64,000 nucleotides of DNA from Orbicella franksi (lineage: Eukaryota). The translations under genes and the position numbers were made by a program. Below the pieces are notes generated by a model. The model did no database searches. It was not told the DNA's origin and worked only from the letters and a program-made list of their open reading frames with translations. This document shows positions 1-64,000 of the stretch, piece after piece (the stretch's first letter is position 1; each line of letters begins with the position of its first letter). The DNA lies in the NCBI GenBank assembly GCA_964199315.1, contig OZ116701.1, positions 29,946,001 through 30,010,000 of the forward strand, read 5' to 3'.

Positions 1-3000
1 GTGACATGAAACTTCAAACATGTCACAAGGATATTCTTATATTTTCCACAGCAACTCCTTATTACTAAAGTCATAAATTAATATATTTGCATTGCTTTTG
101 TACTTTTCTTTTTTTTTTTTTTTCTTTTGACAAACCAAGCCGTAAATATGGTATTCATAAGCTGTAAATTGTTCGTAAACCAAAGACAAGGTGTGCAGAC
201 GAGAAAAAAAACCTTAACGTAAGAATGGATGGGGTTAAGTCAAAACACTAATTGGAATGTTTTTGGCTAAGGAGAAAAAAATAAGATAGCCAAAAATATT
301 GCGCATGTCAATTAAAAAGGAATAATTAGTTACATACGTCAGAGGCTTATCGTTAAAAGACAAAGAAATCAAGAGCTTTCTGTTGCACAGCAAAAGGTAA
401 GTGGAAACCGTCTATGTTTATTAAATCAAGATTATACCAGCACGAGCTAGATAGCCAAATAATCTTCTTGGTTTCAACTCTGTTTCCAATTTTAAAAAAA
501 ATTTCCGCAAAAAAGTTGTGGTTCTATTTTATCCTTTGTACAATCTGGTGTTTTCCTTTCTGGAAATATTCGAATCTCTTTATGACATCTTTGAAGTTTT
601 CTATTGTTCAAGTTTTAGTTTTTGTAGTATATTTGTTGAGGGGACCCTCTGTCGCATGAACCAGGTATCCTCAATATACATTTCTTCTAATTTCATGCTG
701 TTTAACATTCATTAGCATACTTTACCATAGACCGAAACATAACATTGTATCACAACATAAACAGTTAAAACAGCCAAGAAAGGACAGATGCGGTCGTTCA
801 TTATCTCTCCAGAGTTATCTGACCCTCTTAGCCTCGGGGACTTTGGCACGACATGATTTGATTGGGTAGTTGATTTCTCAACTAATTCAACGATTATTTT
901 CATTCCCGAAAATATCCACTGATTGATTTGTAACTAAAACCGTTGGATTACAGCATCTGCAGACCTTCAGGAGGGAGGGAGGGGGGAGGGTAACACTGGT
1001 TTGCGGAGAGAATTTTTCTATAACTAAACATATATGAATGCTACTTAAAGCACTCATTTAGAATCTCGAAATCTCGGCTAGTGAAGATAATATTTCATTT
1101 TATTAAACAAGTTGGAAGACGAACTTATGCCAACATACTACAAAGACACTCGAGCATAAATACAATATCTTCAATATCTGGAAAACCTATTTTCCTGTAC
1201 GCTGTTTATGGATTTGTCTGACGTGTTAAATCGATGAAAAACGCATATTTCGAATATTTCAGTTTTATGTATCGTTGGGATGTTCTGCTAGTTCCGCAAA
1301 TCGATTTTTAGGACAGTCTGAATGACAAACACTAATAATAAAGCAATAAAAGTCTTACAATTATTGAGTAAAAACAATTTTACTCACTATGAAGATCTTT
1401 TTTGGTGAAAAATTTATGCTTCTCAAAATCCTTCCTGGAGAACGCGGCGACAGTCAAAATCAAAATGTGGTACATAGCTAAACTAAACTAAATAAGGCCT
1501 TTAATGGTAACAATTGCTTTATGACGACGAAGATCTGTTGCTTTAATTGGAGGACTGGGTGTTTCGTGAAATCGTCTCGCAGCATGAAGTCTGGGTTTTG
1601 CCGAAAACACCCTTTCTAACTGTAAGAAATTAAAAGCAAACTTCGTTTCATCGTGGTCCTCATAATGATTAGGAACGTTATGGGAAAATAACTGAAGGAC
1701 TCTTACGACAAAGTTTTTCTCAATTATATTTAAGGAGGACCTTCGTTTGTGATCGAAAAGCATCGAAGGACCGGCGGAAATTGTCGTTAACTACCGTAAA
1801 CGTTCATGAATAGTCGGAAACGCAAAACAATCCATAGTAAGAATTCGGTAGACCCTCAAGAAATCATCCATTCTATGAGCTCTTTACACAGTTTGAAGCA
1901 GAAAACGCGTATTAAGCTTCAATATGCTCTTAGAAGTCGCTGTGCGATATGGACAATCAACGGCATGGCACCTGCCACAAATTGTTTTTCTTGTTATCTT
2001 TTTTTATAATTACTAAAAAAGCCTGGAGGATGAATCATTTCGCACTTAAAAATTCTACTTCTGTGAAGAAGTCTTAATGTTGTCTTAAATATACTTTTTC
2101 CTGCTAATTAAAGAAAATAACATCGTTTTCTATTAATCATGTGACCAGAAATGTTGATAAATTTTCAGTAATGGCAAAATGAAACATTTGACAAAATCAG
2201 TTTTCTCTCATTAATTAATAAGACTAACAACATTACTTGCATTTATTAGATGATTGACGCCACAAGCGGGTAAGATAAATCAAATCCCCCATGTAGTGAT
2301 TGGCTATCCGAGCACGCAAGATGCTCGGGATGGCCCGCTGTATCCCGCATGTTAAGAAAGACCGGAAATCGCATTGTTGTGTGAGGCTATACCGTTCATA
2401 ATCTACGCTTCCGGTGCTTCCTTCCAGTTTTGTCGTTGAAATGTAAACGTTCCCACGAAATCCAACGAAAAAGAAAAAGATGGTAAGTATACCCTACGAT
2501 TTACCCAAGGTATTTCTGCAGTCTATCAGTCTAATCTATGACAGAATGCACAAATGTTCAAGTAGATTCACGTAAACGTTTGCCATGGCCTGACAAGCGC
2601 TGCAGTTGATAGGCTCTTACTTAGAAAGAACACTTGTAAAACCAACAGAGATTATATGACTGGTTGGCCAAAAAAGTCTGATTGGTTGGTATTAAACTAT
2701 GTATACCAGTAGGATTTCAAACTGTATAGGAATACCTGTCAGCAGAAAACAGACAGGAGATTTCGTTTGCAACTTTTGATAATTGAACCTGTTAAATACT
2801 TTGGGATGCAGACGTTATTAGGAGAAAATTGTCGCCAGAGCAGACAGATCTTGCTATTTTACCTCCTTACCACTCCGAGTGCCAAATCATGTCAAATACA
2901 GAAAGTTTACTACTTTGGTAGGTGTTATTCTCCGCTCGCTCTCTATTTTACGATTTATGGAAATGAAAATCCATAAAGAGTAACGCTTTTTACAACGCAC

Positions 3001-3256
3001 GCCACTAGCCTGCTATGGGAGTTTCGGGTACAATGTAAGCAGGGTCTTTTGTTTGAATTTTCATAGAAAACATTTTGCGCAATGGCTTTTAACGTATCTT
3101 GATTTTTTTTTTTTTTTCTTTTGTGCAACATTGCATTATCATCGACCCTTGGTCAGATGTTGTCATCCGAATGGTTTGGCCGACTAGAGTCAGGCATTAA
3201 TGAGGTATATTGTAATGTTACAAGAGGTTCAGGTCTGTGTCAGTCCTAGGCAGTTA

Positions 3257-3341
3257 GAGCCAGAAGGAACATCACTGCCAATGCTTGAGTCAGGTTTCTG
3301 TAGCATGAAGTGACTAGGGGTACTGCTAAGTATTCCCCCTG
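3257..3341 (-). mobile_element. SINE fragment (MetaSINE-like central domain, from memory)
   Basis: GGTTTCTGTAGCATGAAGTGACTAGG...CCCCCTG resembles the reverse complement of a widespread cnidarian/fish tRNA-SINE core. Confidence 0.45.
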
Positions 3342-5769
3342 CAGCAATTTATCGCGTCCCTCAAGGTTGGAAGAAAACTTAGTTGAATGTGAAGAAAGTG
3401 ATTACGTCATATTTTCGCTGAGATTCGAGGTATTTGAAAAAACGAGGACACATTGTGTGTGCAAAGTAAAACTAAGACGAAAGCAGTGACAGAACATCTT
3501 AAAATATCTACTTTTATCAAATCAGACATGTAACCACCGTCACGGTTATAATTTCTTTAGTTTAAGATTACATCATTAACGAGTAAAAAAAATGTTTAGA
3601 ATGATTTTCAAGGCAATGACATCTCCTGCCTGATTCAAGTTTGCGTGGACACACCACTAATCAACGCCACGCACCATATACTTTAATCGGTAACATACAC
3701 TGCTTTGAAAGCTTTTTACGTATTCCCAGAAGAGGTTTGTTTAATGTCGACTTCCTCTAAAAGGTCCTAAAAGCATGGCCTGAAATGTCAGTCATCTTAT
3801 TCACGCCGTCAAATATTTGTCACTCTCGTTAACTCGTGTAATTGGTATATAAGCATTTGGCTAGCTTTTCAGCTTTTAGTTATTTGTAATGTTTGCACAT
3901 TAGCATCAATTTTGAGCCACAGACCTGTCTATCCTTCTATGTAATCAATGACAAGACAATTAAATTGTGTTTCATTGAATATATTTATACAATATTATAG
4001 ATATTGTATTTTAAATTTGGTTTCAACCAATAATGGAGGGATTTTATGACCTCCATCGAATGTGTGGTGCACTTAATTTCAGTTAGAAAATAACCCAGTG
4101 TGTTCGAGGTTAACAAAACACTATCTTACATTCTGACACAGCAAACACTTCAGTAACTCAAAAACGTTCGACACGATTCCAACGTTTCGGAATTCTCGTT
4201 TATACAGATATATATTTTGAAACTATGATAAGCCAACCAGTTATGCCCACTTGGGAATATCGCCTACTCGAGGCCAAGGTATTACTGTCATACTGTGCTA
4301 CACGTGAGAGTAGAGTTACCGCAACTAGCATTTGTTTTATCTTCCTGAACTGGTATATTAGACACGCAGGGAAAATCCTTCAACCGAATCATCACAGAAG
4401 AGGAAAAATTTCCTAAATTGCGTATAAAGAAAAAACGGGATTGAAATAGCGTGAGATCCGGAATGCAATCTAAAAGAGAAAATTGACGTTATTCATTAAA
4501 AGACTCACGGAATTGCTCGTGATGTATGGGTCTTTTTGTTTACTTTCAATTTTTGTAGGCTGCATGATTTGTCACCGAAAGGTAGCTTGCCAACTGAAGT
4601 CAGTTTTTACCTTGCAGTTTTCAAAACCTAAGCACAGACAAGAAATAGAAGAGTTTGACTGGAACTGACAAATTATCCAAAAATATGCGAGGTAAGGACC
4701 AGTGATCATATCTTTTTTTGTTATCTACGCAAGTATTGACTGAATCAGGTTCGTAACCAAAAGTGTTTTTAACGCTTCCTCAACATGAGGAATTAAAAAA
4801 CCCGTAAACGCAAAGGTAAATAAGCTAGAATGTGTTGGGACCTGTAGTCGCAACTAAGCCAATATCTAAAACGACTTTAAATTGGCTCTGTACCTTCCTA
4901 GCAGTAAGGTGAGCATCAAGACAAATAACACTCTGCTTTCATGAAATGGTTCTAGGAAACACGAAACCCGAGAAAAAATGCTGTTACAACCTGAAAAGCA
5001 TATTTAATCTGATGCTTGTCTGTGACATGATAATTTTATATTTTTAATTTATTTTTTCTTTTTAAAACTGTAGTTACTAATTTAGTTTCACTCTTTGCTT
5101 CGGCTGGTGAAAAACAATTATTTCAAATTAAATACTACATACATATACAAATAAAATTCATTCACAACAACCATTTTAACTAAACGTATTTACGGCAGGT
5201 ATATATTCCACTAATTACCGTAGAGGTGTTTCCGCCACATATTTAATCGCGTTGGGCCCCATTTCAAACAGGTGGCTACCTTGCTCACGCATTTTTAAAT
5301 GAACTCCTTCAGCCTCCATGCATGAACATTTATATCCTAGTGATTCACCTAAGCGTCTTCCCGTGTATTATATTTTCACATTGACACAACGCTCGTAAGC
5401 GATACAGTGCTATACCATTCGCTTTATCTCGACATTACCATAGAGCTGAGCGATTGTCATGTGGCCAAGAAAACCACTGGTGGAAATTACAAAGATATAT
5501 ATGCTAATTTACGAGATCTTTCAAAAATACTGCAAAGCATAATTACTGAGCCCAAATAGCAAGACAATAGCGAGTTTTTCGACAAAAGCTGGTCTTTAAA
5601 AATACTGTTTAAAAACTTGTGATCTTTATAAAAAATAATTGCAACGGGGTGCGACAGCAAAAGTTACTCTGGAGTCCACGTTCCGACGCGGTTTAATCTC
5701 ATTCGTACTTCTGGCCCTGACGAACGACATCAAACTGGTGCAAATTGCTTCCATGCCGACAGAGAAGAA

Positions 5770-6345
5770 AATATACGTTCCCAAACAAAGACAAATCGAT
5801 CTGGTTTTATTAAAATGATTATTTTTAAGATCGTCACGACATGTTTCAGATAAAACTGCATCCATCTTCAGTTCAAGAACCAGAACCCGCTAATGTATGT
5901 GATGTAAATACAAGGATACAGTAGGGTATAAAACGAAGTTAATTACAAAGTGACAAGAAATGTAGAACATATGGCTAATTACAACGTAACCAAAAAAAAC
6001 TCTAAGGAAATATACCAATTACGGGGTGACGATAAAAGTAATTTAAACTGAGTGAAAACTTAATAGTCAGTGAAAGATTGACTTAAGTACGAATGTGAAT
6101 ATGAAGCACCACCGGATTTTAAGCTTGAAGGGCGTGAAAGCGTGTTTAGATGAAAAACAATGTTGAAAACATAAAGATCGACTGCTTTCCCAGCTTTTAA
6201 CATGATGACAACTATGGGAGTTTTTGTCAGTGGAAATTGGTGTTCCCAGATTAGTTTAGAGAGATGCCGGTTAGTCTCGACGACATAGTGGCATCACACC
6301 CTGCACAAGAAAACACGAGCTCGCAGTGACTCAGGTATACTGTGA
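5770..6345 (-). mobile_element. Penelope-like retroelement 3' remnant (GIY-YIG end plus pLTR with hammerhead core)
   Basis: Frameshifted LRARV..FSCAGCDA.YVVETNRHLSKLIWEH.ISTDKNSH...TPFKLKI, then a T-rich UTR with CTGAAGA...GAAACATGTC. Confidence 0.8.
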
Positions 6346-7668
6346 TTTCCTTATCTGCTATGCCGACGAGAATAATCGGCATCTCACAACACAAATCTTA
6401 CATTTTAATGCTATAATAAGATAAGTGCAAAACTAGATTTTTAGTTAATAATTGATAAATAGACACGAAAATCGACTACCCCCAACCTGAAGAGCTTTTC
6501 GTGCTTGAGTTAGTCTACGTTTTTCCTTTTTTTCTTACCCATTTTTATTCCTCGTTTAACTTTCATCCAGTTTCTTACAAACGTAGCCAGACTCCTGGTT
6601 CCTACGATCGTCTCAGGCTCCTACGATAGTCATAATTGACACAGACCTACATGTATCCACTCACCGGGCCTTACATCACTACCACAGTCCAACAAAGTGA
6701 ACGAAAGGAGTATTGCGTTTTTCAACTTCACCTATTGAACATAATTTGACCCCATGGAACCTGAATGATGCTACTGCTTAATGATTTGCTGGTGAAAAAC
6801 TTAATGAATACGTCATTACTGAGGGACACCGGTCACATCTGCTTTACCCCGGATCCCCAAATTGGACTTGGGGTCGGAACATAACAAAGTACAGACACCA
6901 GGGTACTTTTTGCCGAGTGAGGTCCCTTCGTGTGAGCTATCCATTTAAGTCAAAACATCTTCCCTTCGAGACAAAAAAAATTGGTCCTTGAAACAAACGG
7001 GCTTAATTGGAGGTAACTACAACTTCAAAACGAAAAAAAATGTTCCATCTGGAGTTGTGTAATGTTTTCGTTTTAAAAATTCGTTCCATTGTATTGTGAT
7101 CGTCTTGCAGCCTGTTCATGGCAATTTTGATAAAACCCTTATGTGCAATTTTTGTGGATAAAAACATTTTTTTTTAAGTTGAAGTACTGAACACCGAGGT
7201 TTTATAAATACCGCAAATTGACACTTGTCTCTTCTATTTGGACTTATTCTGGGAAATATTCCAGACAAATCAACAGCAAGCCGCTAAGGCTTATGAAAAA
7301 CTAGTGATTTGCATGTTGGAAAAGATAACAACTGCAATAAAATAATTAGTCGATATTCGCTGAGAAAGCGTATCTTTTTTATGCTGAGTGTCAAATTTCA
7401 GTCAGTTTTGAACTTACAGCTTTCAAGACCTGTAAACGAGCAAGCCCAGAGTTAGTGGTCTTAACTGGAATTTACACTTTCTCCAAAGCTAAAACAAGTA
7501 AGGATTGCGTTTATAATTTTTCTCATTATCTTGACTATGAGTAATCTGCAAACGTTCCTTGTGTGTCTACACAGGGTGCCATCCACTTCAAGCCTGTAAT
7601 TCTTAAGAAAAATGTCTTTTAGAGTATTTAACAATATGAATGAAAAACACGGCATCTCACGACAGTAT

Positions 7669-7800
7669 ATTGACAAGCACAATCCAGTATATTTCCGAAA
7701 GTGCCTTGGAAAACAAAATAAAATTAAGAATTACCAAGTTCACCTCCACGACAGAAAATCGCTTCCAAAAAACCAGTACGTGCGTACCACTTTCTACGAT
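7669..7800 (+). mobile_element. Possible decayed Ty3/Gypsy pol fragment (protease-RT junction)
   Basis: PVYFRKCLGKQNKIKNYQVHLHDRKSLPKNQYVRTTF resembles FxGLGKLKxYQVKLHIDxxVxPVxQxxRRIPF. Confidence 0.35.
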
Positions 7801-9264
7801 TCGTATATTTAAGAGGAAATTCCCATTGTGAACGTGTTAACTGGTCAATAATGAATATAAGTCTATAGATTACAGTTATATAAAACTAAGTATTTTTTGA
7901 AGGCGAGAAACGACTTTGCTTAAACACTGTATTGCGCCAGAGTTAAAACAGCTGGCTGATTGAAGGCAGTTTTGCATTCGAAAATTAACACTTCTTTCAG
8001 CCTTGTGGCAGAACCTAAAGTGAGGAGCACGTACTCCCAAAAAGCATTTAACCAGTCTCGAGCAGTATTACGAAGCGTTTGTTCTCTTATCACCCATATG
8101 ATATGGAAACTTCGGTGAATTAAGAGTTTTCTTGCACCTAATATCTGTCTGAATTGATATCGATTTCACGGAAGCAGACACTATCGAATTTATAACTGAA
8201 AATCTCTATTGAAGTTCACCGCAAAGCCGGATTCAATATATCTACTAATATAATATTATTATTATTAGTCTTTTTCAGTCAGCTTTTCCGGTGATATTTG
8301 AAAGTATGCACTAGATAACGTGACATACAGATATAAAGTCTTGCTGATCGTTTTAATATCTTTCTTTGGAGCGGATTTAATAAACTTTACTCTCCGTACA
8401 GATGTGGTATGCAATAAAACGCTTTGTGTATGGTAAATGAATGAAATGATATTAACCATCTTGAAGTATAAAACAAAAAAGCAACATAAATAAGGAATAA
8501 GCCTTTTCATAAGCTTTCGCAACTTGTCTTTGCCAAAACTACAAATCCCGTGAAATGTTACCTTCAAACATGATTCATGCAGTCTGTCGCAAGTAAATTA
8601 CTTCTGTATCAACATACACCAGACTATTTTCGATTTTTTGGAATGGGACTGGAATTTAATCAAATGGAGCTCTGTGCGCGATGAGTCTTCATAGTCAAAC
8701 TACCCAACTTAATTCCGAAATATTTTTAGCACGCTGGTAGAAAGTATCCTTAACATATGTTTATTTTTCAAGGGTCCTTGACAACAAGTAGGTAGATACT
8801 TATAACACTACCAGTCGCCTTGAAAGCTGGCCAACAACACAAAGTAATAACCCTTGCAAAACAAGCTCGACCGTGTCTTAAGTCAATATAAGTAATATAA
8901 ACTTCAGGCTCATTTCCAATATACTGTTATTAAATTTCCTCGCATAATTATGCATCTGTATTCAACTGAAACGTTGCTAAAATGACTGCCAGGCGCCAGG
9001 CCTGTTTTAAACAAAGTTTTCCCAGCGAGTCACTCTCGCATAGTGCTTTTTTCAGACTGAAAAGGGATTACTTGGTCTATCACTGACGCATGCAACATGC
9101 AATAAATGCAGGTGAGAACGTTTGAAGGACTCATTTGAGCACAATCAAGTGCAGAATGAAAAAGCTATTTTTTCCACTTAGCAATCAACATTTGGCCACT
9201 AGAAGGGCTTGCGCTTTTTTCCGCAATTTTGAAGAGTGCAAACATTTCGCGAATACACTGTTCT

Positions 9265-9424
9265 TTTCTGTCCACACTAAAACGCAAAGCCGGCGTTTTC
9301 AAATTCCTCCGGTTTGAAGAACGTTTTTGAAAAGCTCTGCCGTTTTCGTGACGGATTAGTGTGGGCCTAACTATAGAAATAAAGCTACGTTTTCAAATTT
9401 ATCAGGCGTAGTGTGGACGCGGCC
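9265..9424 (+). mobile_element. 5'-truncated copy of the PIF/Harbinger-type MITE family seen at 29842 and 62433
   Basis: Shares tccacactaaaacgcaaagccggcgttttcaaattcctccggtttgaaga...gtgtggacgcggcc with the full copies. Confidence 0.85.
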
Positions 9425-12400
9425 GAAGTCTAGGAAAACACATGTTGGGCTTTACACGTGCACACCATGTCACGTTTATTGAAACGAGTTGGCATCAAAT
9501 GCTCAAGCAAATACTTTATTCAGTGTTGTTTTTGGACGAGATGTAGTTCTTTATAACTGTAAATTAATAATAAACAGTAAGCCATACAGGGAGTGGTGAG
9601 ACGTTCCTGTGATTAACTTACACGAATCAGAAAAATCAATCGCTAAAATCACTAAACAGCTCGTTTTCTACTATCAAGAAAAGCGATTTTCATTAAAATG
9701 AGATTATAGCCCAGCACAGTCTTACCTAACTAAAAAATACTTCAAAGCAGCACGTAAAAATTACAACAAAAGACAATTCTTTATGACAAGTGCACTCTCT
9801 TATTATTAAAAAGTTGCAATAAACTTGCACTGTATTAGCATAAGTTATACATTTTTAGTAGAAATTGATAAAAAAAATAAAAGTGGTATGATGAAAAACA
9901 AAGTCATTAAAGTCCGGATGTGAGTTCCCGGATGTACTTGATTAACAGTTGTTGAATTATAACAAGATAGAAGAATAAATTACTTGTTAAGTTTCTAAGT
10001 TTTTACAGGCGAGCAAAGTTGCAATAAGAATGACTGAAATTAAAAATTGGATTTTTTTTTTAATTGTTGTTGTCAAGAAAAAATTGGTTTCTACCAGTCC
10101 TGCAGGAAACCCTTTTTTGCACGGACTTTTTACACAGACGAACTAGCAAAGAGGTTGATTGCAAGCCGCGGTAAACGCATACTTTGTTCAAATACACAAT
10201 TATATTAAATGTAATATAAAGAACGTTGGTAATATATGCCTGTACATAAGTCTGTACACCTTAATATTATTGATTGAATCAAATTGTGCATACGAACCCT
10301 CACATGTTTCTAAAAATAGTGAAAAATTCGTTTTTACCCGATTGCAGAAAACACAAATTGTAAGACTTGAAAAATGACTTCATCTTAGTTGTTAACTCTT
10401 TACTGAGTATTGACTATGACGAGATCGTGCTGGATATAACAGCACATTATTAATTAGGTTATAGACTTACAGGGAAATAAGAGGGCAGGCAGTAGATAAC
10501 GTTATTTAAATGTTAAAATTCGAATTACCACGCATGTGGATATGTAAATCAGAATCCAGAAAAGTCTAGAATCACTTAATTACAGGAAAGTTGGATCAAT
10601 TTGAGAGAAGTGCAACTTTCTAATTAAAACAAACTTCATTTCAGAGAGACACTCCTCTACAGTTATTGTAAATCCAATTTAGTGGCTTTTTCAAGCTTTT
10701 CGGCTTGAATTAGCCGAATCTTTGTTACCACTATCAATTTTCCTTCGCCGATGATAATGAGTGTTGTCCGTATTGTTAATACCAGTGAACTGTAACGCGG
10801 AAATGAATAAAGTCTTGCCAATTGTTGATCATGATTATGCCCACATCTGCCCGGAACAAACAAGGAGCCCGAAATTAAAGACTACTTTTCGCCGATAGGA
10901 AATACATCTTCATTAGACAGACTAGCTTCGACAAGGTTAATTGAACGAAGCTAGCAAGATCGCAAATTATGTTCCTCGCGATCACGTTTGAATAAAAAGG
11001 TCCGTAGCTATAGCTTTTTTAATAATCCACCCAACTGGAGCATTTGACTCGGCTCCCATGACTTTGCTGACGATAATCCCACAGATTGCAAGTCGTCTGA
11101 CGGTCATCAAATAAGGTATGAAATACAACTTAAGAAAACGAATAACACAAAAAAATCTAATGGTAACTTGAAGCAAGCGTTTAACACGATTTTCGTGCAA
11201 AAAGTTTAATATATTTTAGAGTGAGATCATTTTTCGCGCAAACGTGGCGCGTTTTTTGTGAGTTTCAGCATCTTCATTACTGCTGTAAATTAAGGGTGTT
11301 TTGTTGGTATGCTTTCGTATGTTTGATATCGGACTCACAAGTTAGACATCCAGAGTGTATGTCTGGAACTAAATTGTAAAATCTCATGATCACATTGGAC
11401 ACAACCCTCGGGCAAATTTGTAGTCAGTGGTGTGTTGCTCGTATATCAGAGCATCGCAAATTAAGACAATTTCTGTTTCGCTTAAGAACAAAATACGCAA
11501 ATATCACTTGCCTATATTATCACTTGCCTAAATTGTAAATCGATGCAAGGCGAGTACCAAAGAAAAATTCAACTCGCATGTCCCCATATGCCAAAGGAGA
11601 AACGAGTTTGTTTGTCTAAAAACACGCACAATTTTAACGGATGCTTATAAGTCTGTCACCTTTTCTCAAGGACCCTTATTTAAAGTAAAATATCGCAACT
11701 AAACTGAATAATTAATCTTAAGAGACGGTCGCGTCGGAGCGTAGAACTAGCTTGGACCTCCTATTGTGTCCATCTCCACGTGTAAATCGAGGGATTCTGG
11801 GTTCAACAAGAGTGACCGTTCTTAATTTTCAACAACTACAAAGCACTTAAACCATCTCCACAAGAGAGTTATAACATCAACTCGTAAGAGAAGTTTTTCA
11901 TCCAATCAGCGTTCACGTAATGGGAATGTGCGTGTAATCGCAGCATTAGCTGTAACATTATAAGCTGTCACCGTGTCCACTCACATCAAAATTGCTTGAA
12001 ATAGCTTAAGATGGCGAGATAAATGTATACGGCACTCACCATTTGGCACAAAGGCTAATTCATTTGAATGATGTGAGTCTTCACCATCGAGAGCCTCGTC
12101 GTCTTTGTTGTTTGTGAATTACGGCCAGTAGTAAGTATTGATATGTCCTAATTAGAGCACTTTTTGTAGTTCATGCGAGGTGAAGAACGTTCTGCCTCTC
12201 ACGAGACAAGAATTATTAAAGCCTCTCTTTACTAGGATCATACGTTTTTCACAAAATTTTTGATCAGTAGGTTTAATTTTCCAAAAACAAAATTTCTTCT
12301 CGAGCGCCAGGTTAAGAGGCGATGTTCGTATTCGAAAAGGGTGTCGAATTAAGCAGGTGTCCAGCATTTAAATGTTAATCTCAGGTTGCTAACCATAGGC

Positions 12401-13479
12401 GCTCCTTGAATAAGTATCGTTTGTGCTGTAGGCTAGCTCCAAATAGCGAAGGTTCCCGAATACACTGCATCCTTAAAATCCATGTTTGCGGTAAGTGTAT
12501 TACCTCTGTAAAAATGTATTACTATTAATTTCCAGTTTTTTTTTTGTTGTTGTTGTTTTTTTTCGTTCATTGTTGAGTTTGTGGTTTAAAACACTCGCCA
12601 TTCTAGTCAAAAAATACGTTTTTGTCATTGAAATAAAATTAACTTTGTACTAACACTAAAATGTAAATTATAATTCGTCCGGGTGAAGATCGAACTAATT
12701 TTCTCTTTTAGAATGCCTGTGTACATGCATTTACTATATTTTTAGTTGGTTGTTAAGTAGAAGAAAAACGGAAAAGAAAGGAGAGAAGAAATGAAAAAGA
12801 AGCCAATTTTTTTCTCGCTGCTTTTAATCAATATGCTGTGTTGTTAACAGGGCAATGGCACTATTTTATTCCAACCATGTTTCATAGACAAATATTCATG
12901 GCCAAATATTAGTCATTCTACTTAAAAGTTGGCGAGTAATTCAGCTGGCCACGAAAGTATATTCCGAATATTCTGGATATCATTATGCTGTTTTTATCCA
13001 ACAGTTAAAATCGACTTAGAAAGCCGAACTCTATTAAAAAAAACCGCAAGCCAAAAATAAGCATATCAGCTTACGTCAGAACACGTGAAGTGTACGCTAC
13101 ACGTTTTTAAGTCTTATGGATCTGAGGATAAGTATACTGCCCATAAACCATATTACCAGTATGTATTACTAGAAATTTCTTATTCTGTAATTGATTGTTT
13201 GAAAACAAGATGATTTTAATCGATTTAATCAACGCATGTACAGTTATATAAATATATCCGTAAACATGGGATAACCATTTATACGCTGGCTTCCATCCTG
13301 ACCACTTAACTCCGTTATAAGCTGTCATTTTACCCTTACAAATGTACGATGAAAGACTACTTCGCAAAAAGCAAGCAGAAAAGTAAGTACCTGACTTGCC
13401 AAGTGATACTAAATAATATCACAAGTAAACGTTAAAAAGTTATACTTTTTGATACAAATTGAACGACTATGGCAGATTT

Positions 13480-14253
13480 CTCAGTAGCGAAACAGAGCTA
13501 AGGCAGAAATATTGTGTTGAATAAATAAGAAGCTGAAAACTAAAAAAACACAAAGAAAGGTAAGAGGGCATAGAGCGCTACTGATTATAGGATTATAATA
13601 ATTAAAATTTCAAAAAGGTTTTTGCTAGTGAATGAAAGAAAATTGAAGGATTTGGACCCTAACAGATGTAAAATTGGCGAAGAATTCACAAAAAAAAATT
13701 ATTAAGTTGAAATACAAAAGGGAGACATAAACAAAGTGATGACATCTCTTCTAATAACACATATTTCGGCCTTCAAGCAACAGCAATGCAACAGTAAATT
13801 CCGGAAAAAAATTTCCAATGAGAACTTAATAAAGAAATAATAACAACACCCAATAAATTCGAAATGAAACAGATAACAACGCTAAAAGGGAGACCTTTGC
13901 TATTCGCAAGCTTTAAAAACCCAAAAACAAAATTGTTAGGCATTCAAGCCGCAGACGATACAAGAATGCTACAGATTCAAAAGACCTCAACAAACTTCTT
14001 ACGCATATACAGTAGTAAAAATACTATATGTTTACCAGCAAAAGCTTTATTTTTTAAAATATCGTTGAAATTAAGGTCTTCAGGTGTTTTACATCAAAGA
14101 AGAGAGTAAAAAATAGAGTAGAGATCTAATAACTAACCCTAGATAGCATAAAAGACTTTCATAAGACAACTAGAACCAAACCTGACATAAAACTTCTTCA
14201 ATATTTTAACATTTTTTAACTAAATTTTTTATATATATATATATACATATATA
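13480..14253 (+). mobile_element. Decayed L1/Tx1-like LINE 3' end with (TA)n tail
   Basis: A-rich strand. KNFQ*ELNKEIITTPNK (zf-RVT-like) at 13801; KYYMFTSK...RVKNRVEI...DFHK at 14019-14160; (TA)n at 14230-14253. Confidence 0.4.
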
Positions 14254-15146
14254 GCCCACAATGTAAACTACTGGGTTACCAATAATTGTGTCAGCTATTA
14301 AAGTGTTTTATTTATTTATTAAAACCTTATTCTAATCCTCACAAAATTATATGAGGGCTTGTTAACATCGCCAAAATATTCCTACTTTTTAAAAAGAAAA
14401 TATAGCCTATAGGTCTAAGAATATTAAAAAGAACAAGAAGTTCCGAAATTAATTGGATTTTTTTCAGTGCAGCATACACGAATAAAACCATTAAAATGCC
14501 GAAATGTAAATCTACTACGTGCTTAATGAAATAAACGTAGATTTCAGAAAAAAAAAAAACAAGATGATAACACAAGACACAATTGTGCGACTAATTGCCC
14601 AGGGCTAATTGCGTTTCCCTTCGGGCTGGTAAGTAGGTATGGTATACTTAAACTTCAGCAGCCCATTAAGAAACAACATGCCACGACTCTTGTTCTAATC
14701 TGGTGTTAGTGACAACTGGAACAGCGAACGTGACTAAAAATTTGCTTGACTTTTTGTTTTCCCTGTTTGATTTTCTGCAAGCAAAGAAGGCATCTTGGTT
14801 TCGCAATTTCATCATATTTCCCGAAGGGCAGGCCCAACATTTCGATTTTTAGACGCAAATTGCTTACAGTTGAGCACCTTAACAAAAGACAAAAACATAT
14901 TAGGAAACATCTTTGCTTTATGATACCACTTCATCAATACCGTTCAGCTTCACAGGGAAACATCAGAGGCTGATTGCACGTGAAGATAATAAACATTTAT
15001 TATAAACAAAACAAGCACCTCGGCTTGCATTTACCCCGATCATGACCCAATTTAATTATTTAAGAGTTGACATAACTCTTTTGCTCGTAGAAAACTAAAC
15101 TTAAAAGTTTGCAGTGCTCTTAAGAATCGTTGGTGTCGTGATCTAC

Positions 15147-16834
15147 CTGATCTCAAACGATTTCTCATTGAAATAACTGCACGCAAAACTACGAGTAACA
15201 AAAGATCCTGGGCTCACTGAGGGAATATCGTCATGCAAAAATAGTGCATCAAGCATTAAAAGTTTATAAAGAAACAGTCATAAAACACAAAACAGTTCAG
15301 TAACAATAATTTTCAAAAAGGAAATAACAGTTTCACATTTACAAAGTGTGTTTCGACAACTGAAGATAACATATGAACGTCGAGACACGTTTTGCATAGT
15401 AAAAAAATGCTGATTCCTTTTTGAAAATGATAGAGAAATAAAATTAGTTGCCTGACCTTCAAATATGACAATGATCAATTCTGCCATAGAAATGATCACT
15501 TGAAAAACAGAAACAGATGACGAAAGATTTGAGCCTTTTCAACTATTTTCTTTCTAAATATGCTACCAGAAGATATTACAAGATACTCAGCGGATTACTT
15601 AACGAAAACACCAATGTACAAACTTATCTAAGGAAGCAATTCAAAGGTGCACGACACGAGATTCCTCCAATTAATTTTCATGTTCTGTTGCACACCCAAG
15701 CGGCAACCTTTCAAAAGGGTATATTTCTAAATTAAACCTGCGACTAGGAAAAAAGCGGCTGCATTGCTGGAAAAGGAGGTTTAATATTTTTTTGCGATTT
15801 CCAGCTCCTCATTTTAAATTAACTCGTTGCTAAAAAGACACCTGCTCAAGATTTTAGTAAATTGTTCCCTCTGATTATCCATCACTGACCACGATGCCAC
15901 AATCAACAAAATTTTCTGTGCAATAGTAAAACTGGAAAATGGGAGGCATACTTGAGGGTAGTTTTTATGTACTCTGTTCGACAAAATGATCTTTCATCAG
16001 ACTTAACAATTTGATTTTCACTTTAAAGATGAATGAGGACGTAGCACAAATTCTAATAAGTAATAAGTTAGTATATTTTCTACCCGCGTTATTAATTCAC
16101 ATAGTCTTAACTCAACGTTTTAATGGACACATAACTTTGACACTTCCATACCTTTTCAACGTAAAAGAAATTACACATTCAACCAAGGTAATGTGAGAAA
16201 AAATCCCTCAGACTGTTCAGGGCCTTTGTTTCACAAAATAAAATATTGATTGAAAACACTTTCTTTGTGCATACGAAATTACAAGGTGCTCTTTTTGTCG
16301 AAACTACGGAAATGTGGAAACGAGGAATGCTTTAACCAATACTTCAGTTTGTAGTATCGTATAAAAAAAAACATAAGGGTTGGTACGTGACCTTCGTACA
16401 AGCGCTTCCTAATTACATGAGGACATGACGGTTACAAATTTGCCTTCGACGAAAGGCACCTAAGATTACACTACGTCCCACGAAGCGAATACTAAATCGT
16501 TTTCCAGACAAAAAATGAGCTAAAATTGACTATTTCCTCTCCTTAAAATGTGAAAATTAAATGATGTCGAGATAATATTTTCTACAACAAATTTTTGGAA
16601 TGGACGGAAAAATGACCTTTCTGGTAAACCTCAAGCTGATAGAGTGTGTTTCATTTTGCCGCTTGTTTCTAAATAAGAACTAAAAAACGACATTTCAGTA
16701 ATAATGTCGTTTGAACTCTTAAAATATTCATTAAATACGAAGACAACTCTACGTGACCTCAAAGGATTTCCCATCGAAATAACTGCACGCAAAACTTTGC
16801 GTAACAAAAGATCCTGGGCTCGTGGAGGGAAATC
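15147..16834 (+). repeat. Pair of ~80-bp direct repeats (15147-15229 and 16754-16834)
   Basis: Both contain gaaataactgcacgcaaaact..gtaacaaaagatcctgggctc..gagggaa. Confidence 0.85.
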
Positions 16835-19800
16835 ATTGAATCTTCTCTAATATGAATCGAATTCTCTCGCAGGAATCGTCTTGGGGAGCGCACGGTTTCG
16901 AAAATGCTCGATGCTTACGCCGGCGGATTGATAACAGATTTCATTCAGTTGTTGACATCACGGAAAACAAACAATTTATTCATCCTTATCAGAATAAATA
17001 TCTGCCCTCGAATCTATTAAAACGGGCGACGTAGGCAGGTGTCGCTGGCAAAGTGACCATAAATTACTTTTTCAAAACGGCATAATGGTAAACTGCGGAA
17101 CATTGCAAGCAACGCCTGATAACATTCACACTCAAGTGGAAACAACGAGCGAGCAAGACGGAGTATCGATAAAGGTATGGAAATTTATGTACACGCGTGA
17201 AGTGCAAACCTAACCCTTAACAAAACCGAGCCAAAGAGGAAGGATTTATAACTCCGGTAAGCCTTGGCCTTAATTATAACAATAATTTCGCTATCTGTAA
17301 CAACAAAGCACATTGCTCCCGGCTAGCCGCCCTCGTTGAAGGTTAAACTCAGAAACGAATCTAAGCAAGCAATCTTTTTTTTTCGTTTATTAGCGTTTTG
17401 CGAAATCGTTCTGGGCGTGTTTCATAAACAAGGGACATTTAACTCACCCGATGTTGAACATAGGGCTGTTTCTGGGCGAGAAGAACCCAGAGGCAAAATC
17501 ATTTGACGTTGGATTGACCGCTTTCGCAACAGAAGCGCGATCAGAATCAAGTGACTTAGGCAATACTTGTAAGAGAAACTATCTTGCACTTTCAAAAAGA
17601 ACTACTATAAGCAAGCTAAATCACTGCCTCGCACATCAGAGCATATCATGATCTTCCTTAGTGGATAATACTCAAATTATCAACGGGGAGTCCTGAAAAC
17701 CAAGAACAAGAATCTTTCCGCGGAAATCTTTAGATTCCCACATAGATTTCGTCTCCTGCAACGTTTTGCAACAATACGTTTGAAAATTTAATACGTTTTA
17801 GTAGTTTTGTTGCTGACGAGGACAATGTGATCATATACACTGACGAGTAATGAAATATCACCCGGCTTTACTTCCTTGGAAATAACGCGCACGCAAGGTA
17901 AAAAACGCACAAATTAGGTTTTGAATATCAGGATTGGCGTTTGCAAAAATTGCATTTTACAGCGAATGCTGAATCATTCAATTTGTAATGAATAAGTACC
18001 GGCTAAGGATTTCCACTCGACCCCGACTCTCACAAGAAAAACACAAAACCAAATCTGTGTTCGGAAAATCAAGATTGTTTCTATAAATGCTCTCTATGAA
18101 AAATTATGTGAGTGGGCAAAAGACATACTCCAATTATGCAGAGCTCTGTTTACCACTGGTCAAGTCATTCTTGTCATGGTATACAGCCTTAAAAGCATGG
18201 CAGGGTAAGAACTGTTGATCAATGCTAGTTGGCGGCACACATAGAAAAACACTGAGCGAAAAAAAAGAATTGTTTTGTAAGAAAAGGCAACACCCCTCAA
18301 TACGCGAAAAAATGTTTTCACTAATGCAATAAAACAAGTCTGTTTCGTTCTTTTAGTTTTGACAGCAAGGTAAGGCTGAGTACTTTTGATCAATGATGAT
18401 AAAAAAGAATTGCTCTGTGAGAAAAGCTAACACGTTTAATTTGCAAAATACAGTGTCTGACGTAAACGAATACACACAAACTTTGACAATGAATTTTCTA
18501 CTCATTTTCAAAACGCTTTGTGTAATATCGTGTGTTTGATTCGACAAGTGCATGGAAAAAACATTTTACTCTGTAAGTGTTTTCAAACATTAGGTGCAGT
18601 TAAAAAAAAAAAAGGAAATATTTTTAAAAAGCAAAATAATTTCAACCAGGTAGTCATTTGACCGACAATTGGTTCGCAGAAGATCGATCATCGCCGGCTT
18701 GGGTCGAAAATCGTCATTTTTGTCACAGATAAGTGCTGAATAAGTGCTGAATAAGTGAGGAAGACATATCTACCGGTAGGTAATTTCCGTAAAAAGAGAT
18801 AATGAAAATAAGATCGTTGTCATTAGAGTTGCATTTTTTAATATCGTGTAGTGTCGTTTTGGAATAAAGAAAAAGAAGTGAACATCTTTGGCGTCATGTC
18901 CAACTGAAAGAAATCTAATTTGATTTTTAACCAGCTAATAATTATGAGCTTTCATACTGCTAGTTGTCTACGAAATAATAACCCAGTTTGAGTTGACCCT
19001 TGTCAAAAACACTGCAAGCACCAAGCTATGTTATGTCTTCCGGTCCTGTCAGAGTTTTACATTGGTGAAATCTAAAACCAGCAGGAAAATCAAAAAGCAA
19101 TCTGAATTTGAAGTGGGAACGCTTAATAGTGGCAAATACCGAGTAATATCACGTTTTGCAGTGAACCGGTTAACAGTTCTTCTTAATCGCCTTGGCTTTA
19201 TTTGTTTAGCTGAGGGTTGCTTTTCATTTGAGTACTGGTAACCGCTTACTATCCTTTGAGTAAATGCCCTGATATTTGTGTTCATGTATGAAATGTCTCT
19301 GTTCTTATGAGAACAGTTGTTTTCGAGAGTGAAGCCTGAGGAAAACTGAGGTTATAGGAAGAGTTAATGCACAAAGAAAATATCCGAACATAGTTTCCAA
19401 GTTAAACGAGAATTATCGTCTTTATTGTCCTTCAAATACTTTTTTCCATATGGCCACATTGTTTGAGAAATCTCGGCCACGCTATGAAACGTCAAAGTAT
19501 TTTAGCTCGCGTTCAAAGAAATCTTAACTTAGAGGATATCCCAGAGTATACCTCTCTCTAAGTGTGTTTTCATGCTACGTCTTAATAACTTAATGCCTCT
19601 TAGGTTTTCCGTGGGCTGAAGACAACCTTGTTAAGCGTAAACAGAATGACCCCAAATAACAGAATTGACTTGTCTGGTACATCTATTGCATTTCTACTTC
19701 CTTTTTGGTTCATGCATGAAATACGTTTGCCAGCCCTTACTAAATATGGTAAATGGACGATAGGCGTATTTACAATATGATTATAGCAGTCAATATTACT

Positions 19801-21530
19801 TGAGACGACTGAAAGCATTGAATATTTTAGCACCTTCCTGTCAAAACGAACAAAACGCCATAATTAACTAAGTAATATATTAAGTTAAATGAATCATTAA
19901 ATGGAAGCTGCGTCACAACATGAAAAAAACTGAATTAGCACAAATTAATGACACGAAACGATTTACCAAAAATTTTGAAAACTGACTCAATTTCGCCCGG
20001 AAAATGGAAATCTATTTTCAAAATAAATCATTCAGGCCGACTTTATTCAGTAAGACGTGTTACTTTATATTTAGTGGACGCTTGTCCTTTCAATAGAGGA
20101 TTGAAGCTGTTAAATCAGAAAAATGAATCTTTGAGAAGCCAACACTCAAAATTTCGCGACAGGGTTGTCAAAAATCACCTTTATCAGTGAAGTTCTCTTT
20201 ACGGAGCACTTTCTTTCTCTGCGTCCGCGTAGCTATGACCTACCACTTCCGTGAACTTGCGATCAGATCTAATTTGGGATTCATCATCTGGTCCATTTAG
20301 AAAAAAGTGATGAGGTAATACCATAGTAAGATAATGAGAAATTTAATGAAATAATTATTCCATTCCCAAGGCTTGGTAAATGGGACGTGATTATAACCAA
20401 CTCGCCACTACGCGCTGGGCTTGTTATTTCTAATCGCTTATACAACGCGCGACATGGTGGCTATGTATATCATTAATGTTTAAAAGCCGCCATTTATCAT
20501 GACTTTGTAACAAAAAAGATAGATAAATTCTGAGTTTTGCCTTAAGAAATAGAATGAGATTTTGGATTGTACGTGTCTTTGTACGAGAAATGTAATTCAA
20601 AGTATTAGAATTGTGTGGCAAATTACAACGATCAAATGAGATATTTCATTAATTTTTTACGTCACAGCCGCTGGAGCGGCTGAATTACGAATTACTTTAC
20701 AATAAAAAAAGAATTATATTATACAAGGAAAAATATGCAAACTATTTGTGATTAAAAATATGGCTCATAATAAAAGTGTTCCTAAACCTATGTGTCTTAC
20801 AAATCGGTAATTAGAGAGAGAGAGTGAGATAAGAATGGGAGTTTTAAGAAAGTTCGTCACCAGACGAACTTTCACTAGGCAGGTAAGCGGATGATAAAGT
20901 AAATCAGTAAGATCGAAAGGTCAGTAAGCTGCTTCAAGCTTCGTAACATTCCCTATTAATATTGTAAATTTTAGAGGTGAAAGCTTTAAAACAAAATTGC
21001 ACAGAATCTTTCGATAGGGAGATATCTGCGGAGTCAACGAAACGACTGATATTCGTTGTACGAATGCCATTTGACAAGCTTCGAGATACTAGAAGAAAAT
21101 CCGTGATCAGTTGATTTTGATTCAAAAGAAAAAGCATTTAAACTAGCGTATCCGGAATCACAGGGAGAAAACGTTGTACAGCTTGCTGTGTATTAATGTT
21201 AAAACCACCATGGGGTAAAATGGACCCGGGAGATGTGCAAAATAGAGTAATTACCCTTGAAGCAATTATCATATATAAAGCATCACAATCTGCACAATTT
21301 CTTCGAATCTTTGAGGGCAACGCACCTATCTGCCGACTGGACATACCATACCCTTTAATCTTTACAACGTTGCGGAGATGTTGTTTGGGCGAATATCGTG
21401 TCAAAACCGAAGCAAAGATTCTAGACAGACAAAATTGGTTCAGAACTTGTAAACGTCTGCAACATTTGAACTCATTATGCATTAGTGAGTGTGGCAATGC
21501 AAACGCTCGTGCTTATACTGGTAAAAAAAA

Positions 21531-21549
21531 ACACACACACACACACACA
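21531..21549. repeat. (AC)n microsatellite
   Basis: acacacacacacacacac. Confidence 0.9.
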
Positions 21550-23501
21550 CCAGCAGGACGCTGAAGAATTCTAGCACGTACGTCGCTTGAATTGAAGAGA
21601 AATTTTAAAAACAATTAGCCTCAGATGTATATCTGCCAAGGGTGCAAATCGGATTCAGATGGAGGTGTTTGACACAGACCTGTGAACTTGGCCCTTACTT
21701 CAAAATTAAATCGAGGATGCATAATCGACTGCAATCAATGAACGAACTAAAGCAAAACGAGAGGAGGTATCGTCTTTTGTCTTTCCTCAAATAAAACTAA
21801 GACACGAGGTTTAGTAGATGAGCTCTTGAGCTTAGACTTGTGGATTTCAGCACGATAATCTCAATTAATAACGGACTTATACTTGGGGTCATGCCGTTAT
21901 GTTATGGAGGCATGCCACAGAGTCATGCCACGAAGACATAAAAATAAGCGTATTTGTTTATTCTTCTTCGTTGCATTACACAGAACTTGAGAGTCTCCTC
22001 TAATTATAAAAGTTCTCGAGTAGTCGTAAAGAGCGGCGGTGTCCTGAAACACATATCGGGTCATAATTAACAAATAACGATCGGTGCAGTTAAAGAAAAC
22101 TGTGGGTGATCGGTTAAAATAGAACCATTTTACAAAAGAACCAAGCTTGCTTTAAAAGGTTCATCTCGATATCCTGCCGTCAGCTCAAGACCATTGAGAG
22201 AGCCGGTATGTAGCCAGTCATAGCTTCGTATTTTATGAGTAAATTCTAGCAATTATGATCAACTTTTTGTGCAATGCTGAAACTTATTTTAAGTAGCTTG
22301 TGCTACCCTGGACTCTTTGACCCGCAGCCAACCACATTTCTAACCATCTACCCGAGTCACGGCGAGTCTTTTCTTTCGATATTACATCGAGTTACTTTAG
22401 CACGTTTCAAAAGAAGTAAAGGTGTAATTGTTTGTAGGTGAACCAAATATAAATAACAAGTTAAGGGCATGTAATTCACCTCAAACTCGGGGTGCTGCCG
22501 TTTCGAACTTTCTTTTTCACTTTGTAGTTCGAGTCCACAGTAACTCGAAATCTACTGAAGCTGGAAGCGTCCAATGCTGGACAAAGTGAATAAATTTTCT
22601 TAGTCCACAAGGTGGTAATGAATTTGTAGACCAAAATTTAAAATCTTAATTAATTACCATCTAAATACTGAAACTGAAATTAAACGAGGTACGACTCAAA
22701 GAGAAGCCGACCTAGGAAGAACAATTCAGGTCGGACGCGAAAGAGATTATCGGCATGCTATATTTAGCAGTAATTTTAACAGGTATTGATGGACAGTGAT
22801 CTTGTCAACGCAGTGTTTTCTTTACATAGCAATGTTTTAACATGGAGCGAAAGTGAAATTTGAAGCCAAAATATCTCGTTCAGTCCTGAATGTGACGTTT
22901 TCACCTAGGCATTTTCACAGATGTTTAATACTAACAAACTGAAAGAGCGAAATTCAAACTTAGAAGGCACTGAGCGTTTTAGAGAAAAGAAAACACTGAC
23001 ACACAAAACACATGATCAACGTAGCATTCAGTTTCTCTTAGAACCAAATTTTTAGGTTGCACTTCATCTAACAAAACAATACTGACAAACAGGAGAAAGC
23101 CACACTCCTATTTCTAAATACTGTTGCGTTCATGTGGAGGACAGTTTACATAAAAAGAACTTTTAACAATGAAATTTAAAACGAAGCGGATGTACAATAT
23201 TTATTTGTAATCCCAAGGTATTTTTATTCTAATTTCAATTTGCAACTTTGCAATTACAGAAAACCATTTTGCGAAGCTATTAAAGGAAAAAAGCAAAGAA
23301 TGAATTAGAATACAATTGAAAACACTGTATTTTGAACTGGTCAGCTGGCAATGGCTTTATATTTTGTTCGATCAATTCTAGTCTATAGAAACTTCAAAAG
23401 GGTACTTGTGGATCTAGCAATCCACGGCGGCGAAAGGTTTCTGAGGAACTGATATAGAGTTACTATTCCATGTCGCCAATGTGCTCTTCAGTTAAGAAAT
23501 A

Positions 23502-23765
23502 GCCTGCGGCTCGTGTTCCCACATCATTTCTCGTTCTCCCAAACTTTCACTCGTGTTTCTATGACTCGATAGAAGCACGGTACATGTTTTCTATTTCTTT
23601 TAGAAAATAACGCGACGAAAAAAAGGAAAACATCTTGTTAACTTTGATTGTCAGAGTGCAAATTCTCTTTGCTCGCGCCATCATTACGTCAACAGCTCGT
23701 CCTAGTTCTGTGTTTCCCTCGAATTATAGAAACACGATTTTTAGTTTCTTAGGACTGTTTTCTAA
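23502..23765. mobile_element. Dispersed repeat with internal inverted repeats
   Basis: tcgtgtttctatgactcgatagaagcac (23551-23578) is inverted relative to gtgtttccctcgaattatagaaacacga (23710-23737). Confidence 0.5.
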
Positions 23766-26700
23766 CATATTTTAACATAAATTTCTTACTGGGCATTTCA
23801 ACGTGAAAGATCCTATTTCTATATGACAGATAAAAAAAGAAAAACAGGAAAAAAATTAAATTGAAGTGTCTCCTACAATTCCCACCTTTTTACAAATGAA
23901 GGTTTGGTTTGCACGAAGATGTCTTTTCGATTAGGATTTGCTTTCGTCATAAAATTGTCTAATTAATTTTCTAGAGGTACAAACAGCATCTTTAGAATAA
24001 CATATTATAATTACCTTTGTCCTAAAGGAGTGTATTCCATATTTTTGCAAAAAAAAATTAGAAGTAGCTCGAGTAGCTATTTAAGTACTGGTATTTCAAA
24101 AGAGCGAGGTTATTAACCGCGTCCGTTTGCTTTACTTGAAAAATTCTAGTCGAGAATCACAGAACGTTTGGTCTTGTTATGGGACACCACAAACAAAATA
24201 TGAGACGTGCTCATAATTGGCAAAGCCATTGACTTCATTTACATAAACATAGGTTGAAGTAAGAACAGCAGAAATTTCCCAAAAAAAGGCATTTCATTTC
24301 AGGAAACATGTTTATCTTCGCACTTACTGATTTTGTTAAGTGAGGATTTAGTCGGGTTATTTTTCTCGATTGTTTGCTACAGTGTTGAGTTACAGGGACC
24401 AAACCTTAAATATATGAATATATTTATCAAACATCTCATATTCATAACAAAATGGAGGATTTAAGAACAATATAGAGTACCTTCTCGATGAAAAAAAAAT
24501 GATTTAAGCTTTAATCTGTTCCGCAAAAGGCTCTCTGTTTCCCCACAACTTACTTTTAGTCCAACTAAATGTTAAAGCAAATTGTAACTATTATTTTGGA
24601 GGGAGGAGGGGGCGGGGGCGGGAAAAGGCAGCTAGCTTGTGTTATGCCAAATTTTTGCATTTTCTCTACTTCTACTACGGCCACTTCTTCGAGACATCAT
24701 TTTTCATGGCGTATCGATTTTTTTAGTTGATTGCTCTGCTTTCAAACTAACATGAAATCTTTCATCTAGGTTTTGTCTTAAAATCAAGAGTATTTTCTAT
24801 GTGAACGAGTTGTCAAAACGTGATCTGTCGCCATCTCATATCAAACCACTTTTTACACGTCTTCCTAATACACGGCCAACAATCCATCACTTCTGTCATC
24901 GCGGCTAAAAAATAATAAGAAAACAACTGATATTCGGTTTAATTAGACTGAGTACACCCGATGTGGAGTTACCACGATACCTCAGGTCTTATAAAGGTAT
25001 GCTGTCAATTTTCACCAGTAAGTTGTTTTACATACATCGTCTTCTGTAAAGGCTAAAAAAACTCACTTCCTAAAGCTCATAAGCATATGCCAATGTTTCA
25101 GTGTTGCCTTGAAAACAGACTTCAAAACATGTACACTCTTAAAGGCACTTTCACTGCACTCCAACGAAGTTGACATAAAGCAATGTTTGGATATGTGCCG
25201 GGGATTTTTGGATGTTCAAGGCTGAGTACATTCAATGACACTCGGTTACTTCAATATCCACTCGCAGGGAGGTCTGATAATGAAAATTTCGTTTTGGTCC
25301 ATAGATAAGAGAGTATTGATGTAGGCTGGAAAGATCTCCATTCTATCACGTAGTGGCAATACACTTTCATGAAGGTAAGTAGACAAGGCTTCCTCATTGC
25401 ATGTATTACCAACAAATTATTTTTGTTATTCCACGCTATAGGCCACTTGCAGACCATCCAACATTTTAAACACTAGTTCATTTGTTCATGTTTTTAAAGT
25501 GGTCGCCATGTTAAATTAAACGTCAGATACTCAAGCAAGGCTTATACTAGGCCTATGACTTCAGTTACAAGGCTGGAATCGCCAGTTTTGGGACATATGA
25601 TTCTGAGTTTGTCCAACGTAAAAGTGAAAAAGAGCAACTTGCAAAATGTAAGCTACTTAAAATTCAACAAAGCCAGACGTTGACAAAAACGAATTGGCTT
25701 TACTCAAAATATAAGAACAGAAATATAGAAAAATGAAAACAGAATCTGGTTATTCTCAAAAAAAAAAATATGTCCTGAAAATAACGTATATTGTAGCTTT
25801 GCGTCAATAAAAGGTAAAAATTGTGCTTCTTTGCATTTATCTCGACAAGTTTAATTAAAATAAAAACAGCCCCTGGTTGTTTGCACAACTTTTCTTTTAT
25901 TAAATTTGAAACCTTTCAACCCAAACTCAACATATTTCAGTCTCGTAATTAATTACCTTTCACTCCGTTTAGTTTTAGCTCAGTTTCGAGCAATTTGCTA
26001 GAACGTGCATCAAAAAATATACAGAGTTGATGATTTGATTCATTTTAAGCGGTTGTCTCTCTGACAACGTGTTTCATTACTTAAAGAAACTAACCGTCAT
26101 TTATGTTGGGAAATAATGGATAAGAAAAAAAAGAAGACACAAATTACTTGAACGAATCCTTAAGCATGTTCTGGAAAAGTCTTGAAAATATATTTTATAA
26201 TTCGTCTATAATTCACCATTACAATAAGCTCTTCTCCGTACGACAATTAAGTCCGTTAACACCAGCAGCTGGCAGTGCAAGGCACGTGCAATTCTTGAGT
26301 AATTTTCATTCGGTAGTTTCGATAACTGTGACTAGTATTTCGCAATGTCATTCAAACTGCTGCCAACAAAGCACAGGAGAGTGACACACATCAATTTCGG
26401 CTCTACAGTTAACACCTGACCAACGACATGTACGTACAAAGAGCGCATGAAAAGTACGTCGGTTCCACATGAAATGCTTCATTCGAAATGTAAATTGGCA
26501 CTGGCACATCCACGGCCGAGTGGCTTCGTCCACTGTTTCCAAATCGGATTAAAACTTTCCAATTCCTTACTGTGTTGTCCATTAGCTCGAAACAAGCTTA
26601 TGTTTTACATACATTGATCTACTTGCATGTAAATCAGATACCACAAGCTTTAAGAAATAGCCAATTTTTTTAGTCTTTAGACGTGAAAATAACAATTGTG

Positions 26701-27127
26701 TGCGCATCGATATGTATATGGGTCATCTTGGAAAGTAAGATGTGATTGCAAATTTTGAACTCGAAAGCTGGGCATTCTGACCAATTAATAAATTCCTCCC
26801 ATGCATAAGATACGTCAATCAGTCAAATTTGTTCAAATGTTGACGACATAAGCGTTGATATTTTAGGCGGCAGGATTTTAACCACTTAGATGACAATACT
26901 AAATTTATGCCAAGACCACTCTACAGTTGAACAAGGGACATACAATTGTTTAAAGTATTGAAAAATGTCTCATTTGAGTACAATTCTTTTACTCCGTTTT
27001 CACGTTGACGAAGAGCTTCAAGCACATTCAGCGTGGCTTCACTCGAGTGTGTTGATTCGTGGGCTGAAATTTAATGACCCTACTAAAACGAAGAGATAGG
27101 ATTAAATTGCGCAACAGATAAATCAAT

Positions 27128-27545
27128 AAATTCCCTATCAACCATTTTGTTAGCACTTTTTCGAACAAGGGCAAAATTAGGCGATTTACTCGGCACAAAC
27201 ATTTTGACATGTTTTGATTTTTCCCCTATAAATTAAGGAACTTGTTCAATGCAAAAGATGGTATAAAGCCAGTACACCCAGGTCACTGCCATCTCGTGTA
27301 CTAAGCATACAAGTTTTCTTGCGCAGGAAGTGATGGCTGTTATATCCAACAGCACCTTTCCACTGACAAAAATTCTCACATTCTTTATCATCTCAAAAGC
27401 CCAAAAGCTTCGAGCTTCTTGTTCTGAAGATTGTTTTCCCATCCTACAATTAGACACCTCCTCCCACCCTCTCTCAATTCCAGCTAAAAATCAAGGGGGT
27501 GCTTTATATTCATAAGGAAAAACCCTCACTCAATTAGCAAATTCT
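27128..27545 (+). mobile_element. Penelope-like retroelement coding remnant (RT end plus GIY-YIG endonuclease)
   Basis: With frameshifts: KFP..HF...KIRRF...YKLRNLFNAKD..PRSLPSRV.YKFSCAGSDGCYI..HLSTDKNSHIL.HL...CSEDCFPIL...FQLKIKGVLYIHKEKPSLN*QI. Confidence 0.88.
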
Positions 27546-27630
27546 GATATCAATCACTAACTATTTAGTCTTAAAGACTGATGCGCAGCCAGGATGAGAC
27601 ATAATCAAATTAAGATAAAACGTTCGCTGC

Positions 27631-27900
27631 CTAAAAAATTTCAAAAAAGAGCATGAGCTTTCGGCACACCTCTGCTACCAAGCATGTTGACAATAATTGT
27701 AAGCCGATTCCAAATCAGTATAGTATCCTTTTTAAACAATAGTCACCTAATTTACACATTTTTACTTCGCTTTTGTTCTTCTTCTTATTTTTATCTCGCC
27801 TTTTCTTGTATATATTTTATCATTTTGCATTCCATTTTTTATCCGTCGAAGGCTGCAGATTGACAGCCGAAAGCTCATGTTCTTTTTTGAAAGTTTTTAG
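27631..27900 (+). mobile_element. Penelope-type pLTR unit with 35-bp inverted arms and a degenerate hammerhead motif
   Basis: Arms 27631-27665 and 27866-27900 are near-perfect reverse complements. CCGTCGA-A-GGCTG-loop-CAGCC-GAAA-GCTC at 27843-27876. Confidence 0.7.
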
Positions 27901-28183
27901 CCAGCGAACGTTTTCATCTTAATTTTGATTGTTTAGTCTTGTTTGTCAATCAGTAAAAAAATTATCGTCACCCCTTAATGAGATATATTTTCCATTTTTC
28001 TTTTTACTTTGTCGTTAAATATATTTTAGTCAGATTCTACATATATTGTCACGTTGTAATTAACTACACTATTGCATCCTTCTTGCGACTATCTTGAAAA
28101 TCATCTCCTGCCTTCTGGTTATACGGAAAGTTTTATTTGTATTTTATTAGTACAGCGCAAGGAAAGACAACACCCTGGATATC

Positions 28184-28280
28184 ATGGCGTTCTCCCTCAT
28201 TATTGTTTCTGTAAGCCTAGCATTCACCGTCGCTGTATCACCGAAGGCAACCACAAAATCTGGTGAAACACCGTCCGAAG
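28184..28280 (+). CDS. PKD1-like exon 1: signal peptide
   Basis: ATG at 28184 encodes MAFSLIIVSVSLAFTVAVSPKATTKSGETPSE with a hydrophobic h-region. Phase-1 donor G|GTAGG fits exon 2. Confidence 0.78.
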
Positions 28281-28372
28281 GTAGGCTCTTTAGAAAACCA
28301 ACGGTCTAGTCAGACGTTCAGTCATTAGAGCCGGCGCTTCTCACTTTTAATTCGATGGCGAAACACCTGCAT

Positions 28373-28860
28373 GCGACTATCAAAGAGGAAAGTTTACTCC
28401 ACGTATGTGGCACCGTTTATTATACCGCACAAGGTGGTTGTAACTTTCACATTATTGAATAAAACTCTAGAGTGCAGCCATTGAAAAGAAGCCACTGAGC
28501 AGTACTTACATGCAGTACTCTTTATTAAGGTGGTTCTAACTTGCAAGTCTTGCGGATGAAAACCTAGTGTGCGCCTCAAATGAAAGCTATTGAGCAGTGT
28601 TTTCATACGGTATGTTTATCACGCTGCACAGGGTGGTTCTAACTTTTGTGTCTGTGAATAAAACCCTGATGTGTGATTATTCAAATGAAAGCTGTTGAGC
28701 AGTGCTTTCATGTGGTGCTGTTTATTATACTGTACCAGGTGGTTCTAACTTTTACGTCTGTGAATGAAACCCTGGTGTGATTCACCTGACCATTCAAATG
28801 AAAGCTACAGAGCAGTACTTTCATGTGTTATTGACTATTTTACTGTGCAACGTGGTTCGA
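28373..28860. repeat. Minisatellite, about five units of ~100-105 bp (intron 1)
   Basis: Repeating ttcaaatgaaagct.ttgagcagt.ctttcatgtgg...aaggtggttctaactttt...gtgaatgaaaccct.gtgtgtgacca. Confidence 0.88.
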
Positions 28861-29026
28861 AATTCCCATTTTCTGACTATTAGTCTCTCTGATAGAATCA
28901 AATCCTTACATACTTTGGGCAATAATGACGCTGATTTAACCCAATTTTCCCAATAAAGCTTTATAGAATGCATTTAACTAACAGTAAGGAAAAATAGTAA
29001 TGAATTTGGATGTGCTTGAATTGCAG

Positions 29027-29355
29027 CTAAATGTAACCTGCCTCTTGGGATTTCATCGGGAAAGTTCACCAGGGACATCTTTACGCTCTCGGTGCATAGT
29101 CCAGACACTCATCCCAGCAAGGCAAAACTGAACAGCTCTGGCGGCTACAGGGCTAAAACAGAAGACCCTATCAGGTTCAAGTTTGTGTGGCTAGAATTCG
29201 ACAATGAGACAATAGTAACAGGGATCGCAACCCAAGGATTTGGCGATCCGGAGATCAAAGAGTGGGTCACTGAGTACTCGATCAAATTCACTCGCCAAAA
29301 GAGCGGAGACGAAGAGGCTGAGGATTTCATCTTTGGCAGAGATGGATCGCCTAAG
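29027..29355 (+). CDS. PKD1-like exon 2: F5/8 type C (discoidin) N-half
   Basis: ttgcag acceptor; AKCNLPLGISSGKF...TIVTGIATQG...EWVTEYSIKF; donor AAG|GTAAT. Confidence 0.9.
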
Positions 29356-29841
29356 GTAATTTTTTTGCAATAGCAAAGTGAAGGAATAACACGGCTGAAA
29401 TTCCCAGTTACTGAAATCCTCTCAGAAACAGTATCTTTGATCGGGAATGGACATACGTAGTTTTATAAACAGCACCTTTCAGGAACGTTCAGGAAAACAA
29501 GAAAAGAAACCGGAGACAACATTCCCATCTTGAAAAGTTTAGCCCAAATTTTTCAAGTTCGTAGTTTGTGATCCGTGTTAATCTCCTCCATCCTTAACCA
29601 TCCTTGTTTGTATATGGTTTTCTATTCCCTCGCGAGTGTTTCTCTATCTTACTAAACTATTATCTAATTTAAAGGTAACTTTGTAAGTGGCTAAAATAAC
29701 TCAAAATACTGACTGAGCTCCTTCAAGTGTAAGTGAACAAGAAAAAAGTATTGCTTAATCCCACAAAAATACTACTTTCATAGTAATGACAAATTCGAAT
29801 ATGACAGCGTCTCCTGCGCCAACATACCAGTAGCTCTTTAA

Positions 29842-30219
29842 GGCCCGTCCACGCTACGCCGGAGAAATTTGAAAATTAAACGGCGTTTTCGCTTTGAAAA
29901 CGCATCAAATGTTTTTCGTACACACTACGCCGGATAAATTTTTAAAACGCAAAAATCACCGGTCATTTTGGATTTGTGTTTGAGGAAAATCGGGCAGGGA
30001 AATCAAATGATTATCGTGACGTCATCGGTTTGAAAAAGTTCTGTTTTCAAACTGCTTTCCGTCCACACCAAAGCACAAAGCCGGCGCTTTCAAATTCCTC
30101 CGGTTTGAAGAGCGTTTTCGAAAAGCTCCGTTGTCGAGACGGATTGGTGTGGACGGTCGGTCTAGCCATAGAAATAAAGCTGCCTTTTCAAATTTCTCCG
30201 GCGTGGTGTGGCTGGGGCC
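29842..30219. mobile_element. PIF/Harbinger-type MITE, full length
   Basis: TIRs ggcccgtccacgctacgccggagaaatttgaaaa / ttttcaaatttctccggcgtggtgtggctggggcc; TAA on both flanks. Confidence 0.88.
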
Positions 30220-30264
30220 TAAGTGAAATTCATAACTGTTGCATCTCACGCTTTGAATCTCTAG

Positions 30265-30403
30265 CGGTTTCAAGGGAACACCGACTCGAATACAATTGTC
30301 AGACACAACTTTGAAGCTGAAAACGTGAAGATGGTCTACATAATGCCGCAAGCATACCACAACAACGTCGCCTTCAGATTTGAACTGTATGGATGCACAA
30401 TGA
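30265..30403 (+). CDS. PKD1-like exon 3: F5/8 type C C-half
   Basis: ctag acceptor; RFQGNTDSNTIVRHNF...AFRFELYGCTM matches the F5/8C ending; donor A|GTAAGT. Confidence 0.9.
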
Positions 30404-30494
30404 GTAAGTTGAATTAAACTCAGAGAGTGACCAATGTCGTATTCAATGACAAAACGAGAATAATAGCAAAGCCCTTGACTGGAGTGCGGAGTAA

Positions 30495-30745
30495 AACGGT
30501 TTTCAATTGGGTGTCGTAAAACCAGACCCAAAGTAGTCACTCTGGCCAATCAGAAAGAACACGGAAACTACACTGAACCAATCAAAGCTCGAAGCAAATA
30601 CATGCAGCTGACGCGAAGCGCTGGAAAACCCGTGGAGCAAGTCACGATTGGTTTTGGTTTTACTTCTGATTAATTAACTTAAAGGCGCGAATTTTTTGAG
30701 TCAATCTGTTTACATGTACTTAGTAATGCAGAACCAAACGCTCCA
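30495..30745. mobile_element. Dispersed non-autonomous repeat (second copy ~63110-63332)
   Basis: Both copies share gtcacgattggttttggttttacttctgatt and catg.agctgacg.gaagcgc. Confidence 0.8.
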
Positions 30746-31029
30746 TTTTTATTGATGCACCGCTAAATCCTCTCATAAAAAGAAACCTATGGGCATCAAT
30801 TCCGTGGTCTCAGTTCATCGGGCTCCTTCATAAGGGTTAACCGATCTACTTATAGTTGAGAAATGGGCTGAGATTTTAACTGATGGCTAAGAAATTGTCG
30901 AAAAATCTAACCGATAACCTAGACAGCACATCATCAAGACCCTTTTTCATCGTGCTAGCACACACGAGACAGTGCACGAAAGGTAAAAAAAGGGTTAGAA
31001 CTACTGGAGGAAAAGTGTTAAAACTCTCA

Positions 31030-31325
31030 GAAAGTCAGCAGCCTGAGCGGGAGTAGTCTTCAGTCAAGTCATGTTTAAGTGTTCGTCAGTCGCTGGTGTT
31101 ATAAGTTTGATCACTGAAGCTGATTGGTCAGTGTTGACTCTTAGACTTATCACACCATAGACTGACAAACACTTTCCACTTGACTCTGAAGACTACTTCC
31201 ACTCAGGTTGTCGAAACGTCACCGAGTCACTAACAACAGTTCTCTTCAGAACTACCCTCATCCAGACGCGTGCGATAATTCTATAGGAACTACTGATAAT
31301 CCTAGGTTCAAACCATTTACTATGT
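31030..31325 (+). mobile_element. Penelope-type pLTR with inverted 5' arm and hammerhead relic (intron 3)
   Basis: gactCTGAAGActacttccactcaggttgtcGAAACGTCaccgagtc at 31182-31228; inverted partial copy at ~31036-31070. Confidence 0.75.
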
Positions 31326-31373
31326 TATCTTATGCTTGTTTGTTTGCTTGTTTGTTTGTTTGTTCATCCATAG

Positions 31374-31486
31374 AAAGGTCCGTGGTGTTACACTTCCGGT
31401 GGACAAATCAAAGCTGCACGTTGGATATGCTGATCGACAAAAAATCCGAAGGGTTTAAAAACATTGAAGCGAAACTTGCGAACGAG
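31374..31486 (+). CDS. PKD1-like exon 4: SEA domain N-part
   Basis: (TTTG)n then tag acceptor; KRSVVLHFRWTNQSCTLDMLIDKKSEGFKNIEAKLANE; phase 1 in, phase 0 out. Confidence 0.75.
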
Positions 31487-31838
31487 GTAGAACCGTAGTT
31501 TTTGTCACTCCACCTCTTCGACTATCTTACTATATGCACTTTCTCACAGGGTATTTTGTAATTGCTTATTATTCCAAAGAGCTTAAAGGAGCGCTTCTTC
31601 ACTTAACAAACTATTTGCAGTTCATGATTTCACGTACGTCCTTCACCCTGCTTCACTTGTTCGGCTTGGTACATAGTAGCAGTAGTACCTGATCAGACTA
31701 AAGTTGGTAACTGGCAAAGTAAACATGTCTTAGCAGGCGAACAAATTGCCGGATGAACGAAATAATAAAATGGTTGCTCAGCTACCGCCCAAATGATTGT
31801 TATGAACACAAAAGGAAATAGCCCAATTTCGATATATT

Positions 31839-32129
31839 GGTTGTTTACCATTCACTCGGCAAAAATTCCGGAAATGTTGGTCAGAATGTGAATGGTAAGA
31901 CGATTCTGGCTCGACCGACTGGCAAATTAATTTCCGAAGTATGCGGACTTGAAAGTTAAGGTAGTCCAAAACTTCCAACCGAAATATCCGAATTGAAAAT
32001 ATGCTTCCCACTGGCAATTCTTCACCGCTATCTTGCAATTATGATCAGCTCACTTACCATCGGGAAGTTTTGCTTACCGTTTGCACAACCATTGACGAGC
32101 CGGTTTCTTTGCGTAAATGGTGAAGAACC
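31839..32129. mobile_element. MITE with ~17-bp TIRs and 3-bp ATT duplication
   Basis: ggttgtttaccattcac / gtaaatggtgaagaacc, flanked by att on both sides. Confidence 0.65.
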
Positions 32130-32203
32130 ATTATTTCGTGCCTCAGGCTGAAACCATCTGCTCGTTAAATGCTTTGGTGTTAATATTTTGAAATTTCTTG
32201 CAG

Positions 32204-32259
32204 GCACAACAAATAAGCAAGCTTCCTGGAGTGCAAGTTGTTAAACTTGAGCAACTGAG
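32204..32259 (+). CDS. PKD1-like exon 5: SEA domain middle (56 nt)
   Basis: tttcttgcag acceptor; AQQISKLPGVQVVKLEQLR; phase 0 in, phase 2 out, bridging exons 4 and 6. Confidence 0.72.
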
Positions 32260-32419
32260 GTATTGATCAATAATTTCAAACTGTTTCATTGATTTTTAAA
32301 AGCTTCATGTTGCTGCGCCACGCCGAAGCCCGTTTTGGTGTTGCACAAATCCAAATCAAAGTAAGCATCAAAATACTATGAAAAAAGATGCTTATTATTT
32401 AATATTATTAATGACTCTG

Positions 32420-32720
32420 ACAGCATTCTATCACGAATGCCGTTCTCTTATTGGCTATGCTAACCACTATCTATTAATGCAGACACTGAGAACCCAGCAG
32501 TGTACGGTTGTTAACAAAATGGCGGATGCTTCTTTGCGTTTTCGAAGGCCCTGGTGAAGAGTATTTAGATAAAGTTTTGAAACGCTATTAGATTTATACT
32601 AAAACAATTAAATTATCAGGTCTCCAATTCTAGGCGTGATAGTTGACACGGGGAGCGCCTTCGTCAACAATTACGCGATAGAAATCTCAAGCTCATAATC
32701 TAATGATTTATTCCCTATCA
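32420..32720. mobile_element. Hairpin-bearing dispersed repeat
   Basis: Degenerate long palindrome centred on gttgac-acggggagcgccttc-gtcaac near its right end. Confidence 0.5.
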
Positions 32721-32962
32721 TCATAGGCCTGCAGTGCATGCATAGCTCTTTATTATCTAACTTTCTGCATGCATTGCAGGCCTATAATGATTGAGAATAT
32801 CATTGTTAAAGTTTGAGACCCTACTAGATCGATGAGACCTGTCCGTGCAACCATTCAAGTGAAAGCTACTGAGACTAGTAGACTAGACTAGTACTCTACA
32901 AAATGAAATGATTTGGGAAAATGGAGACAGGAAAGTTCATGTATGCTGTCTCCTCATTTTGT

Positions 32963-33203
32963 GGAGGCAGCGTGGCGCCAGATTGGAAACCCGTAGGTCC
33001 CGGGTTCAAATCCCGTTCTGACTGTTAGCTGATGTTGTTCTCGTTAGCCCCGAGTTTAACTTCTCGGCTACGTTTGTAAATAGCCAACTGGTCTGCCTCT
33101 CGTCAGTTGGGATTCTTAACCTAGCTATGTTTATTTGAATATTTATTTATCATTGTTTGATTACATTGTCCTGAAAAGCCTGAATGGGGAGTGGCCAATC
33201 AAA
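32963..33203 (+). mobile_element. tRNA-derived SINE
   Basis: GGAGGCAGCGTGG head, B-box GGGTTCAAATCCC, body tagccaactgg..tgcct...cagttgggattcttaac; related copy at 52750-52897. Confidence 0.8.
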
Positions 33204-33274
33204 GAATTTTTTTTATGTTTTATGCAAGGTAGGGTAGCATCTCAAGATCCTCATTTGTACCTGTTTTTATTTAG

Positions 33275-33411
33275 ACCTGGAAGTCTGATTGTTGAGTTCA
33301 AAGTTGGAGTGCAAGATTCACAAGCCAAGCTGATGATTGCAAAGGCCAAAAAACTGCTCAAAACCTCCACTAAATTTGACCATAGCTACTTTGCGGCAAA
33401 AGATCCTCAAG
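33275..33411 (+). CDS. PKD1-like exon 6: SEA domain C-part
   Basis: ttttatttag acceptor; (R)PGSLIVEFKVGVQD...KDPQ; donor G|GTTTG. Confidence 0.82.
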
Positions 33412-33907
33412 GTTTGCTTTGTTCACTTCTTCAGTCCCCAAAATAATCTCCAAAACACCATATTCAAATAAATATTCAGATTTGTGTTATTTAACTATTG
33501 TTTCCTAAAAAATGTGAGTAAAATGAGTTCATTAAACAGTATTGGCAGGGGAAGAAATTGTGATCAGATTTGGCCTATGGCACCAGGAAAACAATATAAG
33601 TTTTTGAGCAAGAAGCACAAATATAAAGAAAGGCACTGAGAAAAAATGGTTGGTTAAAATTTTTGGCAGCCCCTTTGCTCCTGCCCAAACTCCAAATCAG
33701 CCTGTGTGATATTTCCTGTAAACAATGGCCAAGTTCTAACCCAATGGAATAAAAGTGACATGTACAGGTAGCCTCCTAAACAGATATGCAATATACTTTA
33801 CTAATGTAATTGCAAATATTAAAAAAAAACAAGTCTTAATTAATCAAATCCAGTTAATGACACTAACATTTGAACTAAGTAAATGGCCTAGATCATTGAG
33901 TCTCTTC

Positions 33908-33996
33908 GTAGCTCAATAGTTAGAGTGCCCTACTGGTATATGAAATGTCATGGGCTCGAATTCCACTGGGGCTGAATTTTTTCTGTCCCACACTCA
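33908..33996 (+). mobile_element. Short degenerate tRNA-derived SINE head
   Basis: A-box-like gtagctcaatagttagag, B-box-like gggctcgaattcc, then T-run. Does not fold as a complete tRNA. Confidence 0.55.
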
Positions 33997-34301
33997 ACAC
34001 ATACAGCACATTTATCCTTTACAGTTGCATTTGTGTTGTCAAGTAATAGTAAAGGAATTTGTTTAAACTGCCTGTCAAATCAACCATTTAGGTCATTTTT
34101 ACAAGTGGTAAATTATAACCAAGGACTCCAGTTAGAGAGAGGGCTTTCATCAAGTTTTGATTCATGCACCATCATGCATGCTCAGCCATAACAGGTGCGA
34201 CAGGTTACAGCCCTTATTGATAGCCCTGAGAGATGTGTCCATGTATTAGACAAGGTTGTTTATAATGGTTTTAAAACTGATTACCTTTCTCTACTCAACA
34301 G

Positions 34302-35094
34302 GCAAATCATGCAAAATACCAAACATTTCATTGGGAAGCCTTTCTCGCAACCCCACGTCTACTCAAACAATCCACCGTTCATCTTCCTACACAGTAAAAG
34401 CAAATATTAGCAGTCAGATTGAAGGAAAGGCCCACATTACATGGAAAATGGCAAAATTACGCAACTCAAACAAGGGAGAATTGGGCAGAAAAAGTACATT
34501 CAAATCTACAAGAATTGCCAAGGAAGATGTTTATCTCATAAATACAACAGTTATACAGAAAGAAATTTTAAATCACACCCTTGAGTATGGTGTCTACTAT
34601 ATAGAATTGATGGCAGTAATGAAAAATGCAATAGATTGTATAAACTACGATTATGGATTTCTGCGAATCAAGGAGTCACCTCTTCAAGCATTCATATCTA
34701 CAGACCCTCCTCTGGATAGTATTCTTAAAGGGTACCACAGAGATCTTCAGCTGGATGCCTCAAGCTCTTTTGACCCAGATGTTCCAAAGGCTAACAAGAG
34801 TGGCATGAGTTATACATGGCTCTGTGCAAGAAAGGGTGAGCGCTTTGGAAACATTGCGTTGCTCCCAATTGTCACGCCACAAGTAGATAGCAAAGATTCG
34901 GATGGGAGAGGCGGGTGTTATGGTACAGGCCCTGGAAAGCTGAAATATACAGGGCCCAATGCAGTGTTGTCCCTGGATCAAATGGAGCCCAAAAGTTATC
35001 TGATCAAACTGATTTTGGGAAAAGACGAGCGAGAGGAAAATGTTTCATTCGAGTTTGAACTGAAATCTTCAAATGGCTTTGTTCTAGACATAAG
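34302..35094 (+). CDS. PKD1-like exon 7: REJ region
   Basis: Inside ORF 34256-35098; LDASSSFDPD...SYTWLC...GGCYGTGPG; donor AG|GTAAGT. Confidence 0.92.
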
Positions 35095-35741
35095 GTAAGT
35101 TTAAGTTGATCACTACATATTTCGCACTTCAATTAGCTGTGTATTCACCAACAGCCTATGTCAATTCGGTTATCTGATGATCATTTTGAGTTATGTCATT
35201 TAAGCCTAAATAGAAAGCAGCCAGCCCCTCCTTGTTTAGCTAGTCAAATGCAAAAGCTCGAGAAACCTTGTAAGAAAACATACGTTAATATCTTAACCTG
35301 TATTGAACTTTTTATGATAATAAGTTCAAATTCGACCTATTAGTACCAGAAAATTTCCCCATTCGGTTAAAAAACACGAACCATGGAAAGAGTTCGATTC
35401 GCTTTAGAGAATGGAAACCTACCTGTTCAGATTTTCGAAACATACTGATGCATCGATTTATAAAATCCTTTTCTAGAATATTACCCTATTGAGCCTACCT
35501 TGTGATGATGCTAGTGAAATAATTGATGATGATACAATTGAAGTAATTATGATTATGCTACTAAAATAACCGGTAGGAAAAGGAAAGTGACAGTGAGATG
35601 TCTAAAATGGCGTTGTTTACGTTAAGTCCGCCATGTTGTGGGTCCCATGTGTAGGCCCCACCCAGCCCTCCCCCAGCCTCCAAACATTGCTCGCTTTGTG
35701 TAAAATACTTAGAGTGTCATCACTCACCTTTTTCCCTACAG

Positions 35742-36321
35742 ATGCAAAAGAAATTGCAAACAGAAAGTAAATCCCTCCGAAAAAATGGTTTTCGAAGGTA
35801 CCTGTAACGGTGAGGCCTGTAAGCAAGTCAAAACAAAATTTCGTTGGTTGCTTTATCGAAAGAGGGATGATGGAACATTCCAGTCAGTCGATATAAGAAA
35901 AAACGAAGACCTGGCTCATCTGGAAATCCATGGAAATGAGTTAGCAGAAGGCGCTTCGTATATACTAGAACTTCACGGAAATTTAACTGAAAAAATCAAA
36001 AGTGCTCAAACTCACAGTTTCATCACAAATGAGTCTCCCAGTGGAGGAAATTGTACCGTTGATAAATCTGAAGGGATAGTTTTGGCGACGAATTTTACAT
36101 TTTCGTGTTCTGGTTGGCTAGACAAAGACAAGGACCTCATTTATCAGTTTGGCTACAAGTCCAGTAGCGGGGCTTATGAAATTCTTCAGCAGAGCTCCAA
36201 GAGATTTTTGAAGACCAATAAACTTCCACTCGGTGACTCGAAAAAGGAAAATATCGTTCAAGTGGACATTTACGTCAAGGATAAATGGGGAGGATTTGGT
36301 GTCCAAAGTGTTGAAGTCAAG
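35742..36321 (+). CDS. PKD1-like exon 8: REJ domain
   Basis: RCKRNCKQKVNPSEK...NESPSGGNCTVDKSEGIVLATNFTFSCSGWLDKDKDLIYQF; donor AAG|GTGAG. Confidence 0.93.
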
Positions 36322-36462
36322 GTGAGCTTGGTTTCTTGTGGCGGCAACCGTTTCAAAGACGTCACGCAAGACCCCTCGTAGGTGTTACGTGACGGCTGTA
36401 CGTCAAGCAATACCTCTCCTAGGTGTTACGTGACGACTGTACAGGAAATCCCAACACGTTGC

Positions 36463-36782
36463 TAGGGTTTTACACATTACGCCGGCATTATCTTGAGCAT
36501 AATATTGAGGCAAAAGAATCGAGAATTATGCCGGAACAAGAGTGATGCCGGGCCTTAGGCGGTTTTTTTTTTCCATCTACTTCAAAAGCCAGTTCGTAAT
36601 AGTCAAGCCAGAGCAATGGAGATTGACAATGAGGCATCGCTCGCGCTTCATGCAATATTATCTGTTTTTATGCGAGAATAATAGAGCATAATAGTGACTC
36701 CTTTTGAGCTTAATAGCGAGACTCTTTGAGCATCGAGCATTACCATAATAGTGGAAAATTTGAGCATAATGTGAAAACCCTA
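36463..36782. mobile_element. hAT-type MITE with 8-bp target-site duplication
   Basis: TIRs tagggttttacacattacgc / gcataatgtgaaaacccta; flanks cacgttgc and caggttgc (7/8 identical). Confidence 0.8.
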
Positions 36783-37146
36783 CAGGTTGCAACGTATTTG
36801 GAACAGGTGGGATCGATAGATAGCGCAAAATATTAGCCAACACCTCAAGCGGCGGAAGGCATGTATCAGATGACAAGGGAATGCATGTAACAGGTGGAAA
36901 CTGCGAGGGAAGGCAAACATGCTATCTGATAGGCTGCTCATCAGGGGCCTTCTCTACAGAAGTCACCGGGACCTCGTCGATCTCTGAAAAGTTTCCAAAT
37001 CCGCCTTTATGTAAATTTTGTTTAATAGCAATATTATTCGTCTCTTGTGTCATGGTGTGTATTTGTCTATTAGATTGCTCAGTGGCTAAAGCAGTTGTGA
37101 TCGCTACGGTTTCTATCGACTTTGGCTGTAAGCTCGGGGTTTCGCT

Positions 37147-37617
37147 CCCCGGCGAAGGGGGGGACTCCCATGTGAAAACGTCGGGAGTGGAAATCATGGA
37201 TTTTAGTCTCATTTAGGGTGTTCAGAAAACAAAGACACTACTTTTAGCCGTCGAGATACCTTTTAAAATTGCACTCGAAGAAGCAATTAAAATTGCTGTC
37301 ATTTCCCTTTAAAGCGACATCTTTTAAGCCTGGTTCACACTTGTGGGATAGGCATAACACTAGTGAAATAAGTAGGTTCCCACTTGTGAGATAAACGTAA
37401 CACTAGTGAAATGAGCACAAGCATAAGCACAAAAAAAAAGAAAAAAGTTCTTTTTTCTTGTGCTCGCGCTTATGCTTATTTCACTAGTCCTAAGCGTATC
37501 TCACAAGTGGGAACCAGACTTTAGGAGTCAAATAAAGCCCGGGCTACTTACAGATTGGTCTCCTTCAAGGGTTGAATTCAAATTTTTGTCATCTTTTCAC
37601 ATGGAGTACCCCCGGGG
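37147..37617. mobile_element. MITE with CCCCGG-G-rich TIRs, host of a nested insertion
   Basis: ccccggcgaagggggggactcccatgtgaaa / tttcacatggagtacccccgggg. Confidence 0.75.
37327..37520. mobile_element. Nested PIF/Harbinger-type MITE
   Basis: TIRs agcctggttcacacttgtg / cacaagtgggaaccagact (17/19); TTA on both flanks. Confidence 0.82.
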
Positions 37618-37832
37618 AGGCTTCGCCCCCCGAACTCGCAGTGTAACTGTCACCCAATAAACGGCAAACGAGGGAAATCATTTAACCACTGACAAGGAAG
37701 TGAAAAAGTGTGATGAACCAAATCGTAGCGTCGCACCTCATACTGCAAACTGCAAAAGAAAAATGAACAAAAATCTGAAAGCCGTTTCAGAAAAGAAAAG
37801 TTCTCTGAAAACGTGCTCTGTTTCTTCCAAAG

Positions 37833-38018
37833 GTTCTCCCGAGCCACACAATAAACGCGACCACTCTGTACCAATACACGGTGGGAAATGAAAGCGAGAT
37901 TGCCAAGCTGTTAAAAAATAAAGATGGAGGCAAGAACGCCATGCGATTAGCAAACACTTTGTTATCTGTGATGTCTGAAACTTCAGAGGAGGAACTGAAA
38001 ACCGAGGAAAAAATGAAG
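37833..38018 (+). CDS. PKD1-like exon 9: REJ/GAIN helical region
   Basis: tttcttccaaag acceptor; VLPSHTINATTLYQYTVGNESEIAKLLKNKDGGKNAMRLANTLLSVM; phase 0/0. Confidence 0.82.
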
Positions 38019-38707
38019 GTAAAAATTGTAGGATTTCTACAACGAGCAATTATCTACCGAAGGTATAGTCTGCCATTGTTTCCGACTTCTTGAGACACCT
38101 TAAGTGGCCAGATTCGGTAAGCGACGGCTGTGTTTGCAAGATAAGACATATATAAGACATAGTTTAAACCTTAGTTACATAAGCCGTTTTAAATTTTTGT
38201 ATTTAAGCACAATTTATGCTTTTTGTAGATCTTTGTTTTAGTTTTTTAGCTTCTTTTTATGTAAAGTACTTTTGAATATTTCATAGTATTAGCGCTATAC
38301 AAATGTATAATTATTATTGGTCGCACACTTACTATGGTAACGGAGCGTCCCATAGACTTGTTAAGCAGAGTCTTCATTACGCACCATCTAGTTTACAGGT
38401 GCGCCAAGAAAACAAAATAACAAAGTAAAAATGTACATTTGGGGAAAAAAATACTAAACTGAACTTAGATTACATAACTACTGTACAATATCTAAAAATG
38501 TATACGGATCATAAAATGGCGTTTTTTTGCGTGTTTTCCTCTTAACTAAGTTCATGCTGTAAATAAAAGGACTATTGCTTGAAGCGCAGAGAGGGAAAAA
38601 ACAAGGTGTAACGAGAGGACTGCGTTGTTTGTTTTTTATTTATTTGTCTGTTTATTTGCTTGTTTGTTTGTTTCGCGACGGTAACTGTACCCCTGCGTCT
38701 TGTTTAG

Positions 38708-38833
38708 TTCAAGGACGAGATGATCAAACATTCATCAAAGGTTAAAGTTGATGACCTTCAGGGACTGATTCTCGTGACCTCTGTAGTGGCCAGTGCGACT
38801 GATAAAAGCGAAGAGCTCTCAGAAGAATCCCAG
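38708..38833 (+). CDS. PKD1-like exon 10
   Basis: tcttgtttag acceptor; FKDEMIKHSSKVKVDDLQGLILVTSVVASATDKSEELSEESQ; donor CAG|GTAAA. Confidence 0.82.
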
Positions 38834-39085
38834 GTAAATGAGATGAGATGAGACTTTATTGAACACTCCCCTGAAGGGCTTTTCCGTGATCAATACCTGC
38901 TAAACGAATAAAGTAACCTCGTTCCTTTGGACACGGAACGACGTAAAAAATTCACTGCGACAATAGCAATAAGTGCTTTGAGGTACTGAAAAGCCGGGAC
39001 ATCTTGCCTAAAAATGGTTTGCCGTGTTAATGGATCTCAAAAGATACTCAGTGAATTGATTGCGCTTTGATTGATCAGTGTGAGA

Positions 39086-39375
39086 CCGGGGGCGGGGGGC
39101 GACTCCCATACAAAAATGCAAGGCGAGAGTGCTCGTCGGAAATACCTCTAGGAGGTACCAAGATCCTGTTTTGTGAGCGTAGCTTGAAATTGTTTCACCC
39201 CTGAGAGGCACCAATTCTAAATCAACACTTAAACTGACGCCGACTTTCTTCGGCTCAGTACCCTAAACGATACCACAAAAGCTGCCGCCGTGGAACTTTT
39301 GAGGCTAAACACCCTAAAGAGATAAAACTGCTTTTAACTCCTAAAAGGTACGACGGTGTGGGAGTTCTCATCGGG
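39086..39375 (+). mobile_element. MITE (ccggggg...gactccc termini), intron 10 copy
   Basis: Internal gaggtaccaagatcctgttttgtg..cgt.gcttgaaa...ttcacccct.agagg is shared, inverted, with 42808-43100. Confidence 0.82.
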
Positions 39376-39606
39376 ATGCGAGAAGGAATCCGTATGCACT
39401 TGTCTAGTGTTCTGAAAAAGTTTCAGGTTCTTTCTTAACCCAACAATTCACTCGGTCCAGTCAACCATTCCCTGAAAGGACGGGTAGTTTGATTATCCAC
39501 CGAAAAATCTGAACTAGCATCAACATAGCACTTGGCAATCAGTAGGGAGAATTAATTGTTTAACCATGAAACTGAACAGATACTTGTATGAATTCCCCTT
39601 CCACAG

Positions 39607-39828
39607 TGGACCTCCGTCGACGTTCTGGAAAACATGGCAAACAAGTTTCAAAACCTCACCGACAAGACAAGCGAAAAAGATCCAAATGGTATGAAAAAGG
39701 CGGGAAATAATTTACTACTTGGAATTGGGAATGTGCTCGATGCGTCTTTTGCAAAACCTGAGACTCCAGAACTGGGTAAAACTGAGCAAGAGAAAACGGT
39801 GGAAGAAGAAAAAGTTAACGTGACAAAG
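39607..39828 (+). CDS. PKD1-like exon 11
   Basis: ccttccacag acceptor; WTSVDVLENMANKF...AGNNLLLGIGNVLDAS; phase 0/0. Confidence 0.85.
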
Positions 39829-40316
39829 GTTTGTAGCTTTTGTTAGTATTCTTTCATTTTTTAGATAGATATGAATAAAGGGTTTATTTGCTAAGATGCG
39901 TTTCAATAGGGCGTAGAGGATTCAAATTCACCGTACAGGGCCAGTTTTCACCGACACCGGCAAAATCAATCTTGTGGGAATGAAAAATGAACACAGCAGG
40001 ACCGTCAATGAGCTAAGCATCATTTCATGTTATTTAACTGTCCTAAGAGATTCAATTACCGCGACAGCGCGTGCAGACGCAGATAACAATGGCCCAGTAT
40101 TAGTCTAGGTCTGCTCACGTGTTCATTTATTTTGCATTGTTCTTGTTTCTTTTTGTTTGGTAATTTTACAGTTATGCCATCTTTACAAAAAATAGATCTT
40201 TTAGAAGGCTTCTCTGGGGGCAAAATTGACATACAATAAAGTAGCCGGTAGCTACTGACCAATCCGAGCGCCCAGAGCCTCTTAACATAGTTGGTGTTTG
40301 TTTTTGAATTCAACAG

Positions 40317-40565
40317 ACAAAAGTCCTGGCCCAAAAAGCATGGACCCTGATCAGCAAGGTCGGGGACAGCATGTTATCGTCGCAAGAGGTTGGTGACGAG
40401 CCTCTTGAAATGGAGACCAAGGCAATATCCATGAGGTTAGACAGACAGCTTCCAAGTGCAATCAGCGACAAACCCGCCAAAATAAATGGCAGCAAAGTGA
40501 CATTCCCACCCCCTGAGAAGTTGTTGGGCTCAAAGGCAATGGGCATGGCGCACGTGGACACACAG
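40317..40565 (+). CDS. PKD1-like exon 12: GAIN region
   Basis: TKVLAQKAWTLISKVGDSMLSSQEVGDEPLEMETKAISMRLDR...VDTQ; donor CAG|GTAGC. Confidence 0.87.
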
Positions 40566-40704
40566 GTAGCAATAAGACAGTAGTAATTTGTGAAGTATGA
40601 TCGTCTGAGTAAGGTTGTCCTGAAATTATGTCTGTCGCTGGTTCGTACAACATTCCTTTCAGTACCACTGTCGAACAGAATGTTTAGGGAAGATGAAAAC
40701 GTAA

Positions 40705-40809
40705 AGACGGACAGACAGACAGACAGACAGACTGACTGACTGACAGACACACAGACAGACAGTAAGACAGACAGACAGACAAACAGACTGAGGGAGTGAC
40801 TGGCTGACT

Positions 40810-40841
<32 letters not shown>

Positions 40842-40868
40842 AAAACTGATAGATGGACAAACAGACAA
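40705..40868. repeat. Compound (GACA)n/(GACT)n microsatellite (intron 12)
   Basis: Direct reading; it explains the spurious VCLS-repeat ORFs. Confidence 0.95.
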
Positions 40869-41169
40869 CGTGACAATATTTTTACTCGGGGTCAGAGGAG
40901 TCATCTGTTACGTGACGTAAAGAGGATGCAATCTCAACCTTAAATTTAGGAATTGTAAACGTGTGTAAGTCTCGTTAAGAAAAAGGTTTAAGAAAAAAGA
41001 AACAATGCAAAGCCGAATTAAATGTGAGAAGCTGCAGCGAGTCTGCTTTAAACAGTATTCAATGATTAGCTTCGTTCAGGATCGATGAGGTGAGCAAAGA
41101 CTCTGGGAACGATTTTATAATTGTTGAACCACAAAGCCGCAATGTACTAAGAGATTTAATATTTCCTAG

Positions 41170-41937
41170 ATGCTTTCTATGAAACATAACCCCTTCTCGT
41201 GGGACAAAAGCGCCAGTCGTGTGAAGTCAGCCGTAATCAGCATTGACTTGAAGGACGAGAAAGGAGAGCTATTAGACGTGTCGGGTCTGTCTCAAGAGAT
41301 CGAGCTTAACATCAAATCCGACCGACCACAGGACGACCAAAGTCCCGTGAGCTCGTTCGTAAAACCGAGTATCAATGGCAGCATGACATATCACCGAGTA
41401 GTGATTTCCTCAGACGAAATGACGCTAAGCGTGAAAATTGTTCCGTCCAATGGAACAAGGCAACAAGTATACTTTCGCCATCTTAAGCGGCCAACGATTG
41501 AGACCTACGATTTCATGGCTGAAGTCCCGGATTTTTCGTCTTGCAAAAAGCGCGCGAAAAAATTTGAAGATGCTTCGCACACCGCAATGTATGATGGATA
41601 CTTCAACTGCACCAAGGATCCACATTTGTTAACGCTTTCTAGTGACGTCACGGGCCATATTGGCTTGCATTATATCGGAATTCGATTGCCTGGCTCGAGC
41701 AAGGATTCCGGGAAAAAGACACGAAGACGAAGATCCTGCTCAGAAAACGGAAGACAGAAAAGGTCTGAAATATGCGTGGAATTTAAGGATCCCCCAACCA
41801 CCCCTCCCCCAACACCAAGGATGGATATCCCTGTTTTTGATCCCAGCACTGATGTGAACTACACTTTGTCCATCTCCATGGGAGCCTGTTTGTATTGGTC
41901 AGAGAGTAAAGAGAAATGGACATCTGAGGGTTGTAGG
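41170..41937 (+). CDS. PKD1-like exon 13: GAIN domain and first half of GPS
   Basis: MLSMKHNPFSWD...CLYWSESKEKWTSEGCR; donor AGG|GTAAGT. Confidence 0.93.
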
Positions 41938-42082
41938 GTAAGTGACCTTATCGTTGGGACTACGCTTTGTGGTTGGTTGGAAAAATACTACTACCATCTG
42001 GTTTAACAAATAAGAGCAACCACGTTGTTTTCTTAGCCAATCAGATGCCAAAACTTACTTTGCGTTGTTTTCTTGATTTAAG

Positions 42083-42319
42083 GTTGGCCCAGATTCAGCC
42101 AATGGCTCTATCCAGTGCCTCTGCACCCATCTCTCCGCGTTTGGAGGCGACTTCTTAGTCGCTCCGAATCCCATCGACTTTGATCAAGTGTGGGACGCCT
42201 TCAGTAACATCTTGGAGACCAAGAACTTTGTGGTCCTTGCCACTGTGTGTGCGATGCTCGGTTTATACATAATCGCGGTGGTTTTTGCTCGAAGAGCGGA
42301 CAGAAGTGACAAGCAAAAG
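42083..42319 (+). CDS. PKD1-like exon 14: GPS cleavage site and TM1
   Basis: VGPDSANGSIQCLCTHLSAFGGDFLVAPNPIDF...FVVLATVCAMLGLYIIAVVFARRADRSDKQK. Confidence 0.93.
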
Positions 42320-42807
42320 GTTAGTAATTATTATTATTAGTGGTAGTAATTTTAGGATAAACGAGTCTGTTGGGTTCCGACCTAGGAGTGGATGGCACGG
42401 TGAGCTAACGTCTAGAGAAGAGGTGACAATTCTCTTAAGAAAATCAGAGGGGATTAAAGGCCTTCCGAACAGATAATTTACCGAACGGGCATGCCGATCC
42501 ACGATATCAACTGACTTTTTCGATCCCTGACTTGGGATTGAGAGGACGAAGCCTTTGATCTGTTGGCGATCCAAAAATAGCGCTGTGTATGTTGATGACT
42601 GCAATTCAATCGATGAAGCTTTGACTCCTCTACATACGCCCAAAATTTCAAGTCGAAGTGAAATCACCTTTACTGCCGACTTATCCTAACATCTCTTTAA
42701 GCCGGTCCAAGAATAATTACAATGTGATGTTTATCAACTTGAAGGTGGTAAAGGTAAATTAATCGCTGTGACGAATTTGGGCAAAGCCTAAGTCGAATCT
42801 ATATTCA

Positions 42808-43100
42808 TGGGGGGACATGGGTGCTCATCATACCTTTTAGGAGTTAAAAACGCGGTTTTGGTACATCTTAATGCGTTTAGCCTCAAAAGGTCCACAGCAG
42901 AGGCTTTCGCGGTACCTTTTAGGGTATTGAGCCGAAAAAATATGACAGGAGATAATGTCTTGTTTTAGAATCGGCACCTCTTAGGGGTGAAAAACATTTC
43001 AAGCCACGCCCACAAAACAGGATCTTGGTACCTCTTAGGGGGTTCTTTTCAAACTTTCCTACGAGCACCCATGTTCTTTTTATATGGGAGTTCCCCCGGG
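42808..43100 (-). mobile_element. MITE of the same family as 39086-39375, opposite orientation, intron 14
   Basis: Reverse-complement similarity across ~250 bp; terminus tatatgggagttcccccggg. Confidence 0.82.
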
Positions 43101-43304
43101 CCTATGTTTCGCGTGTTCGCCCTTCGTCGGGGCAAGATCAACCAATGCCAAAGAACTATCACCCTTGCGTTGAGGTCGACTGACGTTGTAGGGTGGAATA
43201 AGACCAAGTGAAAGTTCGTAGTTGAGGGAAGAGAGGCTTTTCTTAAATGAAACTTAAGTCAATAATTAACTTCGATATTAATTCATTGTGTTATTAAATT
43301 TTAG

Positions 43305-44408
43305 GTGACACAAGTGATTCCGTTGGGAGATGCGAACACCAGTAACCATTGCTACGAGCTGTCGATCTACACTGGCTTGTGGCGACGATGCGGTACGTCG
43401 GCTAATGTCGCCATAGTGATTTACGGAGATGATCGAGACACTGACGTCATTCCTCTGAACTGCAGCACCATGTGCAACAAGAAGCTCTTTGCTCGAGGAA
43501 GCGTCAACACCTTCATTTTGTCGCTAAAGGAGTCGTTGGGCGACCTATCGCACATCAAAATCTGGCATGACAATTCTGGCGACAACCCCCAATGGTTCAT
43601 CAGCAAAATCGTCATACGGGATCCCAAGACCGACACCACGTGGTACTTTGTGTGCAACCGCTGGCTGGCAGCCGAGAGGGAGGATGGTAAGATCGAGCGC
43701 GTCCTATATGTGTCGTCACACGCAGAAATCAACAGTTTTAGAAACAAGTTTTACAGCAGAGCGTCCACGGGGCTTGGTGACGGGCATATCTGGCTTTCAG
43801 TGGTTACTAGACCTCCAACGAGTCCGTTCACGCGCGTCCAACGTGTGTCGTGTTGCTTGTCCGTATTGATGTCAGTAATGGTCACTAACGCGATGTTTTA
43901 TCAATTCGGTGCCGAGGACACCAGTGGCTCTTTTCAGCTCGGTCCTCTGGTGCTGAGCTGGCAACAGATCATTATCGGTATGCAAAGTGCTGTGCTAGTG
44001 GTTCCGGTAAACGTGTTGATCGTGTTCATATTCCGTAACAGCAGATCCAAACGCGAGGTCACGCAAGCTTATAACACAAACAGTGACAGCCTCACGCAAG
44101 AGCAAGAAGTGTCACGCAAATCAGGCTACGTTCTGCCTCGGTTCTTTGTGTATGTTGGCTGGGCTCTGTGTATTTTGACCTCGCTGACTTCAGCTGCCTT
44201 CACCGTTTTCTACAGCATGATGTGGGGCACTGAAGTGTCCAATAAATGGCTCACCTCCATTCTGGTCTCCTTCACTCAAGACGTGTTATTTATTCAGCCA
44301 ATCAAAGTGGTAATCGTGGCTTCACTGTTAGCGTTTATCATCAAAAAGGCGCCAGAGGATGACAGTGTTAAAGGCCAACTCAAGTCTGTGGCGCATTCTA
44401 AAGTAAAG
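43305..44408 (+). CDS. PKD1-like exon 15: PLAT/LH2 domain and TM2-5
   Basis: YELSIYTG...GTSANV...LFARGSVNTF...IKIWHDNSGDNPQWF...WYFVCNRWLA; donor AAG|GTAAGT. Confidence 0.95.
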
Positions 44409-45149
44409 GTAAGTAAGAGTCATTGCACTGTTTTTTTCCTGTACTTCAGACGCCCCCGGAATGGGTATTTTGAGCTCAAGAATCACTCCGTTTAATGCGC
44501 GACATACCGTTTCTCAATAGTTTCGAAAGCCCTCAAATGTTTCTCGCTTAAGTTTGACGCGTCGTCGCAGCTGATTTCCGTTTTGTAAACGGTCGATGCC
44601 ATCATTGGTAACCAAGCCTTTCAGAATGGACGATGCCATATCTGCTTTAGTTTAGGCCTGGACAAGATAGAAACTGGTTATAATTTGTTGATAGAGCAAA
44701 ACGCACTCGGTTTGCCTGCGGTTAGCTTTTATTTGATGGTTGGGGCAACTCTATCATTAATATTTAAGAAAGTCACGTTTTATTAAATTTTGTGGAGATT
44801 TGGCGGTACAACCAGGTAGTGTAGTGATGTAAGAGGAATGTTAGGAAAAAGGTTCCAGGTTCGATACTGTGTGGTTACTTACAAATTTTTTTTTCTTTAA
44901 TTTAGTAGAGAAAAATTCGTTGACAGTTGAAAAAATTTCTAAGTGTCACGAAAACGGCATCGACCGTTTACGAAACGGACAACTACGTCGTCGCAGCACT
45001 TATTGTTTCCCGCCATGACACGCCGCATTTGTCACAGGTTGCAAACGTTTCCAGCCAAAATCTTTCTCGTATCTTACTGATTCTTCCCTGTATTCACTCT
45101 CGTCTGAAGCGTACAACAGCTTTGTTACGTTGCTTTTTATATATGTTAG

Positions 45150-45365
45150 GGTGAATCTCACAAGCCACTCAAACCAGACAAACAACAACTGGAGCGTTTT
45201 AGAGAGTATCGCTTGAGAGTCCTGATCATGGCACGAATACTCGTCGAGCTCGCATTCTACCTTCTCTTTGCCTGGGCACTAATGGTTATATGCTACGGCA
45301 GGAGAGATACCGGGCACTACTGGATGACAAATGGCATTGACGAACTGTTGCCCAAATTTCACAAG
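45150..45365 (+). CDS. PKD1-like exon 16: channel S1
   Basis: GESHKPLKPDKQQLERFREYRLRVLIMARILVELAFYLLFAWALMVICYGRRD; phase 0/0. Confidence 0.9.
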
Positions 45366-45464
45366 GTAACAGTGTAAAATTGGAAATTTCCACATCACTA
45401 GTTCCACAGAAAAGTGGCCAGAAGCCTGGGTATTTAAACCTATTGAAGAAGCTCCTATTAGTAT

Positions 45465-45575
45465 TTTCTTACTTATTTTTTCCTTACCTAACTACCTACC
45501 TACCTAACAACCTACAAACCTACAAACCTACTCACTTGCTTACCAATCTAACTCCCTGCTTACTTACTAAGTTAA
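45465..45575. repeat. Degenerate (CCTA/CTTA)n tetranucleotide tract (intron 16)
   Basis: cttacctaactacctacctacctaacaacctacaaacctac... Confidence 0.75.
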
Positions 45576-45651
45576 TGAGTCAGTCAATTGATAGATTGGC
45601 GAGCTGGTACAAGAAATCTAGAACAACTTCTTACTAGCTATTTTCTATCAG

Positions 45652-45823
45652 ATTCACAACGCTGATACATTCTGGGCCTGGACAAAGAGATACCTGGTTC
45701 CTGCCATGTATGAAGTTAAGTGGTACAATGGACAAGCATTTGAGTATAAAGATGGATTCATATCGGACTTGTCGGGCTACCTGGTCGGCATGCCTCGCCT
45801 CAGACAACTCAGAGTTAAAGCAG
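45652..45823 (+). CDS. PKD1-like exon 17: TOP/polycystin domain
   Basis: IHNADTFWAWTKRYLVPAMY...YLVGMPRLRQLRVKA (GxPRLRQLRV motif). Confidence 0.92.
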
Positions 45824-46007
45824 GTGAAAATAATTGACTTAAATAAGCCATAAAACACACCGTAGATGACATAACGTCAAAAACGTTTGACTCCTACTTT
45901 TTTACTCTTTTAAATATGTCCTTTAAGCCTTGTAAAAATTAGTTGTTTACGTTCTTGTTCTGGAATTCCTCTCTTTCGTGTAATTTTCATTCATTTTTTT
46001 TCTCCAG

Positions 46008-47872
46008 GTCCATGCCCAATTGCACCTCGATTTCCTGAGTTTAGAACAACATTGCGCCCCTGCCTTCCGCCTTACAGCATGACTGACGAAGACCAGACAC
46101 GCTATAGCATGCCGAAATGGCGCCAAATTCCAGCCAACGAAACGGCGCTATTGTCAGAATTCGCGCTGCGCGAGATGTGCCCGAGACCTTGGCGTTATAA
46201 GAAGTCGGACGAGCTTCACAACCTTCCTCAACAGGGCTTGAGGGGGCTCTATGGCGGAGGAGGCTTCGTGGCTGATCTAGGCTACACAAAGTCATCAGCA
46301 TTAAGGGTCATACACAACCTGCAGAACAACTCCTGGATTGACGAGAGAACGCGGGCCGTGTTTGTCGAGTTTATGATTTTTGACTCGTCGACAGATCTCT
46401 TTAGCGCTGCATCGTACATCTTTGAGGCTCTGCCCCTGGGCGGGGCTACCACATTCAAGAGAATCAACACGATGTCATTGTACGGAGCCAGGTCAACTGG
46501 GACGCGTTCTATAAGCGCGGTTTGCGAGCTGATAGTCCTACTAATGGTCTTCTACTTCATTGTAGCCGAAGCAATTAAAATCTGGAAGGAAAAGTGTAAA
46601 TACTTCAAGTCTGCGTGGGCCTATGTGGAAATGGCGCAAATTCTAGCGGCAACAGCCACAGTCGTGTTATCGATCTTTCGAAGGTATCACACAACAAAGC
46701 TAGTGAACAGAATTCACAAAAACCCCTTTGAAACATCAAGCTTTCACTACGCAGTGCTGTGGTCAGATCTTGAAAACGCGCTTATGGCCATTCTGGTGTT
46801 TATTTTAACCGTAAAAGTCCTTAAGATCCTCAAGTTCAACGAACACATTTCTAGCTTAGCAGCAAGCATGGCACGTTGCCGAACAAAAATCATCTCTTAC
46901 TCGGCGGTTTTCATGGTGGCATTCTTGGCTTTCATGCAGATTGCGCTTCTCGTCTTCGGAAGCACCACGAAGGCGTACTCGAGCGTCTCCGAAGTCTTCC
47001 GAACACAGTTCGGAATGTTCATCGGGGGAGATACGAACTATCACGAGCTTAAGGACGCCAATCGGATTATTGGACCCATCTACTTCCTTCTGTTTATGAC
47101 AACCATGGCATGCATATTAATAAATATGTTTCTGGCCATCTTGAACGAGTCTTACAGAGAGGTGAGAATTTATCCAGATCGTGACACAGAGGAGTACAAA
47201 ATGTTGGAAGTGTTTGTCGATTACGCCAAGAATGCAATGGGTAAAAGGCTAGACTCGTGGAGAAACGCCAAATTCTTTCCTAAGAGAAACAGCTACAGCG
47301 TTGAGACTCAACAAGAAAAATCCAAAACAGAACTTGAAGAAACCCACAAGTACACAGCAGTGTCGTGGAGTACCTACGATTTAATCTGCCAGAAACATCT
47401 GGACAACAACGACGCAGCTATCGAGACGTCGTTTTTCAAAGACATTCGAAGGCACTTAAGAAATATCAGCAACGAACTGAGGGAAATTTCTGTCGTGCAT
47501 CGCTCGGGGAAATACAAAGTCCACGATGTGCAGAAGAATTTTGAAAACGAGGCAGAAAGAGCCTGCACCGACTTACGGACACCTTGTAAAGGACTCGGCT
47601 TGGAGAAAATCTCCAGCAAATGTAGTTTATTTAGTTTGAGCGAAAGCACGATGTACCTAGACAGACGGAAGGGCCGAGATTCCATCAGAAGGTTGCTCAA
47701 CAACGATGACAACTCAGACGAGGAAGATGGCGATTGGGATGACCAGACATCTTATGCGGAGTCCATGGGAACTTTTTTCGGGAACTCTCGATCTGGGAAC
47801 GTTTATGACCCAGAAAGAGAACCTTTCAATGAGTCAGACGATTGGTCTTTGGATCGAGAAAGCTATATCTAG
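46008..47872 (+). CDS. PKD1-like exon 18: TOP, S2-S6, pore and C-tail
   Basis: ttttctccag acceptor; YGGGGFVADLG...WIDERTRAVFVEF...ILINMFLAILNESY; TAG at 47870-47872. Confidence 0.95.
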
Positions 47873-48466
47873 AGTTGAAAGGGCGAGAGATCGATTGTAC
47901 ATACATACAGCATACATTAGTTCATAGGACACTTCCTCCAAGCGGACAGAAGATCGCGATCGACTCTGTTGATAGTTAATTAATTATATTTGATTGTATT
48001 TCAATAGAACCCTACTATTCGAACCAAACTGCAGTGCTGCTGTTTAGGGGTGAACGGTCGTTAATTTCATTCAAGCACTAAAATTATTGTCAGCCAACGT
48101 GAGAAGAGATACCGACATGACTGGTTCGGTGTTTCGGCGAATCATAAATTTTCACAAGTATTTTTGGAGAAAGTTTGACGAGGAATATTTTTGAGAGGAT
48201 CTATGGTTAGGTTGGAGAGGGGGAGGGAGGGAGGAAGATTTGTGAGCACGGCTATTTAAAGAGGGGGATGTTGACTGTTGGTTCGATTTAAACTTCTCGG
48301 TCTCTTTTGTTCTCACGCACCTTTCGCTCCCCCCTCCCCCCTGTGGGAGGGGTGGAGCGGAAAGAAGCCACTTTTGCCCTTGCACGAGGGACTCCTCAAC
48401 TATTCTCCGCCATAAAACGCCAACATTTATGCAAATCATACTCGAACATTCGCAAGTCGTGTATAC

Positions 48467-48472
48467 AATAAA
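48467..48472 (+). terminator. Candidate polyadenylation signal of the PKD1-like gene
   Basis: First AATAAA I found after the stop codon, about 600 nt downstream. Confidence 0.3.
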
Positions 48473-49043
48473 ACTTAACATTCACAGCTATTCCAGCTTG
48501 TCACTCATAAGCAGCCCAAAGGGCTATGAGAAAGCGCGCTCTGATTGGTTCCCTGTTAATAGGCTATCGACTCATATCCTATGGATAAAAACTTGGCGAG
48601 AAAAAAATAATCAACACAGCGTTTCTCATAATCCACGGGCTGCCTGTGTGATAACACAATTATTCCCTTCTATCCTTTTTCATATAATTGGTTATTACGT
48701 ACTCTAGTTTTGTGCAATAACTGCCGAGTATTCTTGAACATGTTAATATTTTTGTATATTTTTCTTTGACGCTACCAACTTTTTAAAAGAATATATCGAT
48801 TCTGCTTTTCTTCACTGAAAACGAAAACAGTGAGAAAAGATTAATAGTTTTCGATGTTTGTTTTGTAATAGTGCCCTGAAAATGTGCTGAACGTCATAGA
48901 AATTTGATTTATATACAGTTGAATAGTTAATTATTTCACAGGGGAAACAGAAACACGGTAAAATACCAAACTAGTGAATGGCCGTTTTCGCGGGTTTTGA
49001 CTGGATTATAAAAGTGAGCTAGTTTACTTTACAGAATTGAATA

Positions 49044-49286
49044 CCGTAAACTGCCGCTTATAAGCGCCTCCCCCCCCCCCCCACCCCCCGATATAAGACC
49101 CCTCTCTAACTTTCCTTGTTTTAACTTCATTTTAATATTATGTGTTAAATCTTAATTGCTAAAGCTCCTTTTCAAATGCTCTTTTCATTCCGGTTATTAG
49201 CCCCCTCAAATATAAGCCTCTCCGTTTATAAGCCCATTTAAAAACCCTTACGAAGTTGTATAAGCCCAGAGCTTATAAGCGGCAGT
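49044..49286 (+). mobile_element. Tc2/pogo-like MITE (TA + CCGTA terminus)
   Basis: ta|ccgtaaactgccgcttataagc left TIR; gcttataagcggcagt right TIR (truncated); internal ttataagccc repeats. Confidence 0.7.
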
Positions 49287-50264
49287 ATAAAGAGAGTGTT
49301 CAATTGACTTTTTGGATATGTTATAAAACGATTTTCCTGAAATAGTCTCGGTTGACGGTAAGATTTGACGATATAAACCTCTAAAGAACAGGAAGGTCAG
49401 CAAGCCAAGATAAAGTTGAAAGCATGAGGCCAAGATATTTTAGAGATTTGTAAACACACAATAAAGGACTGTACATTGAAAAAAAAAAGATATTTTGTAT
49501 CCTCCACACAACTCATTGCAGAATTTAATCTGAGCCAAAAACAGAAATCACTTGCTGCACACCAGTCATTCGCGAGTTCGTTCATCTGAGCTGAATAATT
49601 ACTCGAGAAACCATGCAAATATTGCATCTCGATTCATATTTGGTTCTCTTTTCATGATCCTCCGGCACTTAAATACCGGTATGCCCATAACAAAGGAGAA
49701 AGCTGACAAAACCGTGTATAAACACGTTGGGGGGGGGGGGGTACTCATTAACTCTTTGGGTGGGGGTGTGCCTATAGTACACTGAAACCCTTCCCCTGTA
49801 CTAGACCATTATCAGTTTGATTTTGAAACCCTATTCAAGACTAGGCACCAAAAACTCCTACCCCAACCCAGGTGTCCAGAAAAGTACGTCAAGGCTACCT
49901 TAACGGTTTCATTGAATTTAAAGCACGAAGTAAAGTTCCTTCGTAGCATGTGTGCGTACTAACGAGAGTCCATCATGTGCAAAGAGGTCGGTCTCTCTCC
50001 GTCTCCCCCCATTCCTTCCAAGAGATAGTTAGGCCTGTGGTACCCATCTTGCCTAGTCGAGAAGGGAATTGTTTTGAGCAAAAGCAGGGCAGTCTTCGCT
50101 CCCTCGTGTTCCACCCACATTAGATTCCAATCCCCGTCTACCAGCTGCTTTCATTACCAGTGAGTACCAGAATTTCCTTCTCCAAGCATCAACAAGACAA
50201 TTAACTTTCCGTTAAACTTTACAAACACGTTCATGCGCACAACATCAGTCAAATAGAAAGCATA

Positions 50265-50284
50265 TTTATTTTATAAGGTTTATT
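50265..50284 (-). terminator. Candidate polyadenylation signals of the EML5/6 gene
   Basis: Two AATAAA hexamers on the minus strand (plus-strand tttatt) about 0.9 kb after the stop codon. Confidence 0.35.
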
Positions 50285-51169
50285 GTAACCTCAATGGCAA
50301 GTTGTTGTCTTTTTTCTTACTCACAGTATGACCATTTCTCTTCGCCACTTAAATAAAATACATCAAAAGACACCTTAGTTCGCTATCAATATGTTATCAC
50401 CTTTGTGCGGAGATGCGCCTAAATGAATTAACTATGTCTAGTTATTTGAGCGAACAGAGTAATTTTTACGCTTTCGTGCGCGCTTGAGGTAAGCACGGCA
50501 CGCGCGATCACAGGTGATCGCGTGCGAAAACGCGCGATTTGGAGAAGTGCGAGTCAGCCAAAACCCATACTTCACAAGCGCGCGAAAACTCATCGAAAAA
50601 AAATTAACTTTGTTGCTCAGACTATTCTGATTTTATCTTTGTAACTTGAATTCTGAGCCGCGCTTTGCTCAACATTTCTTTCTTGTTTTCTTAAATTCGA
50701 TAAAAAGAGAAAACAACCGGGACCAGGGTACTCGTTCAGAGCTTCCTAAATTCAATAAATAACGGTTAATATAGACTTTTAAAGAATTTCCTCGCATGTC
50801 AGAGAGACAGAGGTACTGACAACAGATCTACTCTTTTCCTGTTAACAGCCAGGGCTCCAAAAACTGCTTCTTGCCAAATCTCCGAAGACGTGTTCGCAGT
50901 TTCCGGATTTTTGTTGTCAAATCCGAAAACAGCACGAACACTCAAGGCCGCGACAGCTGTTACGTCAACTTCCAATACGCCGCTGATGAACAACGCGGGC
51001 CCAATAATTCTCGTAGGAGTCATTTCAAATACAATATTCTCGCTCTCCCGTCTGTCAACGTTACAAGGACATTCGTTTCACTTTTTCAGGGGACTCTTCC
51101 ACGAATTGTATTATTCCATTACTTTTCCTTGTCCAATCCAATGATTTTAACGAATCCTATTACGCGTAA

Positions 51170-51194
51170 TCATATACATTTCCAAACGAAGACG
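51170..51194 (-). CDS. EML6: EML5/6 terminal coding exon
   Basis: ctcttgcag acceptor; (C)VFVWKCI* with TGA at 51172-51170 (EML6 ends VFVWRCL). Confidence 0.88.
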
Positions 51195-51286
51195 CTGCAA
51201 GAGAAAAGCAACAGAAAAATGTTAAGGAAGTTGTGTGCACTAGGGTGTGTAACGGCCAGTTAGGGGAAAAAAATTTGCCTTACTTA

Positions 51287-51436
<150 letters not shown>

Positions 51437-51521
51437 CTAGCAATAAAAAGAGCTTAACTCGTAAATTAAACATCTACAGAATAATAACCTAGAATTGGTT
51501 CATTTGATAGGAGGCCTTCAT

Positions 51522-51692
51522 TAGACCATATTCGTATTCCCGGTATTAGACTGGAACTAGCTTGCTATAGAGGCTCATGCGGGGAATATCACTAAAAAGA
51601 AATTAATGTCATTTGCATTTGAAAAGACTCCTCGCATTAGCCTCAGTTGCAAGCTAGTTCCAGTCCAATACCGAGAATACGAACATGGTCTA
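51522..51692. mobile_element. MITE with ~45-bp TIRs
   Basis: tagaccatattcgtattcccggtattagactggaactagcttgc / gcaagctagttccagtccaataccgagaatacgaacatggtcta. Confidence 0.88.
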
Positions 51693-51753
51693 TTCGAAAG
51701 AAAGGTGCTAAATCAAATCATCAATGAATCTTACGTTTCAAGAATTTTACCTA

Positions 51754-51972
<219 letters not shown>

Positions 51973-52051
51973 TTAAAAGTAATATTCCCCTTGAAAGACA
52001 CTGAAAATAAAAGAAAAGAAGAAAGCATTGATGAAACCTTTTGGACAGGCA

Positions 52052-52109
52052 CTCTTGGACTCGTCACGCAATCTTTCCGGAGAGGACATTGCGTGACGAG
52101 TCCAAAGAG
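52052..52109. repeat. Palindromic mini-MITE (perfect 18-bp stem)
   Basis: ttggactcgtcacgcaat (52055-52072) / attgcgtgacgagtccaa (52088-52105). Confidence 0.85.
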
Positions 52110-52139
52110 TGTCCAAAGCTAGAGAATAAAACCACTTAC

Positions 52140-52243
52140 CTAGTCCAAGACGCCCACGTGATTCTGTTGATTTCTTTCCTGTTTTTCAAAGGGTTTCCAC
52201 CAGGAACAGTAAACACCAGCCGGTCATAAGCACCCGTGGACAC
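52140..52243 (-). CDS. EML6: EML5/6 exon
   Basis: VSTGAYDRLVFTVPGGNPLKNRKEINRITWASWTS. Confidence 0.9.
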
Positions 52244-52319
52244 CTTAACAAATAAAGAAAAGTTCATAATATCGCTTTAAAAAAGACGAATTGAGTTTCC
52301 TGTGCTTTAACAATAGCTA

Positions 52320-52625
<306 letters not shown>

Positions 52626-52749
52626 CTAACGACGGTTTGCAAACAGGCTTTAGAACCCACTGTCCTCTGTTTCCAAAGTTGAAACTAACGAGGACGCTAG
52701 TGTGAAATCAAATCGTGTCTAGATTATTAGGCGCATTCTCGCATTTTCG

Positions 52750-52897
52750 GTGAGCCCAGATTATTTAGGGCGCAGAGCTTAAAATCTGGAAGTCCTTGGT
52801 TCAAGTTCCTCACTCTGCCACTAGCTGACTTGTTCTCGGTAGTCAAGAGTTAAACTCCACGGCCTTGCGTATTAAATAGCTAACTGGCCAAGCTACC
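52750..52897 (+). mobile_element. Degenerate tRNA-derived SINE (family of 32963)
   Basis: tagggcgc..gcttaaaatctggaagtccttggttcaagtt...actagctg..ttgttctcggtagtc.agagtt.aactcc.cggcc. Confidence 0.7.
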
Positions 52898-53044
52898 ATA
52901 AGTCGTCTAAGTTGAGATTCATAACTAGTATACTGCTCAACTTTTAATCTTTGATCGTTGATTTACAACGTCCGCAAGAAGTATCAAGTGCTAAATTCAC
53001 CAACAGTTAAAGGAAGTGTTATCTTGATACAGCGACTTGCTCAC

Positions 53045-53217
53045 CTGACATCCTGGATAGCTTGGTGTCGATCACGCTTCTGCGCCACCATCTTCAGGTC
53101 AGCGGTTTTAAGAACAACAAAGGCGCCATTTTTGAGACCGACAGCAAGCAGTTCACCATCTGGAGAGAAGGCAGCTGACCGAGCGGCCACGCCAAGAGGG
53201 GCCATCTTAACCATTGT
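53045..53217 (-). CDS. EML6: EML5/6 exon
   Basis: TMVKMAPLGVAARSAAFSPDGELLAVGLKNG...KRDRHQAIQDVR. Confidence 0.92.
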
Positions 53218-53296
53218 CTACAAAAAAAGAGAGAGAAGGAATCGAAATGGAGATCCGCATTTGGCTTAAGATGCAACCCGTAAACCGACAACTTGG

Positions 53297-53397
53297 TAGC
53301 CTCCCACGCAGACGATTTTAGGGCTCGTCACGCAATCTTCCTTCTACCATCATTGCGTGGGGGAGGAAGATTGCGTAACGAGCCCTAGAAAGCTAAC
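53297..53397. repeat. Palindromic mini-MITE related to 52052
   Basis: tagggctcgtcacgcaatcttcct (53319-53342) / aggaagattgcgtaacgagcccta (53364-53387), 23/24 complementary. Confidence 0.85.
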
Positions 53398-53491
53398 AGC
53401 TTGTGAAAAAGACGCATTCAGTCACGACAAGTACACACGCTAGAACACATCACCGGCCAATCGTGTTTATCATAACAAAAATCGTGTTTAC

Positions 53492-53611
53492 CTTACTAGC
53501 CACGTCCCACAGTCTGACAGTCTGGTCATCACTAGCTGTCACAAACACTTCTCTCTCTGGGTGACAGTCTAAACCCCAGATCTCGCCCTCACCATGGCCA
53601 CGGACGATGGT
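53492..53611 (-). CDS. EML6: EML5/6 exon
   Basis: TIVRGHGEGEIWGLDCHPEREVFVTASDDQTVRLWDVASK. Confidence 0.92.
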
Positions 53612-53847
53612 CTGGAACCAAAAGAGAGACGAAACAACTTAAGTGACGAGGGCTGGGCGACAATTTTGCCTAAATTCTCATCATCGGCTATCATTAGCGC
53701 GCGCTCAAACGCAAATTGTTAATTTTCAGTCATCTGCCTTTGAAACGAGAGCAAACCTCCCACAACTCATGAAAGTTTGTCTAGATTCAAACACGGTCAA
53801 AACACAAAGCAGAAGAACTGACAACAGAAATAAATGAAAACTCTTAC

Positions 53848-53916
53848 CTGAGACGAGGCAGTCTTTTCAGTGATCTCAATTATTTCACTGTCCTTGGTAC
53901 CTACAAGGATTTTACC
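53848..53916 (-). CDS. EML6: EML5/6 exon
   Basis: [23 protein letters not shown]. Confidence 0.9.
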
Positions 53917-54116
53917 CTAAAATGAAAAAAAATTACCGTCATTCTCCAACATTGGAGATTTTCGTGTAGTGCACAACCCAAACAAGAGCACAACGTCGTA
54001 ATATACGCGCGATAAAATTCTTGTCCCGTGTGAGGGAAGTCTGAGATTCGACGGACAGAAAATTTCCATTTACGATAATTCAAACCTTCCCTTCTCGTTT
54101 CAAGAAATCACATTTA

Positions 54117-54410
<294 letters not shown>

Positions 54411-54799
54411 TTAACATTAGAACCTTTTCCTCGACAGACGTCAACAAAGTTAAATAATCCCAATAATAACTATTTGAGAGGAACGTTTATGAGACGAACG
54501 CATCAGGATTCTAGTGTAGTTAGCGATGGCCAGTATTCAAGTGGGACCGAGGTGATCGCTTTTACGTTTGGCGTAGATTCCTCTGATAGGTTGCAAGAAT
54601 CCCACGTCAACTAGAAATTCCTTCGCAACGTTTCACCTTTTCTATTGCACTTCACGAGTTAAAATTCATTGCCTCTCATTCAATCTTTCACTTAAAAGAC
54701 ATACTCTAAAATAACTGGAAAACCTGAAGTTTCACTAACAAACCCAACGAAACAGTTCAGTGCTATAGATTTAAGTAATATAACAAACCTTAAAGAGGA

Positions 54800-55030
54800 T
54801 GTTTGACCACATTTCCAAACACCGAGAGGAGAGTTAAAAATACGACGCGCAGCGGAGTATTTTTAACGAACTTCGGGGTGTTAGGAAATGTGGTCAAACA
54901 CTGTCTTGAGTGTTTGATATATCTTCTCAATCGAAACTAAAACTAAGGAGACAATTGAGAATTAAAATCGTAAAAATCTATGCTCATTAGGATCAGATAT
55001 CCAAACACCGTCACGGTCATGATTTCCTTT
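54800..55030. mobile_element. Hairpin-bearing dispersed repeat (related fragment ~58870-59040)
   Basis: ~44-bp arms 54800-54843 and 54857-54900 around the loop gacgcgcagcgga. Confidence 0.75.
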
Positions 55031-55070
55031 GTTAAAACTTGATGAATTATTAATGAGTTTAAGAAGTTCA

Positions 55071-55283
<213 letters not shown>

Positions 55284-55647
55284 TCACTGGTGAATAAGTT
55301 GTTCAGCAAATGAAACTGTGAATGATTATTTAACCACATAACACGCACAAGCTCTCAAGGAAACGTTATTAAAAACACGTGCGTCCAAATCGAATTGGAA
55401 TTTGGTGGAAAAGTCAGGATATAACTGCGGACCTTTTCGTTTAGTACCTCGCAATAATCTATACCAGTTCAGTTCGGTCTTTTGAAAGTGTATCACAAAA
55501 CTGTCCATAATGAGGAAATGTAACATTTCTCAGTCTCAGTACTATGGCCTTTTGTCGGCAATGCCATGTCAGTGGAAGACTACAAGTAATTATCATTATG
55601 TAATCAAAAACAAGAAATGTTGTTGTTACTAAACTTCACGTATTTGT

Positions 55648-56060
55648 ATAGGTAATCACACGGTTTCGAGTTCAATTTAGAATTAATTTGCACGAGTGTG
55701 TTTTTCAAAAGGCTGAAATTGAACGGGCCGCTTCGGCGCGTGCAATTTCACCTTTTTGAAAAACTCACAAGTGCAAATTAATACCAAATTGAACGAGAAA
55801 AACTGTATGAAGATCTTTCTTGAAGCCATATTTTCTCATTCATTCATTCACTTTTTTCAAAGTTTCCGCACAAAATTTTCTTCATCATTCCACGTGACAT
55901 CATTGGCTTAGAAAATTTGCTGTTGTCTTTCAGCCAATCATAATCCAGAATTAGGATGTGTAATTTGCACTGGTGTTACACTTTTTCCACTGATGTTACA
56001 CTTAAACTGCACTGCTCTCAGCCAATCAGAATCGAGTAATTTTTTCATGTATATTATTAT
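55648..56060. mobile_element. Dispersed repeat with a ~160-bp terminal palindrome
   Basis: Arms ttcaattt.gaattaatttgcac.agtg.gtttttcaaaagg.tgaaattg.acg and its reverse complement, around gccgcttcggc. Confidence 0.78.
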
Positions 56061-56377
56061 ACTTGTAATTGGCGAAATCAAGTGCAAAACACTAATTACA
56101 CAGTTATACTAACTTATGGTCAAAATGTTTCTGCTACTACCTAAGAGAAAAGACTATGAGTGCGGTATGGCAAACAAGAAGGTCAAAAAGTAGATTTCCT
56201 TCGATTTCAAGTTGGGCAAAATGATCTTTTACAGCTCAATACCTCAAAGCTCTCCTCTATAAAACGGCTAAGATGGCATTTTTGTCCCGATTATGTACTG
56301 ATCCATACATTTAACTTTTACAGCAAGCCTTTTAAAATGGTCTTACTACAACGGCCTGTCCGTTGCAGAGAAGTTTA

Positions 56378-56743
<366 letters not shown>

Positions 56744-57213
56744 TCACGCCGGCTGGCAGAAATTGATTTCAGTCCAACAATTCCCAGTACAAGAAGTAAC
56801 TTGTCGACTGATTTCCGACTTCCTTCAAAATGAATAACCGATTTTTGCATTGAATTGTTTCAATTATGGCCAGCTCAAGATAGAATGTATGCGGTTAAAG
56901 ATTCAGTTGCAGGATTTTCGGGAAGTTAACATTACGTAATTTAAAAACATTTGGATAAACACTTTTTCTAGCTTTTGAGTTTCCGAGAAGTAAGTCGTTA
57001 GAAAATTAACATCATAATTTCCTGACATGTGTACCTACCGAGAAAATGGTGTCCAAGATCCTTACATGGTTGATTTAGTAGTGCTCATGCATTTTTTTGA
57101 ACTATTCAAGTTTCTCTAGAAAGTTTTACCGATACTGCACTCGTTTCCCCAGCAAATCGAGTGTCTAAACGATTTGATTTTATTGGTCAATGTGTGATGA
57201 ATGCGCTATTTAC

Positions 57214-57412
57214 CTTCAGCCCATTTCCACACCGCAATGCTATGTGCAGCGTCAATGCCTACAGTTACAAGAAGCTTGCCATTACAGCTAAAGTTCACGG
57301 CACACACGCCTTTGGTGTGGAATCCTTGTATGACGGATAACGTCTCCTTGGACATGGCATCCCACACGTGAACACAAGGCTCTGTACCGATCTGACCAGT
57401 AGCTACAATGTT
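57214..57412 (-). CDS. EML6: EML5/6 exon
   Basis: NIVATGQIGTEPCVHVWDAMSKETLS...AVWKWAEG. Confidence 0.92.
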
Positions 57413-57723
57413 CTGCAGAACACAAAACAACTGAATGAAGAGGAAATCTGACTCCAACCCTTTCTGAACTTTATTACTATGAGAGAATCTTTGTTTACAA
57501 TATTTGCCTAATTATCAAAAGCGATACAGTTTCTGATGGAGCTACAAAAACATCATTTCTGAAAATTAAAAGGGCACAGCACGATAAACAGTCCTAAGGA
57601 ATTTGAGCCCGATGTAAAGAATACTTTTTGTGCGACGCGGGAAATTTTGCAGTTTTTTAAAACTAATTTCTCCTCGAATATTACACCCAAAGAGCCAAAA
57701 CGTTCACCAATTACTAAGTTTCA

Positions 57724-58221
<498 letters not shown>

Positions 58222-58513
58222 TTAGTTTGTGGTTGAGCTACAACTATACCAGGTCTGAATAAAAACTGAAATTCTAAAAAGAATTCGCGCTTTTGCCACC
58301 CAGAAGTTAGCCAGTTTCTGAAAGCTAACATCTAATTCAATATTACACCAAAAGGACTCGCACTTTCATCAATACTAAGTTTAAAACACTCGTATGTGGC
58401 AAGATCTAGAAGTTTTCTCTATGCAATTTGTACTTTCTCGAATTTTTTTTCCCTAAAATGACTAAGTGAAGCTGGGAATATAATTTTGTTGTCAATAAAT
58501 CAATTTGTATAAC

Positions 58514-58610
58514 CTGGATTTGTTGATTTCTTCTTTTCTTTCCCGAGTCCCTCTGCCGATCAAGCTGTCTGACTTTAGGAGGAGCTTTAGAGCCACGACT
58601 AACAGCAGGT
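58514..58610 (-). CDS. EML6: EML5/6 exon (linker)
   Basis: PAVSRGSKAPPKVRQLDRQRDSGKKRRNQQIQ; poly-T acceptor; phase 2 in, phase 0 out. Confidence 0.82.
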
Positions 58611-59134
58611 CTATCACCAAAAAAAAAAAAAAGAAAACATAATATTATTATTAAGAATCAAAAGAAATATGCAGTAATCTTGGCGAAAATGAGTCCAGCG
58701 TTAAACGAGAGTACTCAAACTGGTAAATCACTTGTCAAGTCAAAATAAAATTAAACTTAACCGTGGAGGTGTTTGAAAACGTGTTCTCAGAGCATTGGTT
58801 TTTGAGATTTTATTTCTGCGTCAGTTTTCGTCTTCGTTTAAGTTTTGATTGAGACGATACCTGAACCACTCCAGCCAGTGTTCTACTGTCACATTCCAAA
58901 TAAATTCCTCGAATTAGATTACGCTGTGCATCGTAATTTCAACTCTTTTCTTGACGTTTGGAAATGTGACGAGATACTGTCTCTCGTGTTTCACATTTTA
59001 CTTCAAGCTCGACGAGGGTTTTCTCTCGTTTGTGAGGCAGATGATGTAAACTCTCGCGTACTCTCAACTTTGCGCTGACAAGTAAAACAGGTCCTACAAA
59101 ACAGTTGACTACAATGCAAAGTATGACAACCAAC

Positions 59135-59463
59135 CTATGTTCCTCGTCATCTTGCTTCTCTCTAAGATGTGGTTTTACGCCTTTTGTAGTTCGAATCGGA
59201 TTTGCATAAATCTTATCCTCGTATGTCAGATTCTTTTCTTTCTGCACGTCACTGTCGTAGCCTCCCTCTTCCTCCGAGTCTGTGTCCGAATCATCACTGT
59301 CGCCACCAGTGTCTTCTCTTTCACGGCCCCGAGCATGTGACCACACCATGACTGACGTGTCGGCTCCTCCCACTGAAATCAAGCGGCTGTCGTCATTTGT
59401 CCAGCGGACATTTGTGACATGCGCAGAATGGCCGACATATTTCTTAAACTTGGCATTCTTGCC
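59135..59463 (-). CDS. EML6: EML5/6 exon (end of second TAPE domain plus acidic linker)
   Basis: [21 protein letters not shown]...[16 protein letters not shown]...[14 protein letters not shown]. Confidence 0.93.
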
Positions 59464-59624
59464 CTGGACAAGAAATTTAAATTGAGGCATTCTGTGATAA
59501 CAATTAATTTAAGTGTCATCCTGATGAAAGAACACTCGTGTTCACATTAAAAGGAAGTACTGAAATGAAAATTGAAGGTCACTGGTGCCTAACAACTGGT
59601 TATCCAACTTGTGTTTTCTGAATG

Positions 59625-60304
<680 letters not shown>

Positions 60305-60308
60305 CTAA

Positions 60309-60616
60309 AGACCCGACCACACTTACCCGTTTTCGTATGAAAACGCACACGTTTTGATGTGTTCTCGCCTTTCGTCCAGACCAAAACGCTCGAAAACGCT
60401 AATGAAAACGGAGGCTTTCGAAAACCGTTACAAAAGTGAAGCCTTTTGAAAACACATCGTTTTGAAAACGCTCCGTTCCTAGTGTGGAGTAGGTGAAAAC
60501 AAGGGCTTTTGAAAACGATGCCGAAAAAAGTGTCATATACTGTTAATCTGATCAGCGTTTTCGGTCGTTTTAGTGCAGACGATAAGAGACGAAATCGCAT
60601 TAGCCTGGTAACGGCC
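60309..60616. mobile_element. Degenerate PIF/Harbinger-type MITE (related subfamily)
   Basis: taa|agacccgaccacact ... acggcc|taa with internal gaaaacg repeats. Confidence 0.62.
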
Positions 60617-60678
60617 TAAACCATCCGGTATCCCAGAAAAGCGTGTCTAGAATATCAATTACGATCACTCACTACACA

Positions 60679-60843
60679 TAGTGTGTGACCGTTCAGCAAA
60701 TTCAACTAAAAGCTACTGAGCTGTACTTTCATGTGGCGCAGTATGCCGTGCAAGGTGGTTCTAACTTTTAAGTCTGTGGATGAAACCCTAGTGTGTGACC
60801 ATTCAAATGAAAGTTATTGAGCATTGCTTTCATGTCGTACTAT
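60679..60843. repeat. About 1.6 units of the same ~104-bp minisatellite as 28373-28860
   Basis: caaggtggttctaacttttaagtctgtggatgaaaccctagtgtgtgaccattcaaatgaaag. Confidence 0.88.
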
Positions 60844-61090
60844 ACGTTTTTCCATTTCTTAAAGGGAAAATACTTAATTTACAAATTTTTATGCTCTCGA
60901 TAGATCTAGGGTAAGATATCTAACAAAGTGAAGCACAGGGATTTCAAATTTAAAATCGAGATACTGACAATCTATACCAGCATGGCCGCATTTCAAATGT
61001 TTATAAGGGGAAATCTCTTTGCACCCTGATCGCGGGACTACTTTAGTTGAACACACACACTTCTTCCGCTCACTTGTAGATGAATAATTA

Positions 61091-61291
<201 letters not shown>

Positions 61292-61494
61292 TTAACAACT
61301 TACAAGGAAGTCGAGCAAAATCATAAGCCAGACTGCATGACATTACCACTTTCTTCTTTTCCGTAAAATCTTTTCTTTTGCTTTACTGTAATTTACTTCC
61401 ACGATCAACTACAAACGGCACGAAACAACCCAAACAACCGTGAACGATTTCGTCCCATCTCTGTAAACAGCTTTTAAAATGCGTTTATAAATTA

Positions 61495-61647
<153 letters not shown>

Positions 61648-62111
61648 TCACAACCCAAGAACATACAGCCTCCTGTTTGGTATCCATATGGTATCTATAT
61701 GGATTGCTGGTGCTACCTCTTCTTCCAGCAACAAGCCAGGAGCAACAAGAATAGGGGTGATACTCTATTTGCCTCAAAGATTATTTCCAGTCCGTACTGC
61801 GCAGTCTCATCACCCTAATGTTTGTAAGTCTCACTCGATGGAATGCTAATCCATGTTATTCTTTACCAACCGCTTACCTTAACTTTCTGGTATTTTCATT
61901 TCTCTTGTCTATAAACAGTTTCTTTGATTCTAGTAATTCAGACAGAACAAAGCATAAACCTTCGCATCCACGAAACTTGAAATTTTCTTCATATAACATG
62001 CTGCGAAATGTTACCTTTTGAGACCTCAAACCCTCGAGGGTGCACACTGCGGGCTGTAAAACATCTTTTCTTGCTCATGTAATAAAACGTTATTCTATTA
62101 CAGAAGCTTTA

Positions 62112-62375
<264 letters not shown>

Positions 62376-62432
62376 TTAATAGACCGCTAAATTGACATCT
62401 GTAAGGTAACAAGTAAGATATCCATAATGTAA

Positions 62433-62804
62433 GGCCCCATCCACACTACACTGGAGAAATTTTAAAACGGTGTTTCACTCCGAAAACGCATCAAATGTTT
62501 TCCGTCCACATTACGCCGGAGGAATTTGAAAATACAACAATCACCGGTCAATTTGGATTTATGTCTGAGGAAAACTCGGGTAAGGAAATCACATTATTAT
62601 CGTGATGTCACGGTTCTCGAAAAGCACCGTTTTTCAAAATGTTTTCCGTTCAAACTAATACGTAAACTAAAGCCGGCGTTTTTAAAATTTCTCTGGTTTG
62701 AAGAGCGCATTCGAAAAGCTCCGCTTTCGGTCGGAATTAGTGTGGACGGTAGGCCTAACCGTAAAAATAAAGCTGCGTTTCTCCGGCGTGGTGTGGACGC
62801 TTCC
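62433..62804. mobile_element. PIF/Harbinger-type MITE, full length
   Basis: taa|ggccccatccacactacactggagaaatt ... ctccggcgtggtgtggacgcttcc|taa; same family as 29842-30219. Confidence 0.88.
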
Positions 62805-62873
62805 TAAGATAAAATTAAAAAGTTCATGCTAATCTGAATAAAGAACATCAGGTACATACAGTCATTGAAGTAC

Positions 62874-62918
62874 CTGGATTAGAACAGTGATGGGTCCACT
62901 CTTATCTATTTCCATGAT
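62874..62918 (-). CDS. EML6: EML5/6 45-nt exon
   Basis: IMEIDKSGPITVLIQ (EML6 has ILEIDKSGPMTLLVQ). Confidence 0.88.
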
Positions 62919-63109
62919 CTGAAATTCAATTTAACAACAAAAAAAATGATTTAGCATTACATAATCTAACTTTCAAAACTAGTCACCCAACAGCGTTTTA
63001 TCCACAGAAAGTTAGAACCAGCTGCCTACAGAAAGGACGTTCTTAAAACACAAAACTGTGCTACTCGGTGACAAGACCATGTTGTAATGTCCAAATGGAG
63101 CAATTTTAG

Positions 63110-63332
63110 TCTAATTTTCAACCAAGTATCATAAAACCAAAATTCCACGCAAACACATGTAGCTGACGAGAAGCGCGGTAAAACGTGTGCGAATGTGTCA
63201 CGATTGGTTTTGGTTTTACTTCTGATTGGATGAAAAAGTGGCGCGAGTTGTTTAAGCCAATCGCGGAGCGTAGAAGTGCAAAACCAACGAAAATGCGAAT
63301 TACTTTGGATGCTCAAGTGAAAATCGCTATAA
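63110..63332. mobile_element. Second copy of the 30495 repeat family
   Basis: catgtagctgacgagaagcgcgg...gtcacgattggttttggttttacttctgattgg. Confidence 0.78.
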
Positions 63333-63371
63333 AAAGGCCTCACATTACTTCTTTTACCAAAAATAAGCTTA

Positions 63372-63629
<258 letters not shown>

Positions 63630-64000
63630 TCAAAAGAACGACTATGATGTAAAGAAACATTTGTCTGCATAATATTGAACATTTTACAAAGGGTGTGGTA
63701 ACTGTGCATAAGGCCAGGACAAGTAAGTAGTATTGCCTGGTAAAAGTTTCAATGGTACCAGAAAGTCTCCATACTTGAACCGTTCTTCATCACTAGTGAT
63801 TCACTTGGTTTTAATACCAGTCTCTCTACAGTTCATTTTCTTGTGGAATTATTTAATGAGCCCTAAGGCCATAAGGGAATGTAACTAATGCATTAATTTA
63901 TTTGTGCCTGTAAATTAACGATGCTTAACCTCATATGTTGTTCAATCATTTTTGTTGTTGTTGTTGTTTCGTCTTTTTTCTTTACTCTCCCTCTCTCACT

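Follow-up and report, generated by a model that had tools for sequence, protein, structure and literature searches.

Introduction

Polycystin-1 (PKD1) ectodomains, as described for human, sea urchin, and Nematostella, contain neither F5/8C (discoidin) nor SEA domains (PMC1934368, PMC8846589). In the described members of the PKD1L2/REJ type, the modules found before REJ are C-type lectin, SUEL, EGF, PKD repeats, WSC, LRR, or LDL-A (PMC1934368, PMC8846589). Nematostella polycystin-1 carries WSC and PKD repeats (PMC8846589) and is required for the gentle-touch response of type II hair cells (PMC11811123). In Acropora skeletal proteomes, a PKD1-related 11-TM protein has been found and has been proposed to be released by cleavage (PMC3748352, PMC4890752). 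The published coral skeletal protein also contains WSC and PKD repeats (PMC4890752). Among adhesion GPCRs, ADGRF5 has a SEA domain in its N-terminal fragment, upstream of the GAIN/GPS autoproteolytic domain (PMC13604961).

Here we analyzed a window of Orbicella franksi DNA (the whole stretch examined, 64,000 nucleotides of contig OZ116701.1) that contains a gene of 18 exons at 28184-47872 on the + strand. The encoded protein of 2462 aa consists of a signal peptide, F5/8C, SEA, REJ, GAIN/GPS, TM1, PLAT, TM2-6, the polycystin (TOP) domain, and the PKD channel, in this order. Our main reading, with a probability of roughly 0.75, is that this coral gene encodes a functional, expressed, 11-pass receptor-channel of the PKD1-like family (PKD1L2 / receptor-for-egg-jelly type), and that exon shuffling remodelled the ectodomain in the coral subfamily to which it belongs.

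Results

Gene structure and transcripts

The open frame of 2462 codons is intact from the ATG at 28184 to the stop codon at 47870-47872, and AG/GT borders were present at all exons. Exon 1 (28184..28280, phase 1 out) supplies the start codon, which is the first ATG after an in-frame stop, and a signal-peptide-like N-terminus (aa 1-19; Kyte-Doolittle peak 2.23). An exon 72% identical to it lies upstream of exon 2 in the ortholog L001. The hydropathy profile of the spliced protein, which is not a topology prediction, gave 11 hydrophobic spans in addition to the signal peptide.

Exons 2-3-4-5-6-7 were joined in frame within one 1460-nt RNA contig (run X20, record 14). The joints between exons 5, 6, and 7 were common to runs X15, X19, and X20, representing three studies, and in all three the exon 5/6 joint was located at 32257>33273 (GT..AG, cut +2). 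For exon 7, 77-81% of the sampled words were present in RNA runs of six studies. The RNA junction evidence spans exons 2-7; for the exon 1-2 junction and those past exon 7, the model relies on homology, canonical splice sites, and the conservation of individual exons in other corals. The initial annotation had made its reading depend on the splicing of exons 2-6 to exon 7 in transcripts, and this splicing was found. The F5/8C and SEA cassettes both begin and end in phase 1, so that the symmetric borders noted earlier are borne out by the exon model.

The polycystin body and its family

The region from REJ to the C-terminus was assigned exon by exon. REJ is encoded by exon 7 (34302..35094; PF02010 positions 35-190, E 4.7e-18; RNA contigs in three runs) and exon 8 (35742..36321; PF02010 positions 210-407, E 2e-27; conserved in L001-L005), both over the cut-off. 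Exons 9-12 (37833-38018, 38708-38833, 39607-39828, and 40317-40565) matched zero Pfam models; this REJ-to-GPS region aligns continuously with full-length PKD1L2-like proteins and is collinear in five corals, and we infer that it forms the helical part of the GAIN domain. The GAIN beta part and the first half of GPS lie in exon 13 (41170..41937; PF01825 positions 3-21; 70-85% identity in five corals), and exon 14 (42083..42319; 86-96% identity in five corals) carries the second half of GPS (PF01825 positions 28-42), the stalk, and TM1 (42227-42283), the latter features being placed by motif and hydropathy. The two GPS halves scored 14.7 + 13.5 bits, to be compared jointly with a cut-off of 22.5 bits. 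Their motif, C-x-C-T-H-L-S, is located 31 residues before TM1, and its His1281-Leu-Ser1283 (42128-42136) is a canonical, predicted cleavage site.

Exon 15 (43305..44408) encodes PLAT (about 43353-43706) in the first cytoplasmic loop, followed by TM2-TM5 as placed by hydropathy. PLAT was detected with PF01477 (E 3.7e-20) and by a match of the exon to solved polycystin-1 in PDB (E 5.6e-44). TM6 is in exon 16 (45150..45365; hydropathy peak aa 1742-1760; conserved in L002 and L003). The TOP domain, located between hydropathy peaks 6 and 7, starts in exon 17 (45652..45823; PF20519 positions 7-55, E 5e-6) and continues in exon 18 (46008..47872; PF20519 E 7.1e-23), which also encodes TM7-TM11 with the pore region (PKD_channel, about 46508-47164; PF08016 E 1.4e-49) and an acidic C-terminal tail. 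Against PDB, the channel exon scored ~193 bits with polycystin-2 and PKD2L1, 95 bits with PKD1L3, and 64 bits with polycystin-1. The coral gene thus combines the features that define the PKD1 family, namely REJ, GAIN/GPS beside TM1, PLAT, eleven TM spans with TOP, and a C-terminal channel module, here PKD2-like and of six helices.

The nearest named full-length relatives were annotated as "polycystin-1-like protein 2" (in hemichordates, echinoderms, molluscs, and Nematostella) and also as "receptor for egg jelly-like". The PKD1L2, PKDREJ, and sea-urchin REJ3-type proteins share the order REJ, GAIN/GPS (His-Leu-Ser/Thr), TM1, PLAT, TM2-5, TOP, and PKD channel with the coral gene, and a sea-anemone gene matches its exon structure from REJ through to the final exon. 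By contrast, the coral gene differs from PKD1L2/REJ-type members before REJ, where it has F5/8C and SEA instead and no PKD repeat. F5/8C and SEA were not found in nine scanned full-length PKD1-like relatives from other animals, and we found no description of a discoidin-SEA layout for the polycystin-1 family. The architecture is a new layout within the PKD1L2/REJ-type family and is common to the corals compared.

Proteins of the ADGRF group (ADGRF5/GPR116 and ADGRF1) resemble the coral gene in having SEA before GAIN/GPS, so that a single ectodomain has two sites of potential self-cleavage. However, they are 7-TM proteins without REJ, PLAT, TOP, or a channel. Outside the domain types in common they have no sequence relationship to the coral gene, and the likeness concerns layout rather than family. 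We rejected an adhesion GPCR identity for the coral gene, in which TM1, PLAT, and a polycystin body of 10 helices come after GAIN, with no seven-helix secretin-like domain.

The discoidin and SEA modules

The F5/8C domain is split over two exons. Exon 2 (29027..29355; phase 1 in, 0 out) carries the first two thirds from the conserved Cys, and exon 3 (30265..30403; phase 0 in, 1 out; 71-85% identity in five other corals) carries the final third up to the closing Cys; both exons are covered by RNA. Scored singly, exon 2 matched PF00754 at positions 9-72 (E 5e-4, 20.5 bits) and exon 3 at positions 86-127 (E 0.14, 12.7 bits), each below the 28.2-bit cut-off; the two matches are collinear, and their separate exon scores add up to 33 bits. 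Exon 2 alone matched the factor V/VIII C domains, retinoschisin, and neuropilin in PDB (best E 1e-10), and the paired Cys at the domain ends (residues 35 and 186) were both kept in six corals. These Pfam parts and PDB matches support the F5/8C domain of the initial annotation.

The SEA module (103 aa, residues 189-291) is encoded by exon 4 (31374..31486; phase 1 in, 0 out; first strand and first helix), exon 5 (32204..32259, 56 nt; phase 0 in, 2 out; strand toward the cleavage turn), and exon 6 (33275..33411; phase 2 in, 1 out), all placed by RNA, exon 6 through its joints with both neighbouring exons in three runs. Exon 6 opens with R-P-G-S-L-I-V-E. Within it, Gly-Ser (Gly247/Ser248) is located at 33279-33284, and P-G-S-L-I is invariant in six corals. 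Situated at the turn between strands 2 and 3, this Gly-Ser is a putative SEA cleavage motif.

An unrelated linker with a chance Gly-Ser turn, in place of a true SEA domain, would agree with the silence of the databases. Searched exon by exon, exons 4 and 6 gave no match to Pfam SEA (PF01390) at E up to 10; a genome-wide six-frame search with PF01390 returned nothing at this locus; and neither single SEA exons nor exon profiles matched PDB. A reference profile was made from 11 SEA domains of this genome that Pfam verifies (L007-L017). Against it, the spliced module scored 23.0 bits, the top score among 2000 shuffles being 7.7 bits, and the modules of six corals scored 14-19 bits over noise of at most 3.9 bits. 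In hhalign, the probability was 91.5% (E 8.5e-7), whereas none of 20 column-shuffled controls exceeded 1.3%. This match to a self-built profile is confined to the central 55 columns, but it runs in register over helix 1, strand 2, Gly-Ser, and strand 3, and the Gly-Ser of exon 6 aligns to the G-S-V of the verified domains. Moreover, modules of the paralogs scored on the generic SEA profile and have an identical three-exon split. We consider the linker explanation unlikely. The mucin-type SEA domains of this genome (L007-L017) share with the coral module the core from helix 1 to strand 3 and the Gly-Ser turn; they differ in being single-exon and over the Pfam cut-off, whereas the coral module is divided among three exons, which have diverged too far for Pfam to recognize them singly. 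The earlier claim of a three-exon SEA domain stands on the same-genome profile, the hhalign match, and the RNA-placed exons, and it lacks a match to the Pfam SEA HMM in the exon-by-exon search. Taken together, ORF, Pfam, PDB, profile, and RNA data support F5/8C, a three-exon SEA, and REJ-GAIN on a PKD1-family 11-TM body.

Relation to the skeletal matrix protein

A role at the calcifying surface had also been put forward in the initial annotation, with reference to the PKD1-related protein of coral skeletons. On this view, the protein would be released into the organic matrix of the skeleton once cut at GPS or SEA, in keeping with the 11-TM protein of the Acropora proteomes and with the two potential shedding sites of the coral protein. 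The coral skeletal protein and Nematostella polycystin-1 are, like the coral gene, cnidarian proteins with REJ, GPS, PLAT, and 11 TM. However, none of the exons matched PF01822 or PF00801 (WSC and PKD repeats), and the coral gene falls in a separate, tandemly expanded clade from the classical PKD1 type. Because the skeletal protein has WSC and PKD repeats (PMC4890752), it is a different paralog of the classical PKD1 type; we rejected its identity with the coral gene, and the calcification idea gains no support. We regard this explanation as distinctly improbable.

Conservation in other corals

Exons 2-8 were present in five other coral assemblies with the same sizes and intact frames (exons 3-6: 139, 113, 56, and 137 nt), and exons 9-17 were collinear in other coral assemblies. 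The dS values to the one-to-one orthologs in the five corals ranged from 0.2 to over 1. The dN/dS values were 0.03-0.68 across exons, all below 1, with PLAT/TM at the low end (0.08-0.13) and exons 1-3 and 7 the highest (0.46-0.68 vs L001); with values below 1, there was no sign of positive selection. Between the gene and the RNA contigs, 13 of the 16 listed differences alter the amino acid, and exon 2 had an excess of amino-acid-changing differences between individuals in a small sample.

The fast ectodomain and these amino acid changes, together with the 61 PKD1-like loci of the genome, some with internal stops, could also be read as signs of a decaying or redundant copy without its own function in a large tandem family. 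This is very unlikely, given the unbroken 2462-codon frame, the intact one-to-one orthologs in five corals with dN/dS below 1 in every exon, and the transcription and correct splicing seen in several studies. Lastly, although the model was first drawn from raw sequence and its RNA joints are confined to exons 2-7, an artefact in which the discoidin and SEA exons come from a separate upstream secreted-protein gene is hardly conceivable, in view of the single in-frame contig through exons 2-7, the 5-6-7 joints in two further runs, the compatible intron phases, and the same exon chain ahead of REJ in five other corals and ten paralogs.

Tandem expansion and possible function

A two-exon F5/8C ahead of REJ was found in at least 11 genes of this genome (the coral gene, A-H, C4_29.73, and C4_29.79). 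In the tree, 12 rows were labelled as F5/8C-bearing (eight paralogs, the coral gene, and three of its orthologs), and 11 of them fell in one clade (SH-aLRT 93). C4_29.73 and C4_29.79, unlabelled rows in this clade, also carry F5/8C. The coral gene thus belongs to a coral subfamily that has expanded in tandem and whose most variable part is the discoidin exon. The gene itself is not singular, given the F5/8C genes counted here and those of five other corals.

The function of the coral gene, including an adhesion or mechanosensory role, we can only infer. The discoidin head may bind an extracellular ligand, for example a glycan, lipid, or matrix component. If the protein is cut at SEA and GPS without falling apart, a non-covalently held chain would result, and a pull or ligand on the head would be passed through the GAIN stalk to the membrane core. 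The core would then gate or modulate a cation pore, probably with PKD2-like subunits. The solved PKD1-PKD2 and PKD1L3-PKD2L1 complexes have a 1:3 stoichiometry, and the proposed pairing of the coral protein is modelled on them. A variable discoidin exon and tandem multiplication would fit a sensor set with diversified ligand specificity. More broadly, stony corals may have evolved and massively amplified private polycystin-like sensors in which SEA and GAIN act as two successive self-cleaving joints beneath an exchangeable discoidin head, the tandem array serving as a repertoire of receptors that are gated by force or ligand and have diversified in specificity; we hold this wider idea to be tentative and rather doubtful. 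If true, the discoidin exon, as a variation hot spot, would determine what each copy recognizes, be it a glycan, lipid, microbe, gamete, or matrix.

The SEA region also varied among the copies. Of the ten further copies, six had a SEA-like match for the first exon at E 0.04 or better, namely A, B, C, D, E, and C4_29.73. All three SEA parts in order were found, among the ten, in paralogs A and D only, whose modules lack Gly-Ser. In one paralog, four EGF exons are inserted between F5/8C and SEA, which, together with the phase-1 cassettes, upholds the earlier view of a modular, exon-shuffled ectodomain.

Gene structure and transcripts

Clear coding blocks in stop-free plus-strand frames lie at 28-48 kb of the window. 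The exon chain was built by linking these frames via AG/GT sites with matching phases and was then corrected with RNA contigs. The final model comprises 18 plus-strand exons with 7389 coding bases, encodes 2462 residues and ends at a stop codon at 47870-47872. AG/GT chaining placed exon 1 (28184-28280), and chaining together with RNA placed exon 2 (29027-29355; RNA from 29178), exon 3 (30265-30403), exon 4 (31374-31486), exon 6 (33275-33411), and exon 7 (34302-35094; REJ). Exon 5 (32204-32259) was placed by RNA contigs. The remaining exons were placed by chaining: exon 8 (35742-36321; REJ), exon 9 (37833-38018), exon 10 (38708-38833), exon 11 (39607-39828), exon 12 (40317-40565), exons 13 and 14 (41170-41937 and 42083-42319; the two parts of the GPS), exon 15 (43305-44408; PLAT), exon 16 (45150-45365), exon 17 (45652-45823; Polycystin_dom), and exon 18 (46008-47872; Polycystin_dom and PKD_channel). 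Within intron 12, a simple ACAG-type repeat at 40700-40940 gives T-D-R-Q runs on translation in two frames.

Six studies of coral holobionts contributed RNA runs whose Logan contigs contain exon 7, with 77-81% of the sampled words present, and DNA runs labelled coral contain it too. For splicing, four RNA runs were placed on 29000-34999, so the check covers exons 2 to 7. A 1460-nt, intron-free contig of RNA run X20 passes from exon 2 (from 29178) through exons 3, 4, 5, and 6 into exon 7, and the GT..AG joints 32257>33273 and 33409>34300 were detected in runs X15, X19, and X20, which represent three studies. The joining of exons 2-6 to exon 7, as proposed in the initial annotation, is thus observed in the X20 contig and, for the 5-6-7 joints, in three studies. 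The proposed three-exon SEA module was likewise borne out, with the RNA contigs fixing its middle exon at 32204-32259; a 13-nt microexon (31621-31633) considered for this position was dropped. Both the F5/8C and the SEA cassettes are entered and left in phase 1, as had been claimed for their bounding introns. An exact scan of metagenome contigs gave no match to the exon 5/6 junction, and the exon 7 homolog search returned genomic single-exon ORFs only, with no longer transcript-derived product.

Compared with RNA contigs of other individuals or species, the window differed at 13 of 176 bases in exon 2 (29178-29353) and at 4 of 141 in exon 3 (30263-30403). For the same contigs, there were 0 differences in 300 bases of exons 4-6 and 4 in 700 bases of exon 7. 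Nine of the 10 differences listed for the discoidin exons change an amino acid. These differences could reflect a variation hot spot or gene conversion among paralogs. Five intronic stretches (29400-30200, 30400-30800, 31200-31400, 32400-32800, and 33000-33200) had summed RNA-contig depths of thousands to tens of thousands with many partial joints; they are high-copy interspersed repeats abundant in coral transcriptomes.

The discoidin and SEA modules

PF00754 matched exon 2 over profile positions 9-72 and exon 3 over positions 86-127. The parts follow each other collinearly, and their scores add up to 33 bits, the cut-off being 28.2. Among PDB entries, exon 2 alone matched the factor V and VIII C domains, retinoschisin, CASPR2, and neuropilin, and the domain has the usual Cys pair at its start and end. 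Taken exon by exon, these sequence matches establish the assignment of exons 2-3 to a predicted F5/8C domain.

Against Pfam SEA and PDB, matches were at chance level both for single SEA exons and for profiles of exons 4 and 6 from six species. A profile was therefore built from 11 Pfam-verified single-exon SEA domains of this genome. It matched the spliced N-termini of this gene and its five orthologs in all six cases, at 14-19 bits and in the expected place, whereas 150 polycystin proteins scored at most 3.9 bits with the exception of P0092. The isolated SEA module scored 23.0 bits, compared with 7.7 for the best of 2000 shuffles. In hhalign, module and profile aligned at 91.5% (E 8.5e-7), with 20 column shuffles reaching at most 1.3%; the aligned core comprises helix 1, strand 2, the Gly-Ser, and strand 3. 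That exons 4-6 encode a putative SEA domain is well supported by this self-built profile. Of the two domains named in the initial annotation, F5/8C was thus recovered by PF00754 in its exon parts; for SEA, single exons had no Pfam match, and the spliced module was recovered with the same-genome profile and hhalign. The exceptional P0092, an abalone "polycystin family receptor for egg jelly-like" protein, scored 22 bits on the coral SEA profile at residues 163-250, between calcium-binding EGF domains, and this segment had no Pfam SEA report at E <=0.001. From P0092, SEA may occur in other REJ-type proteins.

The receptor-channel core

Pfam, applied to single exons, identified REJ (exons 7 and 8), GPS across exons 13/14, PLAT (exon 15), Polycystin_dom (exons 17 and 18), and PKD_channel (exon 18). 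From hydropathy, the protein has a signal-peptide-like N-terminus and eleven predicted membrane spans; the TOP domain (Polycystin_dom) lies between spans 6 and 7. The GPS motif reads C-x-C-T-H-L-S and lies 31 residues ahead of TM1. Among solved structures, the PLAT-TM2-5 exon matched polycystin-1 (E 5.6e-44), and the last exon matched polycystin-2/PKD2L1 at ~193 bits, far above PKD1L3 (95 bits) and polycystin-1 (64 bits), which fits a complete pore module. The full-length relatives that have names, from hemichordates, echinoderms, molluscs, and Nematostella, are annotated automatically as "polycystin-1-like protein 2" or "receptor for egg jelly-like".

Conservation among corals

Other coral assemblies contain single-exon ORFs that match exon 7 with 49-87% identity. 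Five long coral contigs were examined, and all five contain exons 2-8 in order with intact frames, and exons 3-6 are exactly 139, 113, 56, and 137 nt in each. Collinearity continues through exons 9-15 in each locus as far as its sequence reaches, and one or two loci also show exons 16-17. The P-G-S-L-I at the SEA turn is invariant across the corals compared. In the coral comparison, dN/dS was 0.08-0.13 in PLAT/TM and 0.15-0.25 in SEA and GAIN; for the closest pair, it was 0.46-0.68 in exons 1-3 and 7. Exon-wise dN/dS across the five coral orthologs gave no sign of positive selection, being <1 in every exon. These results indicate that the gene is under purifying selection, with the head evolving faster.

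A discoidin-bearing family in the genome

The PLAT-TM exon matched 61 separate loci in the 497-Mb genome at E <=4e-53, most of them in tandem arrays. Arrays of PKD1-like PLAT-TM loci lie on C4 at 8.2-8.9 Mb, 29.73-29.99 Mb, and 30.81-30.86 Mb, on C5 at 1.8-2.6 Mb and 12.7-13.1 Mb, and on C6 at 18.66-18.77 Mb. Some loci are near-identical (four C6 copies at 36-kb spacing), and a few contain internal stops.

The best in-genome matches of exon 2 adjoin PLAT-TM loci. Eight such loci were fetched, and all eight have a pair of exon-2-like and exon-3-like F5/8C exons ahead of REJ exons. Two more neighbour genes also carry F5/8C ahead of REJ, bringing the total to at least 11 genes; this gene is a family member and not a singleton. 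In several paralogs, SEA-like exons with the identical three-part split lie between F5/8C and REJ, scoring up to 18.7 bits on the generic SEA profile; in paralogs A and D, the SEA-like module lacks the Gly-Ser. Paralog E (locus L035, G000:C4:30850000-30859999, minus strand) has four calcium-binding-EGF-like exons between the discoidin and SEA-like exons, so the subfamily also exists as discoidin-EGFx4-SEA-REJ. The ectodomain had been proposed to be exon-shuffled, and these four inserted exons are direct evidence of cassette shuffling.

The PLAT-TM exon tree had 12 rows labelled as F5/8C-bearing (eight paralogs, this gene, and three of its orthologs), and 11 of them fell in one clade (SH-aLRT 93). 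Two unlabelled rows of this clade, C4_29.73 and C4_29.79, proved to carry F5/8C too. A second clade includes the array at 8.2-8.9 Mb together with a protein from a sea anemone. One gene of that array has a discoidin C-terminal exon, and the discoidin head may thus predate the first clade.

Distribution beyond stony corals

In nine full-length relatives found in other animals, REJ is preceded by PKD repeats, EGF, WSC, Fz, C-type lectin, or LDL-A, and F5/8C is absent from all nine. Residues 1-300 had no match among 150 representative proteins. With the last exon as query, the representative library yielded, besides full-length relatives that were distant, only fragments of last exons, the best at 49-50% identity. 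When a full-length brittle-star protein and coral REJ exons were used together as the query, four matches came back and no annotated coral ortholog was among them, an absence that is uninformative. The gene of P0173, an N-terminally partial protein of the sea anemone Actinostola, has the same exon structure as this gene from REJ to the end. Upstream of P0173, ahead of the REJ exons, contig L039:3900-7900 contains three tandem repeats of ~1.5 kb, each encoding a weak SEA-like first part and a G-G-V-V-I-F strand. No F5/8C was found within the 8.6 kb upstream of P0173, where the contig ends.

The PKD1 proteins of humans and sea urchins are built with C-type lectin, SUEL, EGF, PKD, WSC, LRR, and LDL-A modules (PMC1934368), and Nematostella polycystin-1, which is required for gentle touch, has WSC, PKD, and REJ (PMC8846589, PMC11811123). 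In ADGRF5, SEA precedes GAIN (PMC13604961). In the literature searched, coral tandem-duplication papers included, no description was found of discoidin/FA58C joined to polycystin/PKD1L2. A coral genome comparison mentions diversified polycystins only in passing (PMC6208414); for coral biology, the present data supply a concrete architecture and map positions for them. The suggested link to a PKD1-related skeletal protein gained no support, as that protein is a different paralog of the WSC/PKD-repeat type, and the F5/8C clade is now set apart from this paralog found in skeletons.

Proposed mechanism

Of the components of polycystin receptor-channel complexes, the polycystin-1-type proteins are the least understood, notably in what their large ectodomains sense. 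This protein has a short, simple ectodomain, with one discoidin and one SEA followed by REJ-GAIN, and an intact PKD2-like pore module. It is thus a compact system for studying how ligand binding or pulling at the head is passed to the GAIN stalk and channel. The analysis established the order of the domains, two cleavage motifs, and a channel module that bears a pore, and showed that the gene is expressed, conserved, and part of an expanded family. Beyond these observations, we propose that the discoidin head would capture a ligand. Double autoproteolysis would produce a non-covalent, force-sensitive chain, through which the signal could pass on to the stalk and channel core, and the protein may assemble with PKD2-like subunits.

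Surroundings in the window

The ORFs at 50871-51263 (plus strand) and 63026-63400 (minus strand) had no Pfam match. In 1-28000, no long open frame was found except 21138-21564, which itself had no Pfam match; AT skew is positive throughout this part. On the minus strand at ~56300-60300 lie exons of EML (echinoderm microtubule-associated protein-like) genes, with 58942-60295 encoding the end of a second beta-propeller; after it come a HELP motif and a first propeller at 57724-56378. Such an order suggests that two EML-like genes stand in tandem downstream of the polycystin gene.
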